Part shown: positions 1-64,000 of the stretch, piece by piece
How positions within the stretch are numbered: position 1 is the stretch's first letter
Layout of the letters: each line of letters opens with the position of its first letter
Virus record (IMG/VR): IMGVR_UViG_3300048121_001678
Location: 1-64,000 of that record
Length of the DNA: 64,000 nt
Reading direction: 5' to 3' (one strand)
Notes under the pieces: model-generated
Database searches by the model: none
What the model was told of the DNA's origin: nothing
What the model saw: the letters and a program-made list of their open reading frames with translations, nothing else
Made by a program: the position numbers and the translations under genes

Positions 1-1
1 C

Positions 2-190
2 GTATGGTTCACTGGCGGATATACAGTTAATGGTATGATAGCTCAGATTGAACCCGAATTGAGCGTTAAGATTATTGTCAGTAAAAAAGGAAAAGATATG
101 ATTCATACTTACTCTCCATCCTTTGATGACTATTTATCTAATAACATGAACGTCGATGAACAAATCGAACTATATTTTGATATAAAGTAA
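2..190 (+). CDS. Partial hypothetical protein (5' end outside window)
   Basis: Open frame from base 2 (VWFTGGYTVNG...LYFDIK) ends in TAA, which overlaps the ATG of the next gene (TAATG). Confidence 0.6.
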   Translation, partial: VWFTGGYTVNGMIAQIEPELSVKIIVSKKGKDMIHTYSPSFDDYLSNNMNVDEQIELYFDIK

Positions 191-579
191 TGAAAAAGTA
201 TTTAATAACACGTGAACAATTGGACAATTTGGTTGCCAATTTCCTTGATGAAAAGATGAGAGGTGGTCGGGTGAAGACCGTTAGGAACCAATTCTCTAAA
301 AGTAGTCTCTTAAATGCATTTATTACTCCTAGTAACGAGGCACTGTTTATCCTTTTTGAATATGGTGAAAGTTGGGATTCGGATGATAATGATGGTCCAA
401 GAAATATACTATCTATTGATGAGGGACTTGTTGATATGTTGAGTAAACACGTCGGAATCAGAAAACATAAAGCAATGGACATTATCTCTGATTGGTTTGA
501 GGAAACTTATGATTTTGATTTCAGTAAGGTTGAAACAAGTAAATCACTCGAAAATATTATAAATGGATGGGAGAAATAA
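190..579 (+). CDS. Hypothetical phage protein with MKKYLITREQL-type leader
   Basis: 129-aa ORF, translationally coupled to the upstream ORF. Confidence 0.75.
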   Translation: MKKYLITREQLDNLVANFLDEKMRGGRVKTVRNQFSKSSLLNAFITPSNEALFILFEYGESWDSDDNDGPRNILSIDEGLVDMLSKHVGIRKHKAMDIISDWFEETYDFDFSKVETSKSLENIINGWEK

Positions 580-626
580 TATCTCTCTGATGGTGGCTGG
601 CACTTAAACCCCTACCCCTTTTTTTA

Positions 627-995
627 CTAATCTATATCAGAATCTAACGTTCTACTGTCTATAGTATTATTTACCTCGATTGCAATGTTTGGGATATACT
701 TATCTAAGTTCACTTCAATTTCAGCAATTACATTATCATAATCACTTCTGTCACTGTTAACGTATAAATCAACATATAATACAGGTACCTCATCATTAAC
801 ATAATTGGTAACCACTATTTTATCTATTGACGTAATTTCGTTTAATTCATCCATTTCTCCTAAACCCATTTCAAAAGCCATGTCCTGAATCCTTTCTAAT
901 GATAAATTAACTAAAAGTTGTATACTATCTAACATGGTAGATTCATTAATCTTCATCATTGATGTTATTCGTGATATTTCTGTGATTAAACTCAT
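627..995 (-). CDS. Hypothetical acidic protein (LITE/KINE leader)
   Basis: 122-aa ORF; TATTTAT motif just upstream at 1001-1007 on the minus strand. Confidence 0.75.
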   Translation of the reverse strand: MSLITEISRITSMMKINESTMLDSIQLLVNLSLERIQDMAFEMGLGEMDELNEITSIDKIVVTNYVNDEVPVLYVDLYVNSDRSDYDNVIAEIEVNLDKYIPNIAIEVNNTIDSRTLDSDID

Positions 996-1042
996 ATGTA
1001 ATAAATATACCTTTTAAAGTATTTATTATAAAACAATACGAC

Positions 1043-1576
1043 ATGAAAGATAATCTATTAAATGAAGAGTTAAGTATTATGAAATCACTATTCACCCATC
1101 AGAGAGGTGTGGTTATTTCAGAACAAGAAAATGTTACTCAACCCGACGACGAATTAAATAAAGTTTTATCACCTGTAGGGATAAAACTAACACCTGAGGA
1201 ATCAGAAGAAGCACATCAAGATTGTCCTATCGATATGCCTTCTGATGAAAAGGAAGCTGGCTTTGTTAAGCAGATATTAAATAACTTAAAAGGAATGAGT
1301 ATACCTGAATTAGTTAAAGAATTAAAAGGTGTACTAAGAATTAAGGATAAACCCATCGAAGAACAAGCAGGAGCATTGGCAACAATTATGATTGCAGGTG
1401 TTGCCGTTCCAACTGTTATTGCTGTTGGTATTGCAGCCATCATAATAATTGCTATTATCAGTGCAATTGCCAGTAAGATAAAAAGTAAAGGTAAGAGACC
1501 TAAAAAGTCATCGTGTGGTAAAAGAAGAAAATTAGTGCGTAAGTTTGGTGTGAGTGGTAACTTTATGAAACTATAA
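1043..1576 (+). CDS. Hypothetical protein with C-terminal transmembrane segment and basic tail
   Basis: 177 aa; long hydrophobic run ALATIMIAGVAVPTVIAVGIAAIIIIAIISAIA followed by a K/R-rich tail; TATTTAT at 1020-1026. Confidence 0.75.
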   Translation: MKDNLLNEELSIMKSLFTHQRGVVISEQENVTQPDDELNKVLSPVGIKLTPEESEEAHQDCPIDMPSDEKEAGFVKQILNNLKGMSIPELVKELKGVLRIKDKPIEEQAGALATIMIAGVAVPTVIAVGIAAIIIIAIISAIASKIKSKGKRPKKSSCGKRRKLVRKFGVSGNFMKL

Positions 1577-1600
1577 ATTAAAATATATTTATTGAAACAC

Positions 1601-1628
1601 AAAACCCCTCGATTGAGGGGTTTTTTTA
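1601..1628. terminator. Bidirectional intrinsic terminator
   Basis: aaaacccctc-gatt-gaggggttttttt hairpin between convergent genes. Confidence 0.8.
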
Positions 1629-1708
1629 TTTAGAGTCCTGTGTGGATAACGTTTCCATATTATTAACCACACAACGTTTCTTTTAAATCAGTATTTTTTA
1701 TTAATTAT

Positions 1709-1918
1709 CTAATTATTGTAGAATACCATAGTATCACTCAAATCAATTTTAGGGTTGATATCAAATGTTTCATCTCTCGGGATATCCATAATATGTGGTA
1801 CATCTTGCAACACATCTACAGTTTCTAAAATTGCAGTATGGATTGAGTCTATTACTATAAACAATATGACTACAATGAGTAACCAATTAAAGACTTTTGT
1901 TGTTTGTTTTTTATTCAT
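1709..1918 (-). CDS. Small membrane protein
   Basis: 69 aa with an N-terminal hydrophobic helix. Confidence 0.6.
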   Translation of the reverse strand: MNKKQTTKVFNWLLIVVILFIVIDSIHTAILETVDVLQDVPHIMDIPRDETFDINPKIDLSDTMVFYNN

Positions 1919-1927
1919 TTCTTTTAT

Positions 1928-2389
1928 CTAAAAATTCCCCTCACCCACTTGTAAACAGGTCAATCCATTGTCTCTCCACATCCTAACCACCTTATCTCGG
2001 TCATCAAAAACACAAAGTATTTCTTCTTTTTTGGGAAATAGTTGGTCCAACCAACGTTTTTTTAATTGGTCATCGGGCATGTACATAAACTCTTTACTCG
2101 TTGGTCTCATTTTTAAAACATCAAATGGTACCCCGAACTCTTTCAACCATTCCATAGTAACCTCCTTAGTTCCTTTACTTCTACCACTTAAGATTATAAT
2201 CATATGACCCTCAGATTTCATCATCTTAGTCATTTCAATAATCGGTGTGTTAGGTAAATCTAACTGAATATTCTTTGGGTCAAAGAAGATTTCCCAATTA
2301 ATTTTACCATCTTCTTTTGTTGATAACTCTCTTCGTTTATCAATTAATGCTAGTGTACCGTCTAAATCAAATATTACTTTTTTCTTCAT
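1928..2389 (-). CDS. HAD-family phosphatase (T4 PseT/PNK 3'-phosphatase-like domain)
   Basis: Motifs IFDLDGTLA, IILSGR, LKMRP and VFDDRDKVVRMWRDNGLTCLQV. Confidence 0.85.
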   Translation of the reverse strand: MKKKVIFDLDGTLALIDKRRELSTKEDGKINWEIFFDPKNIQLDLPNTPIIEMTKMMKSEGHMIIILSGRSKGTKEVTMEWLKEFGVPFDVLKMRPTSKEFMYMPDDQLKKRWLDQLFPKKEEILCVFDDRDKVVRMWRDNGLTCLQVGEGNF

Positions 2390-2688
2390 TACATCATTTG
2401 TGTTAACAGGAACGCTAATTTATACCCTCCAAAAGCACCTAATGCTGTTGGTACTGGAAATACTATAAACTTTCCTAAACTTGTTACATACTTAGGTCTA
2501 TTAACTACCCTCCCTAAAAAGAAGTAGTAAACCATATATCCTAATAATACTAATATATCAACTCTCTCTGCAATAAACACTACTAAAATGGCACCAAGTA
2601 GTCCAAATATAAAGTTATCTACAACCGCCGATGATAATTCTGCCCTATCCGTTTGTCTAAACTCTTCTTGTATTTTTTTAATGCTCAT
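2389..2688 (-). CDS. Small multi-pass membrane protein
   Basis: 99 aa with three hydrophobic segments; start overlaps the next gene's stop/start. Confidence 0.7.
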   Translation of the reverse strand: MSIKKIQEEFRQTDRAELSSAVVDNFIFGLLGAILVVFIAERVDILVLLGYMVYYFFLGRVVNRPKYVTSLGKFIVFPVPTALGAFGGYKLAFLLTQMM

Positions 2689-2711
2689 CTTTTTTGGTAT
2701 ATAATTTTACC

Positions 2712-2933
2712 TTACAGGTCAAAGTTTTCTTTAAGTTCCTTGATTAAAGTTTTAATCTCTTCTTTATTAAGGGCGATGTGAGTGAAGAGGTCTTCTTGAC
2801 TTCTCATTGTTAATTGAAGTTTCATACCCTCTTTACCTCCACTGAATCTTGTTAGTGACATTTCAGTGTTCTCCATTTCATTTGTCTTTTGACTATGAAA
2901 TTGACCTTTAAGCGATTTTAATTCGGTTGACAT
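2712..2933 (-). CDS. Hypothetical protein
   Basis: 73-aa ORF; TATATTTG promoter-like element at 2959-2966 on the minus strand. Confidence 0.65.
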   Translation of the reverse strand: MSTELKSLKGQFHSQKTNEMENTEMSLTRFSGGKEGMKLQLTMRSQEDLFTHIALNKEEIKTLIKELKENFDL

Positions 2934-2981
2934 AAACTTTATTTTATTAATTAGAATACAAATATAAAGTTTTTTTACTTA

Positions 2982-3350
2982 TTAACCAAATGTATAATTG
3001 AATATTTTACATTCAGGGTTTAGATTTGTTAAATCAGGAAACGTAACATCACCAATATCATCGTTATCTATATGTGATATATGTAATTCTGTAAAATATT
3101 TTGAGTATTTTTCATAAGTTTTCTTACCTCCTATACACCAATCACACGAAATGTTAAAACTATCTCTCTCATCCACAATTAAAACTCTGTTCTTAAGTGG
3201 TGGGAGACCATTTGCCGTCCTATATCCTACAAGACACCTACTATTAAGGGTTAATACCTTAAAGTGTTTTAAATCCTCTTTATTATGCCATAGTAGTTGG
3301 TCACCTTTACCTATAAACCCTAAATTATTTACTGCAATTATTGCTTTCAT
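2982..3350 (-). CDS. folA: Dihydrofolate reductase (compact, 122 aa)
   Basis: Motifs IIAVNNLGFIG, LLWHNKEDLKHFK, VGYRT, PPLKNR, IGGKKTY, LHISHI and GDVTFP. Confidence 0.9.
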   Translation of the reverse strand: MKAIIAVNNLGFIGKGDQLLWHNKEDLKHFKVLTLNSRCLVGYRTANGLPPLKNRVLIVDERDSFNISCDWCIGGKKTYEKYSKYFTELHISHIDNDDIGDVTFPDLTNLNPECKIFNYTFG

Positions 3351-3352
3351 CT

Positions 3353-3607
3353 TTAAGACCTTGAAGGGTACATCCCCTTAGCACATATAATATATTTAAC
3401 ACCTTTAGTTCCTGATTGTAATGATGGTAAACAATAAAAATCATCATCTTCGGTTCCCCCATAGGTATTACCTAATACTGAGTATAACGCAACATTATCA
3501 TCCTTCATTAGTCTTCGACCATCACATACCATCCATCCATGTGGTTCGTAACTTCCAGCGAACATCACAACCTCACCAATAAAGTGTTCTTCATTCCAAT
3601 TTTCCAT
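3353..3607 (-). CDS. Stand-alone phage tail-collar domain protein
   Basis: FIGEVVMFAGSYEPHGWMVCDGR...ALYSVLGNTYGG...LPSL matches the collar-domain pattern. Confidence 0.8.
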   Translation of the reverse strand: MENWNEEHFIGEVVMFAGSYEPHGWMVCDGRRLMKDDNVALYSVLGNTYGGTEDDDFYCLPSLQSGTKGVKYIICAKGMYPSRS

Positions 3608-3615
3608 AGTTTTAT

Positions 3616-4002
3616 TTAATTACAAAGGTCAGCATTTTCTAAAGTTACATTCCCCCATGTTTCATCGAATAAATAAATCTTAATGTTCTTATCATCTCGG
3701 TAATACGCTTTCTTATACTCACCGTTCTTATCCAAACCTGACCACTCCAAATACTTTACATAACATTCTTTGAAGGATGCCATATCTTGGATAGGTTCGT
3801 CCAAAATAAAATGGTGACCACCATATACCTTTCTGCCGAGATTGTCCTCGTGAGTGGTTCCCTGAAAGGTATATCTATAGTTTTTATTTACTTTATAGGT
3901 ATTCTCACAGGATGATAGTATAAAAATAACCACTATATACAATGCAGTTAGTACTATCCAATTCTTTTCTAAAAACAGTTTAATCTTGTTAATCATTATC
4001 AA
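3616..4002 (-). CDS. Putative lipoprotein
   Basis: Hydrophobic leader ending in a lipobox-like ILSSC. Confidence 0.6.
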   Translation of the reverse strand: MIMINKIKLFLEKNWIVLTALYIVVIFILSSCENTYKVNKNYRYTFQGTTHEDNLGRKVYGGHHFILDEPIQDMASFKECYVKYLEWSGLDKNGEYKKAYYRDDKNIKIYLFDETWGNVTLENADLCN

Positions 4003-4024
4003 TTATTGTTAAAGTTCTCATAAG

Positions 4025-4843
4025 TTATAGTTTAATACCAAGTCCCACACCGATACCAAATCTACCATCGTAACGAACCTGACCAATTAATTCTAAGTAA
4101 TTCCAATGATAAAGGAATCCACCTCGTATACTCATGTTAGTTAATATTTGTTGATTAATCAAGTAAATACCATTCTGACTTTCAGAGGACAAAACATAAA
4201 ACTCATCATAGTACGAGTTATATATCTTCCTGGTAGTAATACCAACAGTCATGTACGGGGAAAAACGTTCCATCGTTCTACCAGCACCAATTGAAAAATC
4301 ACCTTTGGTTTCCACATTACCCGCAGACTCATCACCCCAATCTTCCACTTCCCACGTTGATATATTATCGTAATATGGGTAAATAATTGGTAAGGTTGTG
4401 TGATATTGAATAACCATAAATGTTTCACCACCAGTAATAATATAAGGTGACATCTGACTTTGAAAGGCGTCCTGTTCAACAATAACCCCAAAAGATAACC
4501 TCATAGGTTTACTATTATTTTTCTGAATCAAATCAGAATCCGTAGTCATCACATATTCGTGTCGGTCCCACGTTCTATTTGTATTCCAATAAGGGTAATA
4601 ACCAACATCATATGGGTTATAATAATATGGTGTTCTATTCCATCCATTGTTCCATCTACCTTCATTGATACCATTGTTATATCCGTTCTGATATCCCTGG
4701 TTGTAGTTGTTATTATTCACATTCGTTCTCTGAGATTTTTTCTCTTGAACTTTCTGTATCTTTTGGTCCCTCTCGGACTGAGCAAAAGTGGTGTGTGTAA
4801 AAAACACACATACCACTATTAGTAATAATTTTTTCATATACAT
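4025..4843 (-). CDS. Putative outer-membrane beta-barrel protein
   Basis: Sec signal peptide (MKKLLLIVVCVFF...TFAQ), an N/G/Y-rich segment, alternating strands and a C-terminal beta-signal-like GIGVGLGIKL. Confidence 0.65.
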   Translation of the reverse strand: MYMKKLLLIVVCVFFTHTTFAQSERDQKIQKVQEKKSQRTNVNNNNYNQGYQNGYNNGINEGRWNNGWNRTPYYYNPYDVGYYPYWNTNRTWDRHEYVMTTDSDLIQKNNSKPMRLSFGVIVEQDAFQSQMSPYIITGGETFMVIQYHTTLPIIYPYYDNISTWEVEDWGDESAGNVETKGDFSIGAGRTMERFSPYMTVGITTRKIYNSYYDEFYVLSSESQNGIYLINQQILTNMSIRGGFLYHWNYLELIGQVRYDGRFGIGVGLGIKL

Positions 4844-4849
4844 TTGTTT

Positions 4850-4927
4850 TTAATCTTCAGAGAACTTAGGCTCAGAATATACATCACTATCGTAAAAGTC
4901 TACGAAGTCTTCAAATTGGTCATCCAT
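4850..4927 (-). CDS. 25-aa acidic micro-protein MDDQFEDFVDFYDSDVYSEPKFSED
   Basis: Translated by hand; fills the gap between a terminator and the next gene and has an A/T-rich leader. Confidence 0.45.
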   Translation of the reverse strand: MDDQFEDFVDFYDSDVYSEPKFSED

Positions 4928-5022
4928 AATAATAAGTAGTTTATATTGAATGGTAAAGATAACAAAAAACCCCCACATTTCTGTGAGGGTTAGTTTATAT
5001 TTTATTTTTTATTTTAGATTTG

Positions 5023-5565
5023 TTATTCAGGGCAAATACATGGGTCGGTAAATGGACAAGGACAACCCTCTAAACTTACAGGTGAAATTGAACCTGTTGT
5101 TGCATCTACACTTACAAACCCTTTACTTGTCGTAAAAATATATTGTGCTACGTTGAAACCTGGTTCTAATGGTCTTCTTAATACAACCTCAGACCAATCA
5201 GCAACTCCTTCGACACCTGTACCATATCCAGCATCTAATAATATTTGTTCAGCGTCTTCTAATGTTAGTTTGACAGGTAAATGTATCACCTCATCCTCCA
5301 TAAATGGAGAATTAATAACTTTTGATTTAGTCTCACCCTTAGAATCACACAACACCTCAATGGTAGTATTGTTAATACCAGCGAATACTGATTTAACACC
5401 TGTTAATTCTTTAGTCGCAGTTGACTCATAAAATAAAGCTGTGGTATCAATACCTTTTGCAACTTCCTGTGTTTGATTTACCATCTCATTAAATGTTAAA
5501 TCATTTTGTTGAGAACAACTCATTAAGAGTAATCCCGTAATTAATGTTAATAATGTTTTTTTCAT
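5023..5565 (-). CDS. Putative lipoprotein with Cys-rich C-terminus
   Basis: MKKTLLTLITGLLLMSC lipobox; ends GCPCPFTDPCICPE. Confidence 0.7.
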   Translation of the reverse strand: MKKTLLTLITGLLLMSCSQQNDLTFNEMVNQTQEVAKGIDTTALFYESTATKELTGVKSVFAGINNTTIEVLCDSKGETKSKVINSPFMEDEVIHLPVKLTLEDAEQILLDAGYGTGVEGVADWSEVVLRRPLEPGFNVAQYIFTTSKGFVSVDATTGSISPVSLEGCPCPFTDPCICPE

Positions 5566-5586
5566 TTTCGTTTTTATTTTAATTTA

Positions 5587-7188
5587 TTATATTTCTTCTT
5601 TATCTTTATTTGAACTATCTTTATTTACACCCCTAACGACTTTATTCATGATTTCCTCACTCGAGTTAAACGCATAGTTATCGAAGTTAGCATTAGTTTC
5701 AACCCAATCGAATGAAACAAAAGTATGTTCATTTATCTTAAGTTTAGTTTTCTCTAACCCTTTTAATCTCTTATGTAGGTCTTTACGTATTTCCTTAAAT
5801 TTAGGATTATAAGCTAAATTATTCACCTCATCTTTATCTTCTAAAAGATTATACAATTCGAATTCTTTATAGTAACTACCTAACGCATCAAAATAATAAG
5901 TGTATTTCCATTCTTTAGTTCTGATACTCCTTAATCTATTTGCTGCCAATACCGAAGATGGTAATGACGCAGAACCTGATTTAGTATCATCAAAAGTAAA
6001 TAAGATTTCTTCTTGAACACCTTCTCCTGTTTCAATGATAGGTAATAAACTTACACCTCTAACATCTGTAGGTACATCAACCTTAACCATGTCAGCTAGC
6101 GTTGGGAGGATATCCACTAATGTTGCCAATTCTTGTGATGACTCACCATCAGGGAATAATATAGGATTTGATATCACCATAGGAATTCTCATGTTTTCCT
6201 CATAAGCAACAAAAGCCTTTTGTCTCATACCACCGTGTGACATTCCCATTTCTCCATGGTCAGCCAATCTGAATACGATTGCGTCGTTCGCCAAGTTAAT
6301 GTCTTGGTCGTCATATAACACATCAATAAACTCACCAATCTGAGCATCAATCTTTGTTAACAAATACGCATAGAAGTTAAGGTAGTTCAACTTCATATCG
6401 TCATTCTTAAGAACACCCAACAATCCGTCAGCGGCAATGTTCGTTTGTAATTGAGCCATCGGTTTTTTGTTTCTCAATAATTGTTCGTTAACGGTTGATG
6501 GTAACTCAGGGATAGTTCTTTGTGTATACTCGTCTTCAGTATACCCATAATTAACAAACTTTGGGTAACCCAAAACATCGTGGGGATTTACCAAACTTAA
6601 TACCATACAATATGGTGTCATATCACCATTCTTTCTTCTTTCCCTTACTTGCTCCAAATACTCAATAGCCTCAGCAACATAACGTGCATCGTGGTTAGGA
6701 TAACCACCACCAAAGTTTTCAGGTTTAGCGTCCTCACCAGCATCAGGTCCAATCCAACCTTTAAATCCGTATAATGATATGTCTTTGGCTAATGGGTCAC
6801 CACCATCAGCACCTTTACTTAGGTGCCACTTACCACGGTATTGTACGTCATAACCAATGTCGTCTAATATTCTACCAATATTTGGTGTTTGATTATTTAA
6901 TTGAATCTCACCATCGGAATACACACCACCCTCAGTTAATGTTTGAGTAACCTGATGTTGTGCCGGATATGTCCCTGTAAATAATGTTGACCTACTCGGT
7001 GAACACATACAAGTATTACAAAACGCTCTGTCAAATGAGAATCCGTTTTGTTTTAGTTTTGTTAATGTTGGTAAATTTTCTTTTTCCCAATTATCAGGAA
7101 AATGTTGTGTCGCCCTTTCTTGGTCCGTGATGATAAAAATAATATCAGGTTTGGAGGGTAGTTCTTGTATTTTTTCTTTTAAACCCAT
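5587..7188 (-). CDS. Formylglycine-dependent sulfatase (Cys-type)
   Basis: IIFIITDQ, CSPSRSTLFTG (CxPxR), GKWHL, NPHD, ADHGEM and RIPMVI motifs; no signal peptide. Confidence 0.9.
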   Translation of the reverse strand: MGLKEKIQELPSKPDIIFIITDQERATQHFPDNWEKENLPTLTKLKQNGFSFDRAFCNTCMCSPSRSTLFTGTYPAQHQVTQTLTEGGVYSDGEIQLNNQTPNIGRILDDIGYDVQYRGKWHLSKGADGGDPLAKDISLYGFKGWIGPDAGEDAKPENFGGGYPNHDARYVAEAIEYLEQVRERRKNGDMTPYCMVLSLVNPHDVLGYPKFVNYGYTEDEYTQRTIPELPSTVNEQLLRNKKPMAQLQTNIAADGLLGVLKNDDMKLNYLNFYAYLLTKIDAQIGEFIDVLYDDQDINLANDAIVFRLADHGEMGMSHGGMRQKAFVAYEENMRIPMVISNPILFPDGESSQELATLVDILPTLADMVKVDVPTDVRGVSLLPIIETGEGVQEEILFTFDDTKSGSASLPSSVLAANRLRSIRTKEWKYTYYFDALGSYYKEFELYNLLEDKDEVNNLAYNPKFKEIRKDLHKRLKGLEKTKLKINEHTFVSFDWVETNANFDNYAFNSSEEIMNKVVRGVNKDSSNKDKEEI

Positions 7189-7261
7189 TTTATTTATTTA
7201 AAAATTGTTTTATTATATAACACAATAAGAATACATATATAAAAACAAAAAGAAATATAAA

Positions 7262-7615
7262 ATGGCACACCCTTTACAACACGCAAAATCATCTGTTAAC
7301 AAATACGGAGGTAAACCCGAGGATTATCTCCACATTCATCAGTGGTTTGACGAAACAAAAGGATGGTATTCACACATATACCACAGAATGTTTAGACATC
7401 ACTCTGAGGGTATATTTGAGTGTGAGAGAGTACTCGGTACACATTTCTTAAATAGTGACGGTAAAACCATCTATACACGTTATATTGGTGAACAACACGT
7501 CAGAGAAGATTGTAATAATCACGTCCCAACCGCAAAAGAATGGATTGAAGGCATTCTATCTGATAAAAAACCTATATGGATGATGAAAACTATGAAATTA
7601 AACATAGAAGACTAA
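7262..7615 (+). CDS. DUF6915-like His-rich protein
   Basis: MAHPLQHAKSSV...HIHQWFDETK...HRMFRHHSEGIFECE...GEQHVRED pattern, recognised from memory. Confidence 0.65.
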   Translation: MAHPLQHAKSSVNKYGGKPEDYLHIHQWFDETKGWYSHIYHRMFRHHSEGIFECERVLGTHFLNSDGKTIYTRYIGEQHVREDCNNHVPTAKEWIEGILSDKKPIWMMKTMKLNIED

Positions 7616-7627
7616 TATTTATAATCT

Positions 7628-8923
7628 ATGGACGCAGTATTAAAAAAGAAATTACTATTAGTTTTTGATTACCTTAAAGTGAATGGTTGCCAGTATGCAG
7701 AAAAGGAAGGTGACTTCTATGGAATGAGCTTCCACGACCAAAACAATCAGTGGAGTTGTGTTTCTCAAAAAAGTAGAAATGTACTGCGTATCCCATTAGA
7801 CATCATAGATGATATAGAAGAACTTATCGACAAAAACCAAAAGGATTTTGATGGTTTCGGAGAAGACCCTTACGGTTTTGAAGCAAGACTTTTTCCCGAT
7901 TCAAAAACTATATCAATCTTTGAAGTTTATAGTGAATACCTTACTGAAGATACTCATACAATGACAGTAGATACTGAAGAAGAACCTGAAGTAAAAGAAA
8001 TCATTGACCACTATTGTAAAGAAAAAGAAATCTGTAGAGGTAATATCACATTCCAATTTCATGGTGGTGGTGACTCAGGATATATCGAAGATGGTGGTAA
8101 TTCAGATTTTTATGGAGAAACCTCACTTTATGAACCAGCCGAAGATATGTTCTACAGAATGTTGAGAAACTTTCCTGGTTGGGAAATCAATGAAGGTTCT
8201 CAAGGTCAATGTATCATTGACATGGACTTAGAACAAATGCAGTTGGACTACAACGAAAACTACGAAGAACAAAGAGTAGATGAAATTTGGTCTATGTCTT
8301 TGGAAGATGAAATCAATGAAGATAGGGAGAAAGTACAAGTAACACCAAGTAGTGTAGATGTTGAAAATGAAGATACAATGTTATCCTCAGTAGAGAAACT
8401 ACTCCAAGTATTATACTTTGATGGATTAGATATCACATATGATTTACGTAGAATTCCACACCATCATGATAAAGATTACATCAGTTTAGATATCGATATC
8501 GATGTAAGTAGAATTATGTCCAGACACAAAAATTTTGATGAAAACTACACTCATGTAGTTTATGATATAGAAAGTGTTCTTGATACCGTTGAAAAGTATT
8601 TAGGTTTAAGTAACCAAATTTACGTTGGTATTAATTATATCAACCAAGACTTCCTTGATAATGAAGCTCTCGATGCAACAAAAGAACTAAAACAAGAATT
8701 AAAAAAGAGTGGTTTTACCACAGAACAAGTCAATCATGCGTTGATTAACGTTTATTATCGTGAAGATGACTCTCCAGTTTTAACAGTAGAAGCACTTGGA
8801 CAAGATATTCCTGATGAAAAAATAGAACTATTTGAAGATACGGTTTGGGGTATTGTTAAGAAATACGAACACCTGATGGAACTTATAAGTGAAAGAGAAT
8901 TGGAATGGTGGATTAATTATTAA
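7628..8923 (+). CDS. Multi-domain acidic protein containing a DUF6878-like domain
   Basis: Internal FHGGGDSGYIE...GWEINEGSQG motif, followed by an unrelated C-terminal half. Confidence 0.6.
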   Translation: MDAVLKKKLLLVFDYLKVNGCQYAEKEGDFYGMSFHDQNNQWSCVSQKSRNVLRIPLDIIDDIEELIDKNQKDFDGFGEDPYGFEARLFPDSKTISIFEVYSEYLTEDTHTMTVDTEEEPEVKEIIDHYCKEKEICRGNITFQFHGGGDSGYIEDGGNSDFYGETSLYEPAEDMFYRMLRNFPGWEINEGSQGQCIIDMDLEQMQLDYNENYEEQRVDEIWSMSLEDEINEDREKVQVTPSSVDVENEDTMLSSVEKLLQVLYFDGLDITYDLRRIPHHHDKDYISLDIDIDVSRIMSRHKNFDENYTHVVYDIESVLDTVEKYLGLSNQIYVGINYINQDFLDNEALDATKELKQELKKSGFTTEQVNHALINVYYREDDSPVLTVEALGQDIPDEKIELFEDTVWGIVKKYEHLMELISERELEWWINY

Positions 8924-9705
8924 TTCTTTTCTTCCTCTTTTCTTTTAATTTGTTCCCCATTATCCATGATGAACTCATAAAAATAGTCAACATACTTTTC
9001 TCTTTTTGGGAATTTCATTCTCAAACTCAAATATGTTCTCAATAAGTTATTGTCTGTAAATCCATTCCACATCTTTTCAAAGATGTCAGAATGTAAGGCG
9101 AATGGCTCAACTTCATAACCATAATATTTTTCGTTCAACCCATAACTTTCAACCAATTGGTCCACTTTCTCATTACCAGGATAGACATCTTCAAAATTAA
9201 CACCTGTAAGTGGATATACTTCTTCATACAACCAATCTCTAATCAAGTCCTGAACTTCATAACCAATCTCATTGATATCGTCTTCAGTAATCGGATTGTC
9301 TTCTGTATTGTAATCGGCATTTAACTCATCAATATCTGAATAGTTAAACAAATCACCTAATTCATATTCGTGACCATTACCACCAATAACTTCAACAGTA
9401 GATTTTGGGTCAACAGCAACATAAATATTATCAACATACCAAAGATTATTATCATAAATGTCACCATCACCTTTATTTATATCCCAATTCTTTATCAAGA
9501 CATTCATATCATAACCACCTGAAGAAATGTTGATTACATTCTTGGTCTTTTCTTTTATAATCTCATCAATACCCTCAATACCCAACTTATCTGCAAGTCT
9601 GAGTTCAGCCTTAGTCTCCATTTCTCGGTTAAAGCCAAAATACTTCATTATCTGATTATCTAACTTATCACCAGCGACCTCAAAATATTTATCGATTATA
9701 TCCAT
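8920..9705 (-). CDS. Hypothetical acidic protein
   Basis: 261-aa ORF; TATTTAT at 9710-9716 on the minus strand. Confidence 0.75.
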   Translation of the reverse strand: MDIIDKYFEVAGDKLDNQIMKYFGFNREMETKAELRLADKLGIEGIDEIIKEKTKNVINISSGGYDMNVLIKNWDINKGDGDIYDNNLWYVDNIYVAVDPKSTVEVIGGNGHEYELGDLFNYSDIDELNADYNTEDNPITEDDINEIGYEVQDLIRDWLYEEVYPLTGVNFEDVYPGNEKVDQLVESYGLNEKYYGYEVEPFALHSDIFEKMWNGFTDNNLLRTYLSLRMKFPKREKYVDYFYEFIMDNGEQIKRKEEEKN

Positions 9706-9729
9706 ACTAATAAATACTTCATAATATTA

Positions 9730-10032
9730 TTATATACACTCGGTCTTACTAATATCTTTACTCAGACTAACATGAATATGATTCACACCAAGATAATGAC
9801 ATTTATCGTTCATCTCTTTCCATAAATGTTCGTTGAGGACCCTATTAGCCACTGTTACCTTCGTCTTTGGTGTTTGTCTGTTGAACTTCACGACCGTATT
9901 CAATCTCGGTGAACCCTCAAAGTCCCAAGCCATCACACTTTCAAAAGTTATGTCATAGATTATCTTCTCCTCACCAAACTCATAAGTGAGGGTGGAAAAG
10001 ACCTCAGGGATAATCTTATTTATTGAGTTCAT
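9730..10032 (-). CDS. Hypothetical protein
   Basis: 100-aa ORF. Confidence 0.6.
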   Translation of the reverse strand: MNSINKIIPEVFSTLTYEFGEEKIIYDITFESVMAWDFEGSPRLNTVVKFNRQTPKTKVTVANRVLNEHLWKEMNDKCHYLGVNHIHVSLSKDISKTECI

Positions 10033-10059
10033 AGTATTTATAATTAATACTTCAATTAT

Positions 10060-10950
10060 ATGAACACAGAAGAATTAAATAAAGGGAAAGGAATTATAGT
10101 AAACCTATTAAATTCCATTTTTTCATCAGGTGATGGTTATCACATATCTTATGATTATGATGGGACCACATTCATCATCGATTTTGTTAGTGAAGGTGAT
10201 AAATTACCCGTTATAACCAAAAGACTTATAATGGAAACCGTGTACTCAAACTTTAGAAAAGCCAGTCGATACTTCCCTGATGTCATGTATTTTTGGAAAA
10301 ACTTTGATTTTGTAGTAAAATATAACGGAAAAGAGTTGAAAGGTGATTCAATCAATGACGCATTTATAAGTCAACCAATCACCGATTGTTTTGATAGTAG
10401 TTTAGAAAAAATACAATCTAATTCTGTAACATTTCCAACTGTATTTATTAATGTTAATTCTAAAATGGGTGAGTTTTTTATTACCACAGTTAATAGTAAG
10501 GTAATGAAATCAACTATAGAACCATCTGATAACTACATTTATTTCTTTACATATTTAGTACCTGACTACCTACTTTTATCTAATGGTAAAGGAGAATCAG
10601 TAAAGATAACTGCCGAGTCTTTAAGAGATTTCCACATGAATGGTGGTGAAGATGGTGAACCGTACTATGAAACACCTGAAAAAATATTAGAAGCATTACT
10701 ACGTGCAATAGCATTTGCACAAACAGAACAATACGAATCTAAAGTTTCCTCTGAATTCTATAACTGTTTACGTAGTGCAGGATTTGAAGGTTGGGGTGAA
10801 GGTATGTATGAAGATTACTATCCTTTATATGAAGTCATATTTTACGGAATTAGTGATATGATTATTACTACCTATGGTATATATGGTGAAGCTTACTCAG
10901 GTGACTTTGAAACAATTGAGGACTTATTCAACTTCCTCAATAGGAAATAA
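10060..10950 (+). CDS. Hypothetical protein
   Basis: 296-aa ORF; TATTTAT at 10035-10041. Confidence 0.75.
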   Translation: MNTEELNKGKGIIVNLLNSIFSSGDGYHISYDYDGTTFIIDFVSEGDKLPVITKRLIMETVYSNFRKASRYFPDVMYFWKNFDFVVKYNGKELKGDSINDAFISQPITDCFDSSLEKIQSNSVTFPTVFINVNSKMGEFFITTVNSKVMKSTIEPSDNYIYFFTYLVPDYLLLSNGKGESVKITAESLRDFHMNGGEDGEPYYETPEKILEALLRAIAFAQTEQYESKVSSEFYNCLRSAGFEGWGEGMYEDYYPLYEVIFYGISDMIITTYGIYGEAYSGDFETIEDLFNFLNRK

Positions 10951-11304
10951 TAAAGGAAACTCATCGGTAACCATATTCAAAGGGATTGTAACAGGTTCAT
11001 CACTCTCAGTTAAGAAACCATAGAAATCCAAACTTCTTTTGTGACGAAACAACTTCATCACATTACCTGGCATATCATTAAAATCTTTACGGTATAAATC
11101 TATAGCGGTAACTTTCTTTGACTTACCCCAAATGAAATCCACGTTCACGTTTCTTCCTACAGTAATTGGTACTATGGTGATGTCCTTGTTTTTGAAGTCC
11201 TCGTGAATGTGTTTGATAACCAAACGAGGTTTGGGACTGGAAGAGTATTGAATCACATACATTTCTCTTATAAATTCTATTAGACCTCCTTTTATGTCCC
11301 TCAT
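10924..11304 (-). CDS. Hypothetical protein
   Basis: 126-aa ORF whose 3' end overlaps the convergent gene. Confidence 0.65.
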   Translation of the reverse strand: MRDIKGGLIEFIREMYVIQYSSSPKPRLVIKHIHEDFKNKDITIVPITVGRNVNVDFIWGKSKKVTAIDLYRKDFNDMPGNVMKLFRHKRSLDFYGFLTESDEPVTIPLNMVTDEFPLLFPIEEVE

Positions 11305-11313
11305 AAAAATACA

Positions 11314-11481
11314 TTAACCCGTTACAGTCTTTCTTAACTCTTTATATTTTTCTTTCCAATCGTAAACCTCATCTCGAGTATCCAATAACTCATTCAACAG
11401 TTTTTCATTTTCTTTTTTTAATTCCTCAATTTTTACATTAACAGTCTGTAACTGCATCTTGTATAACTCAATATGGTCCAT
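11314..11481 (-). CDS. Small coiled-coil protein (55 aa, not in ORF track)
   Basis: Translated by hand: MDHIELYKMQLQTVNVKIEELKKENEKLLNELLDTRDEVYDWKEKYKELRKTVTG; fills the gap after thyA. Confidence 0.65.
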   Translation of the reverse strand: MDHIELYKMQLQTVNVKIEELKKENEKLLNELLDTRDEVYDWKEKYKELRKTVTG

Positions 11482-11493
11482 ATATTTTATTTT

Positions 11494-12435
11494 TTAATTT
11501 GATAGAGGTGCTTTAATTGTTGGGTGTGATTGATAACCTCTAATCTCATAATCAAACTCACCGTTTAATACATCAACATTGGATAACTCAATCGTTGGTA
11601 AATCATATGACATTCTTCCACATTGTTCGTTCGCTTGGTCAATGTGATTCTTATATAAGTGAGTATCACCTAAGTTCCCCACCAACTCACCTGGTTGATA
11701 ACCTGTCTCCTCACATAACAACAATAGTAATGTTCCATATGATGCAATGTTGAATGGTAAACCTAAGAAGGTGTCAACTGAACGTTGATTCCACATTAGG
11801 GATAGTTTACCTTCAGACACATAACATTGAAATCCATAATGACATGGAGGTAGTACAACCTCGTCCAACTCACCAACATTCCAAGCTGATACCATATGTC
11901 TACGAGAATTAGGATTTTCTTTTAGACCTTTTATTAAGTTTTGAATTTGGTCAATGTACTTAGTACCTTCAACATATGTATCTTCACCCGATAATGGGTC
12001 TTTGAGAGTAGTCTTAATAAGTGATTCAGTTTTCCATTCTCTCCATTGTTTACCATAGATTGGACCCAACTCACCCCACATCTCAGCAAATCTATCCTGA
12101 GTCTTAATCTTCTGAATGAATGACTTAGGACCCATAGCTAATGTTCCCTTGTCTTCTTTGTATCTTTTATAAGCATCACCATTCCAAATGTTACAATCAT
12201 TATCCACCAAATACTTAATGTTGGTATCACCTTTGAGGAACCACTTCAGTTCGGTCATCATGGTCTTAACCGCCATCTTCTTTGTGGTTAACAAAGGAAA
12301 CCCCTCACTCATATCATGACGTATCTGACGACCAAAGACCGATACTGTACCAGTACCTGTACGGTCATCTTTCTCAACACCATTGGTCATGATGTCTTTT
12401 AATAATTCTAAGTAATCTTTATCTAATTTATTCAT
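11494..12435 (-). CDS. thyA: Thymidylate synthase
   Basis: Motifs DDRTGTGT, GFPLLTTKK, ELKWFLKG, LGPIYGKQWR, LPPCH, QRSVDTFLGLPFNIASY and GDTHLY. Confidence 0.97.
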   Translation of the reverse strand: MNKLDKDYLELLKDIMTNGVEKDDRTGTGTVSVFGRQIRHDMSEGFPLLTTKKMAVKTMMTELKWFLKGDTNIKYLVDNDCNIWNGDAYKRYKEDKGTLAMGPKSFIQKIKTQDRFAEMWGELGPIYGKQWREWKTESLIKTTLKDPLSGEDTYVEGTKYIDQIQNLIKGLKENPNSRRHMVSAWNVGELDEVVLPPCHYGFQCYVSEGKLSLMWNQRSVDTFLGLPFNIASYGTLLLLLCEETGYQPGELVGNLGDTHLYKNHIDQANEQCGRMSYDLPTIELSNVDVLNGEFDYEIRGYQSHPTIKAPLSN

Positions 12436-12637
12436 GTGTATATACTATCATAGTATTATTGATAGGAAATCTATAGATAGGTGCGTTTTTTTCATTTGAT
12501 TGTCTTTGGAGGACTTCGTAATACCCATTATAGTCTTTAATAGTCATCACATTTTCTTTAGTTTCTGATGGTCCACTACCATCGCTGAACACAACCGACA
12601 TTGTGTGTTCTTTTGTGTTAAATCTCAGTACATTCAT
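12428..12637 (-). CDS. Hypothetical protein
   Basis: 69-aa ORF overlapping the thyA start. Confidence 0.65.
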   Translation of the reverse strand: MNVLRFNTKEHTMSVVFSDGSGPSETKENVMTIKDYNGYYEVLQRQSNEKNAPIYRFPINNTMIVYTHE

Positions 12638-12725
12638 TTGTTATTGTAATTATAAGGTTATAGGGCAATAAAAAACCCCTTCGTCTATTATAACAAAGGG
12701 GCAGTTAAAAATCAATTATTAAAGA

Positions 12726-13025
12726 CTATTTTCCAATAACTAAATCAGAGTAGTCTAATTTTTCCATACCTGTTAATTCTTCCTCAACCTCATCATACAT
12801 ATAAGCTTTAACTACGGCAACTACGCCCTGTTCAGCTTGAGCCAATTTACTTTCCATCCAATCTTCGATTTGCTCTCCGTCTTCCATCATTTCCCACATC
12901 TTATATGCTAATGTGGCGATGGTGAATAGTTGTTGTTTAGCCATATACGACCCGTCATGTTTTCCTTCTGTCAAGGAAGCTGTCAACCTTTCCAATTGTG
13001 CTTCTGTAAGAATAATTTGTCCCAT
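12726..13025 (-). CDS. Hypothetical protein, probably virion-associated (start re-set to MGQIILTE)
   Basis: TATTTAT at 13045-13051 lies inside the longer ORF call, which favours the downstream ATG; IILTEAQL leader. Confidence 0.7.
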   Translation of the reverse strand: MGQIILTEAQLERLTASLTEGKHDGSYMAKQQLFTIATLAYKMWEMMEDGEQIEDWMESKLAQAEQGVVAVVKAYMYDEVEEELTGMEKLDYSDLVIGK

Positions 13026-13154
13026 ATTTTGTTTACCTTTGTTTATAAATATCACGTAATTAAAAAAGGTGAGGATTACTCCCCACCTTTTTGAGGCCGA
13101 CCTGGCTAATAGTCGTCGGCAACTCCACCACCCTATTTCATCTAATAGGGAAAT

Positions 13155-13664
13155 CTATTCCTTAACTGATGAGTTTAACCAATCAATCACTTCTTCATCT
13201 AGTAGACTTTCTTCAGAGTTAGATAACCCCCAAATACTACCATCGATATTAATTAAATATTTAAAGAAATTCCATTTAGTTTCAAAATCATAACCATATT
13301 TTGATGAACCTTCATTAGTATATTGCAACCAATGCCAAATATCTGAATCTTTAAGAATTACTTTATCCATTAAATAAACATTCGAATGTTCTAAGACCCC
13401 ATACCCATCACAAAAGGTCTTTATTTCATCAATGGTTCCAGGTTCTTGTCCTCCAAAATCATTAGATGGATACAACCATACCGTAACTTTATCCTTATCA
13501 ACAGTTTCTAAGAACTGTTTGAGGTCTTTGTAGTTATTATCCGTATATCCACACTCTGAGGCCACATTGATGACTATGTGTCTCGTGTTTAAAATTTTGG
13601 GGTGAATCATTTCACCACTTTCGGTGATGAGAATCCTATCGTAAAAGTTAGTTATACCTTCCAT
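13155..13664 (-). CDS. Glutathione peroxidase family protein (Cys-type)
   Basis: Motifs VINVASECGYT, YPSNDFGGQEPG and KWNFFKYLIN. Confidence 0.9.
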   Translation of the reverse strand: MEGITNFYDRILITESGEMIHPKILNTRHIVINVASECGYTDNNYKDLKQFLETVDKDKVTVWLYPSNDFGGQEPGTIDEIKTFCDGYGVLEHSNVYLMDKVILKDSDIWHWLQYTNEGSSKYGYDFETKWNFFKYLINIDGSIWGLSNSEESLLDEEVIDWLNSSVKE

Positions 13665-13846
13665 TTATTCAATAAGTTATTTATTTCATGAGAGTACGCT
13701 TGATGTACCGTTTTACATTCTCGTATACCATACGCATTTCCATCAGTAGTGTAAATAACAACGTCATCTTTAAACCTCTCAATTTCCTGAATTTCTTTTA
13801 ATTCTTTTGTTTCAGGTATCACAACCATATCTCCAACTTTATACAT
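13652..13846 (-). CDS. Hypothetical protein
   Basis: 64-aa ORF coupled to its neighbours. Confidence 0.65.
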   Translation of the reverse strand: MYKVGDMVVIPETKELKEIQEIERFKDDVVIYTTDGNAYGIRECKTVHQAYSHEINNLLNKWKV

Positions 13847-14121
13847 TATCCCTCCATCTTAGATTTATGAATTGCATATCCACCCAAAGTCAATTCCTCT
13901 TGAGGTTTCACATTACCCAAAATAATAGATTGACTAAGTAAATCATAAGGAATATGTACTAAGAAGTCTCGACCATTGAAGAATGATAGGTCCTGCTTTA
14001 ATTCAATACAAGAATGTACCATCTGTAAAAACAACTTAAACTGAACCTCATCAGAGTAGTAGTCATTAAGCAGGTTTCCGAATTGTGGGTGAATGATTTT
14101 TATGTTTTTCTCTAATACCAT
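13846..14121 (-). CDS. Hypothetical protein
   Basis: 91-aa ORF; TATATTTG at 14142-14149 on the minus strand. Confidence 0.7.
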   Translation of the reverse strand: MVLEKNIKIIHPQFGNLLNDYYSDEVQFKLFLQMVHSCIELKQDLSFFNGRDFLVHIPYDLLSQSIILGNVKPQEELTLGGYAIHKSKMEG

Positions 14122-14182
14122 ATTTATTTCTTTTGTATATACAAATATAATAAATATATTTCACTATAACAACTATAGGCAT

Positions 14183-14212
14183 AAAAAAACCTCGGTGGGT
14201 TAACACCGAGGT
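14183..14212 (-). terminator. Intrinsic terminator closing the large ncRNA
   Basis: Minus-strand ACCUCGGUG-UUAACC-CACCGAGGU stem followed by a U-tract. Confidence 0.85.
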
Positions 14213-14236
14213 CAAGGAAGGTATATGTGGTATAGA

Positions 14237-15050
14237 ACGCTGAGATTACACGTTTATGTGACTTGTCTTTAATGAGATTACCCTATATCGGTTGCCCACT
14301 TATCCACTATCGTTTCCGAAAGTATCAAGTCAGTGTCGGTTACTTACGTTAACCACTCGTATTCGTCAATAACTACTCAACCACTACTATATTCTGTTAA
14401 ACCTTGCGAGTTCACTAAGGGATGGCCGTCCCAACAGGTATTTCGTAATCGACATTGAATGACTTGCCGTCAATACAATGACTCCGTTAGTTTCTACTCG
14501 GAGTGTTAGACACCTTTCGTTATTAACGCCTGAAGACTTTTGCTTTGTATCTATTTTTAAAATAGTAGCAAAATGTGGATTTAGGAAAGATGTGCTTCAG
14601 GAGAAGGTTCGTTCCTTTTGAGAACAAAATGCTTCACACCTCTCTGTAAGTCTGTCAACTTACGGTACTTCAGGACTTCGTTGATTTAATCACCTCGGAA
14701 ACCCGTCGTACTGGTACCCAGCCCTACAACACCTGACAGGATGTGTCGAACCGTCACCTGTAACTTTTCCTATTGATGTCACCATCTCAACTCTGATATT
14801 CCACGGACTCAGAGTAACCTCTTCCCCCTAGCAGTTGCCCTCGGGGAATCGGCCGTAGCCACTTTGTTTAGTTGTCAGAATACACTTGTACTCTGCGAAC
14901 TTCCAATAGATACTACTCTACTTTCCGTCCCTTTAGTCCCCTCACGGGGTTTATCTAACGACGCTAAACCGCCGAGTGTTGATTAAACTTTCTTTTATTT
15001 TGGAAAGGACGTCCTCCTAAAAGGACATCAAAAGTCCGTAATAATCAACC
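14237..15050 (-). ncRNA. Large structured ncRNA, GOLLD-like (~815 nt)
   Basis: No ORF of 60 aa or more and higher GC than the flanks. Many stems (14978-14985/15042-15049, 14646-14663, 14481-14504, 14529-14535/14595-14601) and GCAA tetraloops. The 3' motifs GAGUAGUU (14371-14378), UUAACGUAAG (14343-14352) and GUAAUCUCAG (14240-14249) match GOLLD as I recall it. Has its own promoter and terminator. Confidence 0.7.
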
Positions 15051-15092
15051 TCTAATATTTCAAAGAACTTTTCTTTTAACTTTTTACTCCTA

Positions 15093-15173
15093 CAAATCTA
15101 ATACTTTAATTTTAGACTGTCAAATAAACTTTTAAGAATTTCTGATTTTTTTCAGTAGGGTAAGATATAAATA
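15093..15173 (-). promoter_or_regulatory. Candidate promoters of the large ncRNA
   Basis: TAGATTTG (Bacteroidota TAnnTTTG type) at 15093-15100 and TATTTAT at 15167-15173. Confidence 0.5.
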
Positions 15174-15258
15174 TTACCGTTTCACTCAAAAGTTATACGA
15201 AGATACTAAAAATTTCATCTCCGTCAAGTATTTTTTTGTTTTTTTTAGTAATTTGACA

Positions 15259-15474
15259 TTAAATGGAAACCCCATTCACATCAAATTCGGATTTTAAAGC
15301 TTCCAACTTATCTTTTGCAGTTGCCATTTTGTCAACCATTTCGTCCATCTCCTCTAAATGTTGTGGGTGTTCACCAATCCCAACTGAGTTATGGAAATAC
15401 ACATTTAGTGTTGCCTTTGCAGCTATTAAATCTGCTTCATACTTTTTTACTAACGCTTGATACATTAAATTCAT
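15259..15474 (-). CDS. Hypothetical conserved phage protein
   Basis: 71 aa; YFHNSVGIGEHPQHLEEMD motif typical of T4-like phage small proteins. Confidence 0.7.
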   Translation of the reverse strand: MNLMYQALVKKYEADLIAAKATLNVYFHNSVGIGEHPQHLEEMDEMVDKMATAKDKLEALKSEFDVNGVSI

Positions 15475-15878
15475 TTTAAAATAATTTTTAATAGTTTATT
15501 AAATTGTTCTGTCATTGGTGAAGGTAATTCATTTTTACCAAAATATCCACACTCAGTATGTTCATCTCCATCTTTCGCAGTTGTTAAGTTAGGGTGAATC
15601 TCTTCATCACAATCATAAAGAAAACAGTACATTTCACCTTTAATTTTTGAACCATCTCTGTTTGTTCTCTTAATAAGACCACAGAACTCAGGTTCATCAA
15701 TTAATTTAAAATCAGTTTCTTCATAAAATTCTCTCATCGCACCTAACAAAGGACTTTCACCCTCTTCAATACTTCCTGCTGGACATGACCAGTGACCAGG
15801 TAATGGCCCTTCATTATTCCGTTTACATAATAATACTTTATTATCACATCTAACTATAATACCTCCGTATTTTTTCAT
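15471..15878 (-). CDS. Nudix hydrolase
   Basis: Nudix box GSIEEGESPLLGAMREFYEETD. Confidence 0.9.
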   Translation of the reverse strand: MKKYGGIIVRCDNKVLLCKRNNEGPLPGHWSCPAGSIEEGESPLLGAMREFYEETDFKLIDEPEFCGLIKRTNRDGSKIKGEMYCFLYDCDEEIHPNLTTAKDGDEHTECGYFGKNELPSPMTEQFNKLLKIILK

Positions 15879-15906
15879 ATTATATAATCTTCATATATTT
15901 ATTACT

Positions 15907-16263
15907 ATGAAGATAACTATAGGAGATAATATTATTAAAGTCAAACTTTGCGTGACAAAAGATTCAATAATTAAAGGAATGCAAGGTCAAAAGTTTAATG
16001 ATGAGTTCCAAGGTATGTATTTCTTAATGCCAAGTAAAGGTGAACAATCTTTTTGGATGTACGATTGTATAATACCTTTAGATATTATATTCATCAATGG
16101 TGATGATATTGACACCATTCACGAAAATTGTCCAATATGTACTAATGAGTTGGAATGTGAATCCTATACGGGTTATGGTGACAAGGTATTAGAATTACCA
16201 GCAGGTATGTCAAAACAACTTGGTATAAAAAAAGGAGACAATGTCTCCTTCTCTTTATTTTAA
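15907..16263 (+). CDS. DUF192 family protein
   Basis: GMYF, SFWMYDCIIPLDIIFI and VLELPAG motifs. Confidence 0.85.
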   Translation: MKITIGDNIIKVKLCVTKDSIIKGMQGQKFNDEFQGMYFLMPSKGEQSFWMYDCIIPLDIIFINGDDIDTIHENCPICTNELECESYTGYGDKVLELPAGMSKQLGIKKGDNVSFSLF

Positions 16264-18453
16264 TTGACTAAGTACTGTTGAGGTTTCAATTCCAACAATG
16301 CCGTCATCCTCAATCTTATTATCTTTTTGAACCTTTTTAATCGACTCTCTTGTTTTTGACCCAAAACGACCGTCAACACCGTCTTTATTCGGACCAAAGT
16401 CTCCAAGGTCATAACCATTATCCACTAATATCTGCTGAATCTCTTCAACACCTTTACCTCTTGAACCTAAAGATATTAACTCACTATTGTCACCATTACT
16501 AATAATATCTGCAATTGTTAAATCTTGTTTTACGACATTTTTTTCTTTCTTATATTCATCGTCTTTAAGTTCTATGTTGGAGACGTGTAAATGATGCTTA
16601 TGACTACCATCTGGCATAAACCATAGAACCGCTCTTTTGTGTTTACCTTCACTATTTCTATTATAACCTAATGACTCTAATGCCGAACATAATCTATCAC
16701 CCGCACTAATAAAACCTTCTCTGTTATTTCTATACGATGAAAGTTTTTTCTCATTAGGGTTATTTAAGTCTTGAAGTTTCGAAATATCTATAGCCCTTTC
16801 AATATGGTGTCTACTTACTTTACCTCCTTTAGTATTCTTACCATGACCCGTTTTAGCCCAGCTTAGTTCTGCATTTACATTTGCAATTTCAGCGGCCACA
16901 CCAATATCATTAATTAGTTCTTCAGGTAAATAATCATTCTTCGCCCTTCTACTAACAAATAAGTTAGGTGAAATTTCATCACCTACCCTCATCATATTTT
17001 CTGTTACTATTTTTTTAGTTTTTTTTTTAAAAGACTCTTTCAAATTTTTTGAACCCTCAATCTTTTCTTTAAGCTTTCTATAGAATTCTTCTCCAATCAT
17101 CTTAGAGAATTTAACGTATGGTGCATCACCTGAATCTTTATTGTATTTGTACTTACCTTGTGGTGGTCTCTTACTCCTACCGAAATAATTAAGTGCAGCA
17201 ATGTTAGTAATACATTTGTGACCACCTGAGTTAGCCTGTATCATTTCCCAAGCCGGAACACCTAAACCATCTAATAAACTCATCTCATCGTCAGTTAACT
17301 TACTGAATGGTTTATCCATTATCGCCTTTAAGTTTTCCATATACTTTTCTCCACCTTCCATAGACTTAATCTTATCACCGTAGAATGCTTCTAAATCTGC
17401 GTTTGTAAAACCTACAGACTCCTCACCAAAACTCTTTGATGACTCAGAAATCCATTTGATTGTTGATAATGGTATAATCTTTTCTCTTAGTTTAGATTCC
17501 CACTTACCCAATACTTCCTGTGCGATATCACCTAAGTTAACACCTTTAAGTTCTCTCTCACCCTTAAAAGGATTACAAGACGCTTGTACCAATCCCATCG
17601 GCCAAACCGTAATAAGGAAATCAGCATCGGGATGTAATTTAAATGGTGTATACCTATCGTATGAACCTGGTTTAAACATTCTACCACCACCGTATTGATA
17701 AAGAATACCATCTTTATAACTTAACTTAGGGTCCTTACTTCTTTGGTCAACATAGTCCTCTTGATTCGCAGACATCATCAACGCATTTGCATAGTTTTCT
17801 CTATCAGCTATTCTCCTAATATTTTGGAATATGTTTAATAAGGATGGTTTTGAAGTCATAACTAACTCCTCCATAAAACCTGGTTTGTTTTTATAAGCCA
17901 ACATAAGTTTGTTTGCCGCCAAACCTAACGCCATCTTATTTTTCTGTAGTGATTTGTCTTTATCTAACTTAAAGATAAAGTTCATAATGTCCTGTGGCTT
18001 TAAACCATACTTAGCAAAGTCGGCAGAATCAACCGTTGATATTAATCTAATGTCATCAGCAGTAAAAATATCTTTAGGTGACATTATCTGTGATAGTGTT
18101 TCAACATTTGAACGTGAAGACCTAAATGAGGTTGATGTATCACCCTCAACTCCACTCTGTGAATCGTGGTGGTCAGTGTGAACAACAAACATTGGCTTTC
18201 CATGTGCAAAATCAACTAACACTGGCATTGTATCTCCTTGAGCATCTTGTTTCTTCACTGCAAATTCCTTATCACCATATTGGATAATCTCACTATCAAC
18301 AACTTTAATACCGTTATTTTCTAAATAGTTCTTCATTGCTAATGCAGTTGTAACCCCATCTAAATCCTGATGAAAGTATATTTTAGCCTTTTTATATCTC
18401 TTGGATAGGTCATTTATATTACGTAGACCAGACTCGTTAATTAACTTTTTCAT
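16255..18453 (-). CDS. Fusion: DHH-family phosphoesterase + M15-like peptidase + peptidoglycan-binding domain
   Basis: HQDLDG, VDFAH, TDHHD and SGGH (DHH/DHHA1); SRH...AIDI...HHLHVS (M15-like); LGSRGKGVEEIQQIL...DGRFGSKT...DDGIVGIET (PG-binding). Confidence 0.7.
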   Translation of the reverse strand: MKKLINESGLRNINDLSKRYKKAKIYFHQDLDGVTTALAMKNYLENNGIKVVDSEIIQYGDKEFAVKKQDAQGDTMPVLVDFAHGKPMFVVHTDHHDSQSGVEGDTSTSFRSSRSNVETLSQIMSPKDIFTADDIRLISTVDSADFAKYGLKPQDIMNFIFKLDKDKSLQKNKMALGLAANKLMLAYKNKPGFMEELVMTSKPSLLNIFQNIRRIADRENYANALMMSANQEDYVDQRSKDPKLSYKDGILYQYGGGRMFKPGSYDRYTPFKLHPDADFLITVWPMGLVQASCNPFKGERELKGVNLGDIAQEVLGKWESKLREKIIPLSTIKWISESSKSFGEESVGFTNADLEAFYGDKIKSMEGGEKYMENLKAIMDKPFSKLTDDEMSLLDGLGVPAWEMIQANSGGHKCITNIAALNYFGRSKRPPQGKYKYNKDSGDAPYVKFSKMIGEEFYRKLKEKIEGSKNLKESFKKKTKKIVTENMMRVGDEISPNLFVSRRAKNDYLPEELINDIGVAAEIANVNAELSWAKTGHGKNTKGGKVSRHHIERAIDISKLQDLNNPNEKKLSSYRNNREGFISAGDRLCSALESLGYNRNSEGKHKRAVLWFMPDGSHKHHLHVSNIELKDDEYKKEKNVVKQDLTIADIISNGDNSELISLGSRGKGVEEIQQILVDNGYDLGDFGPNKDGVDGRFGSKTRESIKKVQKDNKIEDDGIVGIETSTVLSQLK

Positions 18454-18454
18454 A

Positions 18455-19258
18455 TTATATCTCTTTATAAAAATCGTGGTTACCTATTGTTTTAACCAAT
18501 TTAAATTTTTCTTTATTGTTCCACCAATCATTATCATCAGTAGCTCGCTTTTTATTAACATAATGGGTTGCACCACCAATATCTATAGTTGAATCATTAT
18601 TCACTATAGATAAAAAATCACCCAACTCACTTTTCTTCACACCTAATTTACCTTGATTACATCTTGGGTTACTACCAAACCCTTTATCATTCCAATAAGA
18701 AAATTGTTTAGGTCTAAGTGCTTCACCAGCCATTCTTGCTTTCAATGAAAGACTTGAATCACCATTCCTAAGACCCCTATTTTTTAATATGGTATAAACC
18801 GCTTTCATACCTTCGTTACTCTCACCTCTAGCTTCACCCCATAGTGTGGCAGCTAAAATATCCTCGTTAGAATAATATGCGTTATATCTATCAGGGTCCT
18901 CAATTAATGAAATTGTCTTTTTACCCAACGCAGAACCATCAACATCACGTGAACATGATTGTGATTTATAAAAGTTACTAATAGCCTCGGCAGTTTTACC
19001 ACCATAGTAACCTAATAACCCATCCCACTTAAGGTACCCTAAGTCCTTTAATTTTTTTTGAATTTTAATAATACCTGAGTTAGGGTTTGAATTACAATAC
19101 CCTTTCTTTATTACCTGACCATTTTTTAAATCTTCATAAGTAACTAACTCATCTTCTTCTTTACCCTCAGGGCAAGGACTTTTTTTAGTTTGTTCAGACA
19201 AACCATAAAGTTTAAAAATGTCGTTCTTTTCTGACTCAGTAATAATAAAACGTGGCAT
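18455..19258 (-). CDS. PG-binding domain + SleB-type cell wall hydrolase
   Basis: IIKIQKKLKDLGY...GYYGGKT; AATLWGEARGE, PKQFSYWN, GATHY and IGNHDFY. Confidence 0.85.
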   Translation of the reverse strand: MPRFIITESEKNDIFKLYGLSEQTKKSPCPEGKEEDELVTYEDLKNGQVIKKGYCNSNPNSGIIKIQKKLKDLGYLKWDGLLGYYGGKTAEAISNFYKSQSCSRDVDGSALGKKTISLIEDPDRYNAYYSNEDILAATLWGEARGESNEGMKAVYTILKNRGLRNGDSSLSLKARMAGEALRPKQFSYWNDKGFGSNPRCNQGKLGVKKSELGDFLSIVNNDSTIDIGGATHYVNKKRATDDNDWWNNKEKFKLVKTIGNHDFYKEI

Positions 19259-19300
19259 AAAATACTTTTAATATAAATATAACAAACAACAAAAAACCCC

Positions 19301-19462
19301 TTATTTTTTAAAGGGGTCTTTCGTTAATGATACTGAACAGGCGATTATATTGTCAATCCATACTTTTTCAGGTTCCGATACATTTTCTCTATTGAACTTC
19401 CTAACTCGATTATTTGAAGAGGTAATAACAATATTATTGTTATCTATAACCTTAATCAACAT
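19301..19462 (-). CDS. Hypothetical 53-aa protein (not in ORF track)
   Basis: Translated by hand, MLIKVIDNNNIVITSSNNRVRKF...; ATG overlaps the end of the MTase gene. Confidence 0.55.
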   Translation of the reverse strand: MLIKVIDNNNIVITSSNNRVRKFNRENVSEPEKVWIDNIIACSVSLTKDPFKK

Positions 19463-20327
19463 TTAATTCTAATTCAACTTGTTTTTGTTTATCCTTATAA
19501 TCATTAATTCTTTGTATCGCAACTTCACAATAGTTTGGTGAGATATCACACCCTAACCATGGTCTACCTAACATCTCAGATGCCAAACATGTTGTACCCG
19601 AACCATTAAATGGGTCAAAAACTAAATCCTCTTTATACGAAAGAATTTTAATTGCTCTATAAGGAATATCTAAAGAAAATGTTGCCTTGGTTTTTGTCTG
19701 AGTATCTGCAAAATAATTCCATTGTCCGAAAACCAACGACATGAAGTCTTTCTTATCTTTATCATCGTATACCAATTTCTTTCTAAACTCACCCTCAATC
19801 TTCTCGTTTGGTACCATCTGATGCTCACCTTCCCATTGAGGAGTTCCTTTAACCTGTTTCTTAGAAACGTTCTTATACGCTAAGATGACACACTCCTTTG
19901 GGTTATAGATATATGGTGCTGATGGACTCATCCAACTTCCCCACGCAGTAGTCTTACTTCTATGTGGTGAACTTTCCTCTAAATCTACAATACCAAAAAA
20001 TCCAAATCCCAATTGTTTCATTACCTGCCAAACCTCAGATGAGAAGTATATACGACCACCTTTCTTTTGACGGTTAATTTCATAGGGAATGTTCAATGCA
20101 ATACGACCATCGTCCCTTAGTACTCTGTGTGCGGCTTGTAACCATTCACGAGTAAACCTCATATACTCATCAAAGTATTTATCATCATCCCAACTATCAT
20201 AATCAATCCCAACACCATAAGGTGGTGAGGTAACAATTAAGTCAACTGATTTCTCAGGCATCTCTTTCATGAACTTCACTGTGTCTGAACAGTGAATATC
20301 ACCAATTAATTCTTTCATTTCTTTCAT
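19452..20327 (-). CDS. DNA methyltransferase, N4C/N6A beta class
   Basis: Catalytic VTSPPY motif precedes the SAM-binding DPFNGSGTT motif. Confidence 0.92.
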   Translation of the reverse strand: MKEMKELIGDIHCSDTVKFMKEMPEKSVDLIVTSPPYGVGIDYDSWDDDKYFDEYMRFTREWLQAAHRVLRDDGRIALNIPYEINRQKKGGRIYFSSEVWQVMKQLGFGFFGIVDLEESSPHRSKTTAWGSWMSPSAPYIYNPKECVILAYKNVSKKQVKGTPQWEGEHQMVPNEKIEGEFRKKLVYDDKDKKDFMSLVFGQWNYFADTQTKTKATFSLDIPYRAIKILSYKEDLVFDPFNGSGTTCLASEMLGRPWLGCDISPNYCEVAIQRINDYKDKQKQVELELNVD

Positions 20328-20332
20328 TTATT

Positions 20333-20500
20333 CTATTTTCTAAACATTCCTATTATAAAAACCGTTAAACTTAATGGCCAAAATGATATTACAAATAGTC
20401 TCTCACCAAATGTGAAACCTTCTTTAGTTATTTTATTAACAGAAAGCTCCATAAGGAAACCAACTAAAACTCCTACCATAAAGTAATTAACAATTATCAT
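20333..20500 (-). CDS. Small two-helix membrane protein (55 aa, not in ORF track)
   Basis: MIIVNYFMVGVLVGFLMEL...LFVILFWPLSLTVFIIGMFRK; ATGA overlap with the upstream gene. Confidence 0.65.
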   Translation of the reverse strand: MIIVNYFMVGVLVGFLMELSVNKITKEGFTFGERLFVISFWPLSLTVFIIGMFRK

Positions 20501-20721
20501 TCACCCATAGTTTTTATACGTCTCTCTAAATACCATAGTGCTTTTTTAAGGTCTTGTAAAGGAGGGTTATCATCTTTTTTACCGCTTCTAACCATATATT
20601 TCAATACGTTGAAAAGGTAAGCATCTTTATCTAACCCTGTCGCTTCAGCTATCTTTACAACCTCATACGGGTTTTCTTCTCCACCATAATGATTAGGGTG
20701 GTTTACCATCTCTTTACCCAT
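20497..20721 (-). CDS. DUF3310 family protein
   Basis: VNHPNHY...NVLKYMVRSGKK...DLKKALWYLER. Confidence 0.85.
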   Translation of the reverse strand: MGKEMVNHPNHYGGEENPYEVVKIAEATGLDKDAYLFNVLKYMVRSGKKDDNPPLQDLKKALWYLERRIKTMGE

Positions 20722-20918
20722 TACTTTTTTTTATTTTTTAAACTATAATACCCTTTTTGTTTAGACTCTACAATGATACCACTTTCAATACCTCTATTCA
20801 AAACTTCAACAGTCTCTTCTACGGTTTTTAATAGAATATATTTGGCAATATAATTAACATGAATTGGTAATCTTAATTTACCTTCTAACTTTTCAAAATC
20901 TGTTTGTGTTCTACTCAT
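20721..20918 (-). CDS. Hypothetical protein
   Basis: 65-aa coupled ORF. Confidence 0.65.
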   Translation of the reverse strand: MSRTQTDFEKLEGKLRLPIHVNYIAKYILLKTVEETVEVLNRGIESGIIVESKQKGYYSLKNKKK

Positions 20919-21093
20919 CTTCTAATAATTTAATAATTTCGTCTTTTGTATTCCCACTCATGTAAAGGTCTAAAAATTTAGACGACCACTTATCTGTGGT
21001 TATCAGTGCATCTGCATTAAGTACGGTCTTTAGAGTATTGTCCTCTAACCCAATAATAAATTCTTTATTTAAATATCTTTTATTGAAACCCAT
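20911..21093 (-). CDS. Hypothetical protein
   Basis: 60-aa ORF (MGFNKRYL...). Confidence 0.6.
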   Translation of the reverse strand: MGFNKRYLNKEFIIGLEDNTLKTVLNADALITTDKWSSKFLDLYMSGNTKDEIIKLLEDE

Positions 21094-21476
21094 TTGTGTT
21101 CTGAATTAAGTCTTACCGATGCTATGTGTTCTAAATTCCATTCCTTTGGTGATATCAAAGATAAGAAATATTTTTCATTTCTTCCAATATATAAGTGATA
21201 TATTTCACCTATTACTGGTTCAAACGAGTATTTTGAGTTATATATCATGTCGTTTAGTTCGACCTCATCTATCAAGTGATTATACTCGTCAACTAATTCT
21301 TTATACTTGGCATTGAAGGTTTTTTGTACTCTATGGACACCTCTCTCTTTAAAAGCACCAACATCGTCTAACTTTATTACAGGACCACTAACATTAGTGG
21401 CGTATGGTAATATACTGGCATTATATTTACCTGATTTCTCATCATAGGCTATGTTATCTGGTTTCTTTACACCCAT
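21069..21476 (-). CDS. DUF2452-like protein
   Basis: SKYSFEPVIGEIYHLY...FLSLISPKEW pattern. Confidence 0.65.
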   Translation of the reverse strand: MGVKKPDNIAYDEKSGKYNASILPYATNVSGPVIKLDDVGAFKERGVHRVQKTFNAKYKELVDEYNHLIDEVELNDMIYNSKYSFEPVIGEIYHLYIGRNEKYFLSLISPKEWNLEHIASVRLNSEHKWVSIKDI

Positions 21477-21483
21477 AAGTATT

Positions 21484-22266
21484 TTAATCGTTTTTAAGTT
21501 CTTCTAACTTAATAGTCTGAAATAAATATCCCATCACTTTTCTTCTTATTAGTGGTAATAGGCACCCTTCTAATGGGAAGTTTTGACTAATTAAAACTTC
21601 AAATATTGGACTACTTAATTTAGCTTCTTCTCTTTTCTCTTCAGACCAATTCTCACAATCATCAAATAATTCACTATTCTTATAAAATAAACTAAACTCA
21701 TTAATAATACTTTGAGTTTCTTTGTGTTCTCCTTGATATATTTTTTTATAGTAACATTTATTTTCAAGTGATTTTTCAGTTAATCTTTTAACTATGAATT
21801 GATACATATATAACTCACCCATATAATCAAATTTAATATATCCATCAGCCCTCTTATCCCCCTTAATACTTTCCTCATTGATGACCTGTTTAATACTAAT
21901 ACTATCATTGATGAGTGACCATAAAGTCTTGGAAACCATAAATAAGTTTTTAAACTTATCGGAAGCAAATTCAGCAATTTTTAAGATTTCATTACTTTCT
22001 TCATCACTTTTAGTTCTAATGGTATTATAAACTAAATCTGTTAAAAGTATTTCGTCATCAATGTCTTCAGGTATTCTTTTGAGTGTAATAAATTGACCGT
22101 CACTTAGGACTCTTGACATACTAGAATAGTGTATCGTAAGTTCCTGAAAAGAAGGGTATAGCTCAAACCTATCTAACTTTTCCTCTACTTTTTTAACGTA
22201 GTCTAAAACTAAATATTGCTTGTACTCTAAGTCTATTGGTTGCTCAATTATCCAATCATATTCCAT
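21484..22266 (-). CDS. Conserved hypothetical protein (Bacteroidota-like)
   Basis: 260 aa; DLEYKQYLVLDY...LYPSFQEL N-terminus. Confidence 0.7.
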   Translation of the reverse strand: MEYDWIIEQPIDLEYKQYLVLDYVKKVEEKLDRFELYPSFQELTIHYSSMSRVLSDGQFITLKRIPEDIDDEILLTDLVYNTIRTKSDEESNEILKIAEFASDKFKNLFMVSKTLWSLINDSISIKQVINEESIKGDKRADGYIKFDYMGELYMYQFIVKRLTEKSLENKCYYKKIYQGEHKETQSIINEFSLFYKNSELFDDCENWSEEKREEAKLSSPIFEVLISQNFPLEGCLLPLIRRKVMGYLFQTIKLEELKND

Positions 22267-22302
22267 ACTAAAATTTTAATATAATATAATAGAATTGTTG
22301 TA

Positions 22303-23907
22303 TTATTCAACTCTATACACAAAATACGTCGTATTGTTAACATCAGCCTCGTTTTCTAACCCATCATAAGGACCTAAAGATGGTCCTGTACCATCCATAT
22401 CAATAGCGTCTTCGACTAAACTATCAATATCAACATAATCTTCTAATGATAACCCCCAATCTCTCATATGTGATATAATATCTCTCTCCACATCATAAAG
22501 TCTATCCTCTAAAACTTCTTCAACCATCCCAACAGTTGGTTCACCTTCAGGGTCATTCTTTATATCTTCAATTTCATCATTTATTTCGTTCCATCTATCT
22601 TCAGCTAACTCTACCTCATCTTCATTATATACACCATCTACGTTTCTAGTTATTTCATCTAACTCCTCAGCCTCTTCTTCTAGTTTGGACACTTGATGTT
22701 CCTGTTTATCTGAAAGTGGTAAGTCACTTTCATCAAAGTAACTCTCAGGTGATTCATAAATATCAGACTCGAACAATTCACTGAAGTACTCAAGAACACT
22801 AGTTGTATCAATATGACTTTCGACAAAAGATTGGTTCCAACCCTCTAATCCTATATCATCTATTAAGTTTCTTTGGTCTTCTATTGCCGCTTCACGCACC
22901 TCATCCCAATCTCCAACTGCCCATGTACTATTTTGAAAGTCAAGACCTAACCACTCAAATGTGTCCAATCCGGAATGTGGATAGTCTGCAGGTACTAAAT
23001 CATATATTGTTTCATCATCATCTAAGGATAAACCGTAATTATCTACAATCACCTCAAAAACTGCATTAGCTTTATTCGACTCTTCAGTGTCTTCATCTAT
23101 TGACCATTCATTACCATTTTTCCTATCTTGAGCATCACGTAGTTTTCTAGCGTTTCTCTCTCTTTGTTGTTGGTTACGAATCCTAACCATCTCTAATCTA
23201 GCAGCCTCTTTATCTTTGAATATTTCAAGTTCTCGTTCAAAATTGTCTTTGAGGTATTTTTGTATATTACTATTAATTTTTTCCCATTCAGGGGTACCTA
23301 ATATCCATTCATTAGTAAACGCCCTGTCGGGTGCATCGAAAAACACTTGGTCTCCATGATATTTTTGAAGTAGAGCTACTTTGTAAAATCTATCCTGACT
23401 CTTTGCTTTCTTATCAATAATATAAAACAACTTCCCATCACGATTATAAGTGTCAAAATGTGACGAACCTTGTTTGGATGCAGTACACCACTTAGTCCCT
23501 GCACCGTAGTAACAAGAGGCGTCATGAGTTTCAGGTGTTACAACTACAAACCTTTCGTCTTCATATACTTGTTTGGCACCATCAAGTTCTTTAACGTCTC
23601 TCCTAACTTTATTCTCATGAGCATCAATTGCTGTTTGTATATCTGATATCTTGTCATATAAATAAATGTCTTTAACAGGTAATACTTTTTGATATTTAAT
23701 AAAGTTACCGATAACCTCTTTAACTTTATTAATATCTATATTACCACTTTCTAACGCGTTACCTAAGAACATTAAATATTTGTGGTTGGACGCTAGGTCT
23801 CTAGAAAGTAAGAATATACTTTTCAGTTCATCGTTGGTAAACTTCTCTCTAAACTTTTTTAGGAAGTCATCCTTTCTTCCTTCTACTAATAACTGACTTA
23901 ATTGCAT
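22303..23907 (-). CDS. PcfJ-like/WCT-motif protein with acidic C-terminal region (start re-set to MQLSQLLVEG)
   Basis: ASCYYGAGTKWCTAS...FDTY...GKLFYII; TATTTAT at 23923-23929 favours the downstream ATG. Confidence 0.65.
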   Translation of the reverse strand: MQLSQLLVEGRKDDFLKKFREKFTNDELKSIFLLSRDLASNHKYLMFLGNALESGNIDINKVKEVIGNFIKYQKVLPVKDIYLYDKISDIQTAIDAHENKVRRDVKELDGAKQVYEDERFVVVTPETHDASCYYGAGTKWCTASKQGSSHFDTYNRDGKLFYIIDKKAKSQDRFYKVALLQKYHGDQVFFDAPDRAFTNEWILGTPEWEKINSNIQKYLKDNFERELEIFKDKEAARLEMVRIRNQQQRERNARKLRDAQDRKNGNEWSIDEDTEESNKANAVFEVIVDNYGLSLDDDETIYDLVPADYPHSGLDTFEWLGLDFQNSTWAVGDWDEVREAAIEDQRNLIDDIGLEGWNQSFVESHIDTTSVLEYFSELFESDIYESPESYFDESDLPLSDKQEHQVSKLEEEAEELDEITRNVDGVYNEDEVELAEDRWNEINDEIEDIKNDPEGEPTVGMVEEVLEDRLYDVERDIISHMRDWGLSLEDYVDIDSLVEDAIDMDGTGPSLGPYDGLENEADVNNTTYFVYRVE

Positions 23908-23932
23908 GTCTAATATTTTACTATAAATACTT

Positions 23933-24571
23933 TTATATCCAAGAATCTTTCTCATAACCGAATTTAGTGAAGTACGGTCTCATTCTTTCATAAACATAGT
24001 CCGCAATCTCTTGAGTATAAAATCTCTTATATTTTTGAAATTGACCTTCATAAACATCATAAGGTGAACCATTTTTATATAAATTATTATTAATAGTATC
24101 ATTAATAATATCATCCATGTGCTCATCATGTTCAAAAAACGGTAATTTACGTAAGTCATCTTCCATTGTTTCCATATGAATAATAAAGTCAGGTTCTTTG
24201 TGAAAATGAACCCACTGTCTTAAGAAAAACGTTCCATAAGATTCCATATTACCTTTACTAAAATGTTGAGTTTTAAGGTAGTCAAAAAAATCCAATTCTT
24301 CCCCATTTTCTTTATACTCAGTTAATATATCAAGATATGATGACACCACTAACGAATACGGGTTTCTAACGTTACATATTAATTTATAGTTTTTAGTACC
24401 TTTAGGAAATCCCTGTTCATGAGTAAATGAAACTTTTTCACCGCAATAATCTTTATGAATATGATTATATAAGTCTTCAACACCCATAGACATAAAATAA
24501 CCATACGTTGTTCTTGAAGCACATCCAGCGGTTCCCCACCAAACAAATTTAAATTTTTCACTTACATTCAT
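23933..24571 (-). CDS. Sulfotransferase-family (Sulfotransfer_2-like) protein (start re-set to MNVSEKF)
   Basis: VRNPYSLVVSSY, DFIIHMETMEDD and YTQEIADYVYE...FGY; the canonical 5'-PSB Lys is not evident (GTAGCASRT). Confidence 0.7.
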   Translation of the reverse strand: MNVSEKFKFVWWGTAGCASRTTYGYFMSMGVEDLYNHIHKDYCGEKVSFTHEQGFPKGTKNYKLICNVRNPYSLVVSSYLDILTEYKENGEELDFFDYLKTQHFSKGNMESYGTFFLRQWVHFHKEPDFIIHMETMEDDLRKLPFFEHDEHMDDIINDTINNNLYKNGSPYDVYEGQFQKYKRFYTQEIADYVYERMRPYFTKFGYEKDSWI

Positions 24572-24646
24572 ATTTACTGATTTTACTTTAAACGTATATT
24601 TATTGGTATATATAATAAAGTTAAACTTAAATAAAGAAATATCATT

Positions 24647-24778
24647 ATGGGATGCGGTTGTAAAAACAAACAAAATAATCAAGCTAAGACTCAGACACAA
24701 ACTCAGTCACAAAACACACAAACTCAGGTACAAAACGCCATTAAAAAAACGGTTGAGAAGTATTACGAAAAGAAGTAA
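24647..24778 (+). CDS. 43-aa MGCGCK micro-protein (not in ORF track)
   Basis: MGCGCKNKQNNQAKTQTQTQSQNTQTQVQNAIKKTVEKYYEKK, followed by a terminator at about 24805-24830. Confidence 0.65.
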   Translation: MGCGCKNKQNNQAKTQTQTQSQNTQTQVQNAIKKTVEKYYEKK

Positions 24779-24856
24779 TATTTCAAAAACTTAAAGATTA
24801 AAACAAAAGGAGATTAATTCTCCTTTTTTTTGTATTTATAGTAAATTAACATTACA

Positions 24857-25831
24857 ATGGACTTAATTGAATTTTTAGAAGATAACGACCTCGGAGATTT
24901 CATCAAGAAATATTTCAACGGTAATACTGAGTCTTTTATGAAATTCCTTCAATCTAAAGGTATTATTGAGGAGATGATGGACCACCTAATAGAAGAAGGT
25001 TATCTAACTGATGTTATGAATATATACTACGAGGATAACCCTAAGTTTGTCATTGAGTTCTTATTGGGTTACCTTGACGATGTTTTTATGGATGGTGGTA
25101 AATATTGGATGCAAATTAGCCGTGAAGATATGTTTAGGTTTTTTGAAGATGATAGAGATAATTCTCAAGGATTAGCCAAATTAGTATTACAGGAAGATGT
25201 ACCTTTTTTAGATATAAACTCTGAAATTTATGACCTCACTGATTTTATTAGCGACCTTACACCTGAGAATGTAAGTTATCTAAAGTCTTTGGTTTATAAT
25301 GAAGTTGAAGGTAAGGAAGTTGAAATCGATGGGGTAAAAGATATTGTTACTGTAGATGTCATCAACAATATGGATGACGATGAATTATCAAAATTAATCA
25401 AAGAAAGTTCACCTAACGTATTATCAGAATTGGAAGGTATTAATAGGAGCGCTGAAGAATCTGCCATCTACGACGAATTGTACGATGACGTAATGAATGG
25501 ATTACGAGACTTATTTGATGAACATTTCTTCTCACGTGAGATTCCATATAAAAGGAAGACTTACAAATCCGGAACCAATGAACCAATCGAAGTTCAAGAT
25601 TTTCACTACCAGGTAGACGTAACAAAACTTTTACCAAAAGTCGTTAAGGAAGTATTAAGTTGGGGAGGTTACAGTAGTGATAACGACTTTGAATATTACG
25701 GTAGCTTAGAATCACTTTTAGAATATTACTTAGATGAAGAAGGTGAACAAATTCGAGTATCTTGGCCTGAATGGGCTGACGATGAAAAAGTCAGAGAATT
25801 TATCAATGACAACTTCCAAGATTATCTATAA
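24857..25831 (+). CDS. Hypothetical acidic protein
   Basis: 324-aa ORF; TATTTAT at 24833-24839. Confidence 0.75.
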   Translation: MDLIEFLEDNDLGDFIKKYFNGNTESFMKFLQSKGIIEEMMDHLIEEGYLTDVMNIYYEDNPKFVIEFLLGYLDDVFMDGGKYWMQISREDMFRFFEDDRDNSQGLAKLVLQEDVPFLDINSEIYDLTDFISDLTPENVSYLKSLVYNEVEGKEVEIDGVKDIVTVDVINNMDDDELSKLIKESSPNVLSELEGINRSAEESAIYDELYDDVMNGLRDLFDEHFFSREIPYKRKTYKSGTNEPIEVQDFHYQVDVTKLLPKVVKEVLSWGGYSSDNDFEYYGSLESLLEYYLDEEGEQIRVSWPEWADDEKVREFINDNFQDYL

Positions 25832-25884
25832 TATCTTATTTTCTTTAGTCTCTTTATACTTATATTTTAAATAAAAATTAAAAC

Positions 25885-26463
25885 ATGAGAGTAAATTCAT
25901 TAATTATAGATGATTTCTACAATAATCCTTATGAGGTTAGAGAATTTGCATTAGAACAGGATTTCAACGTCACAGGTACCTTTCCAGGTTTTAGAACCAA
26001 ACCATTCGTAAATGAATCCATTAAAGACACTATCGGAGATATTCTTAGACCTTTTGCTGGTGAAATTACATGGTGGGGTGGTGAGTACACAGGCTCATTT
26101 CAATTCACAACCTCAGATGACCGCTCATGGATACATTCAGATTCATATACTGATTGGGCAGGTGTATTATATTTAACACCTGACGCACCAATTACTGCAG
26201 GTACAGGAATCTATAGACATAAACATACAGGACTAATTAATTGGGATTATGAATTACATAAAGATGATGATTTTGACCCGAAATCACCCATAGAAACCGC
26301 GAGAGATATAACTAAGTGGGAGCAAGTTGATAGATATGGTAATTTATTTAACCGACTAGTTATGTATAGAGCGGATAACTTCCACATTTCATTAGATTAC
26401 TTCGGTAAAGATTTAAATGATGGGAGACTTTTCCAAGTATTCTTTTTTAACACCGAAAAATAA
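25885..26463 (+). CDS. 2OG-Fe(II) oxygenase-like protein (DUF6445-like)
   Basis: IIDDFYNNP, FPGFRT, WIHSD (HxD), AGVLYL, NRLVMY...FH and RLFQVFFF. Confidence 0.75.
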   Translation: MRVNSLIIDDFYNNPYEVREFALEQDFNVTGTFPGFRTKPFVNESIKDTIGDILRPFAGEITWWGGEYTGSFQFTTSDDRSWIHSDSYTDWAGVLYLTPDAPITAGTGIYRHKHTGLINWDYELHKDDDFDPKSPIETARDITKWEQVDRYGNLFNRLVMYRADNFHISLDYFGKDLNDGRLFQVFFFNTEK

Positions 26464-26465
26464 CC

Positions 26466-27197
26466 ATGAAACATTTTTTTAATCAACCACTTATTAACCC
26501 TAACTTAGATGTTGAGAGTTTAAAAAATGAATTTAACAATAATAGAGTTGTTGTAATTAAAAACTTTTTAAACCCGATAATAGCCGAAAAACTACATAAG
26601 TGGTTTACAGAAGAAATGCCTAAGGACTGGTGGAGAATATCTTCATACCCAAAAATGGACGGTGAAGATGGTTTTGATTTATTACCTTTTGATGATAAAT
26701 TCTTACCTCAAATACAAGAAATGTATACACATTCAATAAATTCATTTAAGGATGATAAGTTTTCTTACAATTTTCATAGAACCGTTAATGACCATCAAGA
26801 CACTTGTAACTGTTATGAGTGTGGATTTAGAGACGCACTGATAAGTGATGAAATTTTAAATTTCTTAAATGGTATAACCAACCAAGGCCTAACAAGTACT
26901 GACGAAGTGTTTGGTGCGGTATATTTACCAGGTGACTTCTTAGCACCACATCAAGATTCACCGAACGGAACATTAGGTTTTACTTTACAATTATCCAAAA
27001 ATTGGAAACCTCAATTTGGTGGTAATCTACATTTTATGGACGGTCCTAATGGTGATATTGAAAGAGTTGTAGTACCTACTTTCAATACATTAACTATTTT
27101 TGATTTACCTAAAGGGATTGGTAAATGGCATTATGTATCTACAGTTTCACCAGGTGTTGAAGAATTAAGACTCACTTACGCTGGGTGGTTCAAATAA
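26466..27197 (+). CDS. 2OG-Fe(II) dioxygenase, prolyl-hydroxylase-like
   Basis: YLPGDFLAPHQD (HxD), W..QFGGNLHF, PTFNTLTIF, HYVSTV and RLTYAGWF. Confidence 0.85.
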   Translation: MKHFFNQPLINPNLDVESLKNEFNNNRVVVIKNFLNPIIAEKLHKWFTEEMPKDWWRISSYPKMDGEDGFDLLPFDDKFLPQIQEMYTHSINSFKDDKFSYNFHRTVNDHQDTCNCYECGFRDALISDEILNFLNGITNQGLTSTDEVFGAVYLPGDFLAPHQDSPNGTLGFTLQLSKNWKPQFGGNLHFMDGPNGDIERVVVPTFNTLTIFDLPKGIGKWHYVSTVSPGVEELRLTYAGWFK

Positions 27198-27632
27198 TTC
27201 AGGGTTGGTATATATTGATAGGTTTGTTAATGTTTCAATACAGTAGCATTCAGAATATGAAGTCTTATGTTCATCATATTTTTTAAACCCTAACATAAGT
27301 GGTCTAAACATATGATTACGACTATCCCAAAGTAAATCATAATCATACCCTAAGTCGGTTAATATATCATATACTTCATAATGATATGATTCGACAATTT
27401 TAATATCAGGTATTTCTTGATTAAATTCAATCAACTCATTTCTTAATTCGATTAAATTTTTTTTTGTTGTATCTATTTTTTTTACAAATGTTGGATATAT
27501 TGATAGCATATCATAAAATTGTGTTGTTCCTTCAATCTTTTTACCCTGATTCATGTTATAAACCATTAAGATAAAAGGAGTTTCGGAATCTATTAAACTC
27601 TGAAACTCCTCTTTACTATATCTTATTAACAT
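27165..27632 (-). CDS. Hypothetical protein
   Basis: 155-aa ORF within the hydroxylase cluster. Confidence 0.65.
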   Translation of the reverse strand: MLIRYSKEEFQSLIDSETPFILMVYNMNQGKKIEGTTQFYDMLSIYPTFVKKIDTTKKNLIELRNELIEFNQEIPDIKIVESYHYEVYDILTDLGYDYDLLWDSRNHMFRPLMLGFKKYDEHKTSYSECYCIETLTNLSIYTNPELFEPPSVSES

Positions 27633-27633
27633 A

Positions 27634-28251
27634 TTATTTGTAGTTTGGTCCTGATATCCATGCGACTAAAGATTTACGGTTACCTTCAATCACTGGTAAT
27701 ACTCTGTGTAAAATAAATGATGGGAATACTATCACACCACCTCTTTTCTTTGGAAGGTCTAAATCTCTTGAACCAATCTTTAAATTGATGTCTCCTCCTT
27801 CATAATCTTCTTCATCACTTAACTGTACAATGATTGAAAGTTTTCTGTGTGACACACCTGGTCCAATATCAGCATGCCATGAATAATGTCCTTCATCCTC
27901 ACCGAAGTATTGTGTATACTGTAATGTATCACCAAAACCAATAAGGTCGAAATTCCAATTCATTTCAACATTAGCTTCAATTGATGCCGCCGCTAACCTA
28001 TCAAAAATCCATTTAGTTTCATTAGATATGTCAATCCAACCAACTTTACTTCTTCTTATTTCAGGAACAATATGTAACCCATCTTCTCCACCACCTACTT
28101 CAGCATCTGATAAATTTGTTAATTCACCCCACTGAATGATGTAGTCTAATTCTTCATCAGTGAAGATATCCTCGAAATAATAATAGTGTAAATGTTCAAC
28201 CATTTTATCACGGTAGAACTCAACAAACGGGTCTGAATAAATGTATTCCAT
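27634..28251 (-). CDS. 2OG-Fe(II) dioxygenase, PKHD/P4H-type
   Basis: QYTQY, HYSWHAD, RKLSIIVQLS, YEGGD, VFPSFILHRV and RKSLVAWISGP. Confidence 0.9.
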   Translation of the reverse strand: MEYIYSDPFVEFYRDKMVEHLHYYYFEDIFTDEELDYIIQWGELTNLSDAEVGGGEDGLHIVPEIRRSKVGWIDISNETKWIFDRLAAASIEANVEMNWNFDLIGFGDTLQYTQYFGEDEGHYSWHADIGPGVSHRKLSIIVQLSDEEDYEGGDINLKIGSRDLDLPKKRGGVIVFPSFILHRVLPVIEGNRKSLVAWISGPNYK

Positions 28252-28306
28252 ATCTTTAATTTTTAAAAATATAAACTAACATTGTAATTAAATAAATAAG
28301 AAACAT

Positions 28307-29776
28307 ATGAAAATTATAGATACATTTATGTTTAGAGATGAACTCGACCTTTTGGAGTTCAGATTAGAATATCTTTATGACCATGTAGACTACTTTGTAT
28401 TAGTTGAATCTAACGTAACACATAGAGGTAATCCTAAAACTATATTCTATTCTTTATATAAAGACCGTTTTGAAAAATATCAAGATAAAATAATACATGT
28501 ATTATCAACTGAAATACCTAAAGTAGTGAGTGGTACTATGACAAAAGAAGATAAATATGTGTACCGTGAAAAATTACAAAGGAGTAAAATATTAGATGGT
28601 TTGTCTGAAATAAATGTTTCATATGAAGATATCATATTAGTTTCTGATATTGATGAGGTACCTGACCCTAAGACATTTAATACTCTACCTAAATTATTAT
28701 CTATGTCACCAGTTATATTTAAACAAGATTGGTTAGTATGGAACGGTACATTAAAAAGAAAAGATAAATGGTTAGGTACTACTGCGTTCTATAAGACACA
28801 TTTAATACAAGACCCAATTGAAATAAATAATACTCGACAATACGATATAATGAATAACCCAAGTGATTATTTATCTATTGATTCAGGTTGGCATCTTAAT
28901 TGGTTTGGTGATATAGATGATTCACTTAATAAAGTTTTTAACTCTTCTAATCGAGAAAGAGATTTTAATTATTACCACTTAAAAAAAACTTTTAGAGATT
29001 TAATAATCGACAAAAGGTACCCACATACTAACCCAACCAAAATAGAATATTTAGAATCAACTAATGATTATGATATCCCCGATAATTTACCATTTTTTGA
29101 TGTGAGTAAATACCCATCAGTATATGATGTGGTCATTTATGATGGTGAAGAGGAGGCTCTATTAATAAGACTTAATGAGTTATATCTTTCTGTCGATTAT
29201 TTTGTAATCTTTGAAGGTAAACATAATAAAGATAAGTTTTTATATCCTGAGATTTTTGATAAAATTAGAGATTTTGAAGATAAAATTATTTACGTACAAT
29301 TAGACGATTACAGTTCAATGAATAATACGGTATTCGAATTTGAGACTTCGATGATTAAAGAAACTCTATCTCATCTTAATCTGAAAGATAACGATTATAT
29401 TTATTTTTCCGATATAGAATGCATCCCATCTTTTGATAATTTTGAAAATAATATGTATGACTTTGAAAGATACGAATTAGAGTTCGTATCACTTAGAATG
29501 AGATGGTTCTATAAAGATTTTAAACATGAGTTAACTGATAGGTATTACGGTACAATCCTAACTAATTGGTCTAAATTAAAGCATAGTAGTCTAAGTGAGT
29601 TTTATTACTTAAGAAACGAACCTGTTTATTCAGTAATTTATGATAGAGGTTTTTACTTATGTAACTTTTATAAAGATAATTACACTCTATATGATATAGA
29701 TGTGGTTATACCTACAATAGACGATAACTACTTACCGAAATATATTAATAATGACTATTTAATTGATTTTGTATAA
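28307..29776 (+). CDS. Tandem GT17 (MGAT3-like) glycosyltransferase
   Basis: IIDTFMFRDELDLLEFRL...VDYFVLVES...SDIDEVP...GWHLNWF; a second, degenerate copy begins VYDVVIYDGEEEALLIRL. Confidence 0.8.
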   Translation: MKIIDTFMFRDELDLLEFRLEYLYDHVDYFVLVESNVTHRGNPKTIFYSLYKDRFEKYQDKIIHVLSTEIPKVVSGTMTKEDKYVYREKLQRSKILDGLSEINVSYEDIILVSDIDEVPDPKTFNTLPKLLSMSPVIFKQDWLVWNGTLKRKDKWLGTTAFYKTHLIQDPIEINNTRQYDIMNNPSDYLSIDSGWHLNWFGDIDDSLNKVFNSSNRERDFNYYHLKKTFRDLIIDKRYPHTNPTKIEYLESTNDYDIPDNLPFFDVSKYPSVYDVVIYDGEEEALLIRLNELYLSVDYFVIFEGKHNKDKFLYPEIFDKIRDFEDKIIYVQLDDYSSMNNTVFEFETSMIKETLSHLNLKDNDYIYFSDIECIPSFDNFENNMYDFERYELEFVSLRMRWFYKDFKHELTDRYYGTILTNWSKLKHSSLSEFYYLRNEPVYSVIYDRGFYLCNFYKDNYTLYDIDVVIPTIDDNYLPKYINNDYLIDFV

Positions 29777-30583
29777 TAAATTGTCACCATCGTATTTCAT
29801 GGTTTCATAATTAGAATGCAAGTCTTTAATAAAATTTTCTATGTGTTTATTACATATTAATTTATTATCTAACTTAATAATTATGAATATTTGAAATATC
29901 ATTGATATTACTTGGGTTTCATCAATAATTGAATTATCATCTAACTTATTATCGTTAATAGTTAAAGACTTAAACTGATATTTTGGATAGTTTCTCTTAA
30001 GTTCCCTAACTAACTTTTTACTCCCACCACTTAAAAATACTTTTTCACCATCTTTAATTTTTTTAATAATTAAGTTTTTAGATTGTTCATATGTTAAGTC
30101 ATCCACATTCATTATTAAATGACTTTCCATTATAAGTCTTTCAAGAATATTAATGAAATTATCGTAATACTTATTTTCAATTTTAAATAAACTTAATAGA
30201 GTATTTTTAAAATCCTCACCCTTATTGAAATCTAAGTAATTTAATAAATCTCGATTATTATATAAATGTAGTACATCACAGTCATTATATACCGAATTAA
30301 AACTATCCGTTTCAAATGAATTTAAACCATCATTAGGAATGTCTAATAAATTTAATCTACCATAAGTGTATTCTTTACTATCCCAATCTCTTTCCCACCA
30401 ATTAATTTTAGACGTAAAATATTCGACTAAAGGAATACCTTCAGTATCGTTAATTCTAAAATTCCATCCATGAGTTTTTGCAAATATAAATGCAGCAACT
30501 GATGAGTGTAACTTCTCAATTAATGTTTGATTTGTAGAATTAAAAACTATAAATTTATTTGATAATGTTGGTACGTAATCCAT
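29759..30583 (-). CDS. Putative fucosyltransferase/NodZ-like glycosyltransferase (divergent)
   Basis: Weak resemblance only: SSVAAFIFAKTHGW..RI at the N-terminus and KVFLSGGS...ELK in the C-terminal half. Confidence 0.35.
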   Translation of the reverse strand: MDYVPTLSNKFIVFNSTNQTLIEKLHSSVAAFIFAKTHGWNFRINDTEGIPLVEYFTSKINWWERDWDSKEYTYGRLNLLDIPNDGLNSFETDSFNSVYNDCDVLHLYNNRDLLNYLDFNKGEDFKNTLLSLFKIENKYYDNFINILERLIMESHLIMNVDDLTYEQSKNLIIKKIKDGEKVFLSGGSKKLVRELKRNYPKYQFKSLTINDNKLDDNSIIDETQVISMIFQIFIIIKLDNKLICNKHIENFIKDLHSNYETMKYDGDNLLYKIN

Positions 30584-30628
30584 ATTTTTTTATTAAAAAA
30601 TAATTAATACTCAACAAAAAGAAATATC

Positions 30629-33600
30629 TTATAATAAACCTTTTTCTTTAGCAGTTTTTTCTAACTGTGTGATTTCAATTTCTTTACTTAACAAAATAGT
30701 ATTCTGTTGTTGTAATGCTTCTGTTACAACGGCAATTAAAATAGGGTAATTAACAAGCTTAGTACCATCAACTGACTCACTTATCGCTTGAGGAAAATAC
30801 TCCTCAACTTCCTGTGCAATAAAACCAACATTAGGAATGTTTGTAGTTTCTTGAGGAATACCATTAACTACTTCTCTCCATAAAAATGAAACACCTCTCA
30901 TATTGAGAATGCGGTCTAAAGCATCTGACATCACTCTATAGTTTTTCTTTAACCTTCTATCAGATGGTGGTCCTGGTGCACCAACATATCCTTTTGGTCC
31001 TTTATTACCTTGTGGTCCCGCATATCCTTTTGGTCCTTTAGCCCCTGGTTCTGCAGCTGGACCCTGTGGTCCGTAGTTCCCTTGTGGACCCTTAGGTCCG
31101 TCATTACCTGTTGCACCTCTATTACCTTTAAGACCCGTTGGTCCTTTTATTCCTTTATCTCCTGTTGGTCCTGTTGAACCTCCTGGACCTTGTGGTGATG
31201 CCCCTGTTGAACCTTGTGGTCCTCTGACTCCCTGTGTACCTCTAAAACCTTTTGGTCCACCAACACCTTTTGTACCTTTTGGTCCTGGATTCGCATATCC
31301 TTTTGGTCCTTTGTCGTTAGATGTCGGCCCTGTTGAACCTTGGTCACCAATGTCAATCGGTCCTTTATACCCTTTAACTCCTTTAACACCTACTGGTCCT
31401 GTTGAACCACCTGGTCCTGGATTGTTAGCACCTGTTGGCCCTGTTGAACCACCTGGACCTCTAACTCCCTGAGCACCTCTCGGTCCTTGTACCTTTGGTC
31501 CTTTATCACCACCTGGTCCTTGTGGTGACGCTCCTTGAGCACCTCTACCACCTTTCGGTGAATTACCTGTACCACCGACATTACCTCTGAAACCTTTTTC
31601 ACCAACATAACCTTTTGGCCCTTTAGTACCTTTATCTCCGACACCACCAGTATTACCTCTGTTACCTGTTGCACCTTTATAACCTTTTGGCCCTTTTGTA
31701 CCATCAGGTGCGGTTGGACCCTTGTTACCTTTTGGCCCTTTATCATTAGATGTTGGCCCTGTTGAACCTCCACCACCTATATCAATGTTACCTTTAAAAC
31801 CTTTAACCCCTTTTGTACCTACTGGTCCTGTTGAACCACCTGGTCCCGGATTATTAGCACCTGTTGGCCCTGTCGAACCTTGTCCTCCTCTAGCACCTTG
31901 TGACCCTCTTGGTCCTTGTACCTTTGGTCCTTTATCACCCGTAGAACCATTTTGATTAGAACCTTGATTACCTCTATTACCTTTCGGTGAGTTACCTTGT
32001 GGTCCTTTGGCACCTCTGAAACCTTTTGACCCTACAAGTCCTTTTGGTCCATCAGGTCCGGTTGCACCTCTATTACCTTGTGGGCCTGTAGTTCCACCTG
32101 TCCCTCGATTACCTTTTGGTCCATCAGGTGCAGTGTATCCTTTAGCACCTTTCTGTCCTTTATCACCACCTGGTCCTTGTGGTCCAGGATTTGCAGAACC
32201 CGTAGAACCTCCCGGTCCTTGTGTTGAATCACCTACAGGTCCTTGTAGACCTTGGCTACTTGCACCTTGAGGTCCTTGACCACCTTGACCACCAGTGTTA
32301 CCTTGTGCACCTTGTGGTGATGACCCTGTTGAACCTATTGGTCCTGTTGGTGATGACCCTGTTGAACCACCTGGTCCTTGTGGTGAATTACCCTGTGGTC
32401 CCTTGGGTCCTTGGTTCCCTTGGTAACCTTTTACACCTTTAGGTCCTTGTGAACCTTTGTAACCCTTTGGTCCTTTTGACCCTGCAGGTGCGATTGGCCC
32501 TTTTATACCTTTAGCACCTTGTCCACCCTTTTGTCCTTTTTGTCCCGTAGGTCCTGTTGAACCGCCGGGTCCTTGTGGACCTGGATTAGCGAATCCTTTT
32601 GGTCCTTTTGGCCCTGTATTAGATTGCCCTTTTTGTCCTTTAGGTCCTTGATTATTATCACCAGTAGCACCTGTTGAACCTCCACCTCCTGTATTACCTC
32701 TGTTACCTTGTGGTGAACTACCTGTAGCTCCTCTATTACCTTGTGGTGATGAACCTTGTGGTCCTTTAGCCCCCTGAGGTGAGTTACCTTGTGGTCCTTT
32801 AGTACCTTTATTACCTTTATTACCTTTATTACCTTTTGGTCCGTCAACACCCGTAGCACCTTTCGTACCTTTAGCTCCGTCAGCACCAGTAGTTCCTTTT
32901 TGACCTTTCTGACCTTTAGGTGCAGTTGGACCTTTTATACCTTTCTGACCTTTTTGTCCAGTAGGTCCTTGTGGCCCTTGATTACTATCTCCTGTTGAAC
33001 CTCCCGGTCCTTGTGTTGAATCACCTACAGGACCTTGACTACCTTGATTACTATCACCTGTCCCACCTTGGTTTCCTTGACTACCCTGTGAACCTTGTGG
33101 ACCCTGTGGTGATGCTCCTGTTGAACCTCCTGGACCTTGTGGTGATGCTCCTGTTGAACCTGTTGCCCCTTTTGGTGAGTTACCTTGGACTCCTTTGGAA
33201 CCAGTTCCACCTTTCTGTCCTTTATTACCCTTCGCACCTTGTGAACCTTTAAAACCTTTTAGACCTTTTGGTCCTGCAGGTGCTGTTGGCCCCTTGATTC
33301 CTTTTTGACCCGCAGGTGCTGTTGGTCCTTTATCGCCACCAGGTCCTTGTAAACCAACAGGTCCTTGTGCACCTTGATTTGAATCACCAATATCACCTTG
33401 TGGTCCTTGATTTGAATCACCTGTAGGACCTTTTGGTCCCACATTAACGTCACCCTGACCACCTTGTGGTCCTTGAGTTGACGACCCTACGTTACCTTGT
33501 GAGCCCTGAGTCCCTCTATTACCTTGTGGGCCCTGTGGTGATGCACCTGTTGAACCTTGTGGTCCTTGTGGTGAATTACCTTGAGAACCTTGTGGTCCTT

Positions 33601-34687
33601 GTGGTGAATTACCTTGTGGACCTTTTTGCCCTTTTGGTGAATTACCTTGGCTACCTTTAATACCTTTAATACCCTTAATACCTTTAAGACCTTTGTTTCC
33701 TAAACCACCTTTGAATCCTTTAGTACCCTTTGCACCTTGGTTACCCACAGGTCCCTTAATACCTTTTTGACCTTCGTTACCTTTTTGTCCTTTTTGTCCT
33801 GACTCACCTATTGGTCCTTTCTCACCATCTAAACCTATATTCTGTTCTCCTTTGACACCTTTTTGTCCTTGGAAATTATCACCATCAGAACCTTGTGAAC
33901 CTTGAGTAGAATCACCTACGGGTCCTTGTTGACCTGTTGGTCCTGTAGAACCTTCAGTACCTTGACCCCCTTGAGGTGAGTTACCTTGGAATCCTTTTAC
34001 ACCTTTTGGTGATTCACCAACTTGACCATCACCACCTTTTGGTGAATTACCTTGTGGTCCTTTTGCACCTTGTGGTGAATTACCCTGAGTACCTTTAGTA
34101 CCCTTAGTACCTTTTTGACCCTCAGGACCTTGGCTACCTTTTATCCCTTTTGTTCCTTTAAAACCTTTTTGACCTTTTTGACCTAACTCACCTTTTTGAC
34201 CATCAGAACCTTTAGTACCCTTAGTACCTTTTTCACCTACATCACCTTGTGTTCCTGTAATACCCTTAGCACCTTCGGTACCTTTAATACCTTTCTGTCC
34301 CTTTTCAGCATTGATAGATTGACCTTTTACACCTTGGTACCCTGTTGGTCCCTGAGGCCCTTTTTCTCCTTGTTCTGCAGTTGGAGCATTACTACCAACA
34401 TCACCAACACCACCTTTTTGTCCTTTCGCCGATGTGGCTGCCGGTCCTTGCCATACACCTAAATTATTAATCCTATCTTGATTATTAACTTTTACTTTAC
34501 CTGATGTAACATTAAATCGGGATGATGTTTCATATAATGGATTATTATTTAGAATAATTGCGTCTTCAACACCACCAAATATAAGTGTTTGATTAGTTTC
34601 ATCATATGATAGAGTAATCGTTGAATTACTACTACCTGAAAACTCAAATATACCACTCCCCGGTGTTATTTTTATATTTTTACCCAT
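30629..34687 (-). CDS. Collagen-like tail fibre 1 with C-terminal S74 intramolecular chaperone
   Basis: About 1150 aa of interrupted Gly-X-Y; PPSDRRLKKN...GFIAQEVEEYFP...VNY S74 motifs. Confidence 0.9.
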   Translation of the reverse strand: MGKNIKITPGSGIFEFSGSSNSTITLSYDETNQTLIFGGVEDAIILNNNPLYETSSRFNVTSGKVKVNNQDRINNLGVWQGPAATSAKGQKGGVGDVGSNAPTAEQGEKGPQGPTGYQGVKGQSINAEKGQKGIKGTEGAKGITGTQGDVGEKGTKGTKGSDGQKGELGQKGQKGFKGTKGIKGSQGPEGQKGTKGTKGTQGNSPQGAKGPQGNSPKGGDGQVGESPKGVKGFQGNSPQGGQGTEGSTGPTGQQGPVGDSTQGSQGSDGDNFQGQKGVKGEQNIGLDGEKGPIGESGQKGQKGNEGQKGIKGPVGNQGAKGTKGFKGGLGNKGLKGIKGIKGIKGSQGNSPKGQKGPQGNSPQGPQGSQGNSPQGPQGSTGASPQGPQGNRGTQGSQGNVGSSTQGPQGGQGDVNVGPKGPTGDSNQGPQGDIGDSNQGAQGPVGLQGPGGDKGPTAPAGQKGIKGPTAPAGPKGLKGFKGSQGAKGNKGQKGGTGSKGVQGNSPKGATGSTGASPQGPGGSTGASPQGPQGSQGSQGNQGGTGDSNQGSQGPVGDSTQGPGGSTGDSNQGPQGPTGQKGQKGIKGPTAPKGQKGQKGTTGADGAKGTKGATGVDGPKGNKGNKGNKGTKGPQGNSPQGAKGPQGSSPQGNRGATGSSPQGNRGNTGGGGSTGATGDNNQGPKGQKGQSNTGPKGPKGFANPGPQGPGGSTGPTGQKGQKGGQGAKGIKGPIAPAGSKGPKGYKGSQGPKGVKGYQGNQGPKGPQGNSPQGPGGSTGSSPTGPIGSTGSSPQGAQGNTGGQGGQGPQGASSQGLQGPVGDSTQGPGGSTGSANPGPQGPGGDKGQKGAKGYTAPDGPKGNRGTGGTTGPQGNRGATGPDGPKGLVGSKGFRGAKGPQGNSPKGNRGNQGSNQNGSTGDKGPKVQGPRGSQGARGGQGSTGPTGANNPGPGGSTGPVGTKGVKGFKGNIDIGGGGSTGPTSNDKGPKGNKGPTAPDGTKGPKGYKGATGNRGNTGGVGDKGTKGPKGYVGEKGFRGNVGGTGNSPKGGRGAQGASPQGPGGDKGPKVQGPRGAQGVRGPGGSTGPTGANNPGPGGSTGPVGVKGVKGYKGPIDIGDQGSTGPTSNDKGPKGYANPGPKGTKGVGGPKGFRGTQGVRGPQGSTGASPQGPGGSTGPTGDKGIKGPTGLKGNRGATGNDGPKGPQGNYGPQGPAAEPGAKGPKGYAGPQGNKGPKGYVGAPGPPSDRRLKKNYRVMSDALDRILNMRGVSFLWREVVNGIPQETTNIPNVGFIAQEVEEYFPQAISESVDGTKLVNYPILIAVVTEALQQQNTILLSKEIEITQLEKTAKEKGLL

Positions 34688-37600
34688 TATTCAACTATTG
34701 TTTTAAGTGTATTTAATCTATTTTGTAATTTCTCAATAATTACCATATGTTCTTGAACTGTACCAATACCTAAGTTGGTTATCAAATCATATTTTAAAAC
34801 ATGAACACCATCTTTATCTTTAAATATAACCTCGGGTAGTACTTCTTCAACTTCCTGAGCAATAAAACCTAATGACTCACCTTTTAATGTGGGTCTATGA
34901 GTTTTAGTAAAATTGTCATCATTCCATTCAAAATAAAGACCTTTTAACATTAAAAGTTTTTCTAAATTACCTTTTAACCCTTTTAAATTATCTTTATATC
35001 TAATATCCGATGCTGGACCTTGTGCTCCTGTTGGACCTTTATCACCTGTATTTCCTCTACCACCTTGTGGTCCCGTTGAACCTTGTGGCCCTACATCATC
35101 ATAACCTCTAGGTCCTTGTGGACCTTTTTGACCTTTCGGTCCTGGATTGGCATAACCTTTTGGTCCTTTAGTAGTGACCGCATCACCTTGAGCACCTTGA
35201 GCACCTCGTGCACCTTTACTTCCATCCACACCATCAGGACCATCATTGCCCGTGGCACCTCTGAAACCTTTAGCACCTTTATTACCCTTAGGTCCTTTGT
35301 CGTTAGATGCTGGACCTGTTGAACCTTGTGGACCCTGTGGTGATGCACCTGTTGAACCTTGTGGTCCTCTAACTCCTTGTGGTCCTCTATTACCTGTTTG
35401 TTTAGGCCCTTTATCTCCCGTAGGTCCTTGTGGTGACGCACCTGGCGCACCTCTATTACCTTTAGGTGAAACACCCTGTGGTCCTTTGGTTCCTCTGAAA
35501 CCTTTTTCACCAACATAACCTTTTGGCCCTTTAGCACCCTTATCTCCGACACCACCAGTGTTACCTCTATTACCTGTCGCACCTTTATAACCTTTTGGTC
35601 CTTTAGGTCCATCAGCTGCGTTATTACCAACATAACCTTTTGGACCTTTATCATTAGATGTTGGTCCTGTTGAACCACCATCACCAATGTCGATACCACC
35701 TTTATAACCTTTAACACCTTTAGCACCTACCGGTCCTGTTGAACCACCTGGTCCTGGATTGTTAGCACCTGTTGGTCCTGTTGAACCTCCACCCGCTCTA
35801 GCACCTTGTGGTCCTCTCGGTCCTTGAATAATTGGTCCTTTGTCCCCACCTGGTCCTTGTGGTGATGCACCTTGACTACCTCTATTACCTTTAGGTGAAG
35901 CACCCTGTGGTCCTTTGGCTCCCCTGAATCCTTTATTTCCAACAAAACCTTTTGGTCCCTTAGCACCTTTATCTCCAATACCACCAGTTCCACCTCTATT
36001 ACCTGTTGCACCTTTATTACCTTTTGGCCCTTTTGGACCATCAGGTGCGGTAAAACCTTTATAACCTTTCGGTCCTTTGTCGTTAGATGTCGGTCCTTTA
36101 GGTCCCGGATTTGCATAACCTTTAACACCTTTAGGTCCTGGATTTGCATAACCTTTTGGTCCTTTTGGTCCAGGATTGTTACTACCAACATCACCTGTTG
36201 AACCTCCATCACCTGTATTACCTCTTGGTCCTTGTGGTGAAGAACCAGTACCACCTCTATTACCTTTCGGCGATGTACCCGTTATACCTTTAGCACCTTG
36301 TGGTGAGTTACCTGTAGCTCCTTTAGTACCTTTAAGTCCTTTTTGCCCTTTTTGTCCTTTGGCTCCCGCTCCACCAGTAGCACCTCTATTACCTTTTGGT
36401 CCGTCAGCACCAGTGGCACCTCTATTACCTTTTGGTCCGTCAGGTGCAGTATATCCTTTGGTACCTTTATTACCTTTTGAACCCGTAGGTCCTTGTGGTC
36501 CTTGGTTACTATCACCTGTTGAACCACCTGGTCCTTGTGTTGAGTCACCTACGGGCCCTTGTGGTCCTTGATTACTATCTCCTGTTCCACCTTGGTTACC
36601 TTGGCTACCCTGTGAACCTTGTGGCCCTTGGGGAGATGCCCCTGTTGAACCTCCTGGACCTTGTGGTGATGCTCCTGTTGAGCCTGTCGCCCCTTTTGGT
36701 GAATTACCTTGAACCCCTTTGGCACCTTGTCCACCTTTATATCCTTTAACACCTTTAGGTCCTTGTGAACCTTTAAAACCTTTTAGACCTTTTGGTCCTG
36801 CAGGTGCTGTTGGTCCTTTAATACCTTTGGCACCTTGTCCACCCTTTTGTCCTTTTTGTCCCGTAGGACCTGTTGAACCACCGGGTCCTTGTGGTCCTGG
36901 ATTGGCTTGACCTTTTTGTCCTTTCGGTCCTGGATTGGCTTGACCTTTTTGTCCCTTATCACCAGGACTACTAATACCTGTAGGTCCTGTTGAACCTCCA
37001 CCTCCTGCACCACCTCTATTACCTTGTGGTGATGAACCCTGAGAACCTTGTGGTCCTTGCGGTGAGTTACCTTGTGGACCTTTAGCACCTTGTGGTGATG
37101 AGCCCTGTCCACCTTTTATTCCTTTTATACCTTTTATACCTTTGTTACCTTTTGGACCATCAGAACCTGTAGTACCTTTTGTACCTTTAGCACCATCAGC
37201 ACCTGTAGTACCTTTTTGACCTTTTTGACCATCAGGAGCAGTCGGACCTTTAACACCCTTTTGACCTTTTTGTCCCGTAGGACCTTGCTCTCCCTGATTA
37301 CTATCACCTGTTGAACCTTGTGGTCCTTGTGTTGAACTACCTGTTGAACCTTGTGGTCCTTGAGTTGAGGACCCAACCCCACCTTGATTACCTTGTGAAC
37401 CTTGATTACCTTGTGAACCCTGAGGTGAATTACCTTGTGGACCTTGTGCACCTTGTGGTGAAGAACCTGTAATTCCCTGTGGTCCTTGTGGTGAAACACC
37501 TTGAGGACCTTTCTGTCCTTTTGGTGAATTACCCTGAACACCTTTCTGTCCTTTAAAACCTTTTTCACCAATGTTACCTTTCGGCCCATTAGAACCCTTA

Positions 37601-38634
37601 AATCCTTTACTACCTTGGGAACCTTTTACACCTTTCTGTCCTTTATTACCTTGTGGTCCATCATTACCTTTCTGACCTTTTTGTCCTGACTCACCTATGG
37701 GTGCAATTGGTCCTTTGTCTCCACCTGGACCTGTAGAACCAGTTGGTCCTTGACCACCTTGATTCGTTTCACCCTTAGGACCTTTTTGTCCTGGTGTAGG
37801 GTCACCCTGTGGCCCTTGTGGTCCTTGATTACTATCACCTGTAGAACCACCTACTCCCTGTGGACCAGCACCACCTGTTCCTCCTCTTGGGGATGAACCT
37901 GTCGAACCTTGTGGACCCTGTGGTGAGTTACCCTGAGGACCTTTTAACCCTTTTGGTGAATTACCTTGGCTACCTTTAAAACCGTCAGAACCCTGACCGC
38001 CTTTTACACCTTTAAAACCTTTTGGTCCGTCAGGTGCAATATTTCCTTTATCACCTTTATTACCTGATGCACCTGTAATACCTTTTTGACCTTTTTGACC
38101 TTTCGGCGCCGTAGGACCTTTGATACCTTTGATACCCTTATTACCCTTTTGACCCTTTTCACCTACTTCACCAACTAATCCATTATCACCTTGTGAACCA
38201 TTATCACCTTGGAAGGTGTCACCTGTTGAACCTGTTTCTCCTGGATTATTTTGACCTGTCTGACCTTTTTGTCCTTTGAATAAAAGACCTTTATTACCCT
38301 TACTACCCGTACTACCTTTATCTCCTTTAACACCTTTCTCACCAGTATCACCTTTAGCACCAGGTGTTACACCATCACCTTTAGCACCTTTTAAACCCTT
38401 TTCACCAACAACACCGTCTATTCCTATATTACCCTTACTACCCTTATTTGGTTGGTTACCTTTCTCACCAATAGGACCTTTTAACCCCTTAATATTAGTT
38501 GTAGTAGCTGTCCAAATACCATCCTCATTTACTACGTCGATACCACCAACACGTAGACCTTTGTTCATCTTTGTTGGAACGTAAATTTTCATCCTTGTAG
38601 ATGCATCTGCTATGTGAAAAAGATTTTGTTTCAT
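34687..38634 (-). CDS. Collagen-like tail fibre 2 with S74 chaperone; lacks the shared N-terminal anchor
   Basis: Interrupted Gly-X-Y; PASDIRYKDN...GFIAQEVEEVLPE; TAATG coupling to fibre 1. Confidence 0.9.
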   Translation of the reverse strand: MKQNLFHIADASTRMKIYVPTKMNKGLRVGGIDVVNEDGIWTATTTNIKGLKGPIGEKGNQPNKGSKGNIGIDGVVGEKGLKGAKGDGVTPGAKGDTGEKGVKGDKGSTGSKGNKGLLFKGQKGQTGQNNPGETGSTGDTFQGDNGSQGDNGLVGEVGEKGQKGNKGIKGIKGPTAPKGQKGQKGITGASGNKGDKGNIAPDGPKGFKGVKGGQGSDGFKGSQGNSPKGLKGPQGNSPQGPQGSTGSSPRGGTGGAGPQGVGGSTGDSNQGPQGPQGDPTPGQKGPKGETNQGGQGPTGSTGPGGDKGPIAPIGESGQKGQKGNDGPQGNKGQKGVKGSQGSKGFKGSNGPKGNIGEKGFKGQKGVQGNSPKGQKGPQGVSPQGPQGITGSSPQGAQGPQGNSPQGSQGNQGSQGNQGGVGSSTQGPQGSTGSSTQGPQGSTGDSNQGEQGPTGQKGQKGVKGPTAPDGQKGQKGTTGADGAKGTKGTTGSDGPKGNKGIKGIKGIKGGQGSSPQGAKGPQGNSPQGPQGSQGSSPQGNRGGAGGGGSTGPTGISSPGDKGQKGQANPGPKGQKGQANPGPQGPGGSTGPTGQKGQKGGQGAKGIKGPTAPAGPKGLKGFKGSQGPKGVKGYKGGQGAKGVQGNSPKGATGSTGASPQGPGGSTGASPQGPQGSQGSQGNQGGTGDSNQGPQGPVGDSTQGPGGSTGDSNQGPQGPTGSKGNKGTKGYTAPDGPKGNRGATGADGPKGNRGATGGAGAKGQKGQKGLKGTKGATGNSPQGAKGITGTSPKGNRGGTGSSPQGPRGNTGDGGSTGDVGSNNPGPKGPKGYANPGPKGVKGYANPGPKGPTSNDKGPKGYKGFTAPDGPKGPKGNKGATGNRGGTGGIGDKGAKGPKGFVGNKGFRGAKGPQGASPKGNRGSQGASPQGPGGDKGPIIQGPRGPQGARAGGGSTGPTGANNPGPGGSTGPVGAKGVKGYKGGIDIGDGGSTGPTSNDKGPKGYVGNNAADGPKGPKGYKGATGNRGNTGGVGDKGAKGPKGYVGEKGFRGTKGPQGVSPKGNRGAPGASPQGPTGDKGPKQTGNRGPQGVRGPQGSTGASPQGPQGSTGPASNDKGPKGNKGAKGFRGATGNDGPDGVDGSKGARGAQGAQGDAVTTKGPKGYANPGPKGQKGPQGPRGYDDVGPQGSTGPQGGRGNTGDKGPTGAQGPASDIRYKDNLKGLKGNLEKLLMLKGLYFEWNDDNFTKTHRPTLKGESLGFIAQEVEEVLPEVIFKDKDGVHVLKYDLITNLGIGTVQEHMVIIEKLQNRLNTLKTIVE

Positions 38635-38677
38635 CGTTATATATAAATAGTTTAAGTAATTTAAATTTAAATTTTAA

Positions 38678-38818
38678 TTATGTCTCTTGTGAAAATAATA
38701 ACTCACCTGTTGTAGTCATCTCAATCATATAAGTCACCCCCGTACTTCCCGAGAATAAAACATGTGGGTTTGTATTTGCTGTAGTACCCGATGGGTAAAC
38801 AATTATAGTTTTAGCCAT
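38678..38818 (-). CDS. 46-aa stand-alone fibre-anchor-like peptide (not in ORF track)
   Basis: MAKTIIVYPSGTTANTNPHVLFSGSTGVTYMIEMTTTGELLFSQET resembles the N-termini of fibres 1 and 3; TAATG-coupled to fibre 3. Confidence 0.7.
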   Translation of the reverse strand: MAKTIIVYPSGTTANTNPHVLFSGSTGVTYMIEMTTTGELLFSQET

Positions 38819-41800
38819 TATATTTTATTTTTTAAATAAGTAATATCTTTATCAATATCATCAATCAATATCTGTTGTTCTTTAACCGCTTCAACTAAGT
38901 AAGCATTTAATAAAGAATAGTGTATACCTAAATAACCTTCTTTATTTCTAAAGACCACCTCAGGTATAATCTTATCAATCTCTTGTGCAATAATACCTAT
39001 TGAGTGTAATTTATCACGTTCTTTAAGGTACTCGTACATTGGTAAAGTCATGTTCCAATCATACTCCTTTAGTTCAATTTTTAATAACTTATCTAAAGAA
39101 CCAACAAGAGTATTAATTTCTTTTTTCAACCTTATATCTGATGGTGGAGGTGTCGGTCCATTAAAACAGTCTGGTTCTTGTGCAGCCACAAAACAAATAC
39201 TTAAATCAACAAGGTAAATTTCAATAGTACCAGGGTTGTTAATAAATACTATACCACCACGACAACCAGTGTTGTCACAGTTTTCACATCCTGAATCAGT
39301 CAAAAATGTACAATTCATGTTCCAACTCGAACAGTCGGGAGAATAGAAAGTTTGTAAGTTAGGTTCATCACAAATTGCGTCAGGGATATCACAATTGAAA
39401 TAGGTTTGAATTGCATTACAACCACCACCTGGTCCTGGAGGGCCAATGTCACCATTAGACCCTCTATATCCTTTAGGTCCTACACCACCTTGGTTACCTC
39501 TATTTCCTTTGTAAGTAATACCAATATTACCTTTTTGTCCCTTTTCCCCTATTGGTCCTTTTGGTGATGAACCTGTTGAACCTTGTGGTCCTTGATTTCC
39601 TCTAAAACCTTTATATCCTTGAGGACCTTTTATCCCTTTATTACCTTTTGGTCCTGGATTCGCATTACCTTTTGGTCCTTTGTCGTTAGATGTCGGGCCA
39701 GTTGAACCTATACCTCCTCTAGCTCCTTGTCCTCCCGGAGGACCATCAGGTCCATCAGCACCCGTGTCACCTCTGAAACCTTTATCACCAATATAACCTT
39801 TTGGCCCTTTAGCTCCCTTATCTCCGACACCGCCAGTGTTACCTCTGTTACCTGTTGCACCTTTATAACCTTTTGGTCCTTTATCTCCATCAGGTGCGGT
39901 TGGACCCTTGTTACCTTTTGGCCCTTTGTCGTTAGATGTTGGTCCTGTTGAACCACCATCACCAGTATCTATACCGCCTTTATATCCTTTAACACCTTTA
40001 ACACCTACCGGTCCTGTTGAACCACCTGGTCCTGGGTTAGGTGCACTTACGGGACCTAAAGAACCTTGTGGTCCTCTAACCCCTTGTGACCCTCTTGGTC
40101 CTTGTACCTTTGGTCCTTTATCTCCTGTAGGTCCTTGTGGTGACGCGCCTGGTGCACCTCTATTACCTTTAGGTGAAGCACCCTGTGGTCCTTTGGCACC
40201 TCTGAAACCTTTTTCACCAACAAAACCTTTTGGTCCTTTCGAACCTTGGTCACCAACACCACCTTGTGGTCCTCTGTTACCTGTAGCACCTTTATAACCT
40301 TTTGGTCCTTTAGGTCCATCAGGTGCGGTAAAACCTTTATAACCTTTCGGTCCTTTGTCGTTAGATGTCGGACCAGTTGAACCACCATCACCAATGTCGA
40401 CACCACCTTTATAACCTTTAACACCCTTAGTTCCCGTTGGCCCTGTTGAACCACCTGGTCCTGGATTGTTAGCACCTGTTGGCCCTGTTGAACCCGTACC
40501 AGCCCTATCACCCTGTGGACCAACTGGTGAATCACCTGTTGAACCTTGCGGACCAGTTGGTGACGTACCCGTAGAACCTCCCGGTCCTTGAGGTGAGTTA
40601 CCTTGTGGTCCTTTATTACCCGCAGTCCCTTTAAAACCTTTTAACCCTTTTGGTCCGTCAGCACCTTGGAATCCTTTTGGTCCTTTTGGTCCTGTAGGTG
40701 CAATATATCCTTTATTACCTTTTGGACCTGTAGGTGCAGTGTATCCTTTATCACCTGTTGGTCCTGTTTCCCCTGGGTCACCTTGTGGTCCAGGATTGGC
40801 ATATCCTTTTGGTCCTTTTGGTCCTGGATTACCGAAACCTTTTGGTCCTTTTGGTCCAGGATTATTACCACCTGTTGGTCCTGTTGAACCTCCACCACCT
40901 GTATTACCTCTTGGTCCTTGTGGTGAAGAACCAGTTGCTCCTCTATTACCTTTTGGTGATGAGCCTTGTGTTCCTTTGTTACCTTGTGGCGAGTTACCCT
41001 GTGGTCCTTTAGTACCTTTAGTACCTTTATTACCTTTATTACCTTTTGGTCCGTCAGCACCCGTAGCACCTCTATTACCTTTTGGCCCATCAGGTCCTGT
41101 AGTACCTTTTTGTCCTTTTTGTCCATCAGGTGCGATTGGACCCTTAATACCTTTTGGTCCTTTATCTCCTCCAGGTCCTTGTGGTCCTTGGTTACTATCA
41201 CCTGTTGAACCCCCTGGTCCTTGTGTTGACGCACCTGTTGGCCCTTGTGGACCTTGATTACTATCACCTGTCCCACCTTGGTTTCCTTGACTACCCTGTG
41301 AACCTTGTGGTCCTTGTGGTGACGCACCTGTTGAACCACCTGGTCCTTGCGGTGACGCTCCTGTTGAACCATTTCCACCTTTTTGAGAATTACCTTGAAC
41401 CCCTTTGGAGCCAGTTCCACCTTTAAATCCTTTAACCCCTTTAGCACCTTGGGAACCTTTGTTACCTTTATTACCTTTTGAACCAGCAGGTGCTGTTGGC
41501 CCTTTTAAACCTTTATCACCTAACCCACCCTTTTGTCCTTTTTGTCCCGTAGGACCTGTTGAACCACCGGGTCCTTGTGGGCCAGGATTGGCTTGACCTT
41601 TTTGACCTTTAGGTCCTGGATTGGCTTGACCTTTTTGACCTTTCGGTCCAGGATTATTTGAACCTGTTGGTCCTGTTGAACCACCAACACCCGTATTCCC
41701 TTGTGAACCTTGTGGTGAAGAACCTGTTGTACCTCTATTACCTTGAGGCGAGTTACCTTGTGGTCCTTTGGCACCTTGTGGTGAGTTACCTTGTGGTCCT

Positions 41801-43677
41801 TTATTACCTTTTGTACCCTTTTCACCAATAATACCTTTAGGTCCCGTATTACCTTTTTGACCTTTATTACCTTTTGACCCTACTGAACCTTTTACACCTT
41901 TATTACCTTTTGGTCCATCGTTACCTTTCTGACCTTTCTGACCTGGCTCACCAAAAGGTGCCGTCGGTCCTTTATCACCACCTGGACCAATTAAACCAAC
42001 GGGTCCTTGTGGACCTTGATTGGTATCACCTTTAATACCTTTTTGTCCAACATTAGAATCACCTAATTGTCCTTTTGGACCTGGATTTGCATCACCTTGA
42101 CCACCTTGTACTCCCTGTGTTGAATCGCCAACACCACCTTGAGTTCCTTGACCACCTTGTACTCCCTGAGGACCTTGTGGTGATGCCCCTGTTGAACCCT
42201 GAGGACCTTGTGGTGAATTACCTATAACCCCTTTATTACCTTGAGGGGAGTTACCCTGAGTCCCTTTAATTCCTTTTATACCTTTGGCACCTTTAAACCC
42301 TTTGGGTCCAACTGCACCTTTTACACCTTTTACACCAATTAAACCCTTGACACCTTTTTGTCCTTTTTCTCCAGCCTCACCATCAGGTGCAATAGGACCT
42401 TTAATACCTTTAGTACCTTTTTGTCCTTTCTCCCCCGTAGGTCCTTTAGGTCCAGGATTGTTATCACCAACAGGTCCTCGACCACCTTGAGTCTGCTCAC
42501 CTTTTTGGCCTTTGTCACCAGGTATATCTTCACTAGTAGGACCTGTAGAACCTTGGAAATTATCCCCAACAATCCCAACGTTACCCTGAGAACCTTTTAC
42601 ACCTTTACTACCTGTAATACCTTTTGGTGAACTACCTTGACTACCTTGACTACCTTTAGGGTTATTACCTTTCTGACCCTTTTCACCCAATTCGGTTTCA
42701 CCTTTCTGTCCTTTAAGACCTTTCTCACCTGTATCTCCGATATTTCCTGACTGAAACTGTTCAAAACTACCATTAACCATCACATCTGTAGATGTAATGG
42801 AATTAGTTAACGTAACACCATCTAAGAAGTTACCACCATTACTACTAGTTGTTGAACTAAATGTTAATACTAAACTACTATCTGTAGGTGTGAATGTGTG
42901 TGTATTTACTGTCCATTGGCTATTTGATGCAGTATAGTTACCTAAGTTAATATTTGTTGAACCACCAATAATAGTGACATTCATTATATTATCAAAAGAT
43001 GACCTACCTCTATGTGCAAAAGAAAGCACATACTCTTGACCCGAAACTACTGTAACTGTTTGTTGTAAGGCGTGTTTTTGTGATACTCTTGAATTGATTT
43101 CGGCAAAATAACTACCTGAATATGAAGGGACGTTTGAAAATCCACTAGCCCAAATTTCCACTACATTATCTGATGCAGTTGGGTCCCAACCTGGAATACA
43201 GTCTTCATAGAACCATGTAAACGTTGTTGGTGGTGGTGGACACGAACCTCCGAAACCATCTTCACCTTTATCACCTTTTTGACCTTTTACATTTTCACCT
43301 ACAGGACCTAAAATACCTTTTACACCCTTAGCACCTTTATAACCTTTATCACCTTTTACCTGATTGGTACCTTTTTCACCTTTAGGTCCTAAATCCCCTT
43401 TAATATTAGTGTCATTACCTATCCAATCACCAGCACTGTCTATTGTACTTGCTAATTTAAAATCAATGTCATCGACAAAATCAATATCACCCTTAACATT
43501 AAAGTTAAGTGTATCCGCGTCTATTTTTACTATCTCGTCACCCTGTGTTTTTCCTGAAAATACTAAAGAACCATCACTTTCTACGTTCATACGTATTTCA
43601 TCACCACTACTATTTGTGAAAAGAATATACGGGTTACCCCCTGAAGGGTTAGGTACAATTTTTATGTTCTTAGCCAT
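38818..43677 (-). CDS. Collagen-like tail fibre 3 with DUF642/CBM-like insert, Cys-rich tip and S74 chaperone
   Basis: Gly-X-Y stalk; beta-sandwich insert (IPGW...VEIW...FAEIN...LQQTV...LSFAHRGR...FLDGV); Cys-rich segment; PPSDIRLKKE S74 motif. Confidence 0.9.
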   Translation of the reverse strand: MAKNIKIVPNPSGGNPYILFTNSSGDEIRMNVESDGSLVFSGKTQGDEIVKIDADTLNFNVKGDIDFVDDIDFKLASTIDSAGDWIGNDTNIKGDLGPKGEKGTNQVKGDKGYKGAKGVKGILGPVGENVKGQKGDKGEDGFGGSCPPPPTTFTWFYEDCIPGWDPTASDNVVEIWASGFSNVPSYSGSYFAEINSRVSQKHALQQTVTVVSGQEYVLSFAHRGRSSFDNIMNVTIIGGSTNINLGNYTASNSQWTVNTHTFTPTDSSLVLTFSSTTSSNGGNFLDGVTLTNSITSTDVMVNGSFEQFQSGNIGDTGEKGLKGQKGETELGEKGQKGNNPKGSQGSQGSSPKGITGSKGVKGSQGNVGIVGDNFQGSTGPTSEDIPGDKGQKGEQTQGGRGPVGDNNPGPKGPTGEKGQKGTKGIKGPIAPDGEAGEKGQKGVKGLIGVKGVKGAVGPKGFKGAKGIKGIKGTQGNSPQGNKGVIGNSPQGPQGSTGASPQGPQGVQGGQGTQGGVGDSTQGVQGGQGDANPGPKGQLGDSNVGQKGIKGDTNQGPQGPVGLIGPGGDKGPTAPFGEPGQKGQKGNDGPKGNKGVKGSVGSKGNKGQKGNTGPKGIIGEKGTKGNKGPQGNSPQGAKGPQGNSPQGNRGTTGSSPQGSQGNTGVGGSTGPTGSNNPGPKGQKGQANPGPKGQKGQANPGPQGPGGSTGPTGQKGQKGGLGDKGLKGPTAPAGSKGNKGNKGSQGAKGVKGFKGGTGSKGVQGNSQKGGNGSTGASPQGPGGSTGASPQGPQGSQGSQGNQGGTGDSNQGPQGPTGASTQGPGGSTGDSNQGPQGPGGDKGPKGIKGPIAPDGQKGQKGTTGPDGPKGNRGATGADGPKGNKGNKGTKGTKGPQGNSPQGNKGTQGSSPKGNRGATGSSPQGPRGNTGGGGSTGPTGGNNPGPKGPKGFGNPGPKGPKGYANPGPQGDPGETGPTGDKGYTAPTGPKGNKGYIAPTGPKGPKGFQGADGPKGLKGFKGTAGNKGPQGNSPQGPGGSTGTSPTGPQGSTGDSPVGPQGDRAGTGSTGPTGANNPGPGGSTGPTGTKGVKGYKGGVDIGDGGSTGPTSNDKGPKGYKGFTAPDGPKGPKGYKGATGNRGPQGGVGDQGSKGPKGFVGEKGFRGAKGPQGASPKGNRGAPGASPQGPTGDKGPKVQGPRGSQGVRGPQGSLGPVSAPNPGPGGSTGPVGVKGVKGYKGGIDTGDGGSTGPTSNDKGPKGNKGPTAPDGDKGPKGYKGATGNRGNTGGVGDKGAKGPKGYIGDKGFRGDTGADGPDGPPGGQGARGGIGSTGPTSNDKGPKGNANPGPKGNKGIKGPQGYKGFRGNQGPQGSTGSSPKGPIGEKGQKGNIGITYKGNRGNQGGVGPKGYRGSNGDIGPPGPGGGCNAIQTYFNCDIPDAICDEPNLQTFYSPDCSSWNMNCTFLTDSGCENCDNTGCRGGIVFINNPGTIEIYLVDLSICFVAAQEPDCFNGPTPPPSDIRLKKEINTLVGSLDKLLKIELKEYDWNMTLPMYEYLKERDKLHSIGIIAQEIDKIIPEVVFRNKEGYLGIHYSLLNAYLVEAVKEQQILIDDIDKDITYLKNKI

Positions 43678-43806
43678 TAAATGTTAAAATATATAGGTTT
43701 ATAGTAATAAATATTACAGAATCAATTTCTTAACAATAAATACATGTCAAGTCTTTAAGATGTGATTTAATTTTAATATAATTTCATAAAATAAGTTTAA
43801 GAAAAT

Positions 43807-44523
43807 ATGCAAGAAAAAAAACTAACTTTTGATTACGATATTTGTAATCAAATGGCTAACATAATAATAAACGAACATCAAAGGTTAGACTCGAAAGTAA
43901 AAACCACCATTTGGGTAACATGGGTGGATAGATTTTTTGTACTTAATGGGTTCACCACATTAACAAATGTATTCGATGTTTCATTATTAATTAATAATAA
44001 AATGAGTAAATCATACGATAATTGGACACCACTAAATTTTGTGGACCTTATTAGATATGGTGAATTTGACGAAGAAAAGGAAGAAGGTATACCCAAACAC
44101 ATATATAACATTTCAATAGTTCAACATTTCTTTAATGACCCATTCTCACCTGTAAGAGCAGAAGAATTAAAACCATTTCAAAGACCCTGGATATCTGATG
44201 ACTATTACGGACAATCCTTTGAAGTTAAAAAGTATAAGTTTCTTGCTATGAAAATTGCAAATCATATCTTCTCAGCAAATTATACCAATAAAATAAGATT
44301 GATATCTTTTAATAATGATAACATATACGTAAATATAGAAGATGGTACTGTCAGTGAAGAATTCGTCAACAATGTTGTAGACGCTTGCTTCGGTGGAAGG
44401 ATTGATGAAGAAATCCAAAAGATGGATTTATTAAACTTTGACTTTCAAAATGTATTAGTCGATAATGTCGGAACTTATCCATGGAAGGTCAAAGACCACA
44501 TGAAAGACTTTATGATGATATAA
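43807..44523 (+). CDS. Highly divergent S-adenosylmethionine synthetase (MetK)-like protein
   Basis: DICNQMANIIINEH..LD..VKT..WV....FVLNG.TT...DV resembles the MetK N-domain and YPWKVKD resembles its C-terminal PWE..D; catalytic motifs are absent. Confidence 0.45.
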   Translation: MQEKKLTFDYDICNQMANIIINEHQRLDSKVKTTIWVTWVDRFFVLNGFTTLTNVFDVSLLINNKMSKSYDNWTPLNFVDLIRYGEFDEEKEEGIPKHIYNISIVQHFFNDPFSPVRAEELKPFQRPWISDDYYGQSFEVKKYKFLAMKIANHIFSANYTNKIRLISFNNDNIYVNIEDGTVSEEFVNNVVDACFGGRIDEEIQKMDLLNFDFQNVLVDNVGTYPWKVKDHMKDFMMI

Positions 44524-44552
44524 AAAGAAAGGGGACCGAAGTCCCCTTTTTT
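44523..44552. terminator. Bidirectional intrinsic terminator
   Basis: aaaggggac-cgaa-gtccccttttttt between convergent genes. Confidence 0.85.
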
Positions 44553-44830
44553 TATAAGAATTGTTTTACTTTTTCCAACGCTTCGTGGATGTCATCAAAA
44601 TCCCTGTCGGGCGCCATCAACTTCACATCGTTAACCTGTTCACCCTCATGTTCAATCAACATAAAAGCAGGAATAAATTCATTACCTGTTGCCTCTACAA
44701 ATATGTCATACTCTTTTTCATACTCATCAATATCTCTTTCAGTGTAATCCACATTAGATTCTTTAAGTAAATCCTTTATCTCATCGCAAAAAGGACAACC
44801 GTTCATTGAGTATAATATAACCGTTTTCAT
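44552..44830 (-). CDS. Glutaredoxin
   Basis: LYSMNGCPFC active site. Confidence 0.85.
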   Translation of the reverse strand: MKTVILYSMNGCPFCDEIKDLLKESNVDYTERDIDEYEKEYDIFVEATGNEFIPAFMLIEHEGEQVNDVKLMAPDRDFDDIHEALEKVKQFL

Positions 44831-45147
44831 TATAGAATAGAATTTTTTAATTCATTAAGTTGTGCTTCTTGTAACACACCCATTTTAGTTGATACTACCT
44901 TACCATCTGAAATCGCCTTAATTGTTGGGATAGAACGTACCCCCATCTCAACAGCTAAATCTTTATCAGACTCAATATCAAATTTATAAACATTAATTTC
45001 AGAACCCTCATCTTTTAGTTTCTGAGCGTATCTCTCAACGATAGGCCCCAATACACGACAAGGTCCACACCATTCAGCATACATGTCAACGATGAACTTC
45101 TCACCACTTTCCATTTTTTCTCTTAATTCTCTCGAAGTAATTACCAT
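44830..45147 (-). CDS. trxA: Thioredoxin
   Basis: DMYAEWCGPC and VRSIPT motifs. Confidence 0.93.
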   Translation of the reverse strand: MVITSRELREKMESGEKFIVDMYAEWCGPCRVLGPIVERYAQKLKDEGSEINVYKFDIESDKDLAVEMGVRSIPTIKAISDGKVVSTKMGVLQEAQLNELKNSIL

Positions 45148-45479
45148 TTTATTTTAATCTTTTGTTTTTTTATTCCGTTAATAAAGAATAGAATACCATC
45201 TCTACCTTTCTCATTAGTCATACATACCAACCAATACGTAGTTTCGTCTTCATTTCTCTTATAGTAAATATAAGAAGAACCAGGACTAAACTCAATAAGT
45301 CCTTCATATCTCTCTATATTCTCATCAATAAAACTGTTTCCCCAAATTTCCTTATTACCCTTATTCAATAAAGACATAACAACATCCTGTGGATACCATC
45401 CCGATTGAATGAGAGAGGGGTAAACACCAACTCTCTCCTCAACTAACTCTATAATCTTATCTGATAACTTTGTTTCCAT
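45141..45479 (-). CDS. Hypothetical protein
   Basis: 112-aa ORF coupled between the glutamine synthetase and thioredoxin genes. Confidence 0.65.
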   Translation of the reverse strand: METKLSDKIIELVEERVGVYPSLIQSGWYPQDVVMSLLNKGNKEIWGNSFIDENIERYEGLIEFSPGSSYIYYKRNEDETTYWLVCMTNEKGRDGILFFINGIKKQKIKIKW

Positions 45480-45481
45480 TA

Positions 45482-46612
45482 TTAAACTTCTCTTTCTATA
45501 GGTTCAGTCATAATCATGTCTTTGACTTCATCGCTAACCTCTACCTCACTATACATATTATGTAAAGTTCTACCCAAATTTTCAGAAATTTCAATTGACT
45601 CAGCAATAATATAAGTAATACGATAAGGGTCAGCATTGGATGCCGGTCTCCTATCCTCAACATACCCATTCCACCCTTTAGATGTTTCTAAAGGAATACG
45701 AATCGATGCCCCTCTGTCAGAAACACCCCATGTGAATTTTTCAATTGATTGTGTCTCATGGTCACCAGTTAGTCTCATATTATTAGATGAACCATAACAT
45801 TTAATATGTTCAATATGACGTGACTCAAATGTCTTAAATAGTGTATTGAAATATTCCTTACCACCATTATCCCTCATCTCAACATTAGAGAAGTTACAAT
45901 GCAATCCAGAACCATTCCAATCACCCTGTACAGGTTTAGGGTGGAGTTCAATGTTAAATCCGTAATCCTCAGACATCTGCATCAATATATATCGAGACAC
46001 CCATAGGTCATCAGCCGACTTTAACTTACCTTTACCGAAAACTTGGTATTCCCATTGACCTAACATCACCTCAGCATTAGTACCAGTAATATCAATACCT
46101 GCCATGATACAATTTTCCATGTGTTGTTCCACAAATTCACGACCGTGAACCTGTCCATTACCAACCCCACAATAATACTTACCCTGAGGTTCAGGGTACC
46201 CATTCGTTGGGAAACCTAATGGTTTACCATCCTTCATAATTGTATACTCTTGCTCAAAACCAAACCATAAACCTTCTTCTTCCTCACCAATTAATTGGCG
46301 TGTGTTTGTATCGTGAGGCATACCATCAGCAGTCATTACCTCACACATAACCAAGTAAGAATCCAACATACCTTTATTAATTGGGTTTGGATATAACCTT
46401 ACTGGTTTCAAAATACAATCCGAAAAGTGTCCCTCAGCCTGCATCGTTGATGAACCATCAAAACCCCACTCGGGGCAATCTTCTAATCCTACACCGTGAA
46501 CTCTCTTTCCATTAACCTCATGTACGGGTGCACTTACTACCTTTACTTTACTACGTAGATTTGGTTCAGGGTTGTAACCGTCTAACCAAATATATTCTAA
46601 TTTAATTTTCAT
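45482..46612 (-). CDS. glnII: Glutamine synthetase type II
   Basis: LEYIWLDG, WGFDGSST, WFGFEQEY, YYCGVG, NAEVMLGQWEYQ, DWNGSGLHCNFS, RLTGDHET, RGASIRIP and EDRRPASNADPY. Confidence 0.95.
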   Translation of the reverse strand: MKIKLEYIWLDGYNPEPNLRSKVKVVSAPVHEVNGKRVHGVGLEDCPEWGFDGSSTMQAEGHFSDCILKPVRLYPNPINKGMLDSYLVMCEVMTADGMPHDTNTRQLIGEEEEGLWFGFEQEYTIMKDGKPLGFPTNGYPEPQGKYYCGVGNGQVHGREFVEQHMENCIMAGIDITGTNAEVMLGQWEYQVFGKGKLKSADDLWVSRYILMQMSEDYGFNIELHPKPVQGDWNGSGLHCNFSNVEMRDNGGKEYFNTLFKTFESRHIEHIKCYGSSNNMRLTGDHETQSIEKFTWGVSDRGASIRIPLETSKGWNGYVEDRRPASNADPYRITYIIAESIEISENLGRTLHNMYSEVEVSDEVKDMIMTEPIEREV

Positions 46613-46700
46613 GTATTATAATCTATTCTCTTTTAATTATAGGGGGTGTTTCTATATTTTAAATAAAAAAAGGGGTATTACCCCCTTATTTTTTTAACAA

Positions 46701-47282
46701 TTACCCTTGATAATCCTCAATAGGTTCACCATCGGTATCAATCAAGTCATGACATTCACGTAACATCTCTTGTTGACGTTCGTATAACGACTCCATGAAT
46801 TCCATTTGAACATTATCATAATCCTCATCTTCCCAGTCCTTATCAACTGTCGGGTCTTCCATCTCATCATCTTCTTCAACCCAAATACATGGTGTTCCAT
46901 CCACGTCTTTTTTGATTACAATCGCACCAATCGGGTCATACCCCTCATCTTCATATTGTACTTCAATAAATACATTAGGGTCCATCTCCACCAACATATT
47001 GTAAAGGTGAATGAAGAATTGTGTAGGTGGATACCATGCAGATGTTAGTGTGAAACTACCATCACCTGTGATATCCTCCATGTATGTCCATTTAGGACCC
47101 ATCTTATCTGATGCCCATGAATACATAACACCACCACTTTCACCTAATTCTACATCATCGTAGAATGTTTGCGCAAATGTGGTAATCTCACCATCATTTG
47201 CTTTGTCTAATAACCCATCAAGATGTTTGATGGTCTCTTCGTTTGCATGGACTTCAACCATGCTTTTCATATAATTTGCCAT
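46701..47282 (-). CDS. DUF1281/YubB-like ferredoxin-fold protein
   Basis: MGPKW...FTLTSAWYPPT...QYEDEG pattern. Confidence 0.55.
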   Translation of the reverse strand: MANYMKSMVEVHANEETIKHLDGLLDKANDGEITTFAQTFYDDVELGESGGVMYSWASDKMGPKWTYMEDITGDGSFTLTSAWYPPTQFFIHLYNMLVEMDPNVFIEVQYEDEGYDPIGAIVIKKDVDGTPCIWVEEDDEMEDPTVDKDWEDEDYDNVQMEFMESLYERQQEMLRECHDLIDTDGEPIEDYQG

Positions 47283-47286
47283 GTCT

Positions 47287-47484
47287 TTATTCTTCTATTA
47301 ATTCAGGCCACTCGGTGTCCTCTAATACTTTATCGTTAGTTAATTCGAATTCAAGTTCATCCATGAGTTCTTCTTGAATATCCTCATCATCCGATTCCCA
47401 AAGTTTTACTTGGTCCTCTGTTAATTCTTCTGTGTCTTCCCAACGAACTGTTGTGATAATCACTTTTCTTCTTAGTTTTGCCAT
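47287..47484 (-). CDS. Small acidic hypothetical protein
   Basis: 65-aa ORF. Confidence 0.65.
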   Translation of the reverse strand: MAKLRRKVIITTVRWEDTEELTEDQVKLWESDDEDIQEELMDELEFELTNDKVLEDTEWPELIEE

Positions 47485-47494
47485 ATCTTATTTA

Positions 47495-47869
47495 TTAATA
47501 TTCGTATTCTCCGTATGCTAATGGTTGGAAACCACCTGTCTTTGTCCACTCCTCATTTGGTACACCCACTTGAAGTGATTCATCACATCCCTTAGTACGA
47601 GAATCGAAGAACTCATTCTCAACATAAGCCTCTTCCATACATAATTCATATACTGCATCCTCACCATAAACTTCTTTATTAGTTTCGTTCTCATAGAATT
47701 CGTACTCATTCCACACTTCGTTTTGTAGATAGTTTACCAATTCTTGTTCTGATTCACCTTCGTATGGTGGTTCGCATTTACGAAGTGCTTCTACATTTAC
47801 CTCAATAGGTTCACTTGCAGATGAGATTGTCCAAGTCTCAATTTTACGGACATAAATTTTTTCACTCAT
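47495..47869 (-). CDS. Acidic hypothetical protein
   Basis: 124-aa ORF. Confidence 0.7.
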   Translation of the reverse strand: MSEKIYVRKIETWTISSASEPIEVNVEALRKCEPPYEGESEQELVNYLQNEVWNEYEFYENETNKEVYGEDAVYELCMEEAYVENEFFDSRTKGCDESLQVGVPNEEWTKTGGFQPLAYGEYEY

Positions 47870-47881
47870 TGTTTTTATCCA

Positions 47882-48061
47882 TTAATTGTTTAAAATTCCT
47901 TTACCTAAAATCAACGGTGAACCATCTTTATGATTGAATACACGAAAATGATTCTCACGCTCAATTACTATCGGTGTTACTTTTTCAAATGTTTTTTTGT
48001 AATGCTTCATTACATAGTCAACAACTTTCTGTTCGGTTTCTTTTTGCAATTCTTTTTCCAT
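47882..48061 (-). CDS. Hypothetical 59-aa protein (not in ORF track)
   Basis: Translated by hand, MEKELQKETEQKVVDYVMKHYKK...DGSPLILGKGILNN. Confidence 0.6.
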   Translation of the reverse strand: MEKELQKETEQKVVDYVMKHYKKTFEKVTPIVIERENHFRVFNHKDGSPLILGKGILNN

Positions 48062-48149
48062 TTCTTTTTTGTTTAATGTTTACAACAAAATTAAGCAAAA
48101 AAAAGGAGGGAGTCAAACTCCCTCCATAAAATTATCAAAGTTTTTTTTC

Positions 48150-50708
48150 TTAGAAATTATATCTCAAACTTGCGTTCCATGTACGACCGAAACCGAACCA
48201 TACAGAGTTAGCAGTATTAATACCTTTCCAAGTATCGTCACCATCTTCAGCGTGAATACTTGTATTAGACTCAGCGATGTATACTGTGTTCAATAAGTTG
48301 TTTACATTCAAACGTAATGTCCAATCACCCAATCTTGAAGTAACACCTAAATCAACCAATCCGTAAGAAGGTAACTTAACAGCACCTCTATTGTCAGGTG
48401 TGTAGAATTCTTCATCAACTATTGAATAGTCAGCATATAAACCATCTACTAAACGTAAACCTAAATCTACACTTGTTGATTTGACCAATTTATAATCTGC
48501 AGTGAAGTATGCTGTAGTCTGAGCCGCGTCACCCACCTTAGCACCTTTCAAGTACAACGTACCTTGACCTACTTCTTGTTGATTATCATCAAACAATGTA
48601 GCTGAGAAATCTTTTGTATATCTCCAATCACCGAATGAACCCATTGCTTTCAATCTCAACTTATCAGTTGCGTTGTAATCTGCTTCAATCTCAATACCGT
48701 TGTGACGTACATCAATGTCTCTAAACTGTGCCGTACCATCAACACCGTTAGCATTACTTAACGATACAGTTTGGAATCTATTACCCCATGTTGTTGAGTA
48801 AGCATTTACGTTAATACGTAAATCTCTTGTGTTATAACCATAGCCTGCTTCGAAAGAAATAATCTCTTCGTTTTCTAAGTCTTCGTTGATGTTATTCGCA
48901 TATGATGGGAACACAGCACCAAACTGAGCCTGACGAGATATGTACCCAGCATTCATGAAGAAGTTAGATACGTCAGTAGCATTGTAGTTAGCACCACCTT
49001 TTAGGTAACCACCTAACAAGTTAGCCGTCTCAGAGATAGCGTTACCCGGTTGGTCAAAGTAGTCCTCACGTTGGAACGATTGATTAGAAAGACCACCTTG
49101 AAGTACTACGTTGTACGTGTTGTCAGAGTTATACTCCACAAGACCGTTAAGACCTTGCCACCCAACATTACCTACGTTGTAGTAATCAATCTTAGGTCCA
49201 TTCAATCCAGTCGATGTAAATGGTGTTGCAGCAATTGTGGTTTCAATAATCTGACCACCTGAATTTCTATTACCCGTTGAATAATATCCGTCAAGACCCA
49301 TCAAGTTGTTTACTGTACGGTAGTGGAAACCTTTATAGGTTCTCAAGTCAACACCAATAGATGTTCTGAAGTTACCGAACTGTCCTTCTAAATTAGAGAT
49401 ACCACCAACCCAGTTGTGTGAGTTCATAGACGCTCTACGAATTAATACCTCACGGTTTACATTACTATCACGGAATCCATTAGAACCAATCAACGCCCCA
49501 TCAAATCCTGAGATATCACCTGTATACCCGTCAGTAGTTGATTGGTTGTTAGCAACAACCGCATCATAATCAATAGTACCATCCTCATTACGTGAACCTC
49601 TACCATTTTCCATATAGTGTTCGTATAAGTCCTTACGGAAAGGAAGAATATCAGCCTCAGCGGAACGATAGTTGTTACCACGAGGACCAGTACCACCACC
49701 ACGTCCAGCAGAACCGTACAATGATGTAACCAATTTCAAGTTAGAATTGATTTTCCAATCCCAGTTGAAAGTAGCCAATGGTTTGTTGTAGAAGTTTCTT
49801 CTCATTGAGAATTCTTCACCACCCAACGTACCACCGTTTGTGTTCCAACGACGGTTGATTTCACCACCGTCACCTTTGAATCCATTGTCATCAGTAAAGT
49901 ATTGGTAGTCACGAATACTTACCCACACATCACGTTGGTGGTGCCATTGTCCAGCACCTAAGAACGTAAAGTTCAAACTATGGTCAGAACCCTCAGGGGC
50001 ATAACCGATAGCAGCAAAATAGTTATAACCCTCACCTGATGTGTTGTTAATATAACCATTACCCATCCATCTACTTAAAAGGAATGACGTTGCCCATCCT
50101 TTATCGTTTTTACCTGAGTTGTAAACTGCAGATGTCTTGAAGTAACCATCGTTACCTACCATCTGCGATAAAGAACCACCTTCTTTTTTGTCAGCAGCCT
50201 TTGTAAAAATAGATACCGTACCACCTACAGATGGGACAGCCAATTTAGACGCACCCAAACCTCTTTGGATTTGAATACCTGAAGCCACATCAGTCAAACC
50301 TTGCCAGTTCGACCAATATAGTCTACCATTTTCCATATCATTAACAGGTTGACCGTTGATAAGGAAAGATGTGTTAGTTTGGTCGAAACCACGTAATGAT
50401 ATACGTGAATCACCATAACCACCACCTTGCTTAGTAGCGTAAACACCAGGAGTGGTGTTCATAATCTCAGGGAACTCTAAGTTACCTGTCTTCAAAGAAA
50501 TCTCTGATGGAGAAATCGTTGATACTGCAATTGGTGTCTCGCGAACCTTTGCAATGTCAATCACCCCTGACGTAACAACAACTTCATCCAAAGTTTCGAA
50601 GTTGAATAGGGAATCTACAGACTCAAGTTTTTCGGCTTCTTGAGCAAAAGCACTATTCACTGTTAATAATGCTCCAGTGATGAAAGCCAATAAATTCAAT
50701 TTTTTCAT
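48150..50708 (-). CDS. TonB-dependent outer-membrane receptor (Bacteroidota type)
   Basis: Signal peptide, TonB-box-like LDEVVVTS, plug TPGVY...ISLRGF...INGQPVND and C-terminal NVNNLLN...GRTWNASLRYNF. Confidence 0.93.
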   Translation of the reverse strand: MKKLNLLAFITGALLTVNSAFAQEAEKLESVDSLFNFETLDEVVVTSGVIDIAKVRETPIAVSTISPSEISLKTGNLEFPEIMNTTPGVYATKQGGGYGDSRISLRGFDQTNTSFLINGQPVNDMENGRLYWSNWQGLTDVASGIQIQRGLGASKLAVPSVGGTVSIFTKAADKKEGGSLSQMVGNDGYFKTSAVYNSGKNDKGWATSFLLSRWMGNGYINNTSGEGYNYFAAIGYAPEGSDHSLNFTFLGAGQWHHQRDVWVSIRDYQYFTDDNGFKGDGGEINRRWNTNGGTLGGEEFSMRRNFYNKPLATFNWDWKINSNLKLVTSLYGSAGRGGGTGPRGNNYRSAEADILPFRKDLYEHYMENGRGSRNEDGTIDYDAVVANNQSTTDGYTGDISGFDGALIGSNGFRDSNVNREVLIRRASMNSHNWVGGISNLEGQFGNFRTSIGVDLRTYKGFHYRTVNNLMGLDGYYSTGNRNSGGQIIETTIAATPFTSTGLNGPKIDYYNVGNVGWQGLNGLVEYNSDNTYNVVLQGGLSNQSFQREDYFDQPGNAISETANLLGGYLKGGANYNATDVSNFFMNAGYISRQAQFGAVFPSYANNINEDLENEEIISFEAGYGYNTRDLRINVNAYSTTWGNRFQTVSLSNANGVDGTAQFRDIDVRHNGIEIEADYNATDKLRLKAMGSFGDWRYTKDFSATLFDDNQQEVGQGTLYLKGAKVGDAAQTTAYFTADYKLVKSTSVDLGLRLVDGLYADYSIVDEEFYTPDNRGAVKLPSYGLVDLGVTSRLGDWTLRLNVNNLLNTVYIAESNTSIHAEDGDDTWKGINTANSVWFGFGRTWNASLRYNF

Positions 50709-50735
50709 TTTAAATTATTTTGAATTATTTATTAT

Positions 50736-50763
50736 AAAAAAAACCGAAGTGTGTACTCCGGTT
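50736..50763 (-). terminator. Intrinsic terminator immediately upstream of the TonB receptor ATG
   Basis: Minus-strand AACCGGAG-UACACA-CUUCGGUU stem plus U-tract, under 30 nt before the start codon. Confidence 0.65.
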
Positions 50764-50827
50764 CTTATTATACAAGTTAATTACCTCATACATTGATGAG
50801 GTTCCATTGGTTAGGGTATTAATCGTT

Positions 50828-50944
50828 TTACCTTCCTTGACCACGATATTTGTTTTTGTTAATAGACATGTCATTCTTAGAATTAATTCCATGACGAGAG
50901 TTTTGTGTGTTATGTATTGTTTCAACGGAATTAAATTTTACCAT
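50828..50944 (-). CDS. 38-aa basic micro-protein ending YRGQGR
   Basis: TATATTTG promoter at 50970-50977 precedes this ATG; the KYRGQGR C-terminus is typical of small phage proteins. Confidence 0.6.
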   Translation of the reverse strand: MVKFNSVETIHNTQNSRHGINSKNDMSINKNKYRGQGR

Positions 50945-51005
50945 TTTTATTTGTCTTATCTTAACACTACAAATATATACAAATAAGTTAGACAAATACA
51001 ACCCT

Positions 51006-52667
51006 TTAGAAAAAAAAGTCAAAAATATCATCTTTTACGTCCTCAGTGTTATCCCAGACCAATCTTTTTTTGTTCCAATAAGATTGTCTTTGTATTATTT
51101 TACCATTTGGAAACTCTTTTTTCATCTTAGGTAGTTCAATTACCCTCAACTCACTTAACCTCTTTATACGGTTATTCATCTCTTCTAAAACGTAGTTCCA
51201 ATTAGAACTTAAGGTATTATTGAAACGACCTAATGATTGTACATTTAATGGTTCACTCCCTTTGAAATATTTATACTCTACTGTCGCTCTTTCTTTACCA
51301 TGTACACTACCTTCACGAATTGACACAATAAAACAATTAGATTGTTCAATATACGTTCTTACACAGTTTTTTTGATGACTACTTTCTTCGTTGTACTGTT
51401 CAGTAGTTGTTAACAACACGGGATAGTAATCTAAATGTGGTCCAATGATTGGTAACTGAATCTCATTAACCATCATTTTAGAGTATTTTCTTTTAATCTT
51501 ACCTTTCCTATAACTCTCTAATAAAATAACCCACTCATTGTGTTCATTATCAAATTGTGACTTTGTTCTCGCTCTAAACTTTACATTCACATCATACTTT
51601 AACAAATCTCTTTTGAACCTAAGATGGTCATTAATTATTGAAACCAATGCATCTTCTACTTTTATGATATCACTACTTTCAGTTTTACTACCATAGTCAT
51701 TGATGAAGTCGACTAAACACCTTTTCTCTATATTTGATAGCTCAACTTCATGTATATGTGGGTTTTGTCTTGAAACATCATTTTCTTTATCATGTATTAA
51801 CTCAAGACTCAACATATTAAAAAAATCGACACCGAGTAACTCATAAAAGAAACTAAGTCCATAAAAGTTCACATTATTAGATGAATTCAACATCTTACGA
51901 ATTTTTTTACCTTTATATCCCTTATCTTTCATAAACGCGTCAACCACTGAGTCTGCCTTCTTTAATAATGACTTTTTAATCGATATCGGTAAGAACTTAC
52001 CAGGATTATTAGGTAACTTAAAGTTATTAGATATATAATAATATCTAAAATATTCATCAACCACTGTACTCACATCCCCAACCACTTTACCAATTCCTAA
52101 AGTATCATTAAAAACATCAATAGCATCCCAAAATATTTTCCAGCCGTGTTTGGTATCCATAATCATTGCGTTGTTCCCTGATAACGACACTTCGTTGACA
52201 TTATTAACTATAGAGGATAATATACCCTGAATATGACTCCAGTTATTTGTCCTAACATGTTTACCACGAATCTTTTTCTTTGATGTATTCACAGCACCAC
52301 TATAAAAGTTTCTATACTTCTTGCTGTAAGTGATATACTGTACCTGTTTAGTAGTACCAAAATACGTTGTACCCACCTTTCTACCTTTTGAAAAATTATA
52401 AATCTTGAGTGATATCGACTTTTCATTTTCCTCAACAACAACTGTAACTCTATCAATATAAATCCCTTTGGTTTTATCAGGATAATATTGTTTAAGTTCC
52501 TCTTCATTCTTAAGGACTATCTTTTGTTTCTTTCTCCAATAACTACCTTTTTTGTTTAAATTAAATGAGTAATAATCGTCTACCTCCCCATAGTCAAATT
52601 CACAGGTATCATAATAAGTCCACATCCATATGGTCTCATCTTGATATTTGTATAAAGGTGTTTTCAT
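51006..52667 (-). CDS. PcfJ-domain protein
   Basis: LTTTEQYNEESSHQKNCVRTY...IVSIR...RATVEY...QSLGRFN. Confidence 0.75.
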   Translation of the reverse strand: MKTPLYKYQDETIWMWTYYDTCEFDYGEVDDYYSFNLNKKGSYWRKKQKIVLKNEEELKQYYPDKTKGIYIDRVTVVVEENEKSISLKIYNFSKGRKVGTTYFGTTKQVQYITYSKKYRNFYSGAVNTSKKKIRGKHVRTNNWSHIQGILSSIVNNVNEVSLSGNNAMIMDTKHGWKIFWDAIDVFNDTLGIGKVVGDVSTVVDEYFRYYYISNNFKLPNNPGKFLPISIKKSLLKKADSVVDAFMKDKGYKGKKIRKMLNSSNNVNFYGLSFFYELLGVDFFNMLSLELIHDKENDVSRQNPHIHEVELSNIEKRCLVDFINDYGSKTESSDIIKVEDALVSIINDHLRFKRDLLKYDVNVKFRARTKSQFDNEHNEWVILLESYRKGKIKRKYSKMMVNEIQLPIIGPHLDYYPVLLTTTEQYNEESSHQKNCVRTYIEQSNCFIVSIREGSVHGKERATVEYKYFKGSEPLNVQSLGRFNNTLSSNWNYVLEEMNNRIKRLSELRVIELPKMKKEFPNGKIIQRQSYWNKKRLVWDNTEDVKDDIFDFFF

Positions 52668-52730
52668 ATATTTTTATTTACCTAAATAATAAGTAAAAAA
52701 AAAGAGGGAGACAACTCCCTCTTATTAACA

Positions 52731-54611
52731 TTATATTACACCACCATAGTAGTTTTTATTAGTTACCCATAGTTGGTAACCCCTTCGTAATAATTCTCGA
52801 CTAAAAGATATGTCAAAATCATCATCAGTATAAATACCATTACCTTTTTGATACACACCAATTAAGTCTGTAATTACATCACTTTTGAACATTATAATAC
52901 CTGTTATATACCCAACACTAAAAGTATCTTTAACGTCATAATTTCTAATTTTATTTTGTTGTTCTGATTCAACATTATAACCGTCTTTATCTGTCCTAAA
53001 CCAAAAATTAACCCAGTCAGTACCCTCACTGACAATCATTGGTGATATTATATTCTTACCCTCAGATATTAAATACTTTATCGAATCCCTATTTCTAAAG
53101 ACGTAGTTACAGTCTAAATTAATAACGTAGTCCACATCATATTTTAAACTTTCGAATAAAGACATATTCCTTTTTTCCGCATTGTTTAGTTTAACATAAT
53201 GTTTTTTAACACTCCTATAAAGGTCTTTGAATTTTTCAATAAACCTATCAACTTTATAGTGATGCTTATCATCATCAAAGAATATTTGTATTTCTATTTT
53301 TTCTTTTGGGTGGTTAAGGTATCTAATTTGGTCAAATACTTGGTCAATATCCGAAACATTAAAATCTAAAAATAAATTTAACAATAATGTATAATCACCA
53401 CCATCAACTTTATCCTTTACAAATATTTCATTATAAATTTCACCTAACTTATCTTTAGTAATTGAAGGTCCGTTACCATGTATTATTGACGGGAATGTTT
53501 TAGTCACTTCATTGTATACACGTCCGTCTTTTATAACAACGTCATCGGTTGCTAAGTTTAATGTTTGAAATATATTTTGGTCATGGTCTAATATCATTTC
53601 ACTATTAGTATCACCATTACCATTTCTCTTAACTAACCACCCATTATTATTATACTTAGACCAATTCTTCAACTTATAGGACGGTAAGACATCTTCAATT
53701 GTGTCACCTTTAAAATCTCCCTCATTAAAATCGACAATCAGTATCACCTCTTTAAAAGTATTAGTTAACGCCTCATATAAACTAATATTTTCATATTTTA
53801 TATCATATATAAATAACACATCAGGTTTACGAACCAAATTATCAACACTATCAACAACCTCATCGTAAATATACTTAATATTATATTCACTATTTAATGC
53901 AGTGATATACTTAAAATGCGAACCAAACAAAATACCATATCTACCGTTTAATGGATTTAAATCGCATAAAACATCTTTTACATCATATTTTTCTCTTAAA
54001 TGTTTTAATATGTCATTTTCAAATTCACCGTAATCAACATTATCAATAGTTGTTTTATCGTGATTAAGATAGTAATCAGTGTAGTAACCTTGGTCATCAT
54101 CAGACTTATTTATGTCAACATCAATCATTTTTTTTATGTGATTACCATAACCCATAAATCCACCTGAATTTAAAAACTTATACTCACCATCAACAATAGG
54201 ATATCTATCAGATAACTCCTGATTTGGCCAACAGGTCTTTTCCGCACTGAAAACCAATGGACGGTTAAACTCCCTGAACTTACGTATTATATTGTTTGGT
54301 GTATCGTTGAATATTACATCATACGAATCAGAAAATAAGATTATAGTATTCTCTAAATCATCCCATTTATTAATCTCATCCCTTAAATAGATTATCTTTT
54401 GAGCCCCACCTGGTTCTAACAACACACCATTCTCTGCACGACCACTCTCCCACTTATCACCTAAACCTAAAATAATATAAGGTATGTTGTTTTTAGTACA
54501 ACTATCCTCGAACCTATCTAAGTTTTCATTTCTGTCTGTTGCGACAGTAATAACGATGAAACGGTCAATACCGTCAGAGTATATGTTTTTAATTTTGTTG
54601 TAGATTCCCAT
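52731..54611 (-). CDS. PLOD (procollagen lysyl hydroxylase/glycosyltransferase)-like GT + accessory domains, without hydroxylase domain
   Basis: TVATD, LGLGDKW, GGAQKI, FSDSYDV, VFSAEKTCWP, FLNSGGFMG, DDDQ..YT, LDHDQNIFQ, IHGNGP, IISPMI and NFW follow the PLOD order; the protein ends before any 2OG domain. Confidence 0.85.
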   Translation of the reverse strand: MGIYNKIKNIYSDGIDRFIVITVATDRNENLDRFEDSCTKNNIPYIILGLGDKWESGRAENGVLLEPGGAQKIIYLRDEINKWDDLENTIILFSDSYDVIFNDTPNNIIRKFREFNRPLVFSAEKTCWPNQELSDRYPIVDGEYKFLNSGGFMGYGNHIKKMIDVDINKSDDDQGYYTDYYLNHDKTTIDNVDYGEFENDILKHLREKYDVKDVLCDLNPLNGRYGILFGSHFKYITALNSEYNIKYIYDEVVDSVDNLVRKPDVLFIYDIKYENISLYEALTNTFKEVILIVDFNEGDFKGDTIEDVLPSYKLKNWSKYNNNGWLVKRNGNGDTNSEMILDHDQNIFQTLNLATDDVVIKDGRVYNEVTKTFPSIIHGNGPSITKDKLGEIYNEIFVKDKVDGGDYTLLLNLFLDFNVSDIDQVFDQIRYLNHPKEKIEIQIFFDDDKHHYKVDRFIEKFKDLYRSVKKHYVKLNNAEKRNMSLFESLKYDVDYVINLDCNYVFRNRDSIKYLISEGKNIISPMIVSEGTDWVNFWFRTDKDGYNVESEQQNKIRNYDVKDTFSVGYITGIIMFKSDVITDLIGVYQKGNGIYTDDDFDISFSRELLRRGYQLWVTNKNYYGGVI

Positions 54612-54644
54612 AACGATGTTTTATGGAAAAAATAAGAATAATTT

Positions 54645-54935
54645 TTAATTAAGAAATATTTTACCGTAGGAAGTTTCAAAGTAGGGTTCAATAATTGATT
54701 TAATCTCTTCCTTTGGTTTAGGTGTAATATTATTTAAATTAATTACCACACTAATAATTTGTTTTTTAGTCAATTCAATTTCTTCACCGTTTTTGTGATT
54801 TTGAAACACCACCTTTTCTATCTCATCAAAAAACTCATCTGGGTCAGCCTTACCAATTAAATTGCTTAACTCATTTGGGTTTTCATTAAAAAACTTTTTA
54901 AAGTTACTTATATAAATTTTAACATCAACATCCAT
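54645..54935 (-). CDS. Hypothetical protein
   Basis: 96-aa ORF. Confidence 0.7.
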   Translation of the reverse strand: MDVDVKIYISNFKKFFNENPNELSNLIGKADPDEFFDEIEKVVFQNHKNGEEIELTKKQIISVVINLNNITPKPKEEIKSIIEPYFETSYGKIFLN

Positions 54936-54985
54936 AGGTGCAATATAATAAAAAACAGGACAAAAGTCCTGTTTTAATGTATTTT

Positions 54986-56299
54986 TTATTTTGAAATAAA
55001 AACACCCTGTTCTGCTAACTTCTCAACCGCTTCAGGAATTTGTAGTTGATTATTACCTTGAATGTTAATTACTTTCAAGTTCGGAAGTAACGCGACCTCT
55101 TCAGGAATTGTCTTTAAGTTTGGGTTATTAGGAATTGAAAGGAACTGTAAGTTCTCCAATTGACCAATAGACTTTGGAAGTGATTTTAATATACCTTCAA
55201 AGTGTAGAGCCATCAAGTTTTTATAATCACCCAATTCTTCAGGAATGTCTAAAGCTAAATCAGTAACAGCTTCACTTCTGTAACCTCCACTCGATTTTGT
55301 AAAATCAAAAGAACTAATATCTTTTGGTAAGCTTTGGAACAACTCATCAAACCCATATAGTGCAACATACTTAGATGCCGCATCTCTTGGGTAATCAATG
55401 TTCACCTTCTTACCGTCCATTGAAGTCATTCCTTTTGAAAACTCAGGTTTAAATGTTTCTTTTAACTCAGGGTTATCATTTAAGAACTTAACCAAATCAA
55501 TCTGACGGTCATTGATGTCCATAAACTGATTTGATGGGAAGTGGAATTGGTATCTTTCTTTTGGGAGACCCGTCTTCTCAGCACTTTCATCACTATTTTT
55601 CAAAACAACATATAATGGACCTTGTTTGATGTAGGTATTAAAATAACTTAAACCAGGTGCCGATGTACACCATCTTGTCTCTTTATTATAACCACCAAAG
55701 AAACACGCCGCATCCTTACCTAACTGTCCTTGGTCATCAATTCTAACTACTGACCATTCAGAACCTTTATATACTGGGTCAGAGCCAGGATAATCAAAAG
55801 TCTTAGCCGCCTCCTTCTTGTCTTCTTTAGTACCTTTTGTTTTCTCCAATGAGAAATCTTTTACCAACTCAAACAATGAGTCAATACCAAGTTTATTGAT
55901 GTCTCTTTTTTCTCTATCTATCTGTCTTTTGAAACGGTCAAACTTCTCTAAGTCTTCAGTAGTCTTATACAAATCCTCGAAGAACGTATTTTGCATCGAC
56001 GTAAGTTCACCCTTATAAGCTGGTGTACCATACTCGGCATTACTCTCAGCCTTCTGGTTTAACTTATTGTATTGTTTCAATAACCATTGAACGTATGTAC
56101 CCGCTTTCTTGATTTTATCCCCATCTCTACGAGTTGTAGGGTCAGCCAAAACCAACTCATCAAATTTCTCTAAAGACATTCTTGGTGGGATAACTTTATC
56201 ATCCTTTTTCTTTGGCTTAGTGAAACGGTCTTTCAAGAGCTCATATCTCCCTTGCTCTAAAATTACGTTTCTTACTATGTTACTAAACTTAATTGCCAT
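54986..56299 (-). CDS. WCT-motif (PcfJ-like) protein with C-terminal leucine-rich repeats
   Basis: AACFFGGYNKETRWCTSAP...FNTY..QGPLYVV; LRR LKSLPKSIGQLENLQFLSIPNNPNLKTIPEEVALLPNLKVINIQGN. Confidence 0.75.
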   Translation of the reverse strand: MAIKFSNIVRNVILEQGRYELLKDRFTKPKKKDDKVIPPRMSLEKFDELVLADPTTRRDGDKIKKAGTYVQWLLKQYNKLNQKAESNAEYGTPAYKGELTSMQNTFFEDLYKTTEDLEKFDRFKRQIDREKRDINKLGIDSLFELVKDFSLEKTKGTKEDKKEAAKTFDYPGSDPVYKGSEWSVVRIDDQGQLGKDAACFFGGYNKETRWCTSAPGLSYFNTYIKQGPLYVVLKNSDESAEKTGLPKERYQFHFPSNQFMDINDRQIDLVKFLNDNPELKETFKPEFSKGMTSMDGKKVNIDYPRDAASKYVALYGFDELFQSLPKDISSFDFTKSSGGYRSEAVTDLALDIPEELGDYKNLMALHFEGILKSLPKSIGQLENLQFLSIPNNPNLKTIPEEVALLPNLKVINIQGNNQLQIPEAVEKLAEQGVFISK

Positions 56300-56379
56300 A
56301 ATATTGTTTTTTACTATAAATATAGTCAGTTATTAAAAGATACTGCCTTAACACCCCACAAATATACAATAAAATTCAA

Positions 56380-57255
56380 TTAACCCACCAAAGAGTCATC
56401 AATAATATCAGTTAAAGTATAATTCATAATTAATAGTTCAGTCCCTTTTGATTGTGCCTTACCACTACTAGCACCCGCAGCCTTTGCAAAATCTTTAGTT
56501 TCCCACACATATTCGTCTTTTGGAAACCATTCACTTAATAAGTCAAAGTCATAGTAAGATAACGAGTACCTACTCTTAACCTCAGACAATACTTTGGCTA
56601 GTCTTTCATGGTCTTCTCTATCAAAATCATGATTTGAATAATAATTTTCAGTCTTCCAATAAGGTGGGTCTAAGTAAATATATGTCGTTGGTGAGTCATA
56701 CTTTTTAATTACGTCTTCAAAGTCCATATTCTCTACGTGTGTTACCGCCAAAAACTTATTAACCCACTTCTCATTTTTCAACTTATCACGGAAAGTTAGA
56801 AACTTAGATTTATACTTACCCTTTAGGTCGATAAATTTAGAGGTCTCAGGTTTACTACCACTGAATACTGAAGTAAGAATGTATGCATATTTAGCGGCAA
56901 CATCATAGTCAGGACCATTTACCTCAAATCCATCAGCAAAGATTTCACTCTGAAACTGTTCAAACTGTGTACGATAGATATCGGGTGTTGGAAACTCTCC
57001 TCTCTGTTGACAAGAAATAGACTCAACAGCCTTCAATAAATCCTTTGGTTTCTGTATACATTGAAATAAATTATAATTTAATGGATTGAAATCATTATAC
57101 ACAACCCTTTTAAGGTTTGGGAACTTCTCCATATCCATATTATAGAAACACCAAAACATACCACCGAATGTCTCAACATATGTTTCCATATCTTGTGGGT
57201 AATAATCTATAATCCATTTACCAATTCTACTTTTTCCTCCTATATAACTTAACAT
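56380..57255 (-). CDS. D12-class (Dam-like) N6-adenine DNA methyltransferase
   Basis: LSYIGGKS, YVETFGG, VYNDFN, YLDPPY and ELLIMNY. Confidence 0.9.
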   Translation of the reverse strand: MLSYIGGKSRIGKWIIDYYPQDMETYVETFGGMFWCFYNMDMEKFPNLKRVVYNDFNPLNYNLFQCIQKPKDLLKAVESISCQQRGEFPTPDIYRTQFEQFQSEIFADGFEVNGPDYDVAAKYAYILTSVFSGSKPETSKFIDLKGKYKSKFLTFRDKLKNEKWVNKFLAVTHVENMDFEDVIKKYDSPTTYIYLDPPYWKTENYYSNHDFDREDHERLAKVLSEVKSRYSLSYYDFDLLSEWFPKDEYVWETKDFAKAAGASSGKAQSKGTELLIMNYTLTDIIDDSLVG

Positions 57256-57345
57256 ATTTCTTCGTTTTAAACAAATATAGTAAATAAAATTGTAAAAGGC
57301 AAATGTTATTAATAAAAAACCCCTCCGAAGAGGGGTCTTTTTTGG

Positions 57346-57558
57346 TTACTTTTGGATTTTACTCATAACCCAGGCCTTTAATATGTCCCAGTTACGTGTA
57401 GCAAATACACCGAATGAGAAACCTGCCCAAATTTTGTATCCCATAGCCCATAAGACTAAACCGATAAGAAGACCTAAAATACCTTCAACACCGTTTGATA
57501 CAATCCAGTTTTTACATACAGCAAAAACCATTTTAATAAAGTCTAATACTTTTTTCAT
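57346..57558 (-). CDS. Small membrane protein
   Basis: 70 aa with two hydrophobic helices; TATTTAT at 57575-57581. Confidence 0.7.
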   Translation of the reverse strand: MKKVLDFIKMVFAVCKNWIVSNGVEGILGLLIGLVLWAMGYKIWAGFSFGVFATRNWDILKAWVMSKIQK

Positions 57559-57603
57559 AGTTTTTTGTTTTATTATAAATATATTAATTATGCTAAATCA
57601 CCT

Positions 57604-58518
57604 TTATCGGTAACAGTCCTTATATGGTTTACAAGATGCCTTTTGTGAAAAACCCATATCTTTGCACGATGTCTTCTCACAATAAGATTTACTCATCTTA
57701 CCTTCAGTAATCTCAGTAATACCCTCTTTATATTTATCTTCAATATAATCCTTTATTTCATTAATAGTGGAATACAACATACTTAAGAAACTATTCCACT
57801 GTTTTGGATTATATCTCTTTAGTAACCCTAGTAAGTGAAGTACGTGAGGTAACTCTTTGTCATTAACCTCCTCAGATGATATACTATACATTGCCTTTTT
57901 AAAAATTTCATCACCCTGTCCACTCTTAGCAAAAAAGGATAATGCACTGTCTAAACTATCCATCAACTCTTGTTTTGTATATCTTCCAACCATCTCTTTA
58001 TATTCATTAACCAATCCCTCCAGTACCTCATTTGCATACGCTCTGAATTCAAATGGGTGCCCATAATACTTCTCTGTGTCTGATGGATTATAATCCCCAA
58101 TCTTTTTTTGTGAAATCTTTGATGTGGTATTCAAATCCATTAAATGTTGCACCTCATGGTATAATAAATTATAAATTGACTTTCTTGATGGAACCATAGA
58201 TTCTTCCGGATTAATCACAATAAATACATTATATAGATTTCTCTCTTTATTGTTATTGATTGGAAATACCGCTGCCTGATTTTCAAGCTCACTCAAATAG
58301 TATACAGGTACCATTGAGTAATCACCTGTCGAATCTTCAACATAAATTTGACCCTTTTTAGGGTTCTCATCATCTTTATTCTTCCAGGCATTAAAAAGTA
58401 TATCAGACATATACTCTAAATCAGATTTAGTTCTAGGGTGTAGTTTAACCCTTTTAGAGGTCTCAACTATTAAATTTTCTCTATACTCTCTTAAAACTTT
58501 TCTTATTATATTTTCCAT
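57604..58518 (-). CDS. Putative zinc-metallopeptidase-like virion protein
   Basis: YHEVQHLMD (HExxH) followed by EFRAYANE; Cys-rich tail YCEKTSCKDMGFSQKASCKPYKDCYR. Confidence 0.6.
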   Translation of the reverse strand: MENIIRKVLREYRENLIVETSKRVKLHPRTKSDLEYMSDILFNAWKNKDDENPKKGQIYVEDSTGDYSMVPVYYLSELENQAAVFPINNNKERNLYNVFIVINPEESMVPSRKSIYNLLYHEVQHLMDLNTTSKISQKKIGDYNPSDTEKYYGHPFEFRAYANEVLEGLVNEYKEMVGRYTKQELMDSLDSALSFFAKSGQGDEIFKKAMYSISSEEVNDKELPHVLHLLGLLKRYNPKQWNSFLSMLYSTINEIKDYIEDKYKEGITEITEGKMSKSYCEKTSCKDMGFSQKASCKPYKDCYR

Positions 58519-58549
58519 AACACTATAATTATACTATTATAAATATACT

Positions 58550-58699
58550 ATGAAACAAAAAGAAAAAACAGGGTGTAAACAATGTAAAAACAAACTAAAT
58601 GGTACACAAACCGTAATGGTGGTATTATCTATTTATATATTTTTATCATCCATTTATGGTACAGTAAAACTATTTGGTTTAGTTAAAGATTTATTCTGA
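58550..58699 (+). CDS. 49-aa CxxC membrane micro-protein (not in ORF track)
   Basis: MKQKEKTGCKQCKNKLNGTQTVMVVLSIYIFLSSIYGTVKLFGLVKDLF. Confidence 0.6.
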   Translation: MKQKEKTGCKQCKNKLNGTQTVMVVLSIYIFLSSIYGTVKLFGLVKDLF

Positions 58700-59629
58700 T
58701 AAATCTCTAAATACCCCTAATTTAATATATAGGTCTCCTGTATTATTTTGTATTTTATAACCCTTACCCCTTACTCTTAATGGTTTGTCCGTATCTAATT
58801 TACCAGGTAATGGAATACTAATCTTAGTATCAGGGTGCGGTATTTCTATATTTTTAATAGTTGAAAACTCATTTACGTTTAATTTAGTTGTGTAAACCAT
58901 GTCGTTGTTAACTTTTTCAAACCCATCGTGTTTAATCATATTAATTTTAAGGATTAAATCTCCAACACCCCTATTCGGATAAAAATCACCTTTATTTGGA
59001 ACACGTAAGAAATCTCCACTATCCATATTTTTTGGTATGTTAGCCCTTAATGTCATAATACTAGGTTTAGTCTTTTGACCACCACACCCATAACAAGGTC
59101 TAATAATGTTATAACCCTCTCCTTGGCACTGAGGACAATCGACATCTACAACCTGTGTAAACATACCACTACCAAATTTCTGTCTTACTCTACCATGTCC
59201 TTTACATTGACCACAAACCTCTTTATCACCACCAGTACCACTACAGGTCTCACAACCAACTCTAACCTGATAACTCAATTCTTTTTCAACACCAAGATAA
59301 GATTCAATAGGTGTTATATCGACATTGATTATTTTGTCGGGTGACTTAGGTTTCCTTCTTTGGGTTTGTCCCTGTCTTTGTTGATTAAACATATTAAAGA
59401 AATCATCCATAGAACCACCACCACCATTAAATGGGTTAGGGTTATCATACTGACCTTTCTTATTCACATCACCTAACGTGTCGTAAGCCTCAGCAATTTC
59501 TTTAAACTTATCAGCACCATCTGGGTTTACATCAGGGTGATATTGTTTAGATTTTTTTCTATAGGCTTTTTTTATTTCGTCAGGAGACGCATCTCGAGAA
59601 ACACCTAATATGTTATAATAATCTTTCAT
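58691..59629 (-). CDS. dnaJ: DnaJ chaperone
   Basis: J-domain with YHPD, four CxxCxGxG repeats and a C-terminal domain. Confidence 0.95.
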   Translation of the reverse strand: MKDYYNILGVSRDASPDEIKKAYRKKSKQYHPDVNPDGADKFKEIAEAYDTLGDVNKKGQYDNPNPFNGGGGSMDDFFNMFNQQRQGQTQRRKPKSPDKIINVDITPIESYLGVEKELSYQVRVGCETCSGTGGDKEVCGQCKGHGRVRQKFGSGMFTQVVDVDCPQCQGEGYNIIRPCYGCGGQKTKPSIMTLRANIPKNMDSGDFLRVPNKGDFYPNRGVGDLILKINMIKHDGFEKVNNDMVYTTKLNVNEFSTIKNIEIPHPDTKISIPLPGKLDTDKPLRVRGKGYKIQNNTGDLYIKLGVFRDLSE

Positions 59630-60272
59630 GGATAACTATATAATTGTATTATTTAAGAATAAGAAAAAGAGACGAATAATCAAAGGTTACTCGACAGAAA
59701 GTAATGCTCGTCAAAAATTTGAGACATTACTAAAGAGTAATGATGTTTTATTTCCTGTTGAATATGAAAATGCCGAGTACTGTATTCATGAATTAGGTCT
59801 ATTAACCACTCAACGTGATTTCCAACTACCTTTATTCTACACTGATGACTTTGGGAGAAATGAAAAGGTGTTTGTTGATGGTGAAAGTAGTTATACATTC
59901 TTAGAAGTCAAAGACTATCAGTTGGAAGAGAAAATATATGATTGGCAAACAGATAGTAAAATCGAAATGCAAAAACTCATCTATGATTACTGTCCGATAA
60001 AAGAAATGAAAAGTATATCAACATTAAATAATAAGATAATTATACAAATTAATGATGATTTTAAACTTTTTTCTTTAAAGAATATAGATGATGCTCAACG
60101 AGCACTTAAAGTGATGGAAAAGTATTTTATAAGAAAAGGTCGTAAAGACGCTATATTTGTTAGAGACATATCTACGACTCAGCGTAAGTGGTTGTATGAT
60201 GTGTTAGAAAGAAATGGGTTTGACCGTAAAAAACTTTACCGTCAACATACTACTTACTCAAAACGAGTGTAA
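59628..60272 (+). CDS. Hypothetical protein
   Basis: 214-aa ORF divergent from dnaJ. Confidence 0.7.
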   Translation: MDNYIIVLFKNKKKRRIIKGYSTESNARQKFETLLKSNDVLFPVEYENAEYCIHELGLLTTQRDFQLPLFYTDDFGRNEKVFVDGESSYTFLEVKDYQLEEKIYDWQTDSKIEMQKLIYDYCPIKEMKSISTLNNKIIIQINDDFKLFSLKNIDDAQRALKVMEKYFIRKGRKDAIFVRDISTTQRKWLYDVLERNGFDRKKLYRQHTTYSKRV

Positions 60273-60477
60273 ATTCAATACCTGAAATATTAATAATTAA
60301 TTGTTCACCACTCACATCTCTTGGACTGAAAGTGCTAATAATATTTCGGTAATCTTCAGGCTTTAATTCGACAACCACTGAAACATTACCTTTGTTAAAA
60401 ATTGAATTATCAAATATTTCAGATATCTCTGCCAGTTTTGTTAATTCATCCCTAAAGTTTGTTTCAGTCTTTGCCAC
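60250..60477 (-). CDS. Hypothetical protein
   Basis: 75-aa ORF. Confidence 0.6.
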   Translation of the reverse strand: MAKTETNFRDELTKLAEISEIFDNSIFNKGNVSVVVELKPEDYRNIISTFSPRDVSGEQLIINISGIEFTLVLSK

Positions 60478-60638
60478 AACGTATATTTTTTTTCCACAAC
60501 AGGCGTGTTCTTAATTTGAACTGGGTCAATTTTCTTAATCTCATTAATGAAATTAACCTTCGACTTCTTCTCCTCTTTCTTGTCTTTGATTTTCTCCTTC
60601 TGAAGCCAATTCACCATTTCCTGTAGATTCTTGTCCAT
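60441..60638 (-). CDS. Hypothetical protein
   Basis: 65-aa ORF. Confidence 0.6.
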   Translation of the reverse strand: MDKNLQEMVNWLQKEKIKDKKEEKKSKVNFINEIKKIDPVQIKNTPVVEKKYTLWQRLKQTLGMN

Positions 60639-61047
60639 CTTCTTCCTCTAATTTTGTTTCTAATTCTAATGTGGTGTTTTCGTTAATTTCAAAAATTAAT
60701 CGTTTTAACTCATTCACATCCTTTGACTCAAACATACTTTTCAATTCTTGAATTTTATGTTTAAATAATTTTTCCTTTTCCTCTTTTTCTTGATTGTACT
60801 TAATAACACCATTAATACAGTTCTCAACCTCATTTACTAAGTTAACCTCATTTTTAACAACAAAAGAATAAAGTCTAAAATTAGGTCTATCACTATTGTC
60901 CTGAGTTAAAACTTCAATGTTCTTGGTATACTTCTTAGGTATACCCCATGAATCTTTGAAATATATGTCGAAAGATATGAAATCTTTTAAATATCTTAAC
61001 GATTTGAGGTATTGTTTAGTTTCTTCTGTAAAATTTGAAAAAATCAT
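60553..61047 (-). CDS. Hypothetical coiled-coil protein
   Basis: 164-aa ORF. Confidence 0.65.
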   Translation of the reverse strand: MIFSNFTEETKQYLKSLRYLKDFISFDIYFKDSWGIPKKYTKNIEVLTQDNSDRPNFRLYSFVVKNEVNLVNEVENCINGVIKYNQEKEEKEKLFKHKIQELKSMFESKDVNELKRLIFEINENTTLELETKLEEEDGQESTGNGELASEGENQRQERGEEVEG

Positions 61048-61241
61048 ATTAACGATATAATATATGTTATCACGTAACTGAAAAATAACCCATTAATGAG
61101 TAATTCTCTGTTGGTTAAATTTAATGGTTTAGGTGGGTCGGATAATAAGGAACTAATGAAGTTAACAATAGTCCTTATTATACCCAACAATGAAAAAATG
61201 AATATGAATGTACTAAAGTATGTTAGTAATTCTATAATCAT
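61044..61241 (-). CDS. Small membrane protein
   Basis: 65 aa with two hydrophobic helices. Confidence 0.65.
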   Translation of the reverse strand: MIIELLTYFSTFIFIFSLLGIIRTIVNFISSLLSDPPKPLNLTNRELLINGLFFSYVITYIISLI

Positions 61242-61414
61242 TATAGTGTTTTTTTGTGTTCAAGAATTTCACCTCTTAAATCTTGTAATAATGATTTTAA
61301 TTCTTGTGCTGTTTTTCTAGCTCTAGTACCCGCAGATTTATTACCTGCAAAAAATTTGTTAGCATCTAATGATAATGTTTCAACGTGTGCTTTGATTGTT
61401 TCTAATGTCTCCAT
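61241..61414 (-). CDS. Histone H1-like (Hc1 family) protein (start re-set to METLE)
   Basis: DANKFFAGNKSAGTRARKTAQELK motif of the Bacteroidota Hc1-like family. Confidence 0.75.
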   Translation of the reverse strand: METLETIKAHVETLSLDANKFFAGNKSAGTRARKTAQELKSLLQDLRGEILEHKKTL

Positions 61415-61490
61415 TTTAATTTTAATTTTAATTTTTTTATTACTCAAAATGTAATTTTTATGTGCTGATAGTAAAGCCAAACCATAAAAA

Positions 61491-61973
61491 TTAATTTTGT
61501 AATGACCTCTCTAAAACCTTATACATGTCAGTATACATTTCAATATCTGACTTAGTAAAGATTCTATTCATGTCAAAAAGTTGTGTTAAGAAGGGTTCTA
61601 TTGATTCTCTAACTTCCACATCTCTTTGGTCATAATATACTTCAAAAAAGAAACTTTCAAAATAATCGTAGTCATTATTCTTAAACTTAAATCTTATATT
61701 TTCTTTTTCAAAATTAGTGATTGTCTTAATCCAACACCATTCAAAATGACCTTTTTTATCTTCATAAGACATACTTATATTAGTTTCTCTACCATTGGTA
61801 TTAATCTCCCCAAGATATGTCTCCTCTATAAGGTATAGTAGCGAAAAACAAAAGTCCTCAAACAATTCTGAATACTCTTTTTGTATATTGTGTGCGCGGA
61901 ACCATAAATCCACATCTGATTTATCCATAGGCTTTGTTACCCAATTAAAAAAAAAGTCCATCCCTTCTTTCAT
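61491..61973 (-). CDS. Hypothetical protein
   Basis: 160-aa ORF. Confidence 0.7.
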   Translation of the reverse strand: MKEGMDFFFNWVTKPMDKSDVDLWFRAHNIQKEYSELFEDFCFSLLYLIEETYLGEINTNGRETNISMSYEDKKGHFEWCWIKTITNFEKENIRFKFKNNDYDYFESFFFEVYYDQRDVEVRESIEPFLTQLFDMNRIFTKSDIEMYTDMYKVLERSLQN

Positions 61974-62020
61974 ATAAGAAAGATAAGATGGACTTCTTTA
62001 AAAGAAATATTAAAGTTTTT

Positions 62021-63040
62021 TTACTGTGTTTTAAAGTTATGACCTAATAATGATTTCATTCTATCGATATCCTCATTAATTTTCTTTTGTGACTTATCCT
62101 CAGTTCCTTCAGACAATGCTGACATCACTTCGTCAGGTGACATTGCCGCCTTATCACTTTTAGATTTACCAGCCACATCCTCTACAGGTTGTACTGCTTT
62201 GTTGTAAGATTGTTTCTTCAACTTAGCTAGCCAATTCTTCTTACGTCTGTCGTTAACCTTTTCGTTAGCATCAGTAGCAACCGCATTTGCATATTCCTGT
62301 GAGTTACCTGTCTTTGAATCACCTAAGATGTTCATTTCAATCCAATCTTCGTTAGGTTTTATAGCATCATAATCCAAGTTTTCCATACCACCCGAACGAG
62401 CAATTTGGTCAATATACTCTTCAACTGCGTCAGATGCGTGGTACTTCATACTCAAGTCCTCACCCATTTCACCATTTCCTTTAGGGAAATCTTTAGGGTC
62501 TTCTTCATAACCTTCGTTAGAACCCGCTTTAACGTAGTCTTTCATTTTTTTGTTAACGTCCTTCATTGCTTCGTCGTTAACCTTCTTAGAATCTTTCAAT
62601 ACTTTTTCAGTATCTTTCATTCCTTTAGCTTCTTTTTCTTCCATAACCAGTCTTTGGATAAGTTCAACCATTTCTGATTCAGTAAGTGTTATGGTCTTTT
62701 TAGTTGACTCATTAACTTCATCTTCCTCTCCTTTAACTGGAAATTTTTTACCATCAACCTCAAAAGAATCTTCACCCTTCTTAATTGCTTCGTCTCTCGC
62801 GCCACTGAAAGCGTTTCCTTCTTCCATTTCCTCTTCGTCCATTTCTTCTTCCATACGTTGTTTTTTGATGTCTGAATCGACACCTACAACTTCAGAATCA
62901 CGTCCGTCAAACTCGTCTCTTTCTTCAGGCATTTTACCCATGTCTTCTGAAACCGCATCAACAGCTTCTTCTACTTTTTTTGACAATTCTTCATTTAAGA
63001 CCTTGTCAACAATTTTATTTATAGTTTTTTCAATATTCAT
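62021..63040 (-). CDS. Acidic probable head/core (scaffold-like) protein
   Basis: E/D/K/M-rich with several [ILV]xE sites (VLNEE, TLTESE, KINE); TATTTAT at 63057-63063. Confidence 0.6.
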   Translation of the reverse strand: MNIEKTINKIVDKVLNEELSKKVEEAVDAVSEDMGKMPEERDEFDGRDSEVVGVDSDIKKQRMEEEMDEEEMEEGNAFSGARDEAIKKGEDSFEVDGKKFPVKGEEDEVNESTKKTITLTESEMVELIQRLVMEEKEAKGMKDTEKVLKDSKKVNDEAMKDVNKKMKDYVKAGSNEGYEEDPKDFPKGNGEMGEDLSMKYHASDAVEEYIDQIARSGGMENLDYDAIKPNEDWIEMNILGDSKTGNSQEYANAVATDANEKVNDRRKKNWLAKLKKQSYNKAVQPVEDVAGKSKSDKAAMSPDEVMSALSEGTEDKSQKKINEDIDRMKSLLGHNFKTQ

Positions 63041-63070
63041 AATATTTCTTTTTATAATAAATATACGTGA

Positions 63071-64000
63071 TTATCTAAATCTCGCATATGGATTTATTCT
63101 AATACTTGAAAGGTACATACCCAAGCTTGTCATAACTCTATCAACATATTCCATATTATGCATAATAGCACTTTCAACTGGGTCACCTCTGTAAGATTCT
63201 TCTTCTTCCTCTGGCGGTAAGTAACGAGAAATCATTTCATAAAATTCAACAGGTACACTTTGACCTTTGTATTTCAAATCAGATAATTCTACCCATAATT
63301 CAGCATAATTACTATTACCAAAATCATAATCACTAGCCTTACCAAAGAATCCACCAATCTTACCTTTAGGACCAACATCAAGAATTTTTACCTTACCCGA
63401 TAAACCATTATTAGCATTAAACTCAAACTCCTTATCTTTCAACTCTTTGAGTAGAAATTGAGCCTTCTTATCAGGAACTGTTTCTAACCATTCTTTTTGG
63501 TGTTCCTCACTACTCTTTGGTTTATAATCATCGGGTAATTCAATAGTTATTATTTCACCGTCCTCTTGTTCTTGGATATATCCTAATTCCTTCGCTATGA
63601 TATTTCTAACAACATACTCTTCAACATTTGTCTTTTCAGCAGTATTCGAAACGATTTCCTTTACCATCTCTCTTTCAAAGAACTCTAACGCATTTATATC
63701 CCCCTGATTACAGTACGGAAACTTAGAACATTTCTTCTTTACCTTAACATACTTACCACCTTTACCTCCAAACTTTGGGAAGTTCTTGTCTCTAACAGAC
63801 CTTAACTCCTTCTCCACTGTGTCAGGGTTAGATAGTTTTAATGGGTCTTTCTTAGGACCTCCGAATGGTGCGTCATATACACCGGCTGATGCCGATGTTG
63901 TAGCTTCAGTAGCTTCACCACCAGTCTCCATACTCTCTAACTTAGTATAGTATTGTGGGTCTTCATATAAGTGGTCCAACGCAATCTCAATAGCAACCAT
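63071..64000 (-). CDS. Partial virion-associated protein with DUF5661-like motif (5' end outside window)
   Basis: AIEIALDHLYEDPQYYTKL motif; the frame runs to the window edge. Confidence 0.65.
   Translation of the reverse strand: MVAIEIALDHLYEDPQYYTKLESMETGGEATEATTSASAGVYDAPFGGPKKDPLKLSNPDTVEKELRSVRDKNFPKFGGKGGKYVKVKKKCSKFPYCNQGDINALEFFEREMVKEIVSNTAEKTNVEEYVVRNIIAKELGYIQEQEDGEIITIELPDDYKPKSSEEHQKEWLETVPDKKAQFLLKELKDKEFEFNANNGLSGKVKILDVGPKGKIGGFFGKASDYDFGNSNYAELWVELSDLKYKGQSVPVEFYEMISRYLPPEEEEESYRGDPVESAIMHNMEYVDRVMTSLGMYLSSIRINPYARFR

Follow-up and report, generated by a model that had tools for sequence, protein, structure and literature searches.

Candidate collagen-modifying enzymes beside collagen-like, S74-bearing fibre genes in a jumbo phage

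Does a tailed phage that encodes collagen-like fibres also encode the means of modifying them? The question is raised by 64,000 nucleotides (hereafter the window) at the start of a ~297-kb jumbo-phage contig, whose host is probably a Flavobacteriales bacterium. An earlier note on this DNA had proposed a pathway producing hydroxylated, glycosylated and possibly sulfated collagen fibres. All the genes that it named are present where it placed them; three genes combining collagen repeats with an S74 domain adjoin three oxygenases, a tandem GT17 glycosyltransferase and a sulfotransferase-like gene, and a PLOD-like glycosyltransferase (GT) lies 9 kb from this cluster. Because the pairing of collagen genes with such enzymes recurs in many marine phages, sequence comparison suggests that phages probably hydroxylate and glycosylate their own fibres, much as animal collagen is modified. 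No account of such a collagen-modifying system in tailed phages was found in the literature.

The three fibre genes, all on the minus strand, are colA (30629-34687, 1352 aa; Pfam Collagen E 4e-59, Peptidase_S74 E 2e-13), colB (34687-38634, 1315 aa; Collagen E 4e-61, S74 E 3e-10) and colC (38818-43677, 1619 aa; Collagen E 1e-54, S74 E 8e-11). Open reading frames of 4-5 kb with such collagen and S74 scores, kept in relatives, are far beyond chance. The proteins are interrupted collagen-like paralogues, colB being 57-64% identical to colA and colC across >1000 residues, and colA has orthologues in relatives L003, L004, L013 and L014. A non-collagen N-terminal domain of ~90 aa, 246 Gly-X-Y triplets and the C-terminal S74 make up colA, while colC carries a DUF642-like domain (residues 197-280, a weak Pfam match) and a Cys-rich domain of ~85 residues (1420-1505, read from the sequence). 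Counted in runs of at least four, the triplets number 237-246 per protein and their composition is strongly asymmetric: Lys occupies Y 92, 96 and 99 times in the three fibres (~40% at Y) and X never, Pro occupies X 60, 46 and 62 times (~25% of triplets) and Y only 2, 0 and 5 times, and Thr makes up ~14% at Y. Each fibre is also broken by 41-45 G-x4-G interruptions, mostly of the form (N/A/S)SP(Q/K).

The S74 intramolecular-chaperone cores were located by Pfam at residues 1242-1301 of colA (30785-30964, minus strand), at 34828-35010 in colB and at 38953-39141 in colC. The SDxxxK motif with its Ser and Lys is found in all three, the SD(R/I)R(L/Y)K and G(F/I)IAQE motifs align, and in colA the collagen stretch directly abuts the cleavage motif. 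Domain and motif thus agree with the earlier description of the fibres as collagen proteins with a cleavable C-terminal S74, the cleavage itself being predicted. The top GenBank phage matches of these domains are annotated tail-fibre proteins, and an S74 domain bearing SDxxxK is common to the window and to fibres or spikes such as the K1F endosialidase, the T5 L-shaped fibre, the rV5-like lateral fibres and those of KVP40 and cyanophages. Unlike the window, most of these phages have the fibre without accompanying collagen-modifying enzymes, and among 137 S74 matches only Synechococcus phages recur in the list of PLOD-GT matches.

The PLOD-like GT (52731-54611, minus strand, 626 aa) matches Pfam GT_PLOD at E 1e-63 and, in phmmer searches of the PDB, human LH3 (E 2e-50), Mimivirus R699 (E 5e-41) and COLGALT1 (E 3e-6), in keeping with what the earlier note had called it. 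Between its GT domain (residues 16-183) and an accessory GT-like domain (339-624) lies a decayed methyltransferase-like insert (184-338), and there is neither a fused oxygenase nor a GT25 domain. Its DSYD (a DxxD metal motif), the Trp of CWP and the His of HGNGP align with LH3/PLOD3 and R699, both shown by experiment to be collagen Gal-Hyl glucosyltransferases that conserve or depend on DxxD, Trp and Tyr residues (PMC9546862). Judged by its sequence, the protein is a true homologue of the LH3/R699-type collagen glycosyltransferases, with metal and UDP motifs intact. It keeps its synteny with the three collagen+S74 genes throughout the jumbo-phage lineage, even where GT identity has fallen to 36%. 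The window contains no GT25/COLGALT-type gene, which counts against the fibre-modification model, as R699-type enzymes need Gal-Hyl.

Three different 2OG-Fe(II) dioxygenases had been noticed beside the collagen genes, and Pfam domains and HxD...H patterns bear this out. One is a 192-aa DUF6445 protein, cupin/2OG-oxygenase-like (25885-26463, plus strand; Pfam E 2e-11, phrog_1644), with the pattern H84-x-D86...H167, the three residues of which are conserved; homologues occur at 10/80 GT loci and always adjoin the fibre-oxygenase-GT operon described below. Another, of 243 aa (26466-27197, plus strand; 2OG-FeII_Oxy_4/3, Pfam E 4e-12), gave only weak PDB matches (the putative hydroxylase 9blq, Tpa1 and P4H-alpha-like proteins) and was seen only in close relatives of the window. 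The best conserved, of 205 aa (27634-28251, minus strand; Pfam 2OG-FeII_Oxy_3, phrog_61), has the pattern H126-x-D128...H182...R192-x-S194, with the triad H126/D128/H182 and R192/S194 invariant in 22 sequences, and belongs to the P4H/PHD structural class. The top Foldseek matches of its AF2 model (pLDDT 85.5) are protein prolyl 4-hydroxylases, and its fold and profile neighbours comprise PPHD, Dictyostelium PHD, PHD2, Chlamydomonas P4H, PBCV-1 vCPH and B. anthracis P4H; by sequence its best matches are PKHD/PiuC proteins. On the strength of the model it appears closest to protein hydroxylases, including the viral collagen prolyl hydroxylase of PBCV-1. Its homologues were found at 32/80 GT loci, in many phages with the collagen fibre gene on one side and the GT gene on the other. 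A PLOD-type lysyl hydroxylase was sought among the window oxygenases and rejected: none of the three belongs to the PLOD family, and for the 205-aa enzyme fold and profile searches returned no lysyl hydroxylase at E<=1.

Comparison across viruses supports a functional link between collagen fibres and PLOD-type GTs. A collagen-like ORF lay within 10 kb, in the fetched flank, at 45/80 viral PLOD-type GT loci against 0/80 ThyA control loci (Fisher p 9e-18, the loci not being phylogenetically independent). With GTs clustered at 50% identity, collagen-adjacent members occurred in 6/11 clusters, and one 13-member viral cluster had no collagen nearby. A recurrent operon, in the order collagen+S74, 205-aa oxygenase homologue, sometimes DUF6445 homologue, and then a GT25+PLOD-GT protein, was found at >30 loci and is present in the cultured S-CAM9, S-PRM1 and S-8S55; in the cultured Roseobacter phage CRP-6, a GT25+PLOD-GT protein is encoded two genes away from a collagen tail-fibre gene. 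Among the GT proteins, 49/85 have an oxygenase domain at the C-terminus, its HxD...H...(K/R)xS intact, the same hydroxylase-glycosyltransferase fusion logic as in LH3 and L230. The co-occurrence that the earlier note had suggested checking is real for PLOD-type GTs, P4H-like oxygenases and DUF6445, which in distant phages and in giant-virus MAGs are repeatedly operon-linked to collagen+S74 fibre genes. In 47 collagens that adjoin the module, Lys counts were 1802 at Y and 15 at X. All oxygenase-adjacent collagens carry Y-Lys (at least 6% of triplets), and their median X=Pro is 30%, with some almost devoid of Pro (1 Pro vs 32 Lys in L089, 2 vs 10 in L028); Thr takes up ~50% of the Y positions in the cyanophage-type and CRP-6 collagens.

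Within the lineage itself, the conserved core is the collagen genes and the LH3-like GT, and the oxygenase/GT17 block (25885-30583), of low GC and mixed strands, is a lineage-specific island. The more distant relatives L013 and L015 keep the three collagen genes and the GT and lack, at this locus, the three oxygenases, GT17 and the orphan gene unk274; no oxygenase was found in the ~330 kb of lineage sequence that was covered. Their oxygenase may be encoded at another site in the genome; otherwise the GT would work there without hydroxylation. The pathway had been said to fail if collagen-bearing relatives routinely lacked the enzymes; at this locus L013 and L015 lack the oxygenases and GT17, but the lineage keeps the LH3-like GT. 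The island oxygenases are related to those of the widespread phage operon collagen+S74 -> oxygenase -> GT25-GT(-oxygenase).

What is established here concerns which genes are present, their catalytic motifs, their synteny and their co-occurrence; from this we infer that the fibres are the substrate, as well as which residue is hydroxylated, which sugars are added and that the fibres undergo self-cleavage. In the model that is preferred, and to which we give somewhat better than an even chance as a whole, the phage would make three paralogous, very long, interrupted triple-helix fibres, the S74 domain of which would bring the chains together as trimers, nucleate the helix at the C-terminal end and finally release itself by cleavage at the conserved Ser of SDxxxK, a functional counterpart of the procollagen C-propeptide. 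The 205-aa P4H/PHD-like enzyme, DUF6445 and the third oxygenase would hydroxylate side chains of G-X-Y in unfolded chains in the host cytoplasm, the likeliest target being the ~95 Y-position lysines per chain (G-x-K-G), with X-position prolines as an alternative. The LH3/R699-like GT would then add hexose to the new hydroxyls; further extension or sulfation of the decoration may fall to GT17, unk274 and the sulfotransferase-like enzyme. Pro is almost never at Y, and therefore animal-type prolyl 4-hydroxylation would have next to no substrate. The hydroxylation and glycosylation pathway first proposed is supported in part, in its fibres, its LH3-like GT and its operon links.

The same pathway might instead be directed at proline, the oxygenases acting on X-Pro (G-P-K, G-P-Q, G-P-T) and the GTs glycosylating hydroxyproline, as in Dictyostelium Skp1 or plant Hyp-O-glycosylation, or the Hyp merely stabilising the helix. 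The placing of the module oxygenase beside prolyl rather than lysyl hydroxylases argues for this, as does the abundance of X-Pro in the window and beside oxygenases generally, and a bacterial P4H able to hydroxylate X-position Pro provides a precedent (PMC8968730). It is nonetheless considered unlikely, since the GT homologues (LH3, R699 and COLGALT-type GT25) are all enzymes of the hydroxylysine pathway, the L089 and L028 collagens are nearly Pro-less but rich in Y-Lys, and there is hardly any Y-Pro, where collagen P4H classically acts. Least probable of all is glycosylation that dispenses with hydroxylation, e.g. O-glycosylation of Thr/Ser as in the GPT repeats of Bacillus BclA, the oxygenases serving some other end. 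Collagen glycosylation of the BclA type is known (PMC8968730), Thr is abundant at Y in the cyanophage-type and CRP-6 collagens, and there are jumbo relatives with GT and collagen and no oxygenase detected nearby; but the operon-type oxygenase adjoins the GT or is fused to it with its active site intact, and at Y the window collagens have far less Thr than Lys.

It could also be that the island enzymes (the three oxygenases, GT17, unk274 and the sulfotransferase) have nothing to do with the fibres and are auxiliary or host-directed genes in a hypervariable insertion hot-spot, acting in the remodelling of host surface glycans, the synthesis of small-molecule metabolites or the modification of nucleic acid. 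Cyanophage dioxygenase arrays have been read as secondary-metabolite genes (PMC2938197), L013 and L015 lack the low-GC, mixed-strand block at this site, collagen is nowhere accompanied by GT17 or the Oxy_4 oxygenase except in close relatives, and PKHD/PiuC proteins are the best sequence matches of the 205-aa enzyme. Set against this, 205-aa and DUF6445 homologues are sandwiched between fibre and GT genes at dozens of loci in other phage lineages and the sulfotransferase homologue recurs beside the module. A purely auxiliary role is considered improbable.

The preferred model of fibre maturation has several known counterparts. Animal PLOD1-3/LH3, at once lysyl hydroxylase and Gal-Hyl glucosyltransferase, shares with the phage homologous GT and accessory domains with their catalytic motifs, a Y-Lys substrate and a 2OG oxygenase coupled or fused to the GT; the GT25 domain of COLGALT1/GLT25D1 has a family member fused in the phage operon version and none in the window. 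Animal collagen loses a C-terminal trimerisation domain once it has folded, and in the model so would the phage fibres, through a separate proteinase in the former case and the S74 autoprotease in the latter. Unlike animal PLOD, the phage oxygenase is a small P4H/PHD-like enzyme and not an LH domain, the process would take place in the bacterial cytoplasm rather than the ER, and the fibres are without Y-position Pro/Hyp. Mimivirus also combines virus-encoded collagens (L71 and others), hydroxylases (L230 lysyl hydroxylase/glucosyltransferase, L593 P4H) and an LH3-like GT (the GGT R699, a direct homologue of the window GT), and the giant-virus MAG loci L028, L038 and L047 hold the same gene set. 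The present case differs in being a tailed phage of a bacterium whose collagens carry tail-fibre-type S74 chaperones and whose hydroxylase family is not that of the L230 LH domain; phages go unmentioned in the R699 papers. The Bacillus exosporium glycoprotein BclA, with its glycosylated collagen-like repeats, and the small P4H-type oxygenases of B. anthracis and PBCV-1 are further microbial or viral parallels, and a relationship of vCPH and BaP4H to the module oxygenase can be detected, but the glycans of BclA are on Thr and built by unrelated GTs, with no LH3- or GT25-type enzymes. Iyer, Abhiman, de Souza and Aravind (2010) predicted bacterial operons of 2OG dioxygenases, sulfotransferases and collagen-like/tail-collar proteins, and suggested hydroxylation of the collagen-like proteins followed by sulfation of the hydroxyl (PMC2938197). 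The same grouping is seen in the window, although their operons are bacterial, have other oxygenase families (beta-hydroxylase, PhyH) and lack glycosyltransferases.

The fibre links of GT17, the 'fucosyltransferase' and sulfation are weak. The tandem GT17 (28307-29776, plus strand, 489 aa) stands as a domain assignment (Pfam E 7e-31 over two matched stretches) and has no PDB relative, but its proposed association with collagen does not extend beyond close relatives, the only other homologue being in an unrelated 642-kb phage without collagen nearby. Similarly restricted in their collagen link are the 2OG-Oxy_4 enzyme, unk155 and unk274. The last (29759-30583, minus strand, 274 aa), an orphan directly downstream of colA, is likely the 'possible fucosyltransferase' of the earlier note; it has no Pfam, PHROG or NCBIfam match, only 4 homologues (it is missing in L004), and a low-confidence structure model with weak FUT8/NodZ/FUT1 matches. 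The 155-aa ORF unk155 (27165-27632, minus strand) also lacks a match to these families and is kept in L003/L004 at 50-54% identity. The sulfotransferase-like gene (23933-24700, minus strand) barely passes the Pfam Sulfotransfer_1 cutoff (22.7 bits vs 22) and probably starts at the ATG at 24571, giving a product of 212 aa, in which P-loop-like and RNP...S motifs were recognised by eye and for which there was no PDB match. Homologues follow the collagen genes in L013 (39% identity) and adjoin GT fusions in L056 and L071; the borderline domain match and these three co-occurrences are the grounds for a possible sulfation of the fibres.

Other neighbours are conserved with the fibres. The very acidic 324-aa protein unk324 (24857-25831, plus strand) has no significant Pfam family and is not identifiable as an enzyme; its homologues L015_351 (E 5e-20) and L013_339 are at the same position, convergent with the last collagen gene in these distant relatives, and it may be an assembly factor. 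Upstream of colC and divergent from it, a 238-aa gene (43807-44523, plus strand) without a Pfam match corresponds in both position and sequence to a gene in L014 (E 7e-9), and in position to genes in L006-L011. At the other end of the cluster three genes (21069-23955, minus strand), encoding a DUF2452-like protein of 135 aa and proteins of 260 and 550 aa, follow the collagen genes in all relatives.

All of the genes listed in the earlier note are present in the window, where three ORFs on the minus strand, colA (30629-34687), colB (34687-38634) and colC (38818-43677), lie beside the enzyme block and match the Pfam Collagen family with E-values of 1e-54 to 4e-61. Each encoded protein has 237-246 Gly-X-Y triplets in runs of at least four, as expected of collagen repeats, together with 41-45 breaks of the form G-x4-G, GNSPQ, GASPQ and GSSPQ among them. 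The three are paralogues, with 53-64% identity across more than 1000 residues. The cleavable chaperone that had been proposed was recognised as a predicted S74 domain at the extreme C-terminus of colA (residues 1242-1301, Pfam E 2e-13), colB (1209-1269, 3e-10) and colC (1513-1575, 8e-11), in which an S-D-x-x-x-K motif (SDRRLK, SDIRYK and SDIRLK, respectively) is aligned and a G(F/I)IAQE motif is common to all three. From work on endosialidases we take the Ser/Lys pair of the former motif to be the catalytic dyad at the cleavage site. The nearest GenBank matches to these S74 domains are annotated tail-fibre proteins, that of Synechococcus phage S-CAM9 being first. N-terminal domains of ~90 residues are alike in colA and colC. 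In colA and colB the collagen repeats reach the S74 cleavage site, whereas colC is the one paralogue with added domains, a weak DUF642 (galactose-binding-like) match towards the N-terminus (residues 197-280) and a Cys-rich stretch of ~85 residues (1420-1505) just ahead of the site. As cleavage would leave bare collagen ends on colA and colB and extra domains on colC, the three paralogues probably differ in role.

The gene at 52731-54611 (minus strand) had been described as encoding a PLOD-like glycosyltransferase (GT), an assignment confirmed by alignment of the 626-aa product with human LH3/PLOD3 (E 2e-50; residues 16-183 with LH3 14-178 and 339-624 with LH3 187-491), Mimivirus R699 (E 5e-41) and Pfam GT_PLOD (E 1e-63). 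The LH3 motifs DSYD (metal), CWP (tryptophan) and HGNGP (histidine) are all aligned and are invariant in the GT-domain alignment A1; the importance of these positions has been reported for LH3/R699-type enzymes (PMC9546862). The protein is thus best regarded, on sequence grounds, as a homologue of the LH3/R699-type collagen glycosyltransferases with GT and accessory domains; an oxygenase domain is absent from it. Enzymes of this type transfer glucose from UDP-glucose to (galactosyl-)hydroxylysine of collagen, and the phage GT is associated with collagen genes at the level of the genome. Residues 184-338 form a decayed methyltransferase insert, in which the SAM motif LDxGAGDGKW of the 692-aa homologues has become CDLNPLNGRYG. 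Sister forms are of 477 aa (without the insert), 692 aa (with an intact methyltransferase) and ~920 aa (with an added GT25). A gene for a leucine-rich-repeat (LRR) protein (54986-56299, minus strand) is always next to this GT in the jumbo lineage. No GT25/COLGALT-type gene was found in the 64-kb window, so the source of a first sugar on hydroxylysine would have to be the LH3-like GT, by analogy with Mimivirus L230, which adds glucose to hydroxylysine (PMC9546862), or else the GT17 or unk274 protein of the enzyme block.

The association of such glycosyltransferases with collagen was investigated using 80 viral loci fetched by alignment A1 and 80 control loci fetched by thymidylate synthase. A collagen-like ORF was present in the fetched flank of 45/80 GT loci and 0/80 control loci (Fisher p 9e-18, the loci being related to each other). 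When grouped at 50% GT identity, the GT loci fall into 11 clusters, six of which have collagen-adjacent members. GT25 occurs in 66 of the 80 loci, in the operon version of the system, as well as in the 920-aa GT forms of the jumbo lineage. There is a recurrent gene order on one strand: a collagen+S74 fibre, a homologue of the 205-aa oxygenase of the window, sometimes a homologue of its DUF6445 protein, and a GT25+PLOD-GT fusion. Three loci, of which two belong to giant-virus MAGs, have the same parts, and the operon is also carried by the cultured cyanomyoviruses S-CAM9, S-PRM1 and S-8S55. In these three phages a conserved ORF of ~124 aa lies between the collagen+S74 fibre gene and two oxygenase genes, and in S-8S55 a 'tail assembly chaperone' and two further oxygenases are just downstream.

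The Roseobacter siphophage CRP-6 (MK613348.1, 33029-36641) has a collagen-like gp60, annotated as 'putative tail fiber protein', with 99 triplets in which Thr (48) and Lys (26) occupy the Y position, and two genes away gp58, which joins GT25 to GT_PLOD and gives a weak 2OG-oxygenase signal at its C-terminus. The genes of this module are annotated just as hypothetical or tail fibre. CRP-6 was considered as a counter-example with collagen and GT in the absence of an oxygenase, and was dropped once the fused C-terminal oxygenase-like domain had been found. In 49 of 85 GT proteins the oxygenase profile matches a domain at the C-terminus, which keeps H-x-D...H with a Lys or Arg ten residues past the second His; the loci first scored as oxygenase-less are all among those whose GT protein has this domain. 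A counter-example that stands is a 13-member GT cluster with three GT25 genes, in which no collagen-like ORF was found within 10 kb. The arrangement [GT25][GT25][GT25+PLOD-GT+accessory domain], collagen-free over the same distance, was seen at loci L027, L029-L032, L034, L035, L041, L043, L044, L046 and L050, and this GT25-rich sub-lineage possibly applies the same enzyme family to a different substrate. Among species-representative prokaryotic genomes the GT domain is very rare, a pattern-based scan giving two matches, neither beside collagen.

The earlier note had suggested a pathway parallel to the hydroxylation of animal collagen, and the genes support this in part: oxygenases with an intact triad and plentiful Lys at Y are present, Pro at Y is almost missing, and no PLOD-type lysyl hydroxylase was found in the window. 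In the 205-aa oxygenase (2OG-FeII_Oxy_3; 27634-28251, minus strand) the residues H126, D128, H182, R192 and S194 do not vary across 22 sequences, giving the HxD...H iron triad with a basic 2OG-binding residue at +10 from the second His. Its model (pLDDT 85.5) has 4iw3, 6t8m, 4j25, 2jig, PHD2 and 5c5t as best Foldseek matches (E 1e-12 to 1e-8, TM 0.6-0.7), so that the predicted fold is nearest to protein prolyl 4-hydroxylases and PiuC-type proteins. The oxygenase family profile A2 likewise detects PBCV-1 vCPH, Chlamydomonas P4H and B. anthracis P4H. The DUF6445 protein (25885-26463, plus strand) has a conserved H-x-D...H pattern, and a sequence search of PDB gave nothing useful for it. A PLOD-type lysyl hydroxylase in the window was rejected, no window oxygenase matching an LH domain in a PDB sequence search or by profile A2 (none at E<=1).

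Lys occurs 92-99 times at Y and never at X in the window proteins, and Pro 46-62 times at X and 0-5 times at Y, with Y=Pro in just 2, 0 and 5 of ~240 triplets in colA, colB and colC, respectively. In 47 module-adjacent collagens the totals are 1802 for Y=Lys, 15 for X=Lys, 1866 for X=Pro and 69 for Y=Pro. Animal-type collagen prolyl 4-hydroxylation requires Pro at Y (X-Pro-Gly) and would have practically no substrate here, so an animal-type P4H acting on Y-Pro was rejected. Proline at X is a more serious candidate, since the oxygenase is not of PLOD type and both model and profile place it nearest to prolyl hydroxylases and detect no lysyl hydroxylase. However, two of the oxygenase-adjacent collagens have almost no Pro, and the accompanying GTs are homologues of enzymes of the hydroxylysine pathway. 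Since Lys is found at Y in every collagen beside an oxygenase, including those that are nearly Pro-free, Lys would be the favoured residue for hydroxylation and X-position Pro a less probable one. The Y position is also where collagen lysyl hydroxylases act (PMC9546862). With three oxygenases in the window and often two or three in the operons, both Lys and Pro may be hydroxylated.

Within the jumbo lineage to which the window belongs, homologues of the LH3-like GT share one neighbourhood on contigs of 63-430 kb, in the order DUF5661, Hc1, DnaJ, Dam, LRR protein, GT, thioredoxin, glutaredoxin and two or three large genes. In every relative whose sequence extends far enough, Gly-X-Y makes up 40-73% of the large genes; most have the S74 motif, and they remain of collagen type even where GT identity is just 36%. 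The presence of collagen-rich genes in every sufficiently covered relative argues that these, together with the LH3-like GT, make up a core conserved across a broad lineage of jumbo phages. The enzyme island (25885-30583) is limited to the window and a small number of close relatives. It consists of the DUF6445 gene, a 243-aa oxygenase of 2OG-FeII_Oxy type (26466-27197, plus strand), unk155 (27165-27632, minus strand), the 205-aa oxygenase, GT17 and unk274; three ORFs of the enzyme block have no family assignment. The co-occurrence of enzymes and collagen, suggested earlier as a check, is supported by the comparison of GT and control loci and fails in part among the relatives, as in L013 and L015 the collagen genes are not followed by the island. 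Both of these keep homologues of unk324 and of 550-aa and 260-aa genes, and L013 also has a homologue of the sulfotransferase-like gene. No oxygenase of the relevant type was found outside the island with two profiles in ~330 kb of lineage sequence, and it is here that the hypothesis is weakest for the jumbo lineage.

In all relatives the collagen genes are flanked by two further conserved genes, unk324 (24857-25831, plus strand), which encodes a very acidic protein of 324 aa, and a 238-aa gene (43807-44523, plus strand); their products are candidate fibre assembly factors. In the island-less 430-kb relative L015 a weak match to GT11, the alpha-1,2-fucosyltransferase family, is encoded at 19695-20627, a few genes past the collagen cluster.

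The remaining enzymes of the block are less easily tied to the fibres. A tandem GT17 gene was correctly reported at 28307-29776 (plus strand; Pfam E 7e-31 over two stretches). Its proposed role as a fibre-linked enzyme was not upheld, since GT17 is beside the PLOD-type GT in 0/80 GT loci and the other phage GT17 match has neither collagen nor oxygenase within 15 kb; GT17 is without collagen association beyond close relatives. The neighbouring unk274 (29759-30583, minus strand) is an orphan with four homologues. The best six Foldseek matches of its low-confidence model (pLDDT 60.6) are fucosyltransferases (FUT8, NodZ, FUT1), all weak (E ~3e-3, TM ~0.35), and no HxRxxD-type motif was seen in it, so that 'fucosyltransferase' remains a guess. 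The sulfotransferase-like gene (23933-24700, minus strand; the ATG at 24571 being its probable true start) scores 22.7 bits against Pfam Sulfotransfer_1, borderline with respect to the cutoff of 22, and its product has no PDB, PHROG or NCBIfam match. P-loop-like GTAGCASRTT and RNPYSLVVSS motifs were spotted in it by eye. Hydroxylation followed by sulfation was predicted for bacterial collagen-like proteins by Iyer et al. 2010 (PMC2938197), and the arrangement in the window is parallel. In L013 a homologue of the gene is kept next to the collagen cluster, and in L056 and L071 one adjoins the GT fusion, which is suggestive of a tie to the fibres.

Collagen hydroxylation and hydroxylysine glycosylation are viewed as animal traits, with Mimivirus a curiosity. 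For Mimivirus both modifications by virus-encoded enzymes are established (PMC9546862), while a recent review held prokaryotic collagens to be generally unmodified and treated phage collagens as trivial (PMC8968730). Searches of the literature on phage collagen modification found no paper tying phage collagen fibres to LH3-, GT25- or P4H-type enzymes. The phage system has the same pathway logic as that of Mimivirus and a homologous GT, but differs in virus type, in the S74-chaperoned fibre and in oxygenase family; the combination of hydroxylase and glycosyltransferase modules in the phage GT fusions is also that of LH3 and Mimivirus L230. We tentatively propose, with rather less than even confidence, that unrelated marine tailed phages (T4-like cyanophages, a Roseobacter siphophage and Flavobacteriales jumbo phages) carry a complete, self-contained hydroxylation-glycosylation pathway for their own collagen fibres, the core enzyme being a tri-domain GT25-LH3-like-GT-oxygenase or split as in the window.

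From the gene identities, motifs and associations observed we infer how such a pathway might run. Fibre chains would be synthesised in the host cytoplasm, and the oxygenases would hydroxylate Lys, Pro or both while the chains are unfolded. The LH3-like GT, possibly with further enzymes, would then attach sugars and perhaps sulfate. The S74 domains would trimerise the chains, nucleate the triple helix and self-cleave, whereupon colA and colB would end as bare collagen, the ~90-residue N-terminal domains of colA and colC presumably anchoring the fibres to the virion.

The role of the very abundant viral 2OG/'P4HA' genes 'remains cryptic' (PMC9301287). If the proposal is true, part of them would gain a concrete function, and many of the 'cryptic' genes in ocean viromes would be fibre-maturation enzymes and not metabolic genes. 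The metazoan LH3/COLGALT machinery would have close siblings among phages, and light would be shed on the evolutionary origin of metazoan collagen-modification enzymes. Host recognition by phages, the stability of their fibres and their evasion of host defences or grazers would gain a further level, and bacterially expressible enzymes would be on offer for modified recombinant collagen. As the module is present in the cultured phages S-CAM9, S-PRM1, S-8S55 and CRP-6, the idea is directly testable.

The IMG/VR record IMGVR_UViG_3300048121_001678, of which the window covers positions 1-64000, is 297,164 bp in length, which with its phage gene content makes it a jumbo phage (>200 kb), and its relatives are on contigs of 183-430 kb. 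The genes of the window (GC ~0.33) are those of a large tailed phage. They encode thymidylate synthase (ThyA) and two DNA methyltransferases, besides PG-binding cell-wall hydrolases, DnaJ and a PcfJ-like protein. Large auxiliary genes specify a TonB-dependent receptor, a sulfatase and a glutamine-synthetase-like protein as well as thioredoxin, glutaredoxin and glutathione peroxidase. No close relative was found among GenBank phages by megablast of the enzyme block and the 44-58 kb region, and a tRNA scan of the 64-kb window found no tRNA genes. A giant-virus origin was rejected on account of the PG-binding cell-wall hydrolases, TonB-dependent receptor, Dam, PcfJ and synteny with phage contigs.

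The TonB-dependent receptor (48150-50708, minus strand; 852 aa) has Plug and beta-barrel domains and is without the N-terminal CarboxypepD_reg domain of cellular receptors; it is kept in L006-L008 and missing in L009/L014 and L011-L013. It has 72-81% identity to cellular receptors, and its likeness to one named from a Flavobacteriales MAG makes a Flavobacteriales host the best inference. The sulfatase, with an SGSH_C domain (5587-7188, minus strand), and the glutamine-synthetase-like gene (45482-46612, minus strand) are both unusual as phage auxiliary genes, and glutathione peroxidase is encoded at 13155-13664. The thioredoxin and glutaredoxin pair (44552-45147, minus strand) lies directly upstream of the collagen cluster, a position kept in all jumbo relatives, and a tie to oxygenase chemistry or to disulfides of colC is possible. 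Within 30001-44000 the collagen genes have a GC of 0.37-0.48 compared with 0.27-0.34 in the surrounding genome, because of their Gly and Pro codons. GC is lowest in the enzyme island (0.27-0.33), where genes of both orientations are mixed.

What the first reader, a model, noticed from the sequence alone, without database searches (positions are those of the whole stretch)
30629..39142. S74 chaperones attached directly to bare collagen: headless fibres
Seen: in fibres 1 and 2 the last Gly-X-Y triplets run straight into PPSD/PASD (about 30960 and 35008), with no globular receptor-binding domain. Only fibre 3 has a short Cys-rich tip. Established: S74 normally follows a beta-helix or adhesin domain and is cleaved at the SD motif. 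Inference: the S74 acts as a C-propeptide analogue that nucleates the triple helix, and the mature fibres end in naked collagen. Any binding would then come from the stalk or its modifications. Three paralogues could also form heterotrimers.
Basis: partly seen in the sequence, partly recalled or inferred. Interest (0 to 1): 0.65.

Follow-up and report, generated by a model that had tools for sequence, protein, structure and literature searches.

The report
Phage collagen fibres ending directly in S74
A marine jumbo phage encodes three roughly 330-nm collagen-like fibres, and in two of them the collagen runs without any spacer into a self-cleaving S74 trimerisation domain, an arrangement conserved across the phage's relatives and most simply read as a removable folding nucleus for collagen.

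Summary
F1 (30629-34687), F2 (34687-38634) and F3 (38818-43677), all on the minus strand, are collagen plus Peptidase_S74 proteins. In F1 and F2 the last Gly-X-Y triplet ends on the residue before the catalytic Ser. F3 has a 92-residue tip with 9 Cys.

This is not a one-off. Related fragments of about 290-kb phages carry the same tandem genes in three orthologous types. Type a has the Cys tip; types b and c are always joined directly. Collagen length is matched within each genome (480 to 1160 residues between genomes). Ser and Lys are present in every copy examined. A homotrimer model scores ipSAE 0.75 against a best control of 0.00, with collagen-like staggered contacts running into the S74 trimer.

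Direct junctions are rare elsewhere: 8 of 144 nearest S74 representatives, 0 of 82 in bacterial genomes, 0 of 13 cultured-phage hits.

The C-propeptide-like reading is plausible, but cleavage and nucleation are inferred. "Headless" holds only for the C-terminal ends of F1 and F2. All three fibres share an N-terminal beta domain, and F3 carries a CBM4/9-type module. Heterotrimers are disfavoured by register mismatch but not excluded. I rate this a new variant of a known kind.

The parts
30629..34687 (-). F1 (type c): 1352-aa collagen fibre gene
   Evidence: ORF, translation, Pfam Collagen + Peptidase_S74; orthologues L004, L005, L008-L011 and L058
30632..30964 (-). F1 S74 intramolecular chaperone, residues 1242-1352; Ser1242, Lys1247; conserved C-terminal tail ending K-E-K-G-L-L
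   Evidence: Pfam 50.6 bits; genome search 30785-30964; PDB 6f45 E 2e-5 and 7dc3 E 4e-3; trimer contacts
30965..34423 (-). F1 collagen region, residues 89-1241 (1153 aa; 339 triplets in 56 runs); the last triplet G-P-P abuts Ser1242
   Evidence: script
34424..34687 (-). F1 N-terminal beta-rich domain (residues 1-88) shared by all three fibre types
   Evidence: alignment A5; AF2 model is all-beta, pLDDT 62.8; found only in these three genes in the genome
34687..38634 (-). F2 (type b): 1315-aa collagen fibre gene; its stop overlaps the F1 start (TAATG)
34690..35010 (-). F2 S74 domain, residues 1209-1315; Ser1209 directly follows the triplet G-P-A
35011..38487 (-). F2 collagen region, residues 50-1208 (1159 aa; 336 triplets in 59 runs)
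38818..43677 (-). F3 (type a): 1619-aa collagen fibre gene with tip and internal CBM
38821..39141 (-). F3 S74 domain, residues 1513-1619
   Evidence: Pfam 42.5 bits; Foldseek match to the MyRF ICA domain 7dc3, E 7.5e-6
39142..39417 (-). F3 Cys-rich tip, residues 1421-1512 (92 aa, 9 Cys); fold unknown
   Evidence: orthologous tips of 77-111 aa with 6-10 Cys; AF2 pLDDT below 50; no Pfam hit
42748..43239 (-). F3 carbohydrate-binding module inserted in the collagen (residues 147-310)
   Evidence: Pfam CBM_4_9 29.6 bits (cut-off 25.9) and DUF642 28.6 bits (cut-off 27); script
29759..30583 (-). 274-aa ORF immediately downstream of F1; unknown function; not a gp38-like adhesin
   Evidence: translation; no Pfam or PHROG hit
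23933..29776 (.). Candidate collagen-modification island: sulfotransferase-like (23933-24700), DUF6445 (25885-26463), two 2OG-Fe(II) oxygenases (26466-27197 and 27634-28251), GT17 glycosyltransferase (28307-29776)
   Evidence: Pfam; PDB nearest are PKHD-type hydroxylases; the same island sits next to the F1 orthologue in L004
52731..54611 (-). 626-aa glycosyltransferase: N-terminal LH3/PLOD3-type GT domain plus a C-terminal COLGALT1-like region
   Evidence: Pfam GT_PLOD 215 bits; PDB 6fxk E 2e-50, mimivirus R699 E 5e-41, COLGALT1 E 3e-6

Best explanation
F1, F2 and F3 are three co-transcribed collagen-like fibre proteins of a roughly 297-kb marine tailed phage. Its terminase is distantly like those of T4-type phages. 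Each chain has a small N-terminal beta domain, presumed to attach it to the virion. It then has about 1150 residues of interrupted Gly-X-Y, which would be roughly 330 nm as a triple helix at 0.286 nm per residue. It ends in a C-terminal S74 intramolecular chaperone. Each protein most likely forms a homotrimer. The S74 domains trimerise first and bring the three chains into register at their C-terminal ends. The collagen helix then zips from C to N. The trimer-dependent Ser/Lys dyad then cuts after the Ser and releases the chaperone. Mature F1 and F2 would therefore end in bare collagen (...G-P-P-S and ...G-P-A-S). F3 would end in a small Cys-rich tip and also carries a carbohydrate-binding module near its N-terminus. 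Shown here: the architecture, its conservation, the catalytic residues and a predicted trimer. Inferred: the folding order, the cleavage, virion attachment, and modification of the many Y-position lysines by the neighbouring oxygenases and LH3/COLGALT-like transferase.
For: Zero-residue junction in F1 and F2. S74 HMM scores are above cut-off in all three. Ser and Lys are invariant in alignments A1, A3 and A4 and present in every lineage copy examined. The domain resembles solved self-cleaving chaperones: S16 gp37 (6f45, E 2e-5) and the MyRF ICA domain (7dc3, Foldseek E 7.5e-6). A homotrimer model of F1 1167-1352 gives ipSAE 0.75 in three runs against a best control of 0.00. That mark was reached by 21 of 30 solved pairs and 0 of 23 single chains. 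The runs share at least 86% of contacts and the partner pLDDT is at least 75. Contacts run continuously over 1167-1236 with a one-residue stagger and then through 1241-1352. The direct junction is kept in every type b and type c orthologue in L004-L011 and L058, and the three S74 clades are supported at 97/95, 85/83 and 92/94. The genome is a tailed phage: sheath and terminase. The three genes are the only collagen, S74 and N-domain carriers in it. F2 and F1 overlap as TAATG and no terminator-like site lies between the genes on the coding strand. Established knowledge: ICA/S74 domains catalyse trimerisation-dependent autoproteolysis with a conserved Ser and Lys (PMC11058221; Schwarzer 2007 and Schulz 2010 from my own knowledge). 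Collagen folding needs a trimerisation nucleus, such as the PfC domain of EPclA (PMC3368898), the procollagen C-propeptide, or the foldon in designed chimeras (own knowledge).
Against: There is no experimental evidence of cleavage, of triple-helix formation or of presence in virions. The genes lie at least 45 kb from the block of large, presumably structural ORFs (89-184 kb) and about 120 kb from the sheath gene, among modification and auxiliary genes. The complex model was made without alignments, resembles solved S74 trimers and may score from memory. Each chain has 56-59 interruptions and almost no Y-position Pro (about 1%), so helix stability is uncertain. The N-terminal domain could be the real trimerisation nucleus, or a second one. 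The matched lengths of the three paralogues are not explained by three independent homotrimers.
Confidence: 0.6

Rival explanations
1. The S74 domain is not released. It stays as the distal trimeric knob of F1 and F2, clamping the collagen end and possibly serving as the contact surface.
For: The type c S74 domains carry a strongly conserved extra C-terminal tail (A-K-E-K-G-L-I/L) that has no obvious role in a discarded propeptide. A bare end of a Pro-poor collagen might fray. The trimer model shows a compact knob.
Against: The Ser and the Lys five residues later are kept in every copy examined. That would be unnecessary for a permanent knob. In all characterised phage S74 proteins the domain is cleaved off (own knowledge; PMC11058221).
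Confidence: 0.15
2. The three paralogues co-assemble 1:1:1 into one heterotrimeric collagen, as in C1q or type IV collagen. Its single Cys-rich head comes from the type a chain, and b and c are headless because they are partner chains.
For: The trio is conserved as three orthologous types. Collagen spans are matched within each genome but differ between genomes: 1163/1159/1153, 919/942/909, 483/502/480 and 765/762/724. Adjacent genes overlap by one base (TAATG in the window; shared coordinates in L008, L009 and L058). A small Cys-rich tip fits a monomeric head.
Against: From the C-end the chains share a Gly register for only 27 residues, and 39-50% overall against 33% by chance. In relatives one chain has 20-41 runs while the other two are nearly uninterrupted. 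The S74 domains are only 25-30% identical to each other, and all solved S74 or ICA assemblies are homotrimers (own knowledge). The homotrimer model of F1 is confident. The tip would have to loop out between collagen and S74 in one chain only.
Confidence: 0.12
3. A separate adhesin caps the cleaved collagen tip, as gp38 caps gp37 in T2 and S16 phages after the chaperone is removed. F1 and F2 would then be stalks for a protein encoded elsewhere.
For: The best solved sequence match of the F1 S74 domain is S16 gp37, whose tip binds gp38. An unannotated 274-aa gene lies directly downstream of F1, the position of gp38.
Against: The downstream protein has no Gly-rich motifs and no PHROG or Pfam match. 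It is not found next to the type c gene in the more distant relatives; it gave no tblastn match in any related locus. The next conserved neighbour, a 550-aa protein, is acidic. It has no Pfam or annotated PHROG match, and its nearest Atlas clusters are uncharacterised viral proteins. A bare collagen end offers little surface to dock on.
Confidence: 0.05
4. The proteins are not infection fibres. They would be a coat or matrix, such as capsid hair or material acting on the host surface, made with the adjacent modification enzymes.
For: The genes lie outside the large-ORF block and among oxygenases, glycosyltransferases, a sulfotransferase-like gene, thioredoxin and auxiliary metabolic genes. Mimivirus uses modified collagen in its fibril layer (own knowledge; PMC9546862).
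Against: S74 domains are characteristic of fibre and spike proteins, and all best PHROG matches are tail-fibre families. The related cyanophage S-CAM9 protein with collagen and S74 is annotated as a tail fibre and is also followed by two 2OG oxygenases. This reading is compatible with the S74 mechanism above and differs only in where the fibres sit.
Confidence: 0.2

Closest known systems
Collagen-containing tail fibres with C-terminal S74 in T4-like cyanophages (e.g. Synechococcus phage S-CAM9, 1830 aa, annotated tail fiber protein)
   Same: Collagen segment plus C-terminal S74 with the S-D-R-R-L-K motif (37% identity to the F1 S74). Two 2OG-Fe(II) oxygenase genes follow.
   Different: S-CAM9 has only about 190 residues of collagen and a globular segment of about 170 residues between the collagen and S74. 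In F1 and F2 that segment is absent and the collagen is six times longer.
Phage intramolecular chaperones: endosialidase K1F/endoNF CIMCD (3gw6), T5 pb1 (4uw8), S16 gp37 (6f45); eukaryotic MyRF ICA domain (7dc3)
   Same: Same Pfam family, the Ser/Lys dyad, C-terminal position, a predicted trimer with a C-terminal helical bundle.
   Different: In those proteins the segment before the Ser is a triple beta-helix, a beta-prism or a DNA-binding domain. Here it is a collagen triple helix, which has a one-residue chain stagger and must be joined to a threefold-symmetric domain with no linker.
Procollagen C-propeptide (COLFI) and engineered (Gly-Pro-Pro)10-foldon chimeras
   Same: A C-terminal trimerisation module that sets chain register and nucleates C-to-N folding of collagen. 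The C-propeptide is also removed afterwards.
   Different: There is no sequence relationship (no COLFI or fibritin match). Removal would be autocatalytic rather than by a separate proteinase. The foldon is not removed at all.
Collagen plus Peptidase_S74 fibre proteins of polinton-like viruses (PMC12220804)
   Same: Collagen repeats fused to a C-terminal chaperone-of-endosialidase domain in viral fibre genes.
   Different: These are eukaryotic viruses with one or two short collagen domains. Whether their junction is direct is not stated, and I did not examine those sequences.
Prophage collagen-like proteins EPclA-D of E. coli O157:H7 (PMC3368898)
   Same: Phage fibre proteins with an N-terminal domain, a collagen stalk and a C-terminal trimerisation domain that stabilises the helix.
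   Different: The C-terminal PfC domain is retained as a globular head and is not S74. The collagen is short, in a molecule of about 50-60 nm.
Mimivirus collagens with L230 and R699 modification enzymes
   Same: Viral collagen with many Y-position Lys, encoded together with 2OG oxygenases and an LH3-type glycosyltransferase. The window protein 52731-54611 matches R699 at E 5e-41.
   Different: That is a giant virus of amoebae. As far as I know no S74 has been reported on its collagens. No LH-domain homologue was identified in the window: the oxygenases here are closest to PKHD-type hydroxylases.

Membership tests
Peptidase S74 / CIMCD / ICA domain (PF13884) | Profile match above the curated cut-off, at the C-terminus of the protein | tested here: met
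   50.6, 40.6 and 42.5 bits against a cut-off of 22, at residues 1242-1301, 1209-1269 and 1513-1575;
Peptidase S74 / CIMCD / ICA domain (PF13884) | Catalytic Ser, and Lys five residues later | tested here: met
   S-D-x-R-x-K in F1, F2 and F3. Ser and Lys are invariant in A1, A3 and A4. L009 type a has S-D-V-N-L-K.
Peptidase S74 / CIMCD / ICA domain (PF13884) | Fold like solved intramolecular chaperones | tested here: met
   The F3 model (S74 part at pLDDT 55-72) matches MyRF ICA 7dc3 at E 7.5e-6, prob 1.00, with weaker matches to 3gud, 3gw6 and 4uw8. By sequence, F1 matches 6f45 at E 2e-5.
Peptidase S74 / CIMCD / ICA domain (PF13884) | Homotrimer | tested here: inconclusive
   Prediction only: ipSAE 0.75 against a best control of 0.00; 21 of 30 solved pairs and 0 of 23 single chains reached the mark. 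It may reflect memory of solved S74 trimers.
Peptidase S74 / CIMCD / ICA domain (PF13884) | Autoproteolytic release after the Ser | not testable with these tools
   Needs expression and mass spectrometry
Peptidase S74 / CIMCD / ICA domain (PF13884) | Usual context: preceded by a beta-helix, beta-rich stalk or head domain | tested here: not met
   F1 and F2 have 0 residues between collagen and Ser. The usual context was seen in 136 of 144 representatives, 71 of 80 viral loci and 82 of 82 bacterial copies.
Collagen triple helix (PF01391) | Long Gly-X-Y repeats | tested here: met
   1005-1017 residues per chain in runs of at least 3 triplets; longest run 19-25 triplets; Pfam 182-203 bits
Collagen triple helix (PF01391) | Uninterrupted repeat, as in fibrillar collagen | tested here: not met
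   55-58 interruptions per chain, mostly 2-residue insertions. Some orthologues are uninterrupted over 480-765 residues.
Collagen triple helix (PF01391) | Forms a staggered three-chain helix | tested here: inconclusive
   The model shows contacts offset by one residue over 1167-1236.
Procollagen C-propeptide (COLFI, PF01410) | Sequence membership | tested here: not met
   No COLFI hit in F1-F3. The likeness is functional only.
T2/S16-type gp37-gp38 distal fibre with a separate adhesin | gp38-like Gly-rich adhesin gene downstream of the S74-bearing fibre gene | tested here: not met
   The downstream 274-aa protein has no such motifs and no family hit.
LH3/R699-type collagen glycosylation system | GT_PLOD-type glycosyltransferase encoded with a Lys-rich collagen | tested here: met
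   Pfam GT_PLOD 215 bits; 6fxk E 2e-50, R699 E 5e-41, COLGALT1 E 3e-6; Y-position Lys 33-37%
LH3/R699-type collagen glycosylation system | Lysyl hydroxylase of the LH/PLOD type | tested here: inconclusive
   Two 2OG oxygenases are present, but they are closest to PKHD-type and P4H-like hydroxylases. Their substrate is unknown.

The most novel reading that the evidence does not exclude
The conserved trio is one machine. The a, b and c chains would form a C1q-like heterotrimeric collagen whose register is set by a heterotrimeric S74 chaperone. After self-cleavage the fibre would carry a single monomeric Cys-rich head from chain a on an otherwise bare, glycosylated stalk of about 330 nm. That would explain the headless partners, the matched lengths and the translational coupling in one stroke. 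It would be the first heterotrimeric S74 and the first heterotrimeric viral collagen.
Probability: 0.12. Interest if true: 0.85.

Novelty: new variant of a known kind. Interest (0 to 1): 0.55.

Why it matters
Collagen cannot fold without a domain that brings three chains into register. Animals use a C-propeptide that a separate protease must remove, and engineers use the T4 foldon, which stays attached. If this reading holds, this phage lineage has a natural module of about 110 residues that does both jobs: it trimerises, then removes itself and leaves a single extra Ser. That can be tested directly in E. coli and could give a traceless tag for recombinant collagen. For phage biology it points to a widespread marine group of roughly 290-kb phages, seen in seawater, marine and estuary metagenomes from 13 studies. 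These phages would build three equal-length collagen fibres longer than the type I collagen helix. They sit next to enzymes related to human LH3 and COLGALT1, a collagen modification toolkit so far documented for giant viruses and, to my knowledge, not for bacteriophages. It also raises a clean question: why two of three conserved fibres need no distal domain.

Tried and rejected
1. NCLDV origin. There is no Capsid_NCLDV match (though that control did not ring). Sheath and terminase show a tailed phage.
2. Near-identical cultured phage. None was found by megablast.
3. Fold of the F3 Cys-rich tip. AF2 on a 6-sequence alignment gave pLDDT below 50 over the tip, and there is no Pfam hit, so the fold is unknown.
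4. Fold of the N-terminal domain. The AF2 model has pLDDT 62.8. Foldseek against PDB and BFVD gave nothing at E <= 0.001; frataxin-like rows at E > 0.3 are taken as chance.
5. gp38-like adhesin downstream. Rejected.
6. The conserved 550-aa neighbour as an adhesin. It is acidic and has no Pfam or annotated PHROG match. Its nearest Atlas clusters are uncharacterised viral proteins, with a PcfJ cluster only at 0.82. Rejected.
7. A link between Y-position Lys content and presence of GT_PLOD in relatives. No clean correlation. The L058 contig has GT_PLOD but only 1-11% Y-Lys, and the relatives are fragments of 12-26% completeness.
8. PHROG annotation of the large ORFs at 89-184 kb, to find conventional fibres. 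Nearly all are unannotated, so I cannot say whether the collagen fibres are the main receptor-binding proteins.
9. Literature on a direct collagen-S74 junction or on phage lysyl-hydroxylase systems. Nothing was found.
10. Atlas feature search on the F3 insert. It gave collagen clusters and a DUF642 cluster at 0.79, a lead only. The Pfam scan of the insert alone settled it.
11. Hetero-combinations in complex prediction could not be run because the cap is one job, so the heterotrimer test rests on the register analysis only.
12. Housekeeping. The RNA-library contigs do not show transcription. Only genetic code 11 was used.

Full report
WHAT IS THERE. Three long ORFs lie head to tail on the minus strand: F3 at 38818-43677 (1619 aa), F2 at 34687-38634 (1315 aa) and F1 at 30629-34687 (1352 aa). 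Each matches Pfam Collagen (182-203 bits) and, at its C-terminus, Peptidase_S74 (50.6, 40.6 and 42.5 bits; cut-off 22). A script that segments the chains into Gly-X-Y runs shows that in F1 the last triplet (G-P-P) ends at residue 1241 and the S74 Ser is residue 1242. In F2 the last triplet (G-P-A) ends at 1208 and the Ser is 1209. There are therefore no residues between collagen and chaperone. F3 has 92 non-collagen residues with 9 Cys between its last triplet and Ser1513. One refinement applies. Each chain holds 335-339 triplets in 56-59 runs, broken mostly by 2-residue insertions, so this is interrupted rather than continuous collagen. Each collagen span is 1153-1163 residues (for F3, after subtracting an inserted domain). 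That is about 330 nm at the standard rise of 0.286 nm per residue, which I take from my own knowledge.

WHOSE GENES. The window is the first 64 kb of a 297,164-bp IMG/VR virus record rated 99% complete. The record has a tail sheath gene. Its large terminase is 26-29% identical to those of T4-like Flavobacterium phages and cyanophages. No NCLDV capsid was found. It is therefore a tailed jumbo phage. The three genes are the only carriers of collagen, S74 and the shared N-terminal domain in the genome. Near-identical DNA occurs in seawater, marine and estuary metagenomes from 13 studies besides the likely source sample. Independent contigs reproduce the F1 junction without indels (X2: 0 differences over 1509 nt; X6: 39 substitutions over 2950 nt). 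Short contigs from two metatranscriptome libraries also cover the S74 and junction region (30803-30984 and 30657-30997). The tool warns that DNA may be present in such libraries, so I do not count this as proof of transcription. F2's stop and F1's start overlap as TAATG. No terminator-like site lies between the three genes on their strand, and a strong one lies upstream of F3. Together these suggest one transcription unit.

THE ARRANGEMENT IS A CONSERVED FAMILY FEATURE. A scan of IMG/VR with an S74 alignment returned 80 loci. The closest ones (L004-L011 and L058) have Gly-X-Y abutting the Ser-Asp. They share syntenic neighbours with the window (tblastn). They come from fragments rated 12-26% complete at 35-77 kb, which implies genomes of similar jumbo size. 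Where enough sequence is present (L006, L008, L009, L011, L058) there are again tandem collagen-S74 genes. A maximum-likelihood tree of 21 S74 domains gives three clades. Type b contains F2 (support 97/95), type a contains F3 (85/83) and type c contains F1 (92/94). Every type a protein has a tip of 77-111 residues with 6-10 Cys. Every type b and type c protein has the direct junction, either G-P-P|S-D or G-P|S-D with the Ser in the Y position. The split into one tipped and two tipless fibres therefore predates the divergence of these phages and is maintained by selection.

A second regularity emerged from the same data. The collagen span is nearly equal among the three paralogues of one genome but differs widely between genomes:
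- window: 1163/1159/1153
- L008: 919/942/909
- L011: 918/942/908
- L009: 483/502/480
- L058: 765/762/724
In the relatives, two chains are often almost uninterrupted while the third has 20-41 runs. Simple homogenisation by gene conversion therefore does not explain the equal lengths.

HOW UNUSUAL IS THE DIRECT JUNCTION.
- I ran the F1 S74 domain against 1.84 billion representative proteins (26,735 hits at E <= 0.001). Among the 150 best hits, 144 have a recognisable Ser-Asp motif, and 8 of those have collagen abutting it.
- All 8 share the F1-type C-terminal region. Seven end in K-E/Q-K-G-L-I and so belong to the same lineage. One (P0050, 292 aa) is a complete miniature version: a 45-residue N-domain, about 140 residues of collagen, then S74.
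- The other 136 have beta-rich, non-collagen sequence before the Ser.
- In one genome per prokaryotic species, 0 of 82 S74 domains in the 80 best loci have a direct junction, and only 2 have any collagen upstream.
- Among cultured phages, 13 records match at E <= 1e-8. Eleven alignments start at the Ser. Those of S-CAM9 and S-PRM1 extend a few residues further upstream. In S-CAM9, which I read, these are non-collagen: about 190 residues of collagen, then about 170 globular residues, then S74.
- Other IMG/VR proteins that combine collagen and S74 also have a spacer.
Collagen plus S74 as a domain pair is known, for example in polinton-like viruses (PMC12220804). I found no paper that discusses a spacer-free junction.

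MECHANISM. The S74/ICA domain is known to trimerise and then to cut itself off by a trimerisation-dependent Ser/Lys mechanism (PMC11058221; Schwarzer 2007 and Schulz 2010 from my own knowledge). Here the Ser, and the Lys five residues on, are invariant. The F1 domain matches the self-cleaving chaperone of S16 gp37 (6f45, E 2e-5) and the MyRF ICA domain (7dc3) by sequence. A model of the F3 domain matches 7dc3 by fold (E 7.5e-6).

A three-copy model of F1 residues 1167-1352 gave ipSAE 0.75 in each of three runs, against 0.00 for the best of three controls. That mark was reached by 21 of 30 solved pairs and 0 of 23 single chains. The runs agree in at least 86% of contacts, and the partner pLDDT is at least 75. 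Confident contacts run continuously through 1167-1236 with a one-residue offset between chains, as in a collagen helix. They continue through 1241-1352, ending in a helical bundle. This supports a homotrimer in which the triple helix leads straight into the chaperone, but it does not prove it. The score may partly reflect memory of solved S74 trimers.

Collagen needs an adjacent trimerisation domain to fold (PfC in EPclA, PMC3368898; C-propeptide and foldon from my own knowledge). Putting this together, the most economical reading is that S74 sets the register, the helix zips from C to N, and the chaperone then leaves. F1 and F2 would then end in ...G-P-P-S and ...G-P-A-S. The last triplet before the Ser is G-P-x in nearly all orthologues. 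Cleavage, folding order and virion location are inferred, not shown.

HOW HEADLESS ARE THEY. Only the C-terminal ends of F1 and F2 are bare.
- All three types share a homologous N-terminal domain of about 50-100 residues that ends in an invariant Trp-x-Gly just before the collagen. It is predicted all-beta with modest confidence and has no recognisable fold relative. By analogy with other fibres it would be the attachment end, but this was not tested.
- F3 additionally carries a 164-residue insert at residues 147-310. Scanned alone, it passes the Pfam cut-offs for CBM_4_9 (29.6 bits against 25.9) and DUF642 (28.6 against 27). This is a carbohydrate-binding module placed about 50 collagen residues from the N-domain.
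- The L006 orthologue has an unrelated 359-residue insert at the same place.
- No gp38-like adhesin gene follows F1.

- Y positions are 33-37% Lys and only about 1% Pro.
- The genes are flanked by two 2OG-Fe(II) oxygenases, a DUF6445 protein, a GT17 transferase and a sulfotransferase-like gene.
- At 52731-54611 lies a 626-residue protein. Its N-terminal half matches the glycosyltransferase domain of human LH3/PLOD3 (E 2e-50) and mimivirus R699 (E 5e-41). Its C-terminal part matches procollagen galactosyltransferase COLGALT1 (E 3e-6).
- The close relative L004 keeps the same island next to its F1 orthologue.
- 2OG oxygenases occur in 4 of 5 related fragments and GT_PLOD in 1 of 5.
- The oxygenases are closest to PKHD-type hydroxylases, so their substrate is open.

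HETEROTRIMERS. When the three collagens are anchored at their C-terminal ends, they share a Gly register for only 27 residues. Overall they share it at 39-50% of positions, against 33% by chance. The S74 domains are 25-30% identical between types. A heterotrimer would thus have to tolerate dozens of unmatched interruptions, which argues for three homotrimers. The conserved trio, the matched lengths and the one-base gene overlaps are nevertheless what a 1:1:1 complex would predict. I keep this as the novel case at about 0.12.

KNOWN OR NEW. The parts are known: phage collagen, S74 chaperones, and their co-occurrence. The following are new, as far as the tools and the library show:
- a spacer-free collagen-to-S74 junction;
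- its strict conservation in two of three orthologous fibre types in a lineage of marine jumbo phages;
- the matched collagen lengths;
- the association in a bacteriophage with LH3/COLGALT-like enzymes.
I file F1-F3 as members of the S74 and collagen families, with an atypical context for S74. They work like, but are not members of, the C-propeptide class. Verdict: new variant of a known kind, interest 0.55.

LIMITS. All relatives are uncultured. The host is unknown; the low G+C content and a TonB-dependent receptor gene are hints at best. Only genetic code 11 was used.

Noticed in passing
window 52731-54611 (-): A 626-aa protein combines an LH3/PLOD3-type glycosyltransferase domain (6fxk E 2e-50; mimivirus R699 E 5e-41) with a COLGALT1-like C-terminal region (E 3e-6). 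Both sugar-adding steps of collagen hydroxylysine glycosylation may therefore be encoded in one phage gene.
   Followed up: partly
window F1-F3; L006, L008, L009, L011, L058: The collagen span is matched within about 5% among the three paralogues of each genome, yet ranges from about 480 to about 1160 residues between genomes. In some genomes two chains are uninterrupted and one is highly interrupted. No explanation so far accounts for this.
   Followed up: partly
window 42748-43239 (-); L006:1806-2882: F3 has a CBM_4_9/DUF642 module inserted in the collagen about 50 residues after the N-domain. The L006 orthologue has an unrelated 359-aa insert with no Pfam hit at the equivalent place. This looks like a swappable cassette site.
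   Followed up: partly
window 30632-30652 (-) and type c orthologues: Type c S74 domains end in a conserved tail, A-K-E-K-G-L-I/L, which is absent from types a and b. Its role is unknown.
   Followed up: no
window 30965-43398 (collagen regions): The interruptions are stereotyped 5-residue Gly-to-Gly steps such as G-N-S-P-Q-G, G-A-S-P-Q-G, G-D-S-N-Q-G and G-x-A-N-P-G (about 41-44 per chain), plus Gly-to-Ala steps such as G-P-T-A-P-A/D-G. They may be kink or modification sites.
   Followed up: no
window vs L008, L009, L058: Y-position Lys is 33-43% in the window and L006 collagens but 0-11% in the more distant relatives, which are rich in Gln and Thr instead. The stalk chemistry has changed while the architecture stayed the same.
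   Followed up: partly
window 48150-50708, 45482-46612, 5587-7188, 58691-59629, 13155-13664, 44830-45147, 11494-12435: There is an unusual set of cellular-type genes for a phage: TonB-dependent receptor with plug, glutamine synthetase-like, sulfatase, DnaJ, glutathione peroxidase, thioredoxin and thymidylate synthase.
   Followed up: no
window 22303-23955 and 51006-52667 (-); L006, L007: A 550-aa acidic protein is conserved downstream of the collagen genes in all relatives and is duplicated in L006 and L007. It has no Pfam match, and its nearest Atlas clusters are uncharacterised viral proteins. A separate 553-aa ORF at 51006-52667 carries a PcfJ-like domain.
   Followed up: partly
window 30134-30997: Contigs from two metatranscriptome libraries (marine X16, estuary X18) cover parts of the downstream ORF, the F1 S74 domain and the junction. 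DNA carry-over cannot be excluded.
   Followed up: partly
L084 (Synechococcus phage S-CAM9) 6703-7868: In this cultured T4-like cyanophage the collagen and S74 tail fibre gene is also followed by two 2OG-Fe(II) oxygenase genes. The pairing of collagen fibres with oxygenases may therefore be widespread in marine myophages.
   Followed up: no
G000:C1 89222-184717: A block of very large minus-strand ORFs (up to 2499 aa) has several members sharing the unknown PHROG family 15511 and almost no functional annotation. It is presumably the structural module of a very divergent phage.
   Followed up: partly

What the first reader, a model, noticed from the sequence alone, without database searches (positions are those of the whole stretch)
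48150..50708. Intact phage-encoded TonB-dependent receptor
Seen: a full-length 852-aa receptor with signal peptide, plug and barrel beta-signal, flanked by phage-type genes and its own terminator (about 48097-48126). It is GC-richer than its neighbours, with frequent CGT/AAC/TTC codons. Established: such receptors import scarce nutrients and serve as phage receptors. Inference: an auxiliary uptake gene or a superinfection-exclusion/receptor-decoy function, probably host-derived.
Basis: partly seen in the sequence, partly recalled or inferred. Interest (0 to 1): 0.6.

Follow-up and report, generated by a model that had tools for sequence, protein, structure and literature searches.

The report
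Host-like TonB receptor in jumbo phage
A 297-kb marine jumbo phage really does carry an intact, strongly conserved copy of its Flavobacteriales host's outer-membrane TonB-dependent transporter, most likely to keep nutrient import running during infection; phage-encoded transporters of this kind have been reported before, so this is a well-documented new example and not a new kind of system.

Summary
Window 48150-50708 (-) is an uninterrupted 852-aa TonB-dependent transporter. It has a signal peptide, TonB box, plug, modelled 22-strand barrel and terminal Phe, and sits between two strong terminators.

The window is the first 64 kb of a 297,164-bp IMG/VR phage genome (CheckV 99%) with terminase, portal, major capsid protein, RNR, tmRNA and tRNAs. 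The gene is not a chimera. The same flanks recur in six other assemblies, and contigs from two other seawater runs cross both junctions without a mismatch.

The nearest bacterial orthologues (82-85% aa) are chromosomal genes of Schleiferiaceae/Cryomorphaceae. At least 129 IMG/VR contigs carry relatives; those checked are mostly large phages.

- Phage copies are under strong purifying selection (dN/dS 0.01-0.11).
- They keep 98-100% of the columns invariant in bacteria.
- Surface loops are no more divergent than in host-host comparisons.
- G000's codon bias ranks second to the capsid gene.
- The gene is mosaic: a phage-lineage N-terminus joined to a host-like barrel. An AU test rejects one origin at this locus (p 2.6e-5).

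Best reading: a working, highly expressed uptake gene that relies on host TonB and BAM. Substrate and expression are untested. Exclusion or decoy roles are not supported but not excluded.

The parts
48150..50708 (-). Complete CDS of the 852-aa TonB-dependent transporter (P0001), stop codon included
50643..50708 (-). Signal peptide, residues 1-22 (MKK, hydrophobic core, AFA|QE)
   Evidence: read from the translation; no signal-peptide predictor was available
50568..50588 (-). TonB-box-like motif DEVVVTS, residues 41-47
   Evidence: consensus kept in 79 viral and 79 bacterial rows
50220..50546 (-). Plug domain (Pfam residues 55-163); 93-97% identical to host and phage relatives
48153..50183 (-). 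22-strand beta-barrel, residues 176-852, ending in Phe
   Evidence: strand parsing used
50409..50531 (-). Approximate mosaic boundary (residues ~60-100). Upstream of it the gene is closest to syntenic phages L006/L009; downstream it is closest to Schleiferiaceae hosts
48097..48125 (-). Intrinsic terminator of the gene (9-bp stem, T8)
50738..50770 (-). Terminator-like hairpin plus T-run ending the upstream unit. Stem kept through compensatory changes in five related phages
50709..50737 (-). Conserved AT-rich leader (TATAATAAATAA...) between that hairpin and the ATG; possible promoter
   Evidence: conservation; motif not clearly enriched; the promoter role is inference
51006..52667 (-). Upstream conserved phage gene (553 aa, PcfJ-like), the left synteny anchor
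47495..47869 (-). Downstream phage ORFan (124 aa). Right-hand synteny anchor in L163; a 124-aa ORF lies upstream of the gene in L178

Best explanation
The gene is a functional TonB-dependent outer-membrane transporter carried as an accessory (auxiliary metabolic) gene by a 297-kb tailed jumbo phage of marine Flavobacteriales, probably Schleiferiaceae/Cryomorphaceae. Shown: it is intact, phage-borne at a conserved locus, under strong purifying selection in phage lineages, and a mosaic of phage-lineage and host-like alleles. Inferred mechanism: it is transcribed during infection as its own unit between two terminators and translated efficiently. It is exported by host Sec and folded into the outer membrane by host BAM through its C-terminal Phe signal. 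It is energised by the host TonB-ExbBD complex through its TonB box, because the phage has none of these genes. It then adds to or replaces the host's own orthologue, so import of that transporter's unknown substrate continues through the long, costly replication of a genome about one sixth the size of the 1.7-1.9 Mb host genome. The need to fit host TonB, BAM and substrate would explain why phage alleles stay close to host alleles and are repeatedly exchanged by recombination, much as cyanophage psbA is.
For: The contig is a phage: 297,164 bp, CheckV 99% complete; TerL, portal, major head protein and RNR; tmRNA and 5 tRNAs. The gene is not a chimera. The same gene order occurs in L163, L176, L177, L178, L006 and L009 from other assemblies. 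In run X2 a 27.5-kb contig and a 1,363-bp contig cross the two junctions with 0 differences, and in X3 a 4,185-bp and a 646-bp contig do the same. Exact pieces of the gene occur in a viral-fraction metagenome. Bacterial loci share only this gene with the phage. Selection: phage-phage dN/dS is 0.06 (dS 0.19), 0.075 (dS 0.55), 0.035 and 0.013, the same range as host-host pairs at 0.025-0.08. Viral copies keep 97.8-100% (G000 100%) of 279 columns near-invariant in 79 bacterial orthologues; the TonB-box consensus and terminal Phe are kept. The plug is the most conserved region, and the loop share of substitutions is 0.34-0.46 for phage-host against 0.37-0.43 for host-host pairs of similar divergence. 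Codon bias ranks 2nd of 84 long genes, behind the capsid gene, although dS to hosts is saturated. No TonB_C, ExbB or ExbD was found in the phage. The fold is a canonical 22-strand transporter. Neighbouring accessory genes (GS-like, thioredoxin, glutaredoxin) and an RNR about 85 kb away fit a programme of sustained biosynthesis.
Against: No direct evidence of expression. RNA-library contigs inside the gene were only about 93% identical and could come from hosts or other phages. The substrate is unknown. There was no PDB sequence hit at E 1e-3 and only generic fold matches at 12-15% identity. No riboswitch was found. No transport partner lies nearby in the phage or in bacteria, where the gene sits beside recA or phosphoglucose isomerase. 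The plug is poorly modelled. Conservation of transport residues is also compatible with a protein that must simply look like the host receptor. The host is inferred from this gene's phylogeny alone.
Confidence: 0.6

Rival explanations
1. Superinfection exclusion or receptor-landscape remodelling. The phage copy replaces, masks or outcompetes the host transporter that this or rival phages use for adsorption, or acts as a decoy on debris or vesicles. Transport would be incidental.
For: TonB-dependent transporters are classic phage receptors (FhuA with T5 pb5 and the Llp exclusion protein are among the fold matches). The gene lies about 4.5 kb from three collagen/Peptidase_S74 fibre genes. A 2026 preprint proposes this role for huge-phage outer-membrane proteins.
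Against: Surface loops of the phage copy are no more divergent from host copies than host copies are from each other, so there is no sign of a receptor-blind variant. The plug, TonB box and every bacterial-invariant residue are kept under dN/dS of about 0.06, which a pure decoy would not need. A faithful copy of a receptor would increase adsorption, not reduce it.
Confidence: 0.2
2. Receptor supply. The transporter is the phage's own receptor, and phage-driven overexpression, perhaps spread by vesicles, raises the susceptibility of neighbouring or marginal hosts.
For: The copy is host-like in its loops, has a high-expression codon bias and lies close to the fibre genes.
Against: Entirely indirect. 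Extra receptor on lysed-cell debris would trap progeny. No receptor assignment exists for this phage.
Confidence: 0.07
3. Neutral passenger: host DNA picked up recently, with no role for the phage.
For: Close to host orthologues (82-85% aa) and GC above the genome mean.
Against: dS to the nearest hosts is about 1.8, so the pickup is not recent. Purifying selection holds between phage lineages. The gene is kept at the same locus in at least seven assemblies that differ by up to 25% aa. It occurs in related jumbo phages G004 and G013. Codon bias has been maintained.
Confidence: 0.03
4. Assembly chimera or host contamination inside a viral contig.
For: Metagenomic origin; the contig is linear without terminal repeats. 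Logan contigs break inside the gene, where conserved host and phage alleles collide.
Against: Both junctions were recovered with 0 mismatches in two other runs. Synteny is identical in six other assemblies. The gene lies 48 kb from the contig end, with phage genes on both sides.
Confidence: 0.01

Closest known systems
Chromosomal TonB-dependent receptor of marine Schleiferiaceae/Cryomorphaceae (e.g. loci L084, L087) and its orthologues in Polaribacter, Roseivirga, Ekhidna and Gracilimonas
   Same: 82-85% aa identity over the full length, with the same plug, barrel, TonB box and terminal Phe. It was the only strong match (E<=1e-20) in three of the four host genomes checked.
   Different: The bacterial copies sit among housekeeping genes: recA upstream in Schleiferiaceae, phosphoglucose isomerase upstream in Flavobacteriaceae. 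They have a different N-terminal 75 residues (48-72% identity). Many carry an extra N-terminal CarboxypepD_reg domain that G000 lacks.
TonB-dependent receptors reported in huge phages: Mar_Mega_1 and LR745206 ('SusC', PMC9723777); Lak phage cluster HP2985 and the survey of 1,603 huge-phage beta-barrel proteins (bioRxiv 10.64898/2026.10.24.761521)
   Same: A 22-strand TonB-dependent transporter encoded by a phage over 200 kb that is predicted to infect Bacteroidota and is interpreted as an uptake or envelope-remodelling gene.
   Different: A different transporter lineage: megaphages LR745206 and LR75650x match only the first ~250 residues at 28-31%. The preprint describes most huge-phage outer-membrane proteins as relatively distant from their recovered host homologs. 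This one is 82-85% identical to host genes, is spread over at least 129 IMG/VR contigs, and is shown here to be mosaic and under purifying selection.
Cyanophage psbA and other core host genes carried by phages (own knowledge)
   Same: A phage copy of a host protein kept close to the host allele, under purifying selection, with intragenic host-phage mosaicism and repeated exchange.
   Different: An outer-membrane importer, not a photosystem subunit. Turnover and expression during infection have not been measured, and the analogy is an inference.
FhuA, FecA, Fiu, PqqU (solved TonB-dependent transporters)
   Same: The same plug-in-barrel fold: Foldseek E 1e-35 to 1e-30, TM 0.6-0.77.
   Different: Only 12-15% identity and no sequence-level PDB hit, so no substrate can be transferred.
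Phage exclusion proteins acting at outer-membrane receptors (T5 Llp on FhuA; lambda Lom on LamB, as cited in the preprint)
   Same: Phage-encoded envelope proteins that change the receptor landscape.
   Different: Those are small lipoproteins or 8-strand barrels that bind a receptor. This is a full copy of a transporter itself.

Membership tests
TonB-dependent transporter (TBDT) | N-terminal plug domain (PF07715) | tested here: met
   46.5 bits against cutoff 23.9, residues 55-163
TonB-dependent transporter (TBDT) | C-terminal 22-strand beta-barrel (PF00593) | tested here: met
   56.1 bits against cutoff 27; 22 strands in the AF2 model; Foldseek matches to FhuA and FecA at E<=1e-30
TonB-dependent transporter (TBDT) | TonB box ahead of the plug | tested here: met
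   DEVVVTS at residues 41-47; consensus kept in viral and bacterial rows. Binding to TonB was not tested.
TonB-dependent transporter (TBDT) | Sec signal peptide and C-terminal aromatic beta-signal for BAM | tested here: met
   Read from the sequence; terminal Phe in 76 of 79 viral and 71 of 79 bacterial rows. No predictor was run.
TonB-dependent transporter (TBDT) | Energisation by TonB-ExbB-ExbD and actual substrate transport | not testable with these tools
   No TonB_C, MotA_ExbB or ExbD in the phage genome, so the host complex would be needed.
SusC-like transporter (the name used for megaphage receptors) | Adjacent SusD-like lipoprotein and the SusC/RagA signature | tested here: not met
   No SusD-type Pfam hit among phage neighbours or among the bacterial neighbours scanned. 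No SusC/RagA NCBIfam model hit.
Cobalamin receptor BtuB (JGI label on some relatives) | Cobalamin riboswitch upstream and BtuB-specific family match | tested here: not met
   No Rfam hit upstream at E<=1 apart from noise; no BtuB NCBIfam hit.
Phage auxiliary metabolic gene | Host-type cellular gene inside a bona fide phage genome, with viral genes on both sides, conserved among related phages | tested here: met
Phage auxiliary metabolic gene | Expressed during infection with a benefit to the phage | tested here: inconclusive
   RNA-library contigs inside the gene were only about 93% identical. Indirect support comes from dN/dS and codon bias.

The most novel reading that the evidence does not exclude
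This transporter family may be a psbA-like shared gene pool between marine Bacteroidota and their large phages. On this reading, phages ranging from about 62 kb to about 300 kb (mostly estimated at 136-300 kb) routinely carry it, swap whole barrels with host alleles by recombination inside the conserved plug, and may ferry alleles between bacterial families and even orders. That would explain 65-70% identity between Flavobacteriales, Cytophagales and Balneolaceae copies alongside a patchy distribution (15 of 151 Flavobacteriales genomes at E<=1e-150). Phages would then shape the evolution of a major nutrient gate of marine Flavobacteriales, and the gate's substrate would be a resource limiting jumbo-phage production in the sea.
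Probability: 0.3. Interest if true: 0.7.

Novelty: new member of a known kind. Interest (0 to 1): 0.5.

Why it matters
Many known phage auxiliary genes act inside the cell. A faithful and probably highly expressed phage copy of a host outer-membrane importer suggests that large marine phages also manage what an infected cell takes up. The gene occurs on at least 129 viral contigs, in seawater metagenomes from 18 studies, and shows host-phage allele mosaicism. It is therefore a tractable marker for linking uncultured jumbo phages to Flavobacteriales hosts and a lead to a nutrient that may limit phage production. It also gives a concrete case for testing uptake against receptor remodelling for the many outer-membrane proteins recently catalogued in huge phages.

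Tried and rejected
- **Substrate:** I found no clue. phmmer against PDB gave nothing at 1e-3. NCBIfam gave only weak N-terminal hits far below cutoffs. Foldseek gave generic matches. The Atlas gave only 'putative TonB-dependent receptor' clusters, some mostly viral.
- **Regulation:** Rfam found no riboswitch or leader upstream.
- **Operon partner in bacteria:** there is none. The conserved neighbours are recA or phosphoglucose isomerase.
- **Phage-encoded TonB, ExbB, ExbD:** not found.
- **Known phages:** megablast of the locus against 50,697 phage records gave no match. tblastn gave only 26-34% hits in gut and megaphage contigs.
- **Promoter motif:** the conserved TATAATAAATAA leader is not clearly enriched upstream of other genes, so I assign no temporal class.
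- **Expression:** the one RNA run laid holds phage-flank contigs at about 98% identity but only about 93% pieces inside the gene, so I make no claim.
- **Extra loop divergence, as expected for a receptor-blind or decoy variant:** not seen.
- **Terminase family search on 18 related records:** positive only in the complete 252.6-kb record. The others are fragments, so this says little.
- **** was a mistyped reference and returned an error.
- **Not used:** the large representative protein search, complex prediction, and any alternative genetic code.
Full report
**1. The observation**

The ORF at 48150-50708 on the minus strand starts with ATG and encodes 852 residues without a stop. Pfam finds a Plug domain (residues 55-163) and the TonB-dependent receptor barrel (331-805), both above their curated cutoffs.

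The translation shows these features directly:
- a Sec-type signal peptide (MKK, a hydrophobic core, AFA|QE, no lipobox cysteine);
- a TonB-box-like DEVVVTS at residues 41-47;
- a C-terminal ...RYNF.

An AlphaFold2 model built on 32 relatives has pLDDT 74 and pTM 0.75. The barrel blocks score 80-90 and the plug is poorly modelled. The model parses into 22 strands, 11 outward loops and 10 short turns. It matches FhuA, PqqU, Fiu and FecA at E 1e-35 to 1e-30, but at only 12-15% identity.

A second hairpin with a T-run lies 30 nt upstream of the start codon at 50738-50770 (dG -13.9). Its stem is kept through compensatory changes in five related phages. The gene is therefore its own unit between two terminators.

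Composition claims also hold:
- GC is 40.2% against a gene mean of 34.1%.
- CGT is 54% of Arg codons against 18% in other genes, AAC 64% against 32%, and TTC 74% against 29%.

**2. The contig is a phage and the gene belongs to it**

The window is bases 1-64000 of a single 297,164-bp IMG/VR record rated 99% complete. The record holds:
- a large terminase, portal, major head protein and both RNR subunits;
- a tmRNA and five tRNAs;
- about 327 mostly small ORFs covering 94% of the sequence.

Around the gene lie three collagen-repeat proteins with Peptidase_S74 chaperone ends (probable long fibres), glutaredoxin, thioredoxin, a short glutamine-synthetase-like gene, ORFans, a PcfJ-like protein, a PLOD-type glycosyltransferase, an LRR protein, a Dam methylase and DnaJ.

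The same gene order, with the transporter in the same slot, occurs in six other assemblies from other samples:
- L163 (98% aa);
- L176, L177 and L178 (87-88%);
- L006 and L009 (75%).

Contigs from two further seawater runs cross both junctions with no differences. In X2 these are 49792-52000 on a 27.5-kb contig and 47834-49196. In X3 they are 46700-48270 and 50281-50926. A viral-fraction metagenome holds exact pieces of the gene.

Eighty bacterial loci share nothing with the phage in this neighbourhood apart from the transporter and a weakly similar (38-41% aa) thioredoxin.

**3. Relatives**

The word-indexed protein search returned thousands of close homologues.

In species-representative genomes, the nearest copies (82-85% aa) are in Schleiferiaceae and Cryomorphaceae MAGs and one single-cell genome. 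Copies at 64-72% occur in Polaribacter and other Flavobacteriaceae, Roseivirga, Ekhidna, Jiulongibacter and Gracilimonas.

In bacteria the gene is chromosomal. It was the only strong match (E<=1e-20) in three of the four host genomes checked. Its position is stable within families: recA lies upstream in 13 Schleiferiaceae/Cryomorphaceae loci, and phosphoglucose isomerase lies upstream in 25 Flavobacteriaceae loci. There is no SusD or other transport partner.

The gene is not universal. Only 15 of 151 evenly drawn Flavobacteriales genomes matched at E<=1e-150.

On the viral side, 129 IMG/VR contigs encode a relative at 65% identity or more. Their flanks rarely match the bacterial flanks and often share other genes with this phage. 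From contig length and CheckV's completeness estimate, most of the 18 records checked come from genomes of about 136-300 kb. The set includes:
- a complete 252.6-kb phage, G004, and a 113-kb fragment, G013; both share G000's capsid protein (45-47%), and G004 also its portal (40%);
- two complete phages of about 63 kb, one of them with terminal repeats.

**4. Evolution**

In a 159-row tree the virus/bacterium label needs 13 changes, and at least 9 are forced by well-supported branches. Exchange has therefore been repeated.

G000's protein is a mosaic:
- Residues 1 to about 75 (signal peptide, linker, TonB box) are 82-97% identical to the syntenic phages L006 and L009 but only 48-72% identical to host copies.
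- From about residue 80 onward it is 80-100% identical to Schleiferiaceae copies and only 56-82% identical to L006 and L009.
- The same pattern holds at nucleotide level.

In a tree of residues 100-852, G000, L163, L176, L177 and L178 fall in a 100%-supported clade with seven Schleiferiaceae-type bacteria and the viral contigs L003 and L004. L006 and L009, from the same phage locus, fall in a separate all-viral clade. An AU test rejects a single origin for the copies at this locus (delta lnL 133, p 2.6e-5). I defined that group by synteny, but I had already seen the first tree.

The barrel has therefore been replaced at least once at a fixed phage locus, with a crossover in the highly conserved plug.

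The events are old. Synonymous divergence to the nearest hosts is about 1.8 and nucleotide identity is 70-90% throughout. Within the mixed clade the phage copies branch beside the bacterial ones and are not nested inside them. The direction of that particular transfer is unresolved. The family as a whole looks bacterial in origin because it is embedded among housekeeping genes.

**5. Is it functional in phages?**

- Phage-phage comparisons give dN/dS of 0.06 (G000-L163, dS 0.19), 0.075 (L006-L009, dS 0.55), 0.035 and 0.013. These values are as low as those for host-host pairs, 0.025-0.08.
- Viral copies keep 97.8-100% (median 99.6%, G000 100%) of 279 columns that are near-invariant in 79 bacterial orthologues.
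- The plug differs from host copies at only 6-7% of positions.
- The share of differences falling in outward loops is 0.34-0.46 for phage-host pairs against 0.37-0.43 for host-host pairs of equal divergence. There is no sign of a remodelled surface.
- On an index of CGT and C-ending Asn, Phe, Tyr and Ile codons, the gene ranks 2nd of 84 long genes, immediately behind the major capsid gene. Host copies show the same bias relative to their neighbours.

Synonymous sites are saturated between phage and host, so this bias has been maintained in the phage. That points to high expression. It also means the raised GC is largely a codon-selection signal and not a mark of recent import.

The phage has no TonB, ExbB or ExbD.

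**6. Mechanism**

Shown: an intact, selected, phage-resident transporter gene with its own terminators.

Inferred:
- It is made in quantity during infection.
- It is exported and assembled by host Sec and BAM.
- It is powered by host TonB.
- It sustains import of the substrate that the host's orthologue carries.
- This supports replication of a genome roughly one sixth the size of the 1.7-1.9 Mb host genomes, alongside the phage's RNR, thioredoxin, glutaredoxin and GS-like genes.

Dependence on host partners would explain why alleles stay host-like and are swapped. I put this reading at about 0.6.

The exclusion or decoy reading (about 0.2) is not excluded, but it gains nothing from the loop analysis and does not explain the conserved plug and TonB box. 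A receptor-supply idea (about 0.07), a neutral passenger (0.03) and a chimera (0.01) are the remaining rivals.

**7. What is known**

Phage-borne TonB-dependent receptors have been noted in the marine megaphage Mar_Mega_1 and in LR745206 (PMC9723777). [quoted passage not shown] It discusses both uptake and exclusion roles, and it also notes glutamine synthetases in aquatic huge phages.

Atlas clusters of this very family are already labelled 'putative TonB-dependent receptor' and are largely viral. The kind is therefore known.

I did not find the following described in the searchable literature:
- the closeness to a specific host orthologue;
- the breadth across marine viral contigs;
- the quantified selection and capsid-level codon bias;
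- the intragenic mosaic with a rejected single origin.

I file the finding as a new member of a known kind.

**8. Limits**

- Expression is unproven.
- The substrate is unknown.
- The host is inferred only from this gene.
- The viral status of many short IMG/VR contigs rests on IMG/VR and CheckV.
- The order-level survey scored at most six candidates per genome.
- The plug model is weak.
- No signal-peptide predictor was available.

Noticed in passing
window 14237-14644 (-): Full-length GOLLD RNA (RF02032), 295 bits, E 1.8e-83, in this marine jumbo phage.
   Followed up: no
window 30629-34687, 34687-38634, 38818-43677 (-): Three giant GC-rich (43-45%) genes of 1352, 1315 and 1619 aa with collagen triple-helix repeats and C-terminal Peptidase_S74 chaperone domains. 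They are probably long collagen-like tail fibres.
   Followed up: partly
window 52731-54611 (-): A PLOD-type (collagen lysyl-hydroxylase family) glycosyltransferase of 626 aa with two GT_PLOD stretches. It may modify the collagen-like fibres nearby, as in giant viruses.
   Followed up: no
window 45482-46612 (-): A short (376 aa) glutamine-synthetase-like gene next to thioredoxin (44830-45147) and glutaredoxin (44552-44830). It is conserved in the syntenic phages at 71-88%. The 2026 preprint reports GS in aquatic huge phages.
   Followed up: partly
G000 234463-234852 (L172:10463-10852) and 267776-268453: A phage-encoded tmRNA (Rfam 82.5 bits; ARAGORN tag ending ...EEVAVA) and a cluster of five tRNAs (Arg, Met, Thr, Ser, Tyr).
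   Followed up: partly
window 50828-50944 (-), promoter-like stretch about 50960-50995: A small 38-aa ORF (67 aa from an upstream ATG) between the PcfJ-like gene and the transporter. It is preceded by TTTG...TAtaTTTG, which resembles a Bacteroidota promoter, and is followed by the conserved hairpin. Its function is unknown.
   Followed up: partly
window 56380-57255 and 58691-59629 (-): A Dam-type N6-adenine methyltransferase and a full DnaJ (J domain, zinc finger, C-terminal domain) encoded by the phage.
   Followed up: no
L025, L034 (IMG/VR contigs): Viral contigs whose RNR large subunit is 85% identical to G000's. They carry a transporter allele that groups (100% support) with a Balneolaceae MAG copy, which hints at gene flow across phyla.
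   Followed up: no
G000 156429-158231, 160940-164122, 169388-170500, 213433-214152, 246406-246942, 288781-289251: The motif TATTTATAATAAA lies 9-28 nt upstream of six gene starts and may be a phage promoter or leader. It was not tested against chance in this AT-rich genome.
   Followed up: no
L151 (Paceibacterota MAG), L155 (Euzebya MAG): Close copies of this Bacteroidota-type transporter sit in MAGs labelled as Patescibacteria and Actinomycetota. These are most likely binning errors.
   Followed up: no
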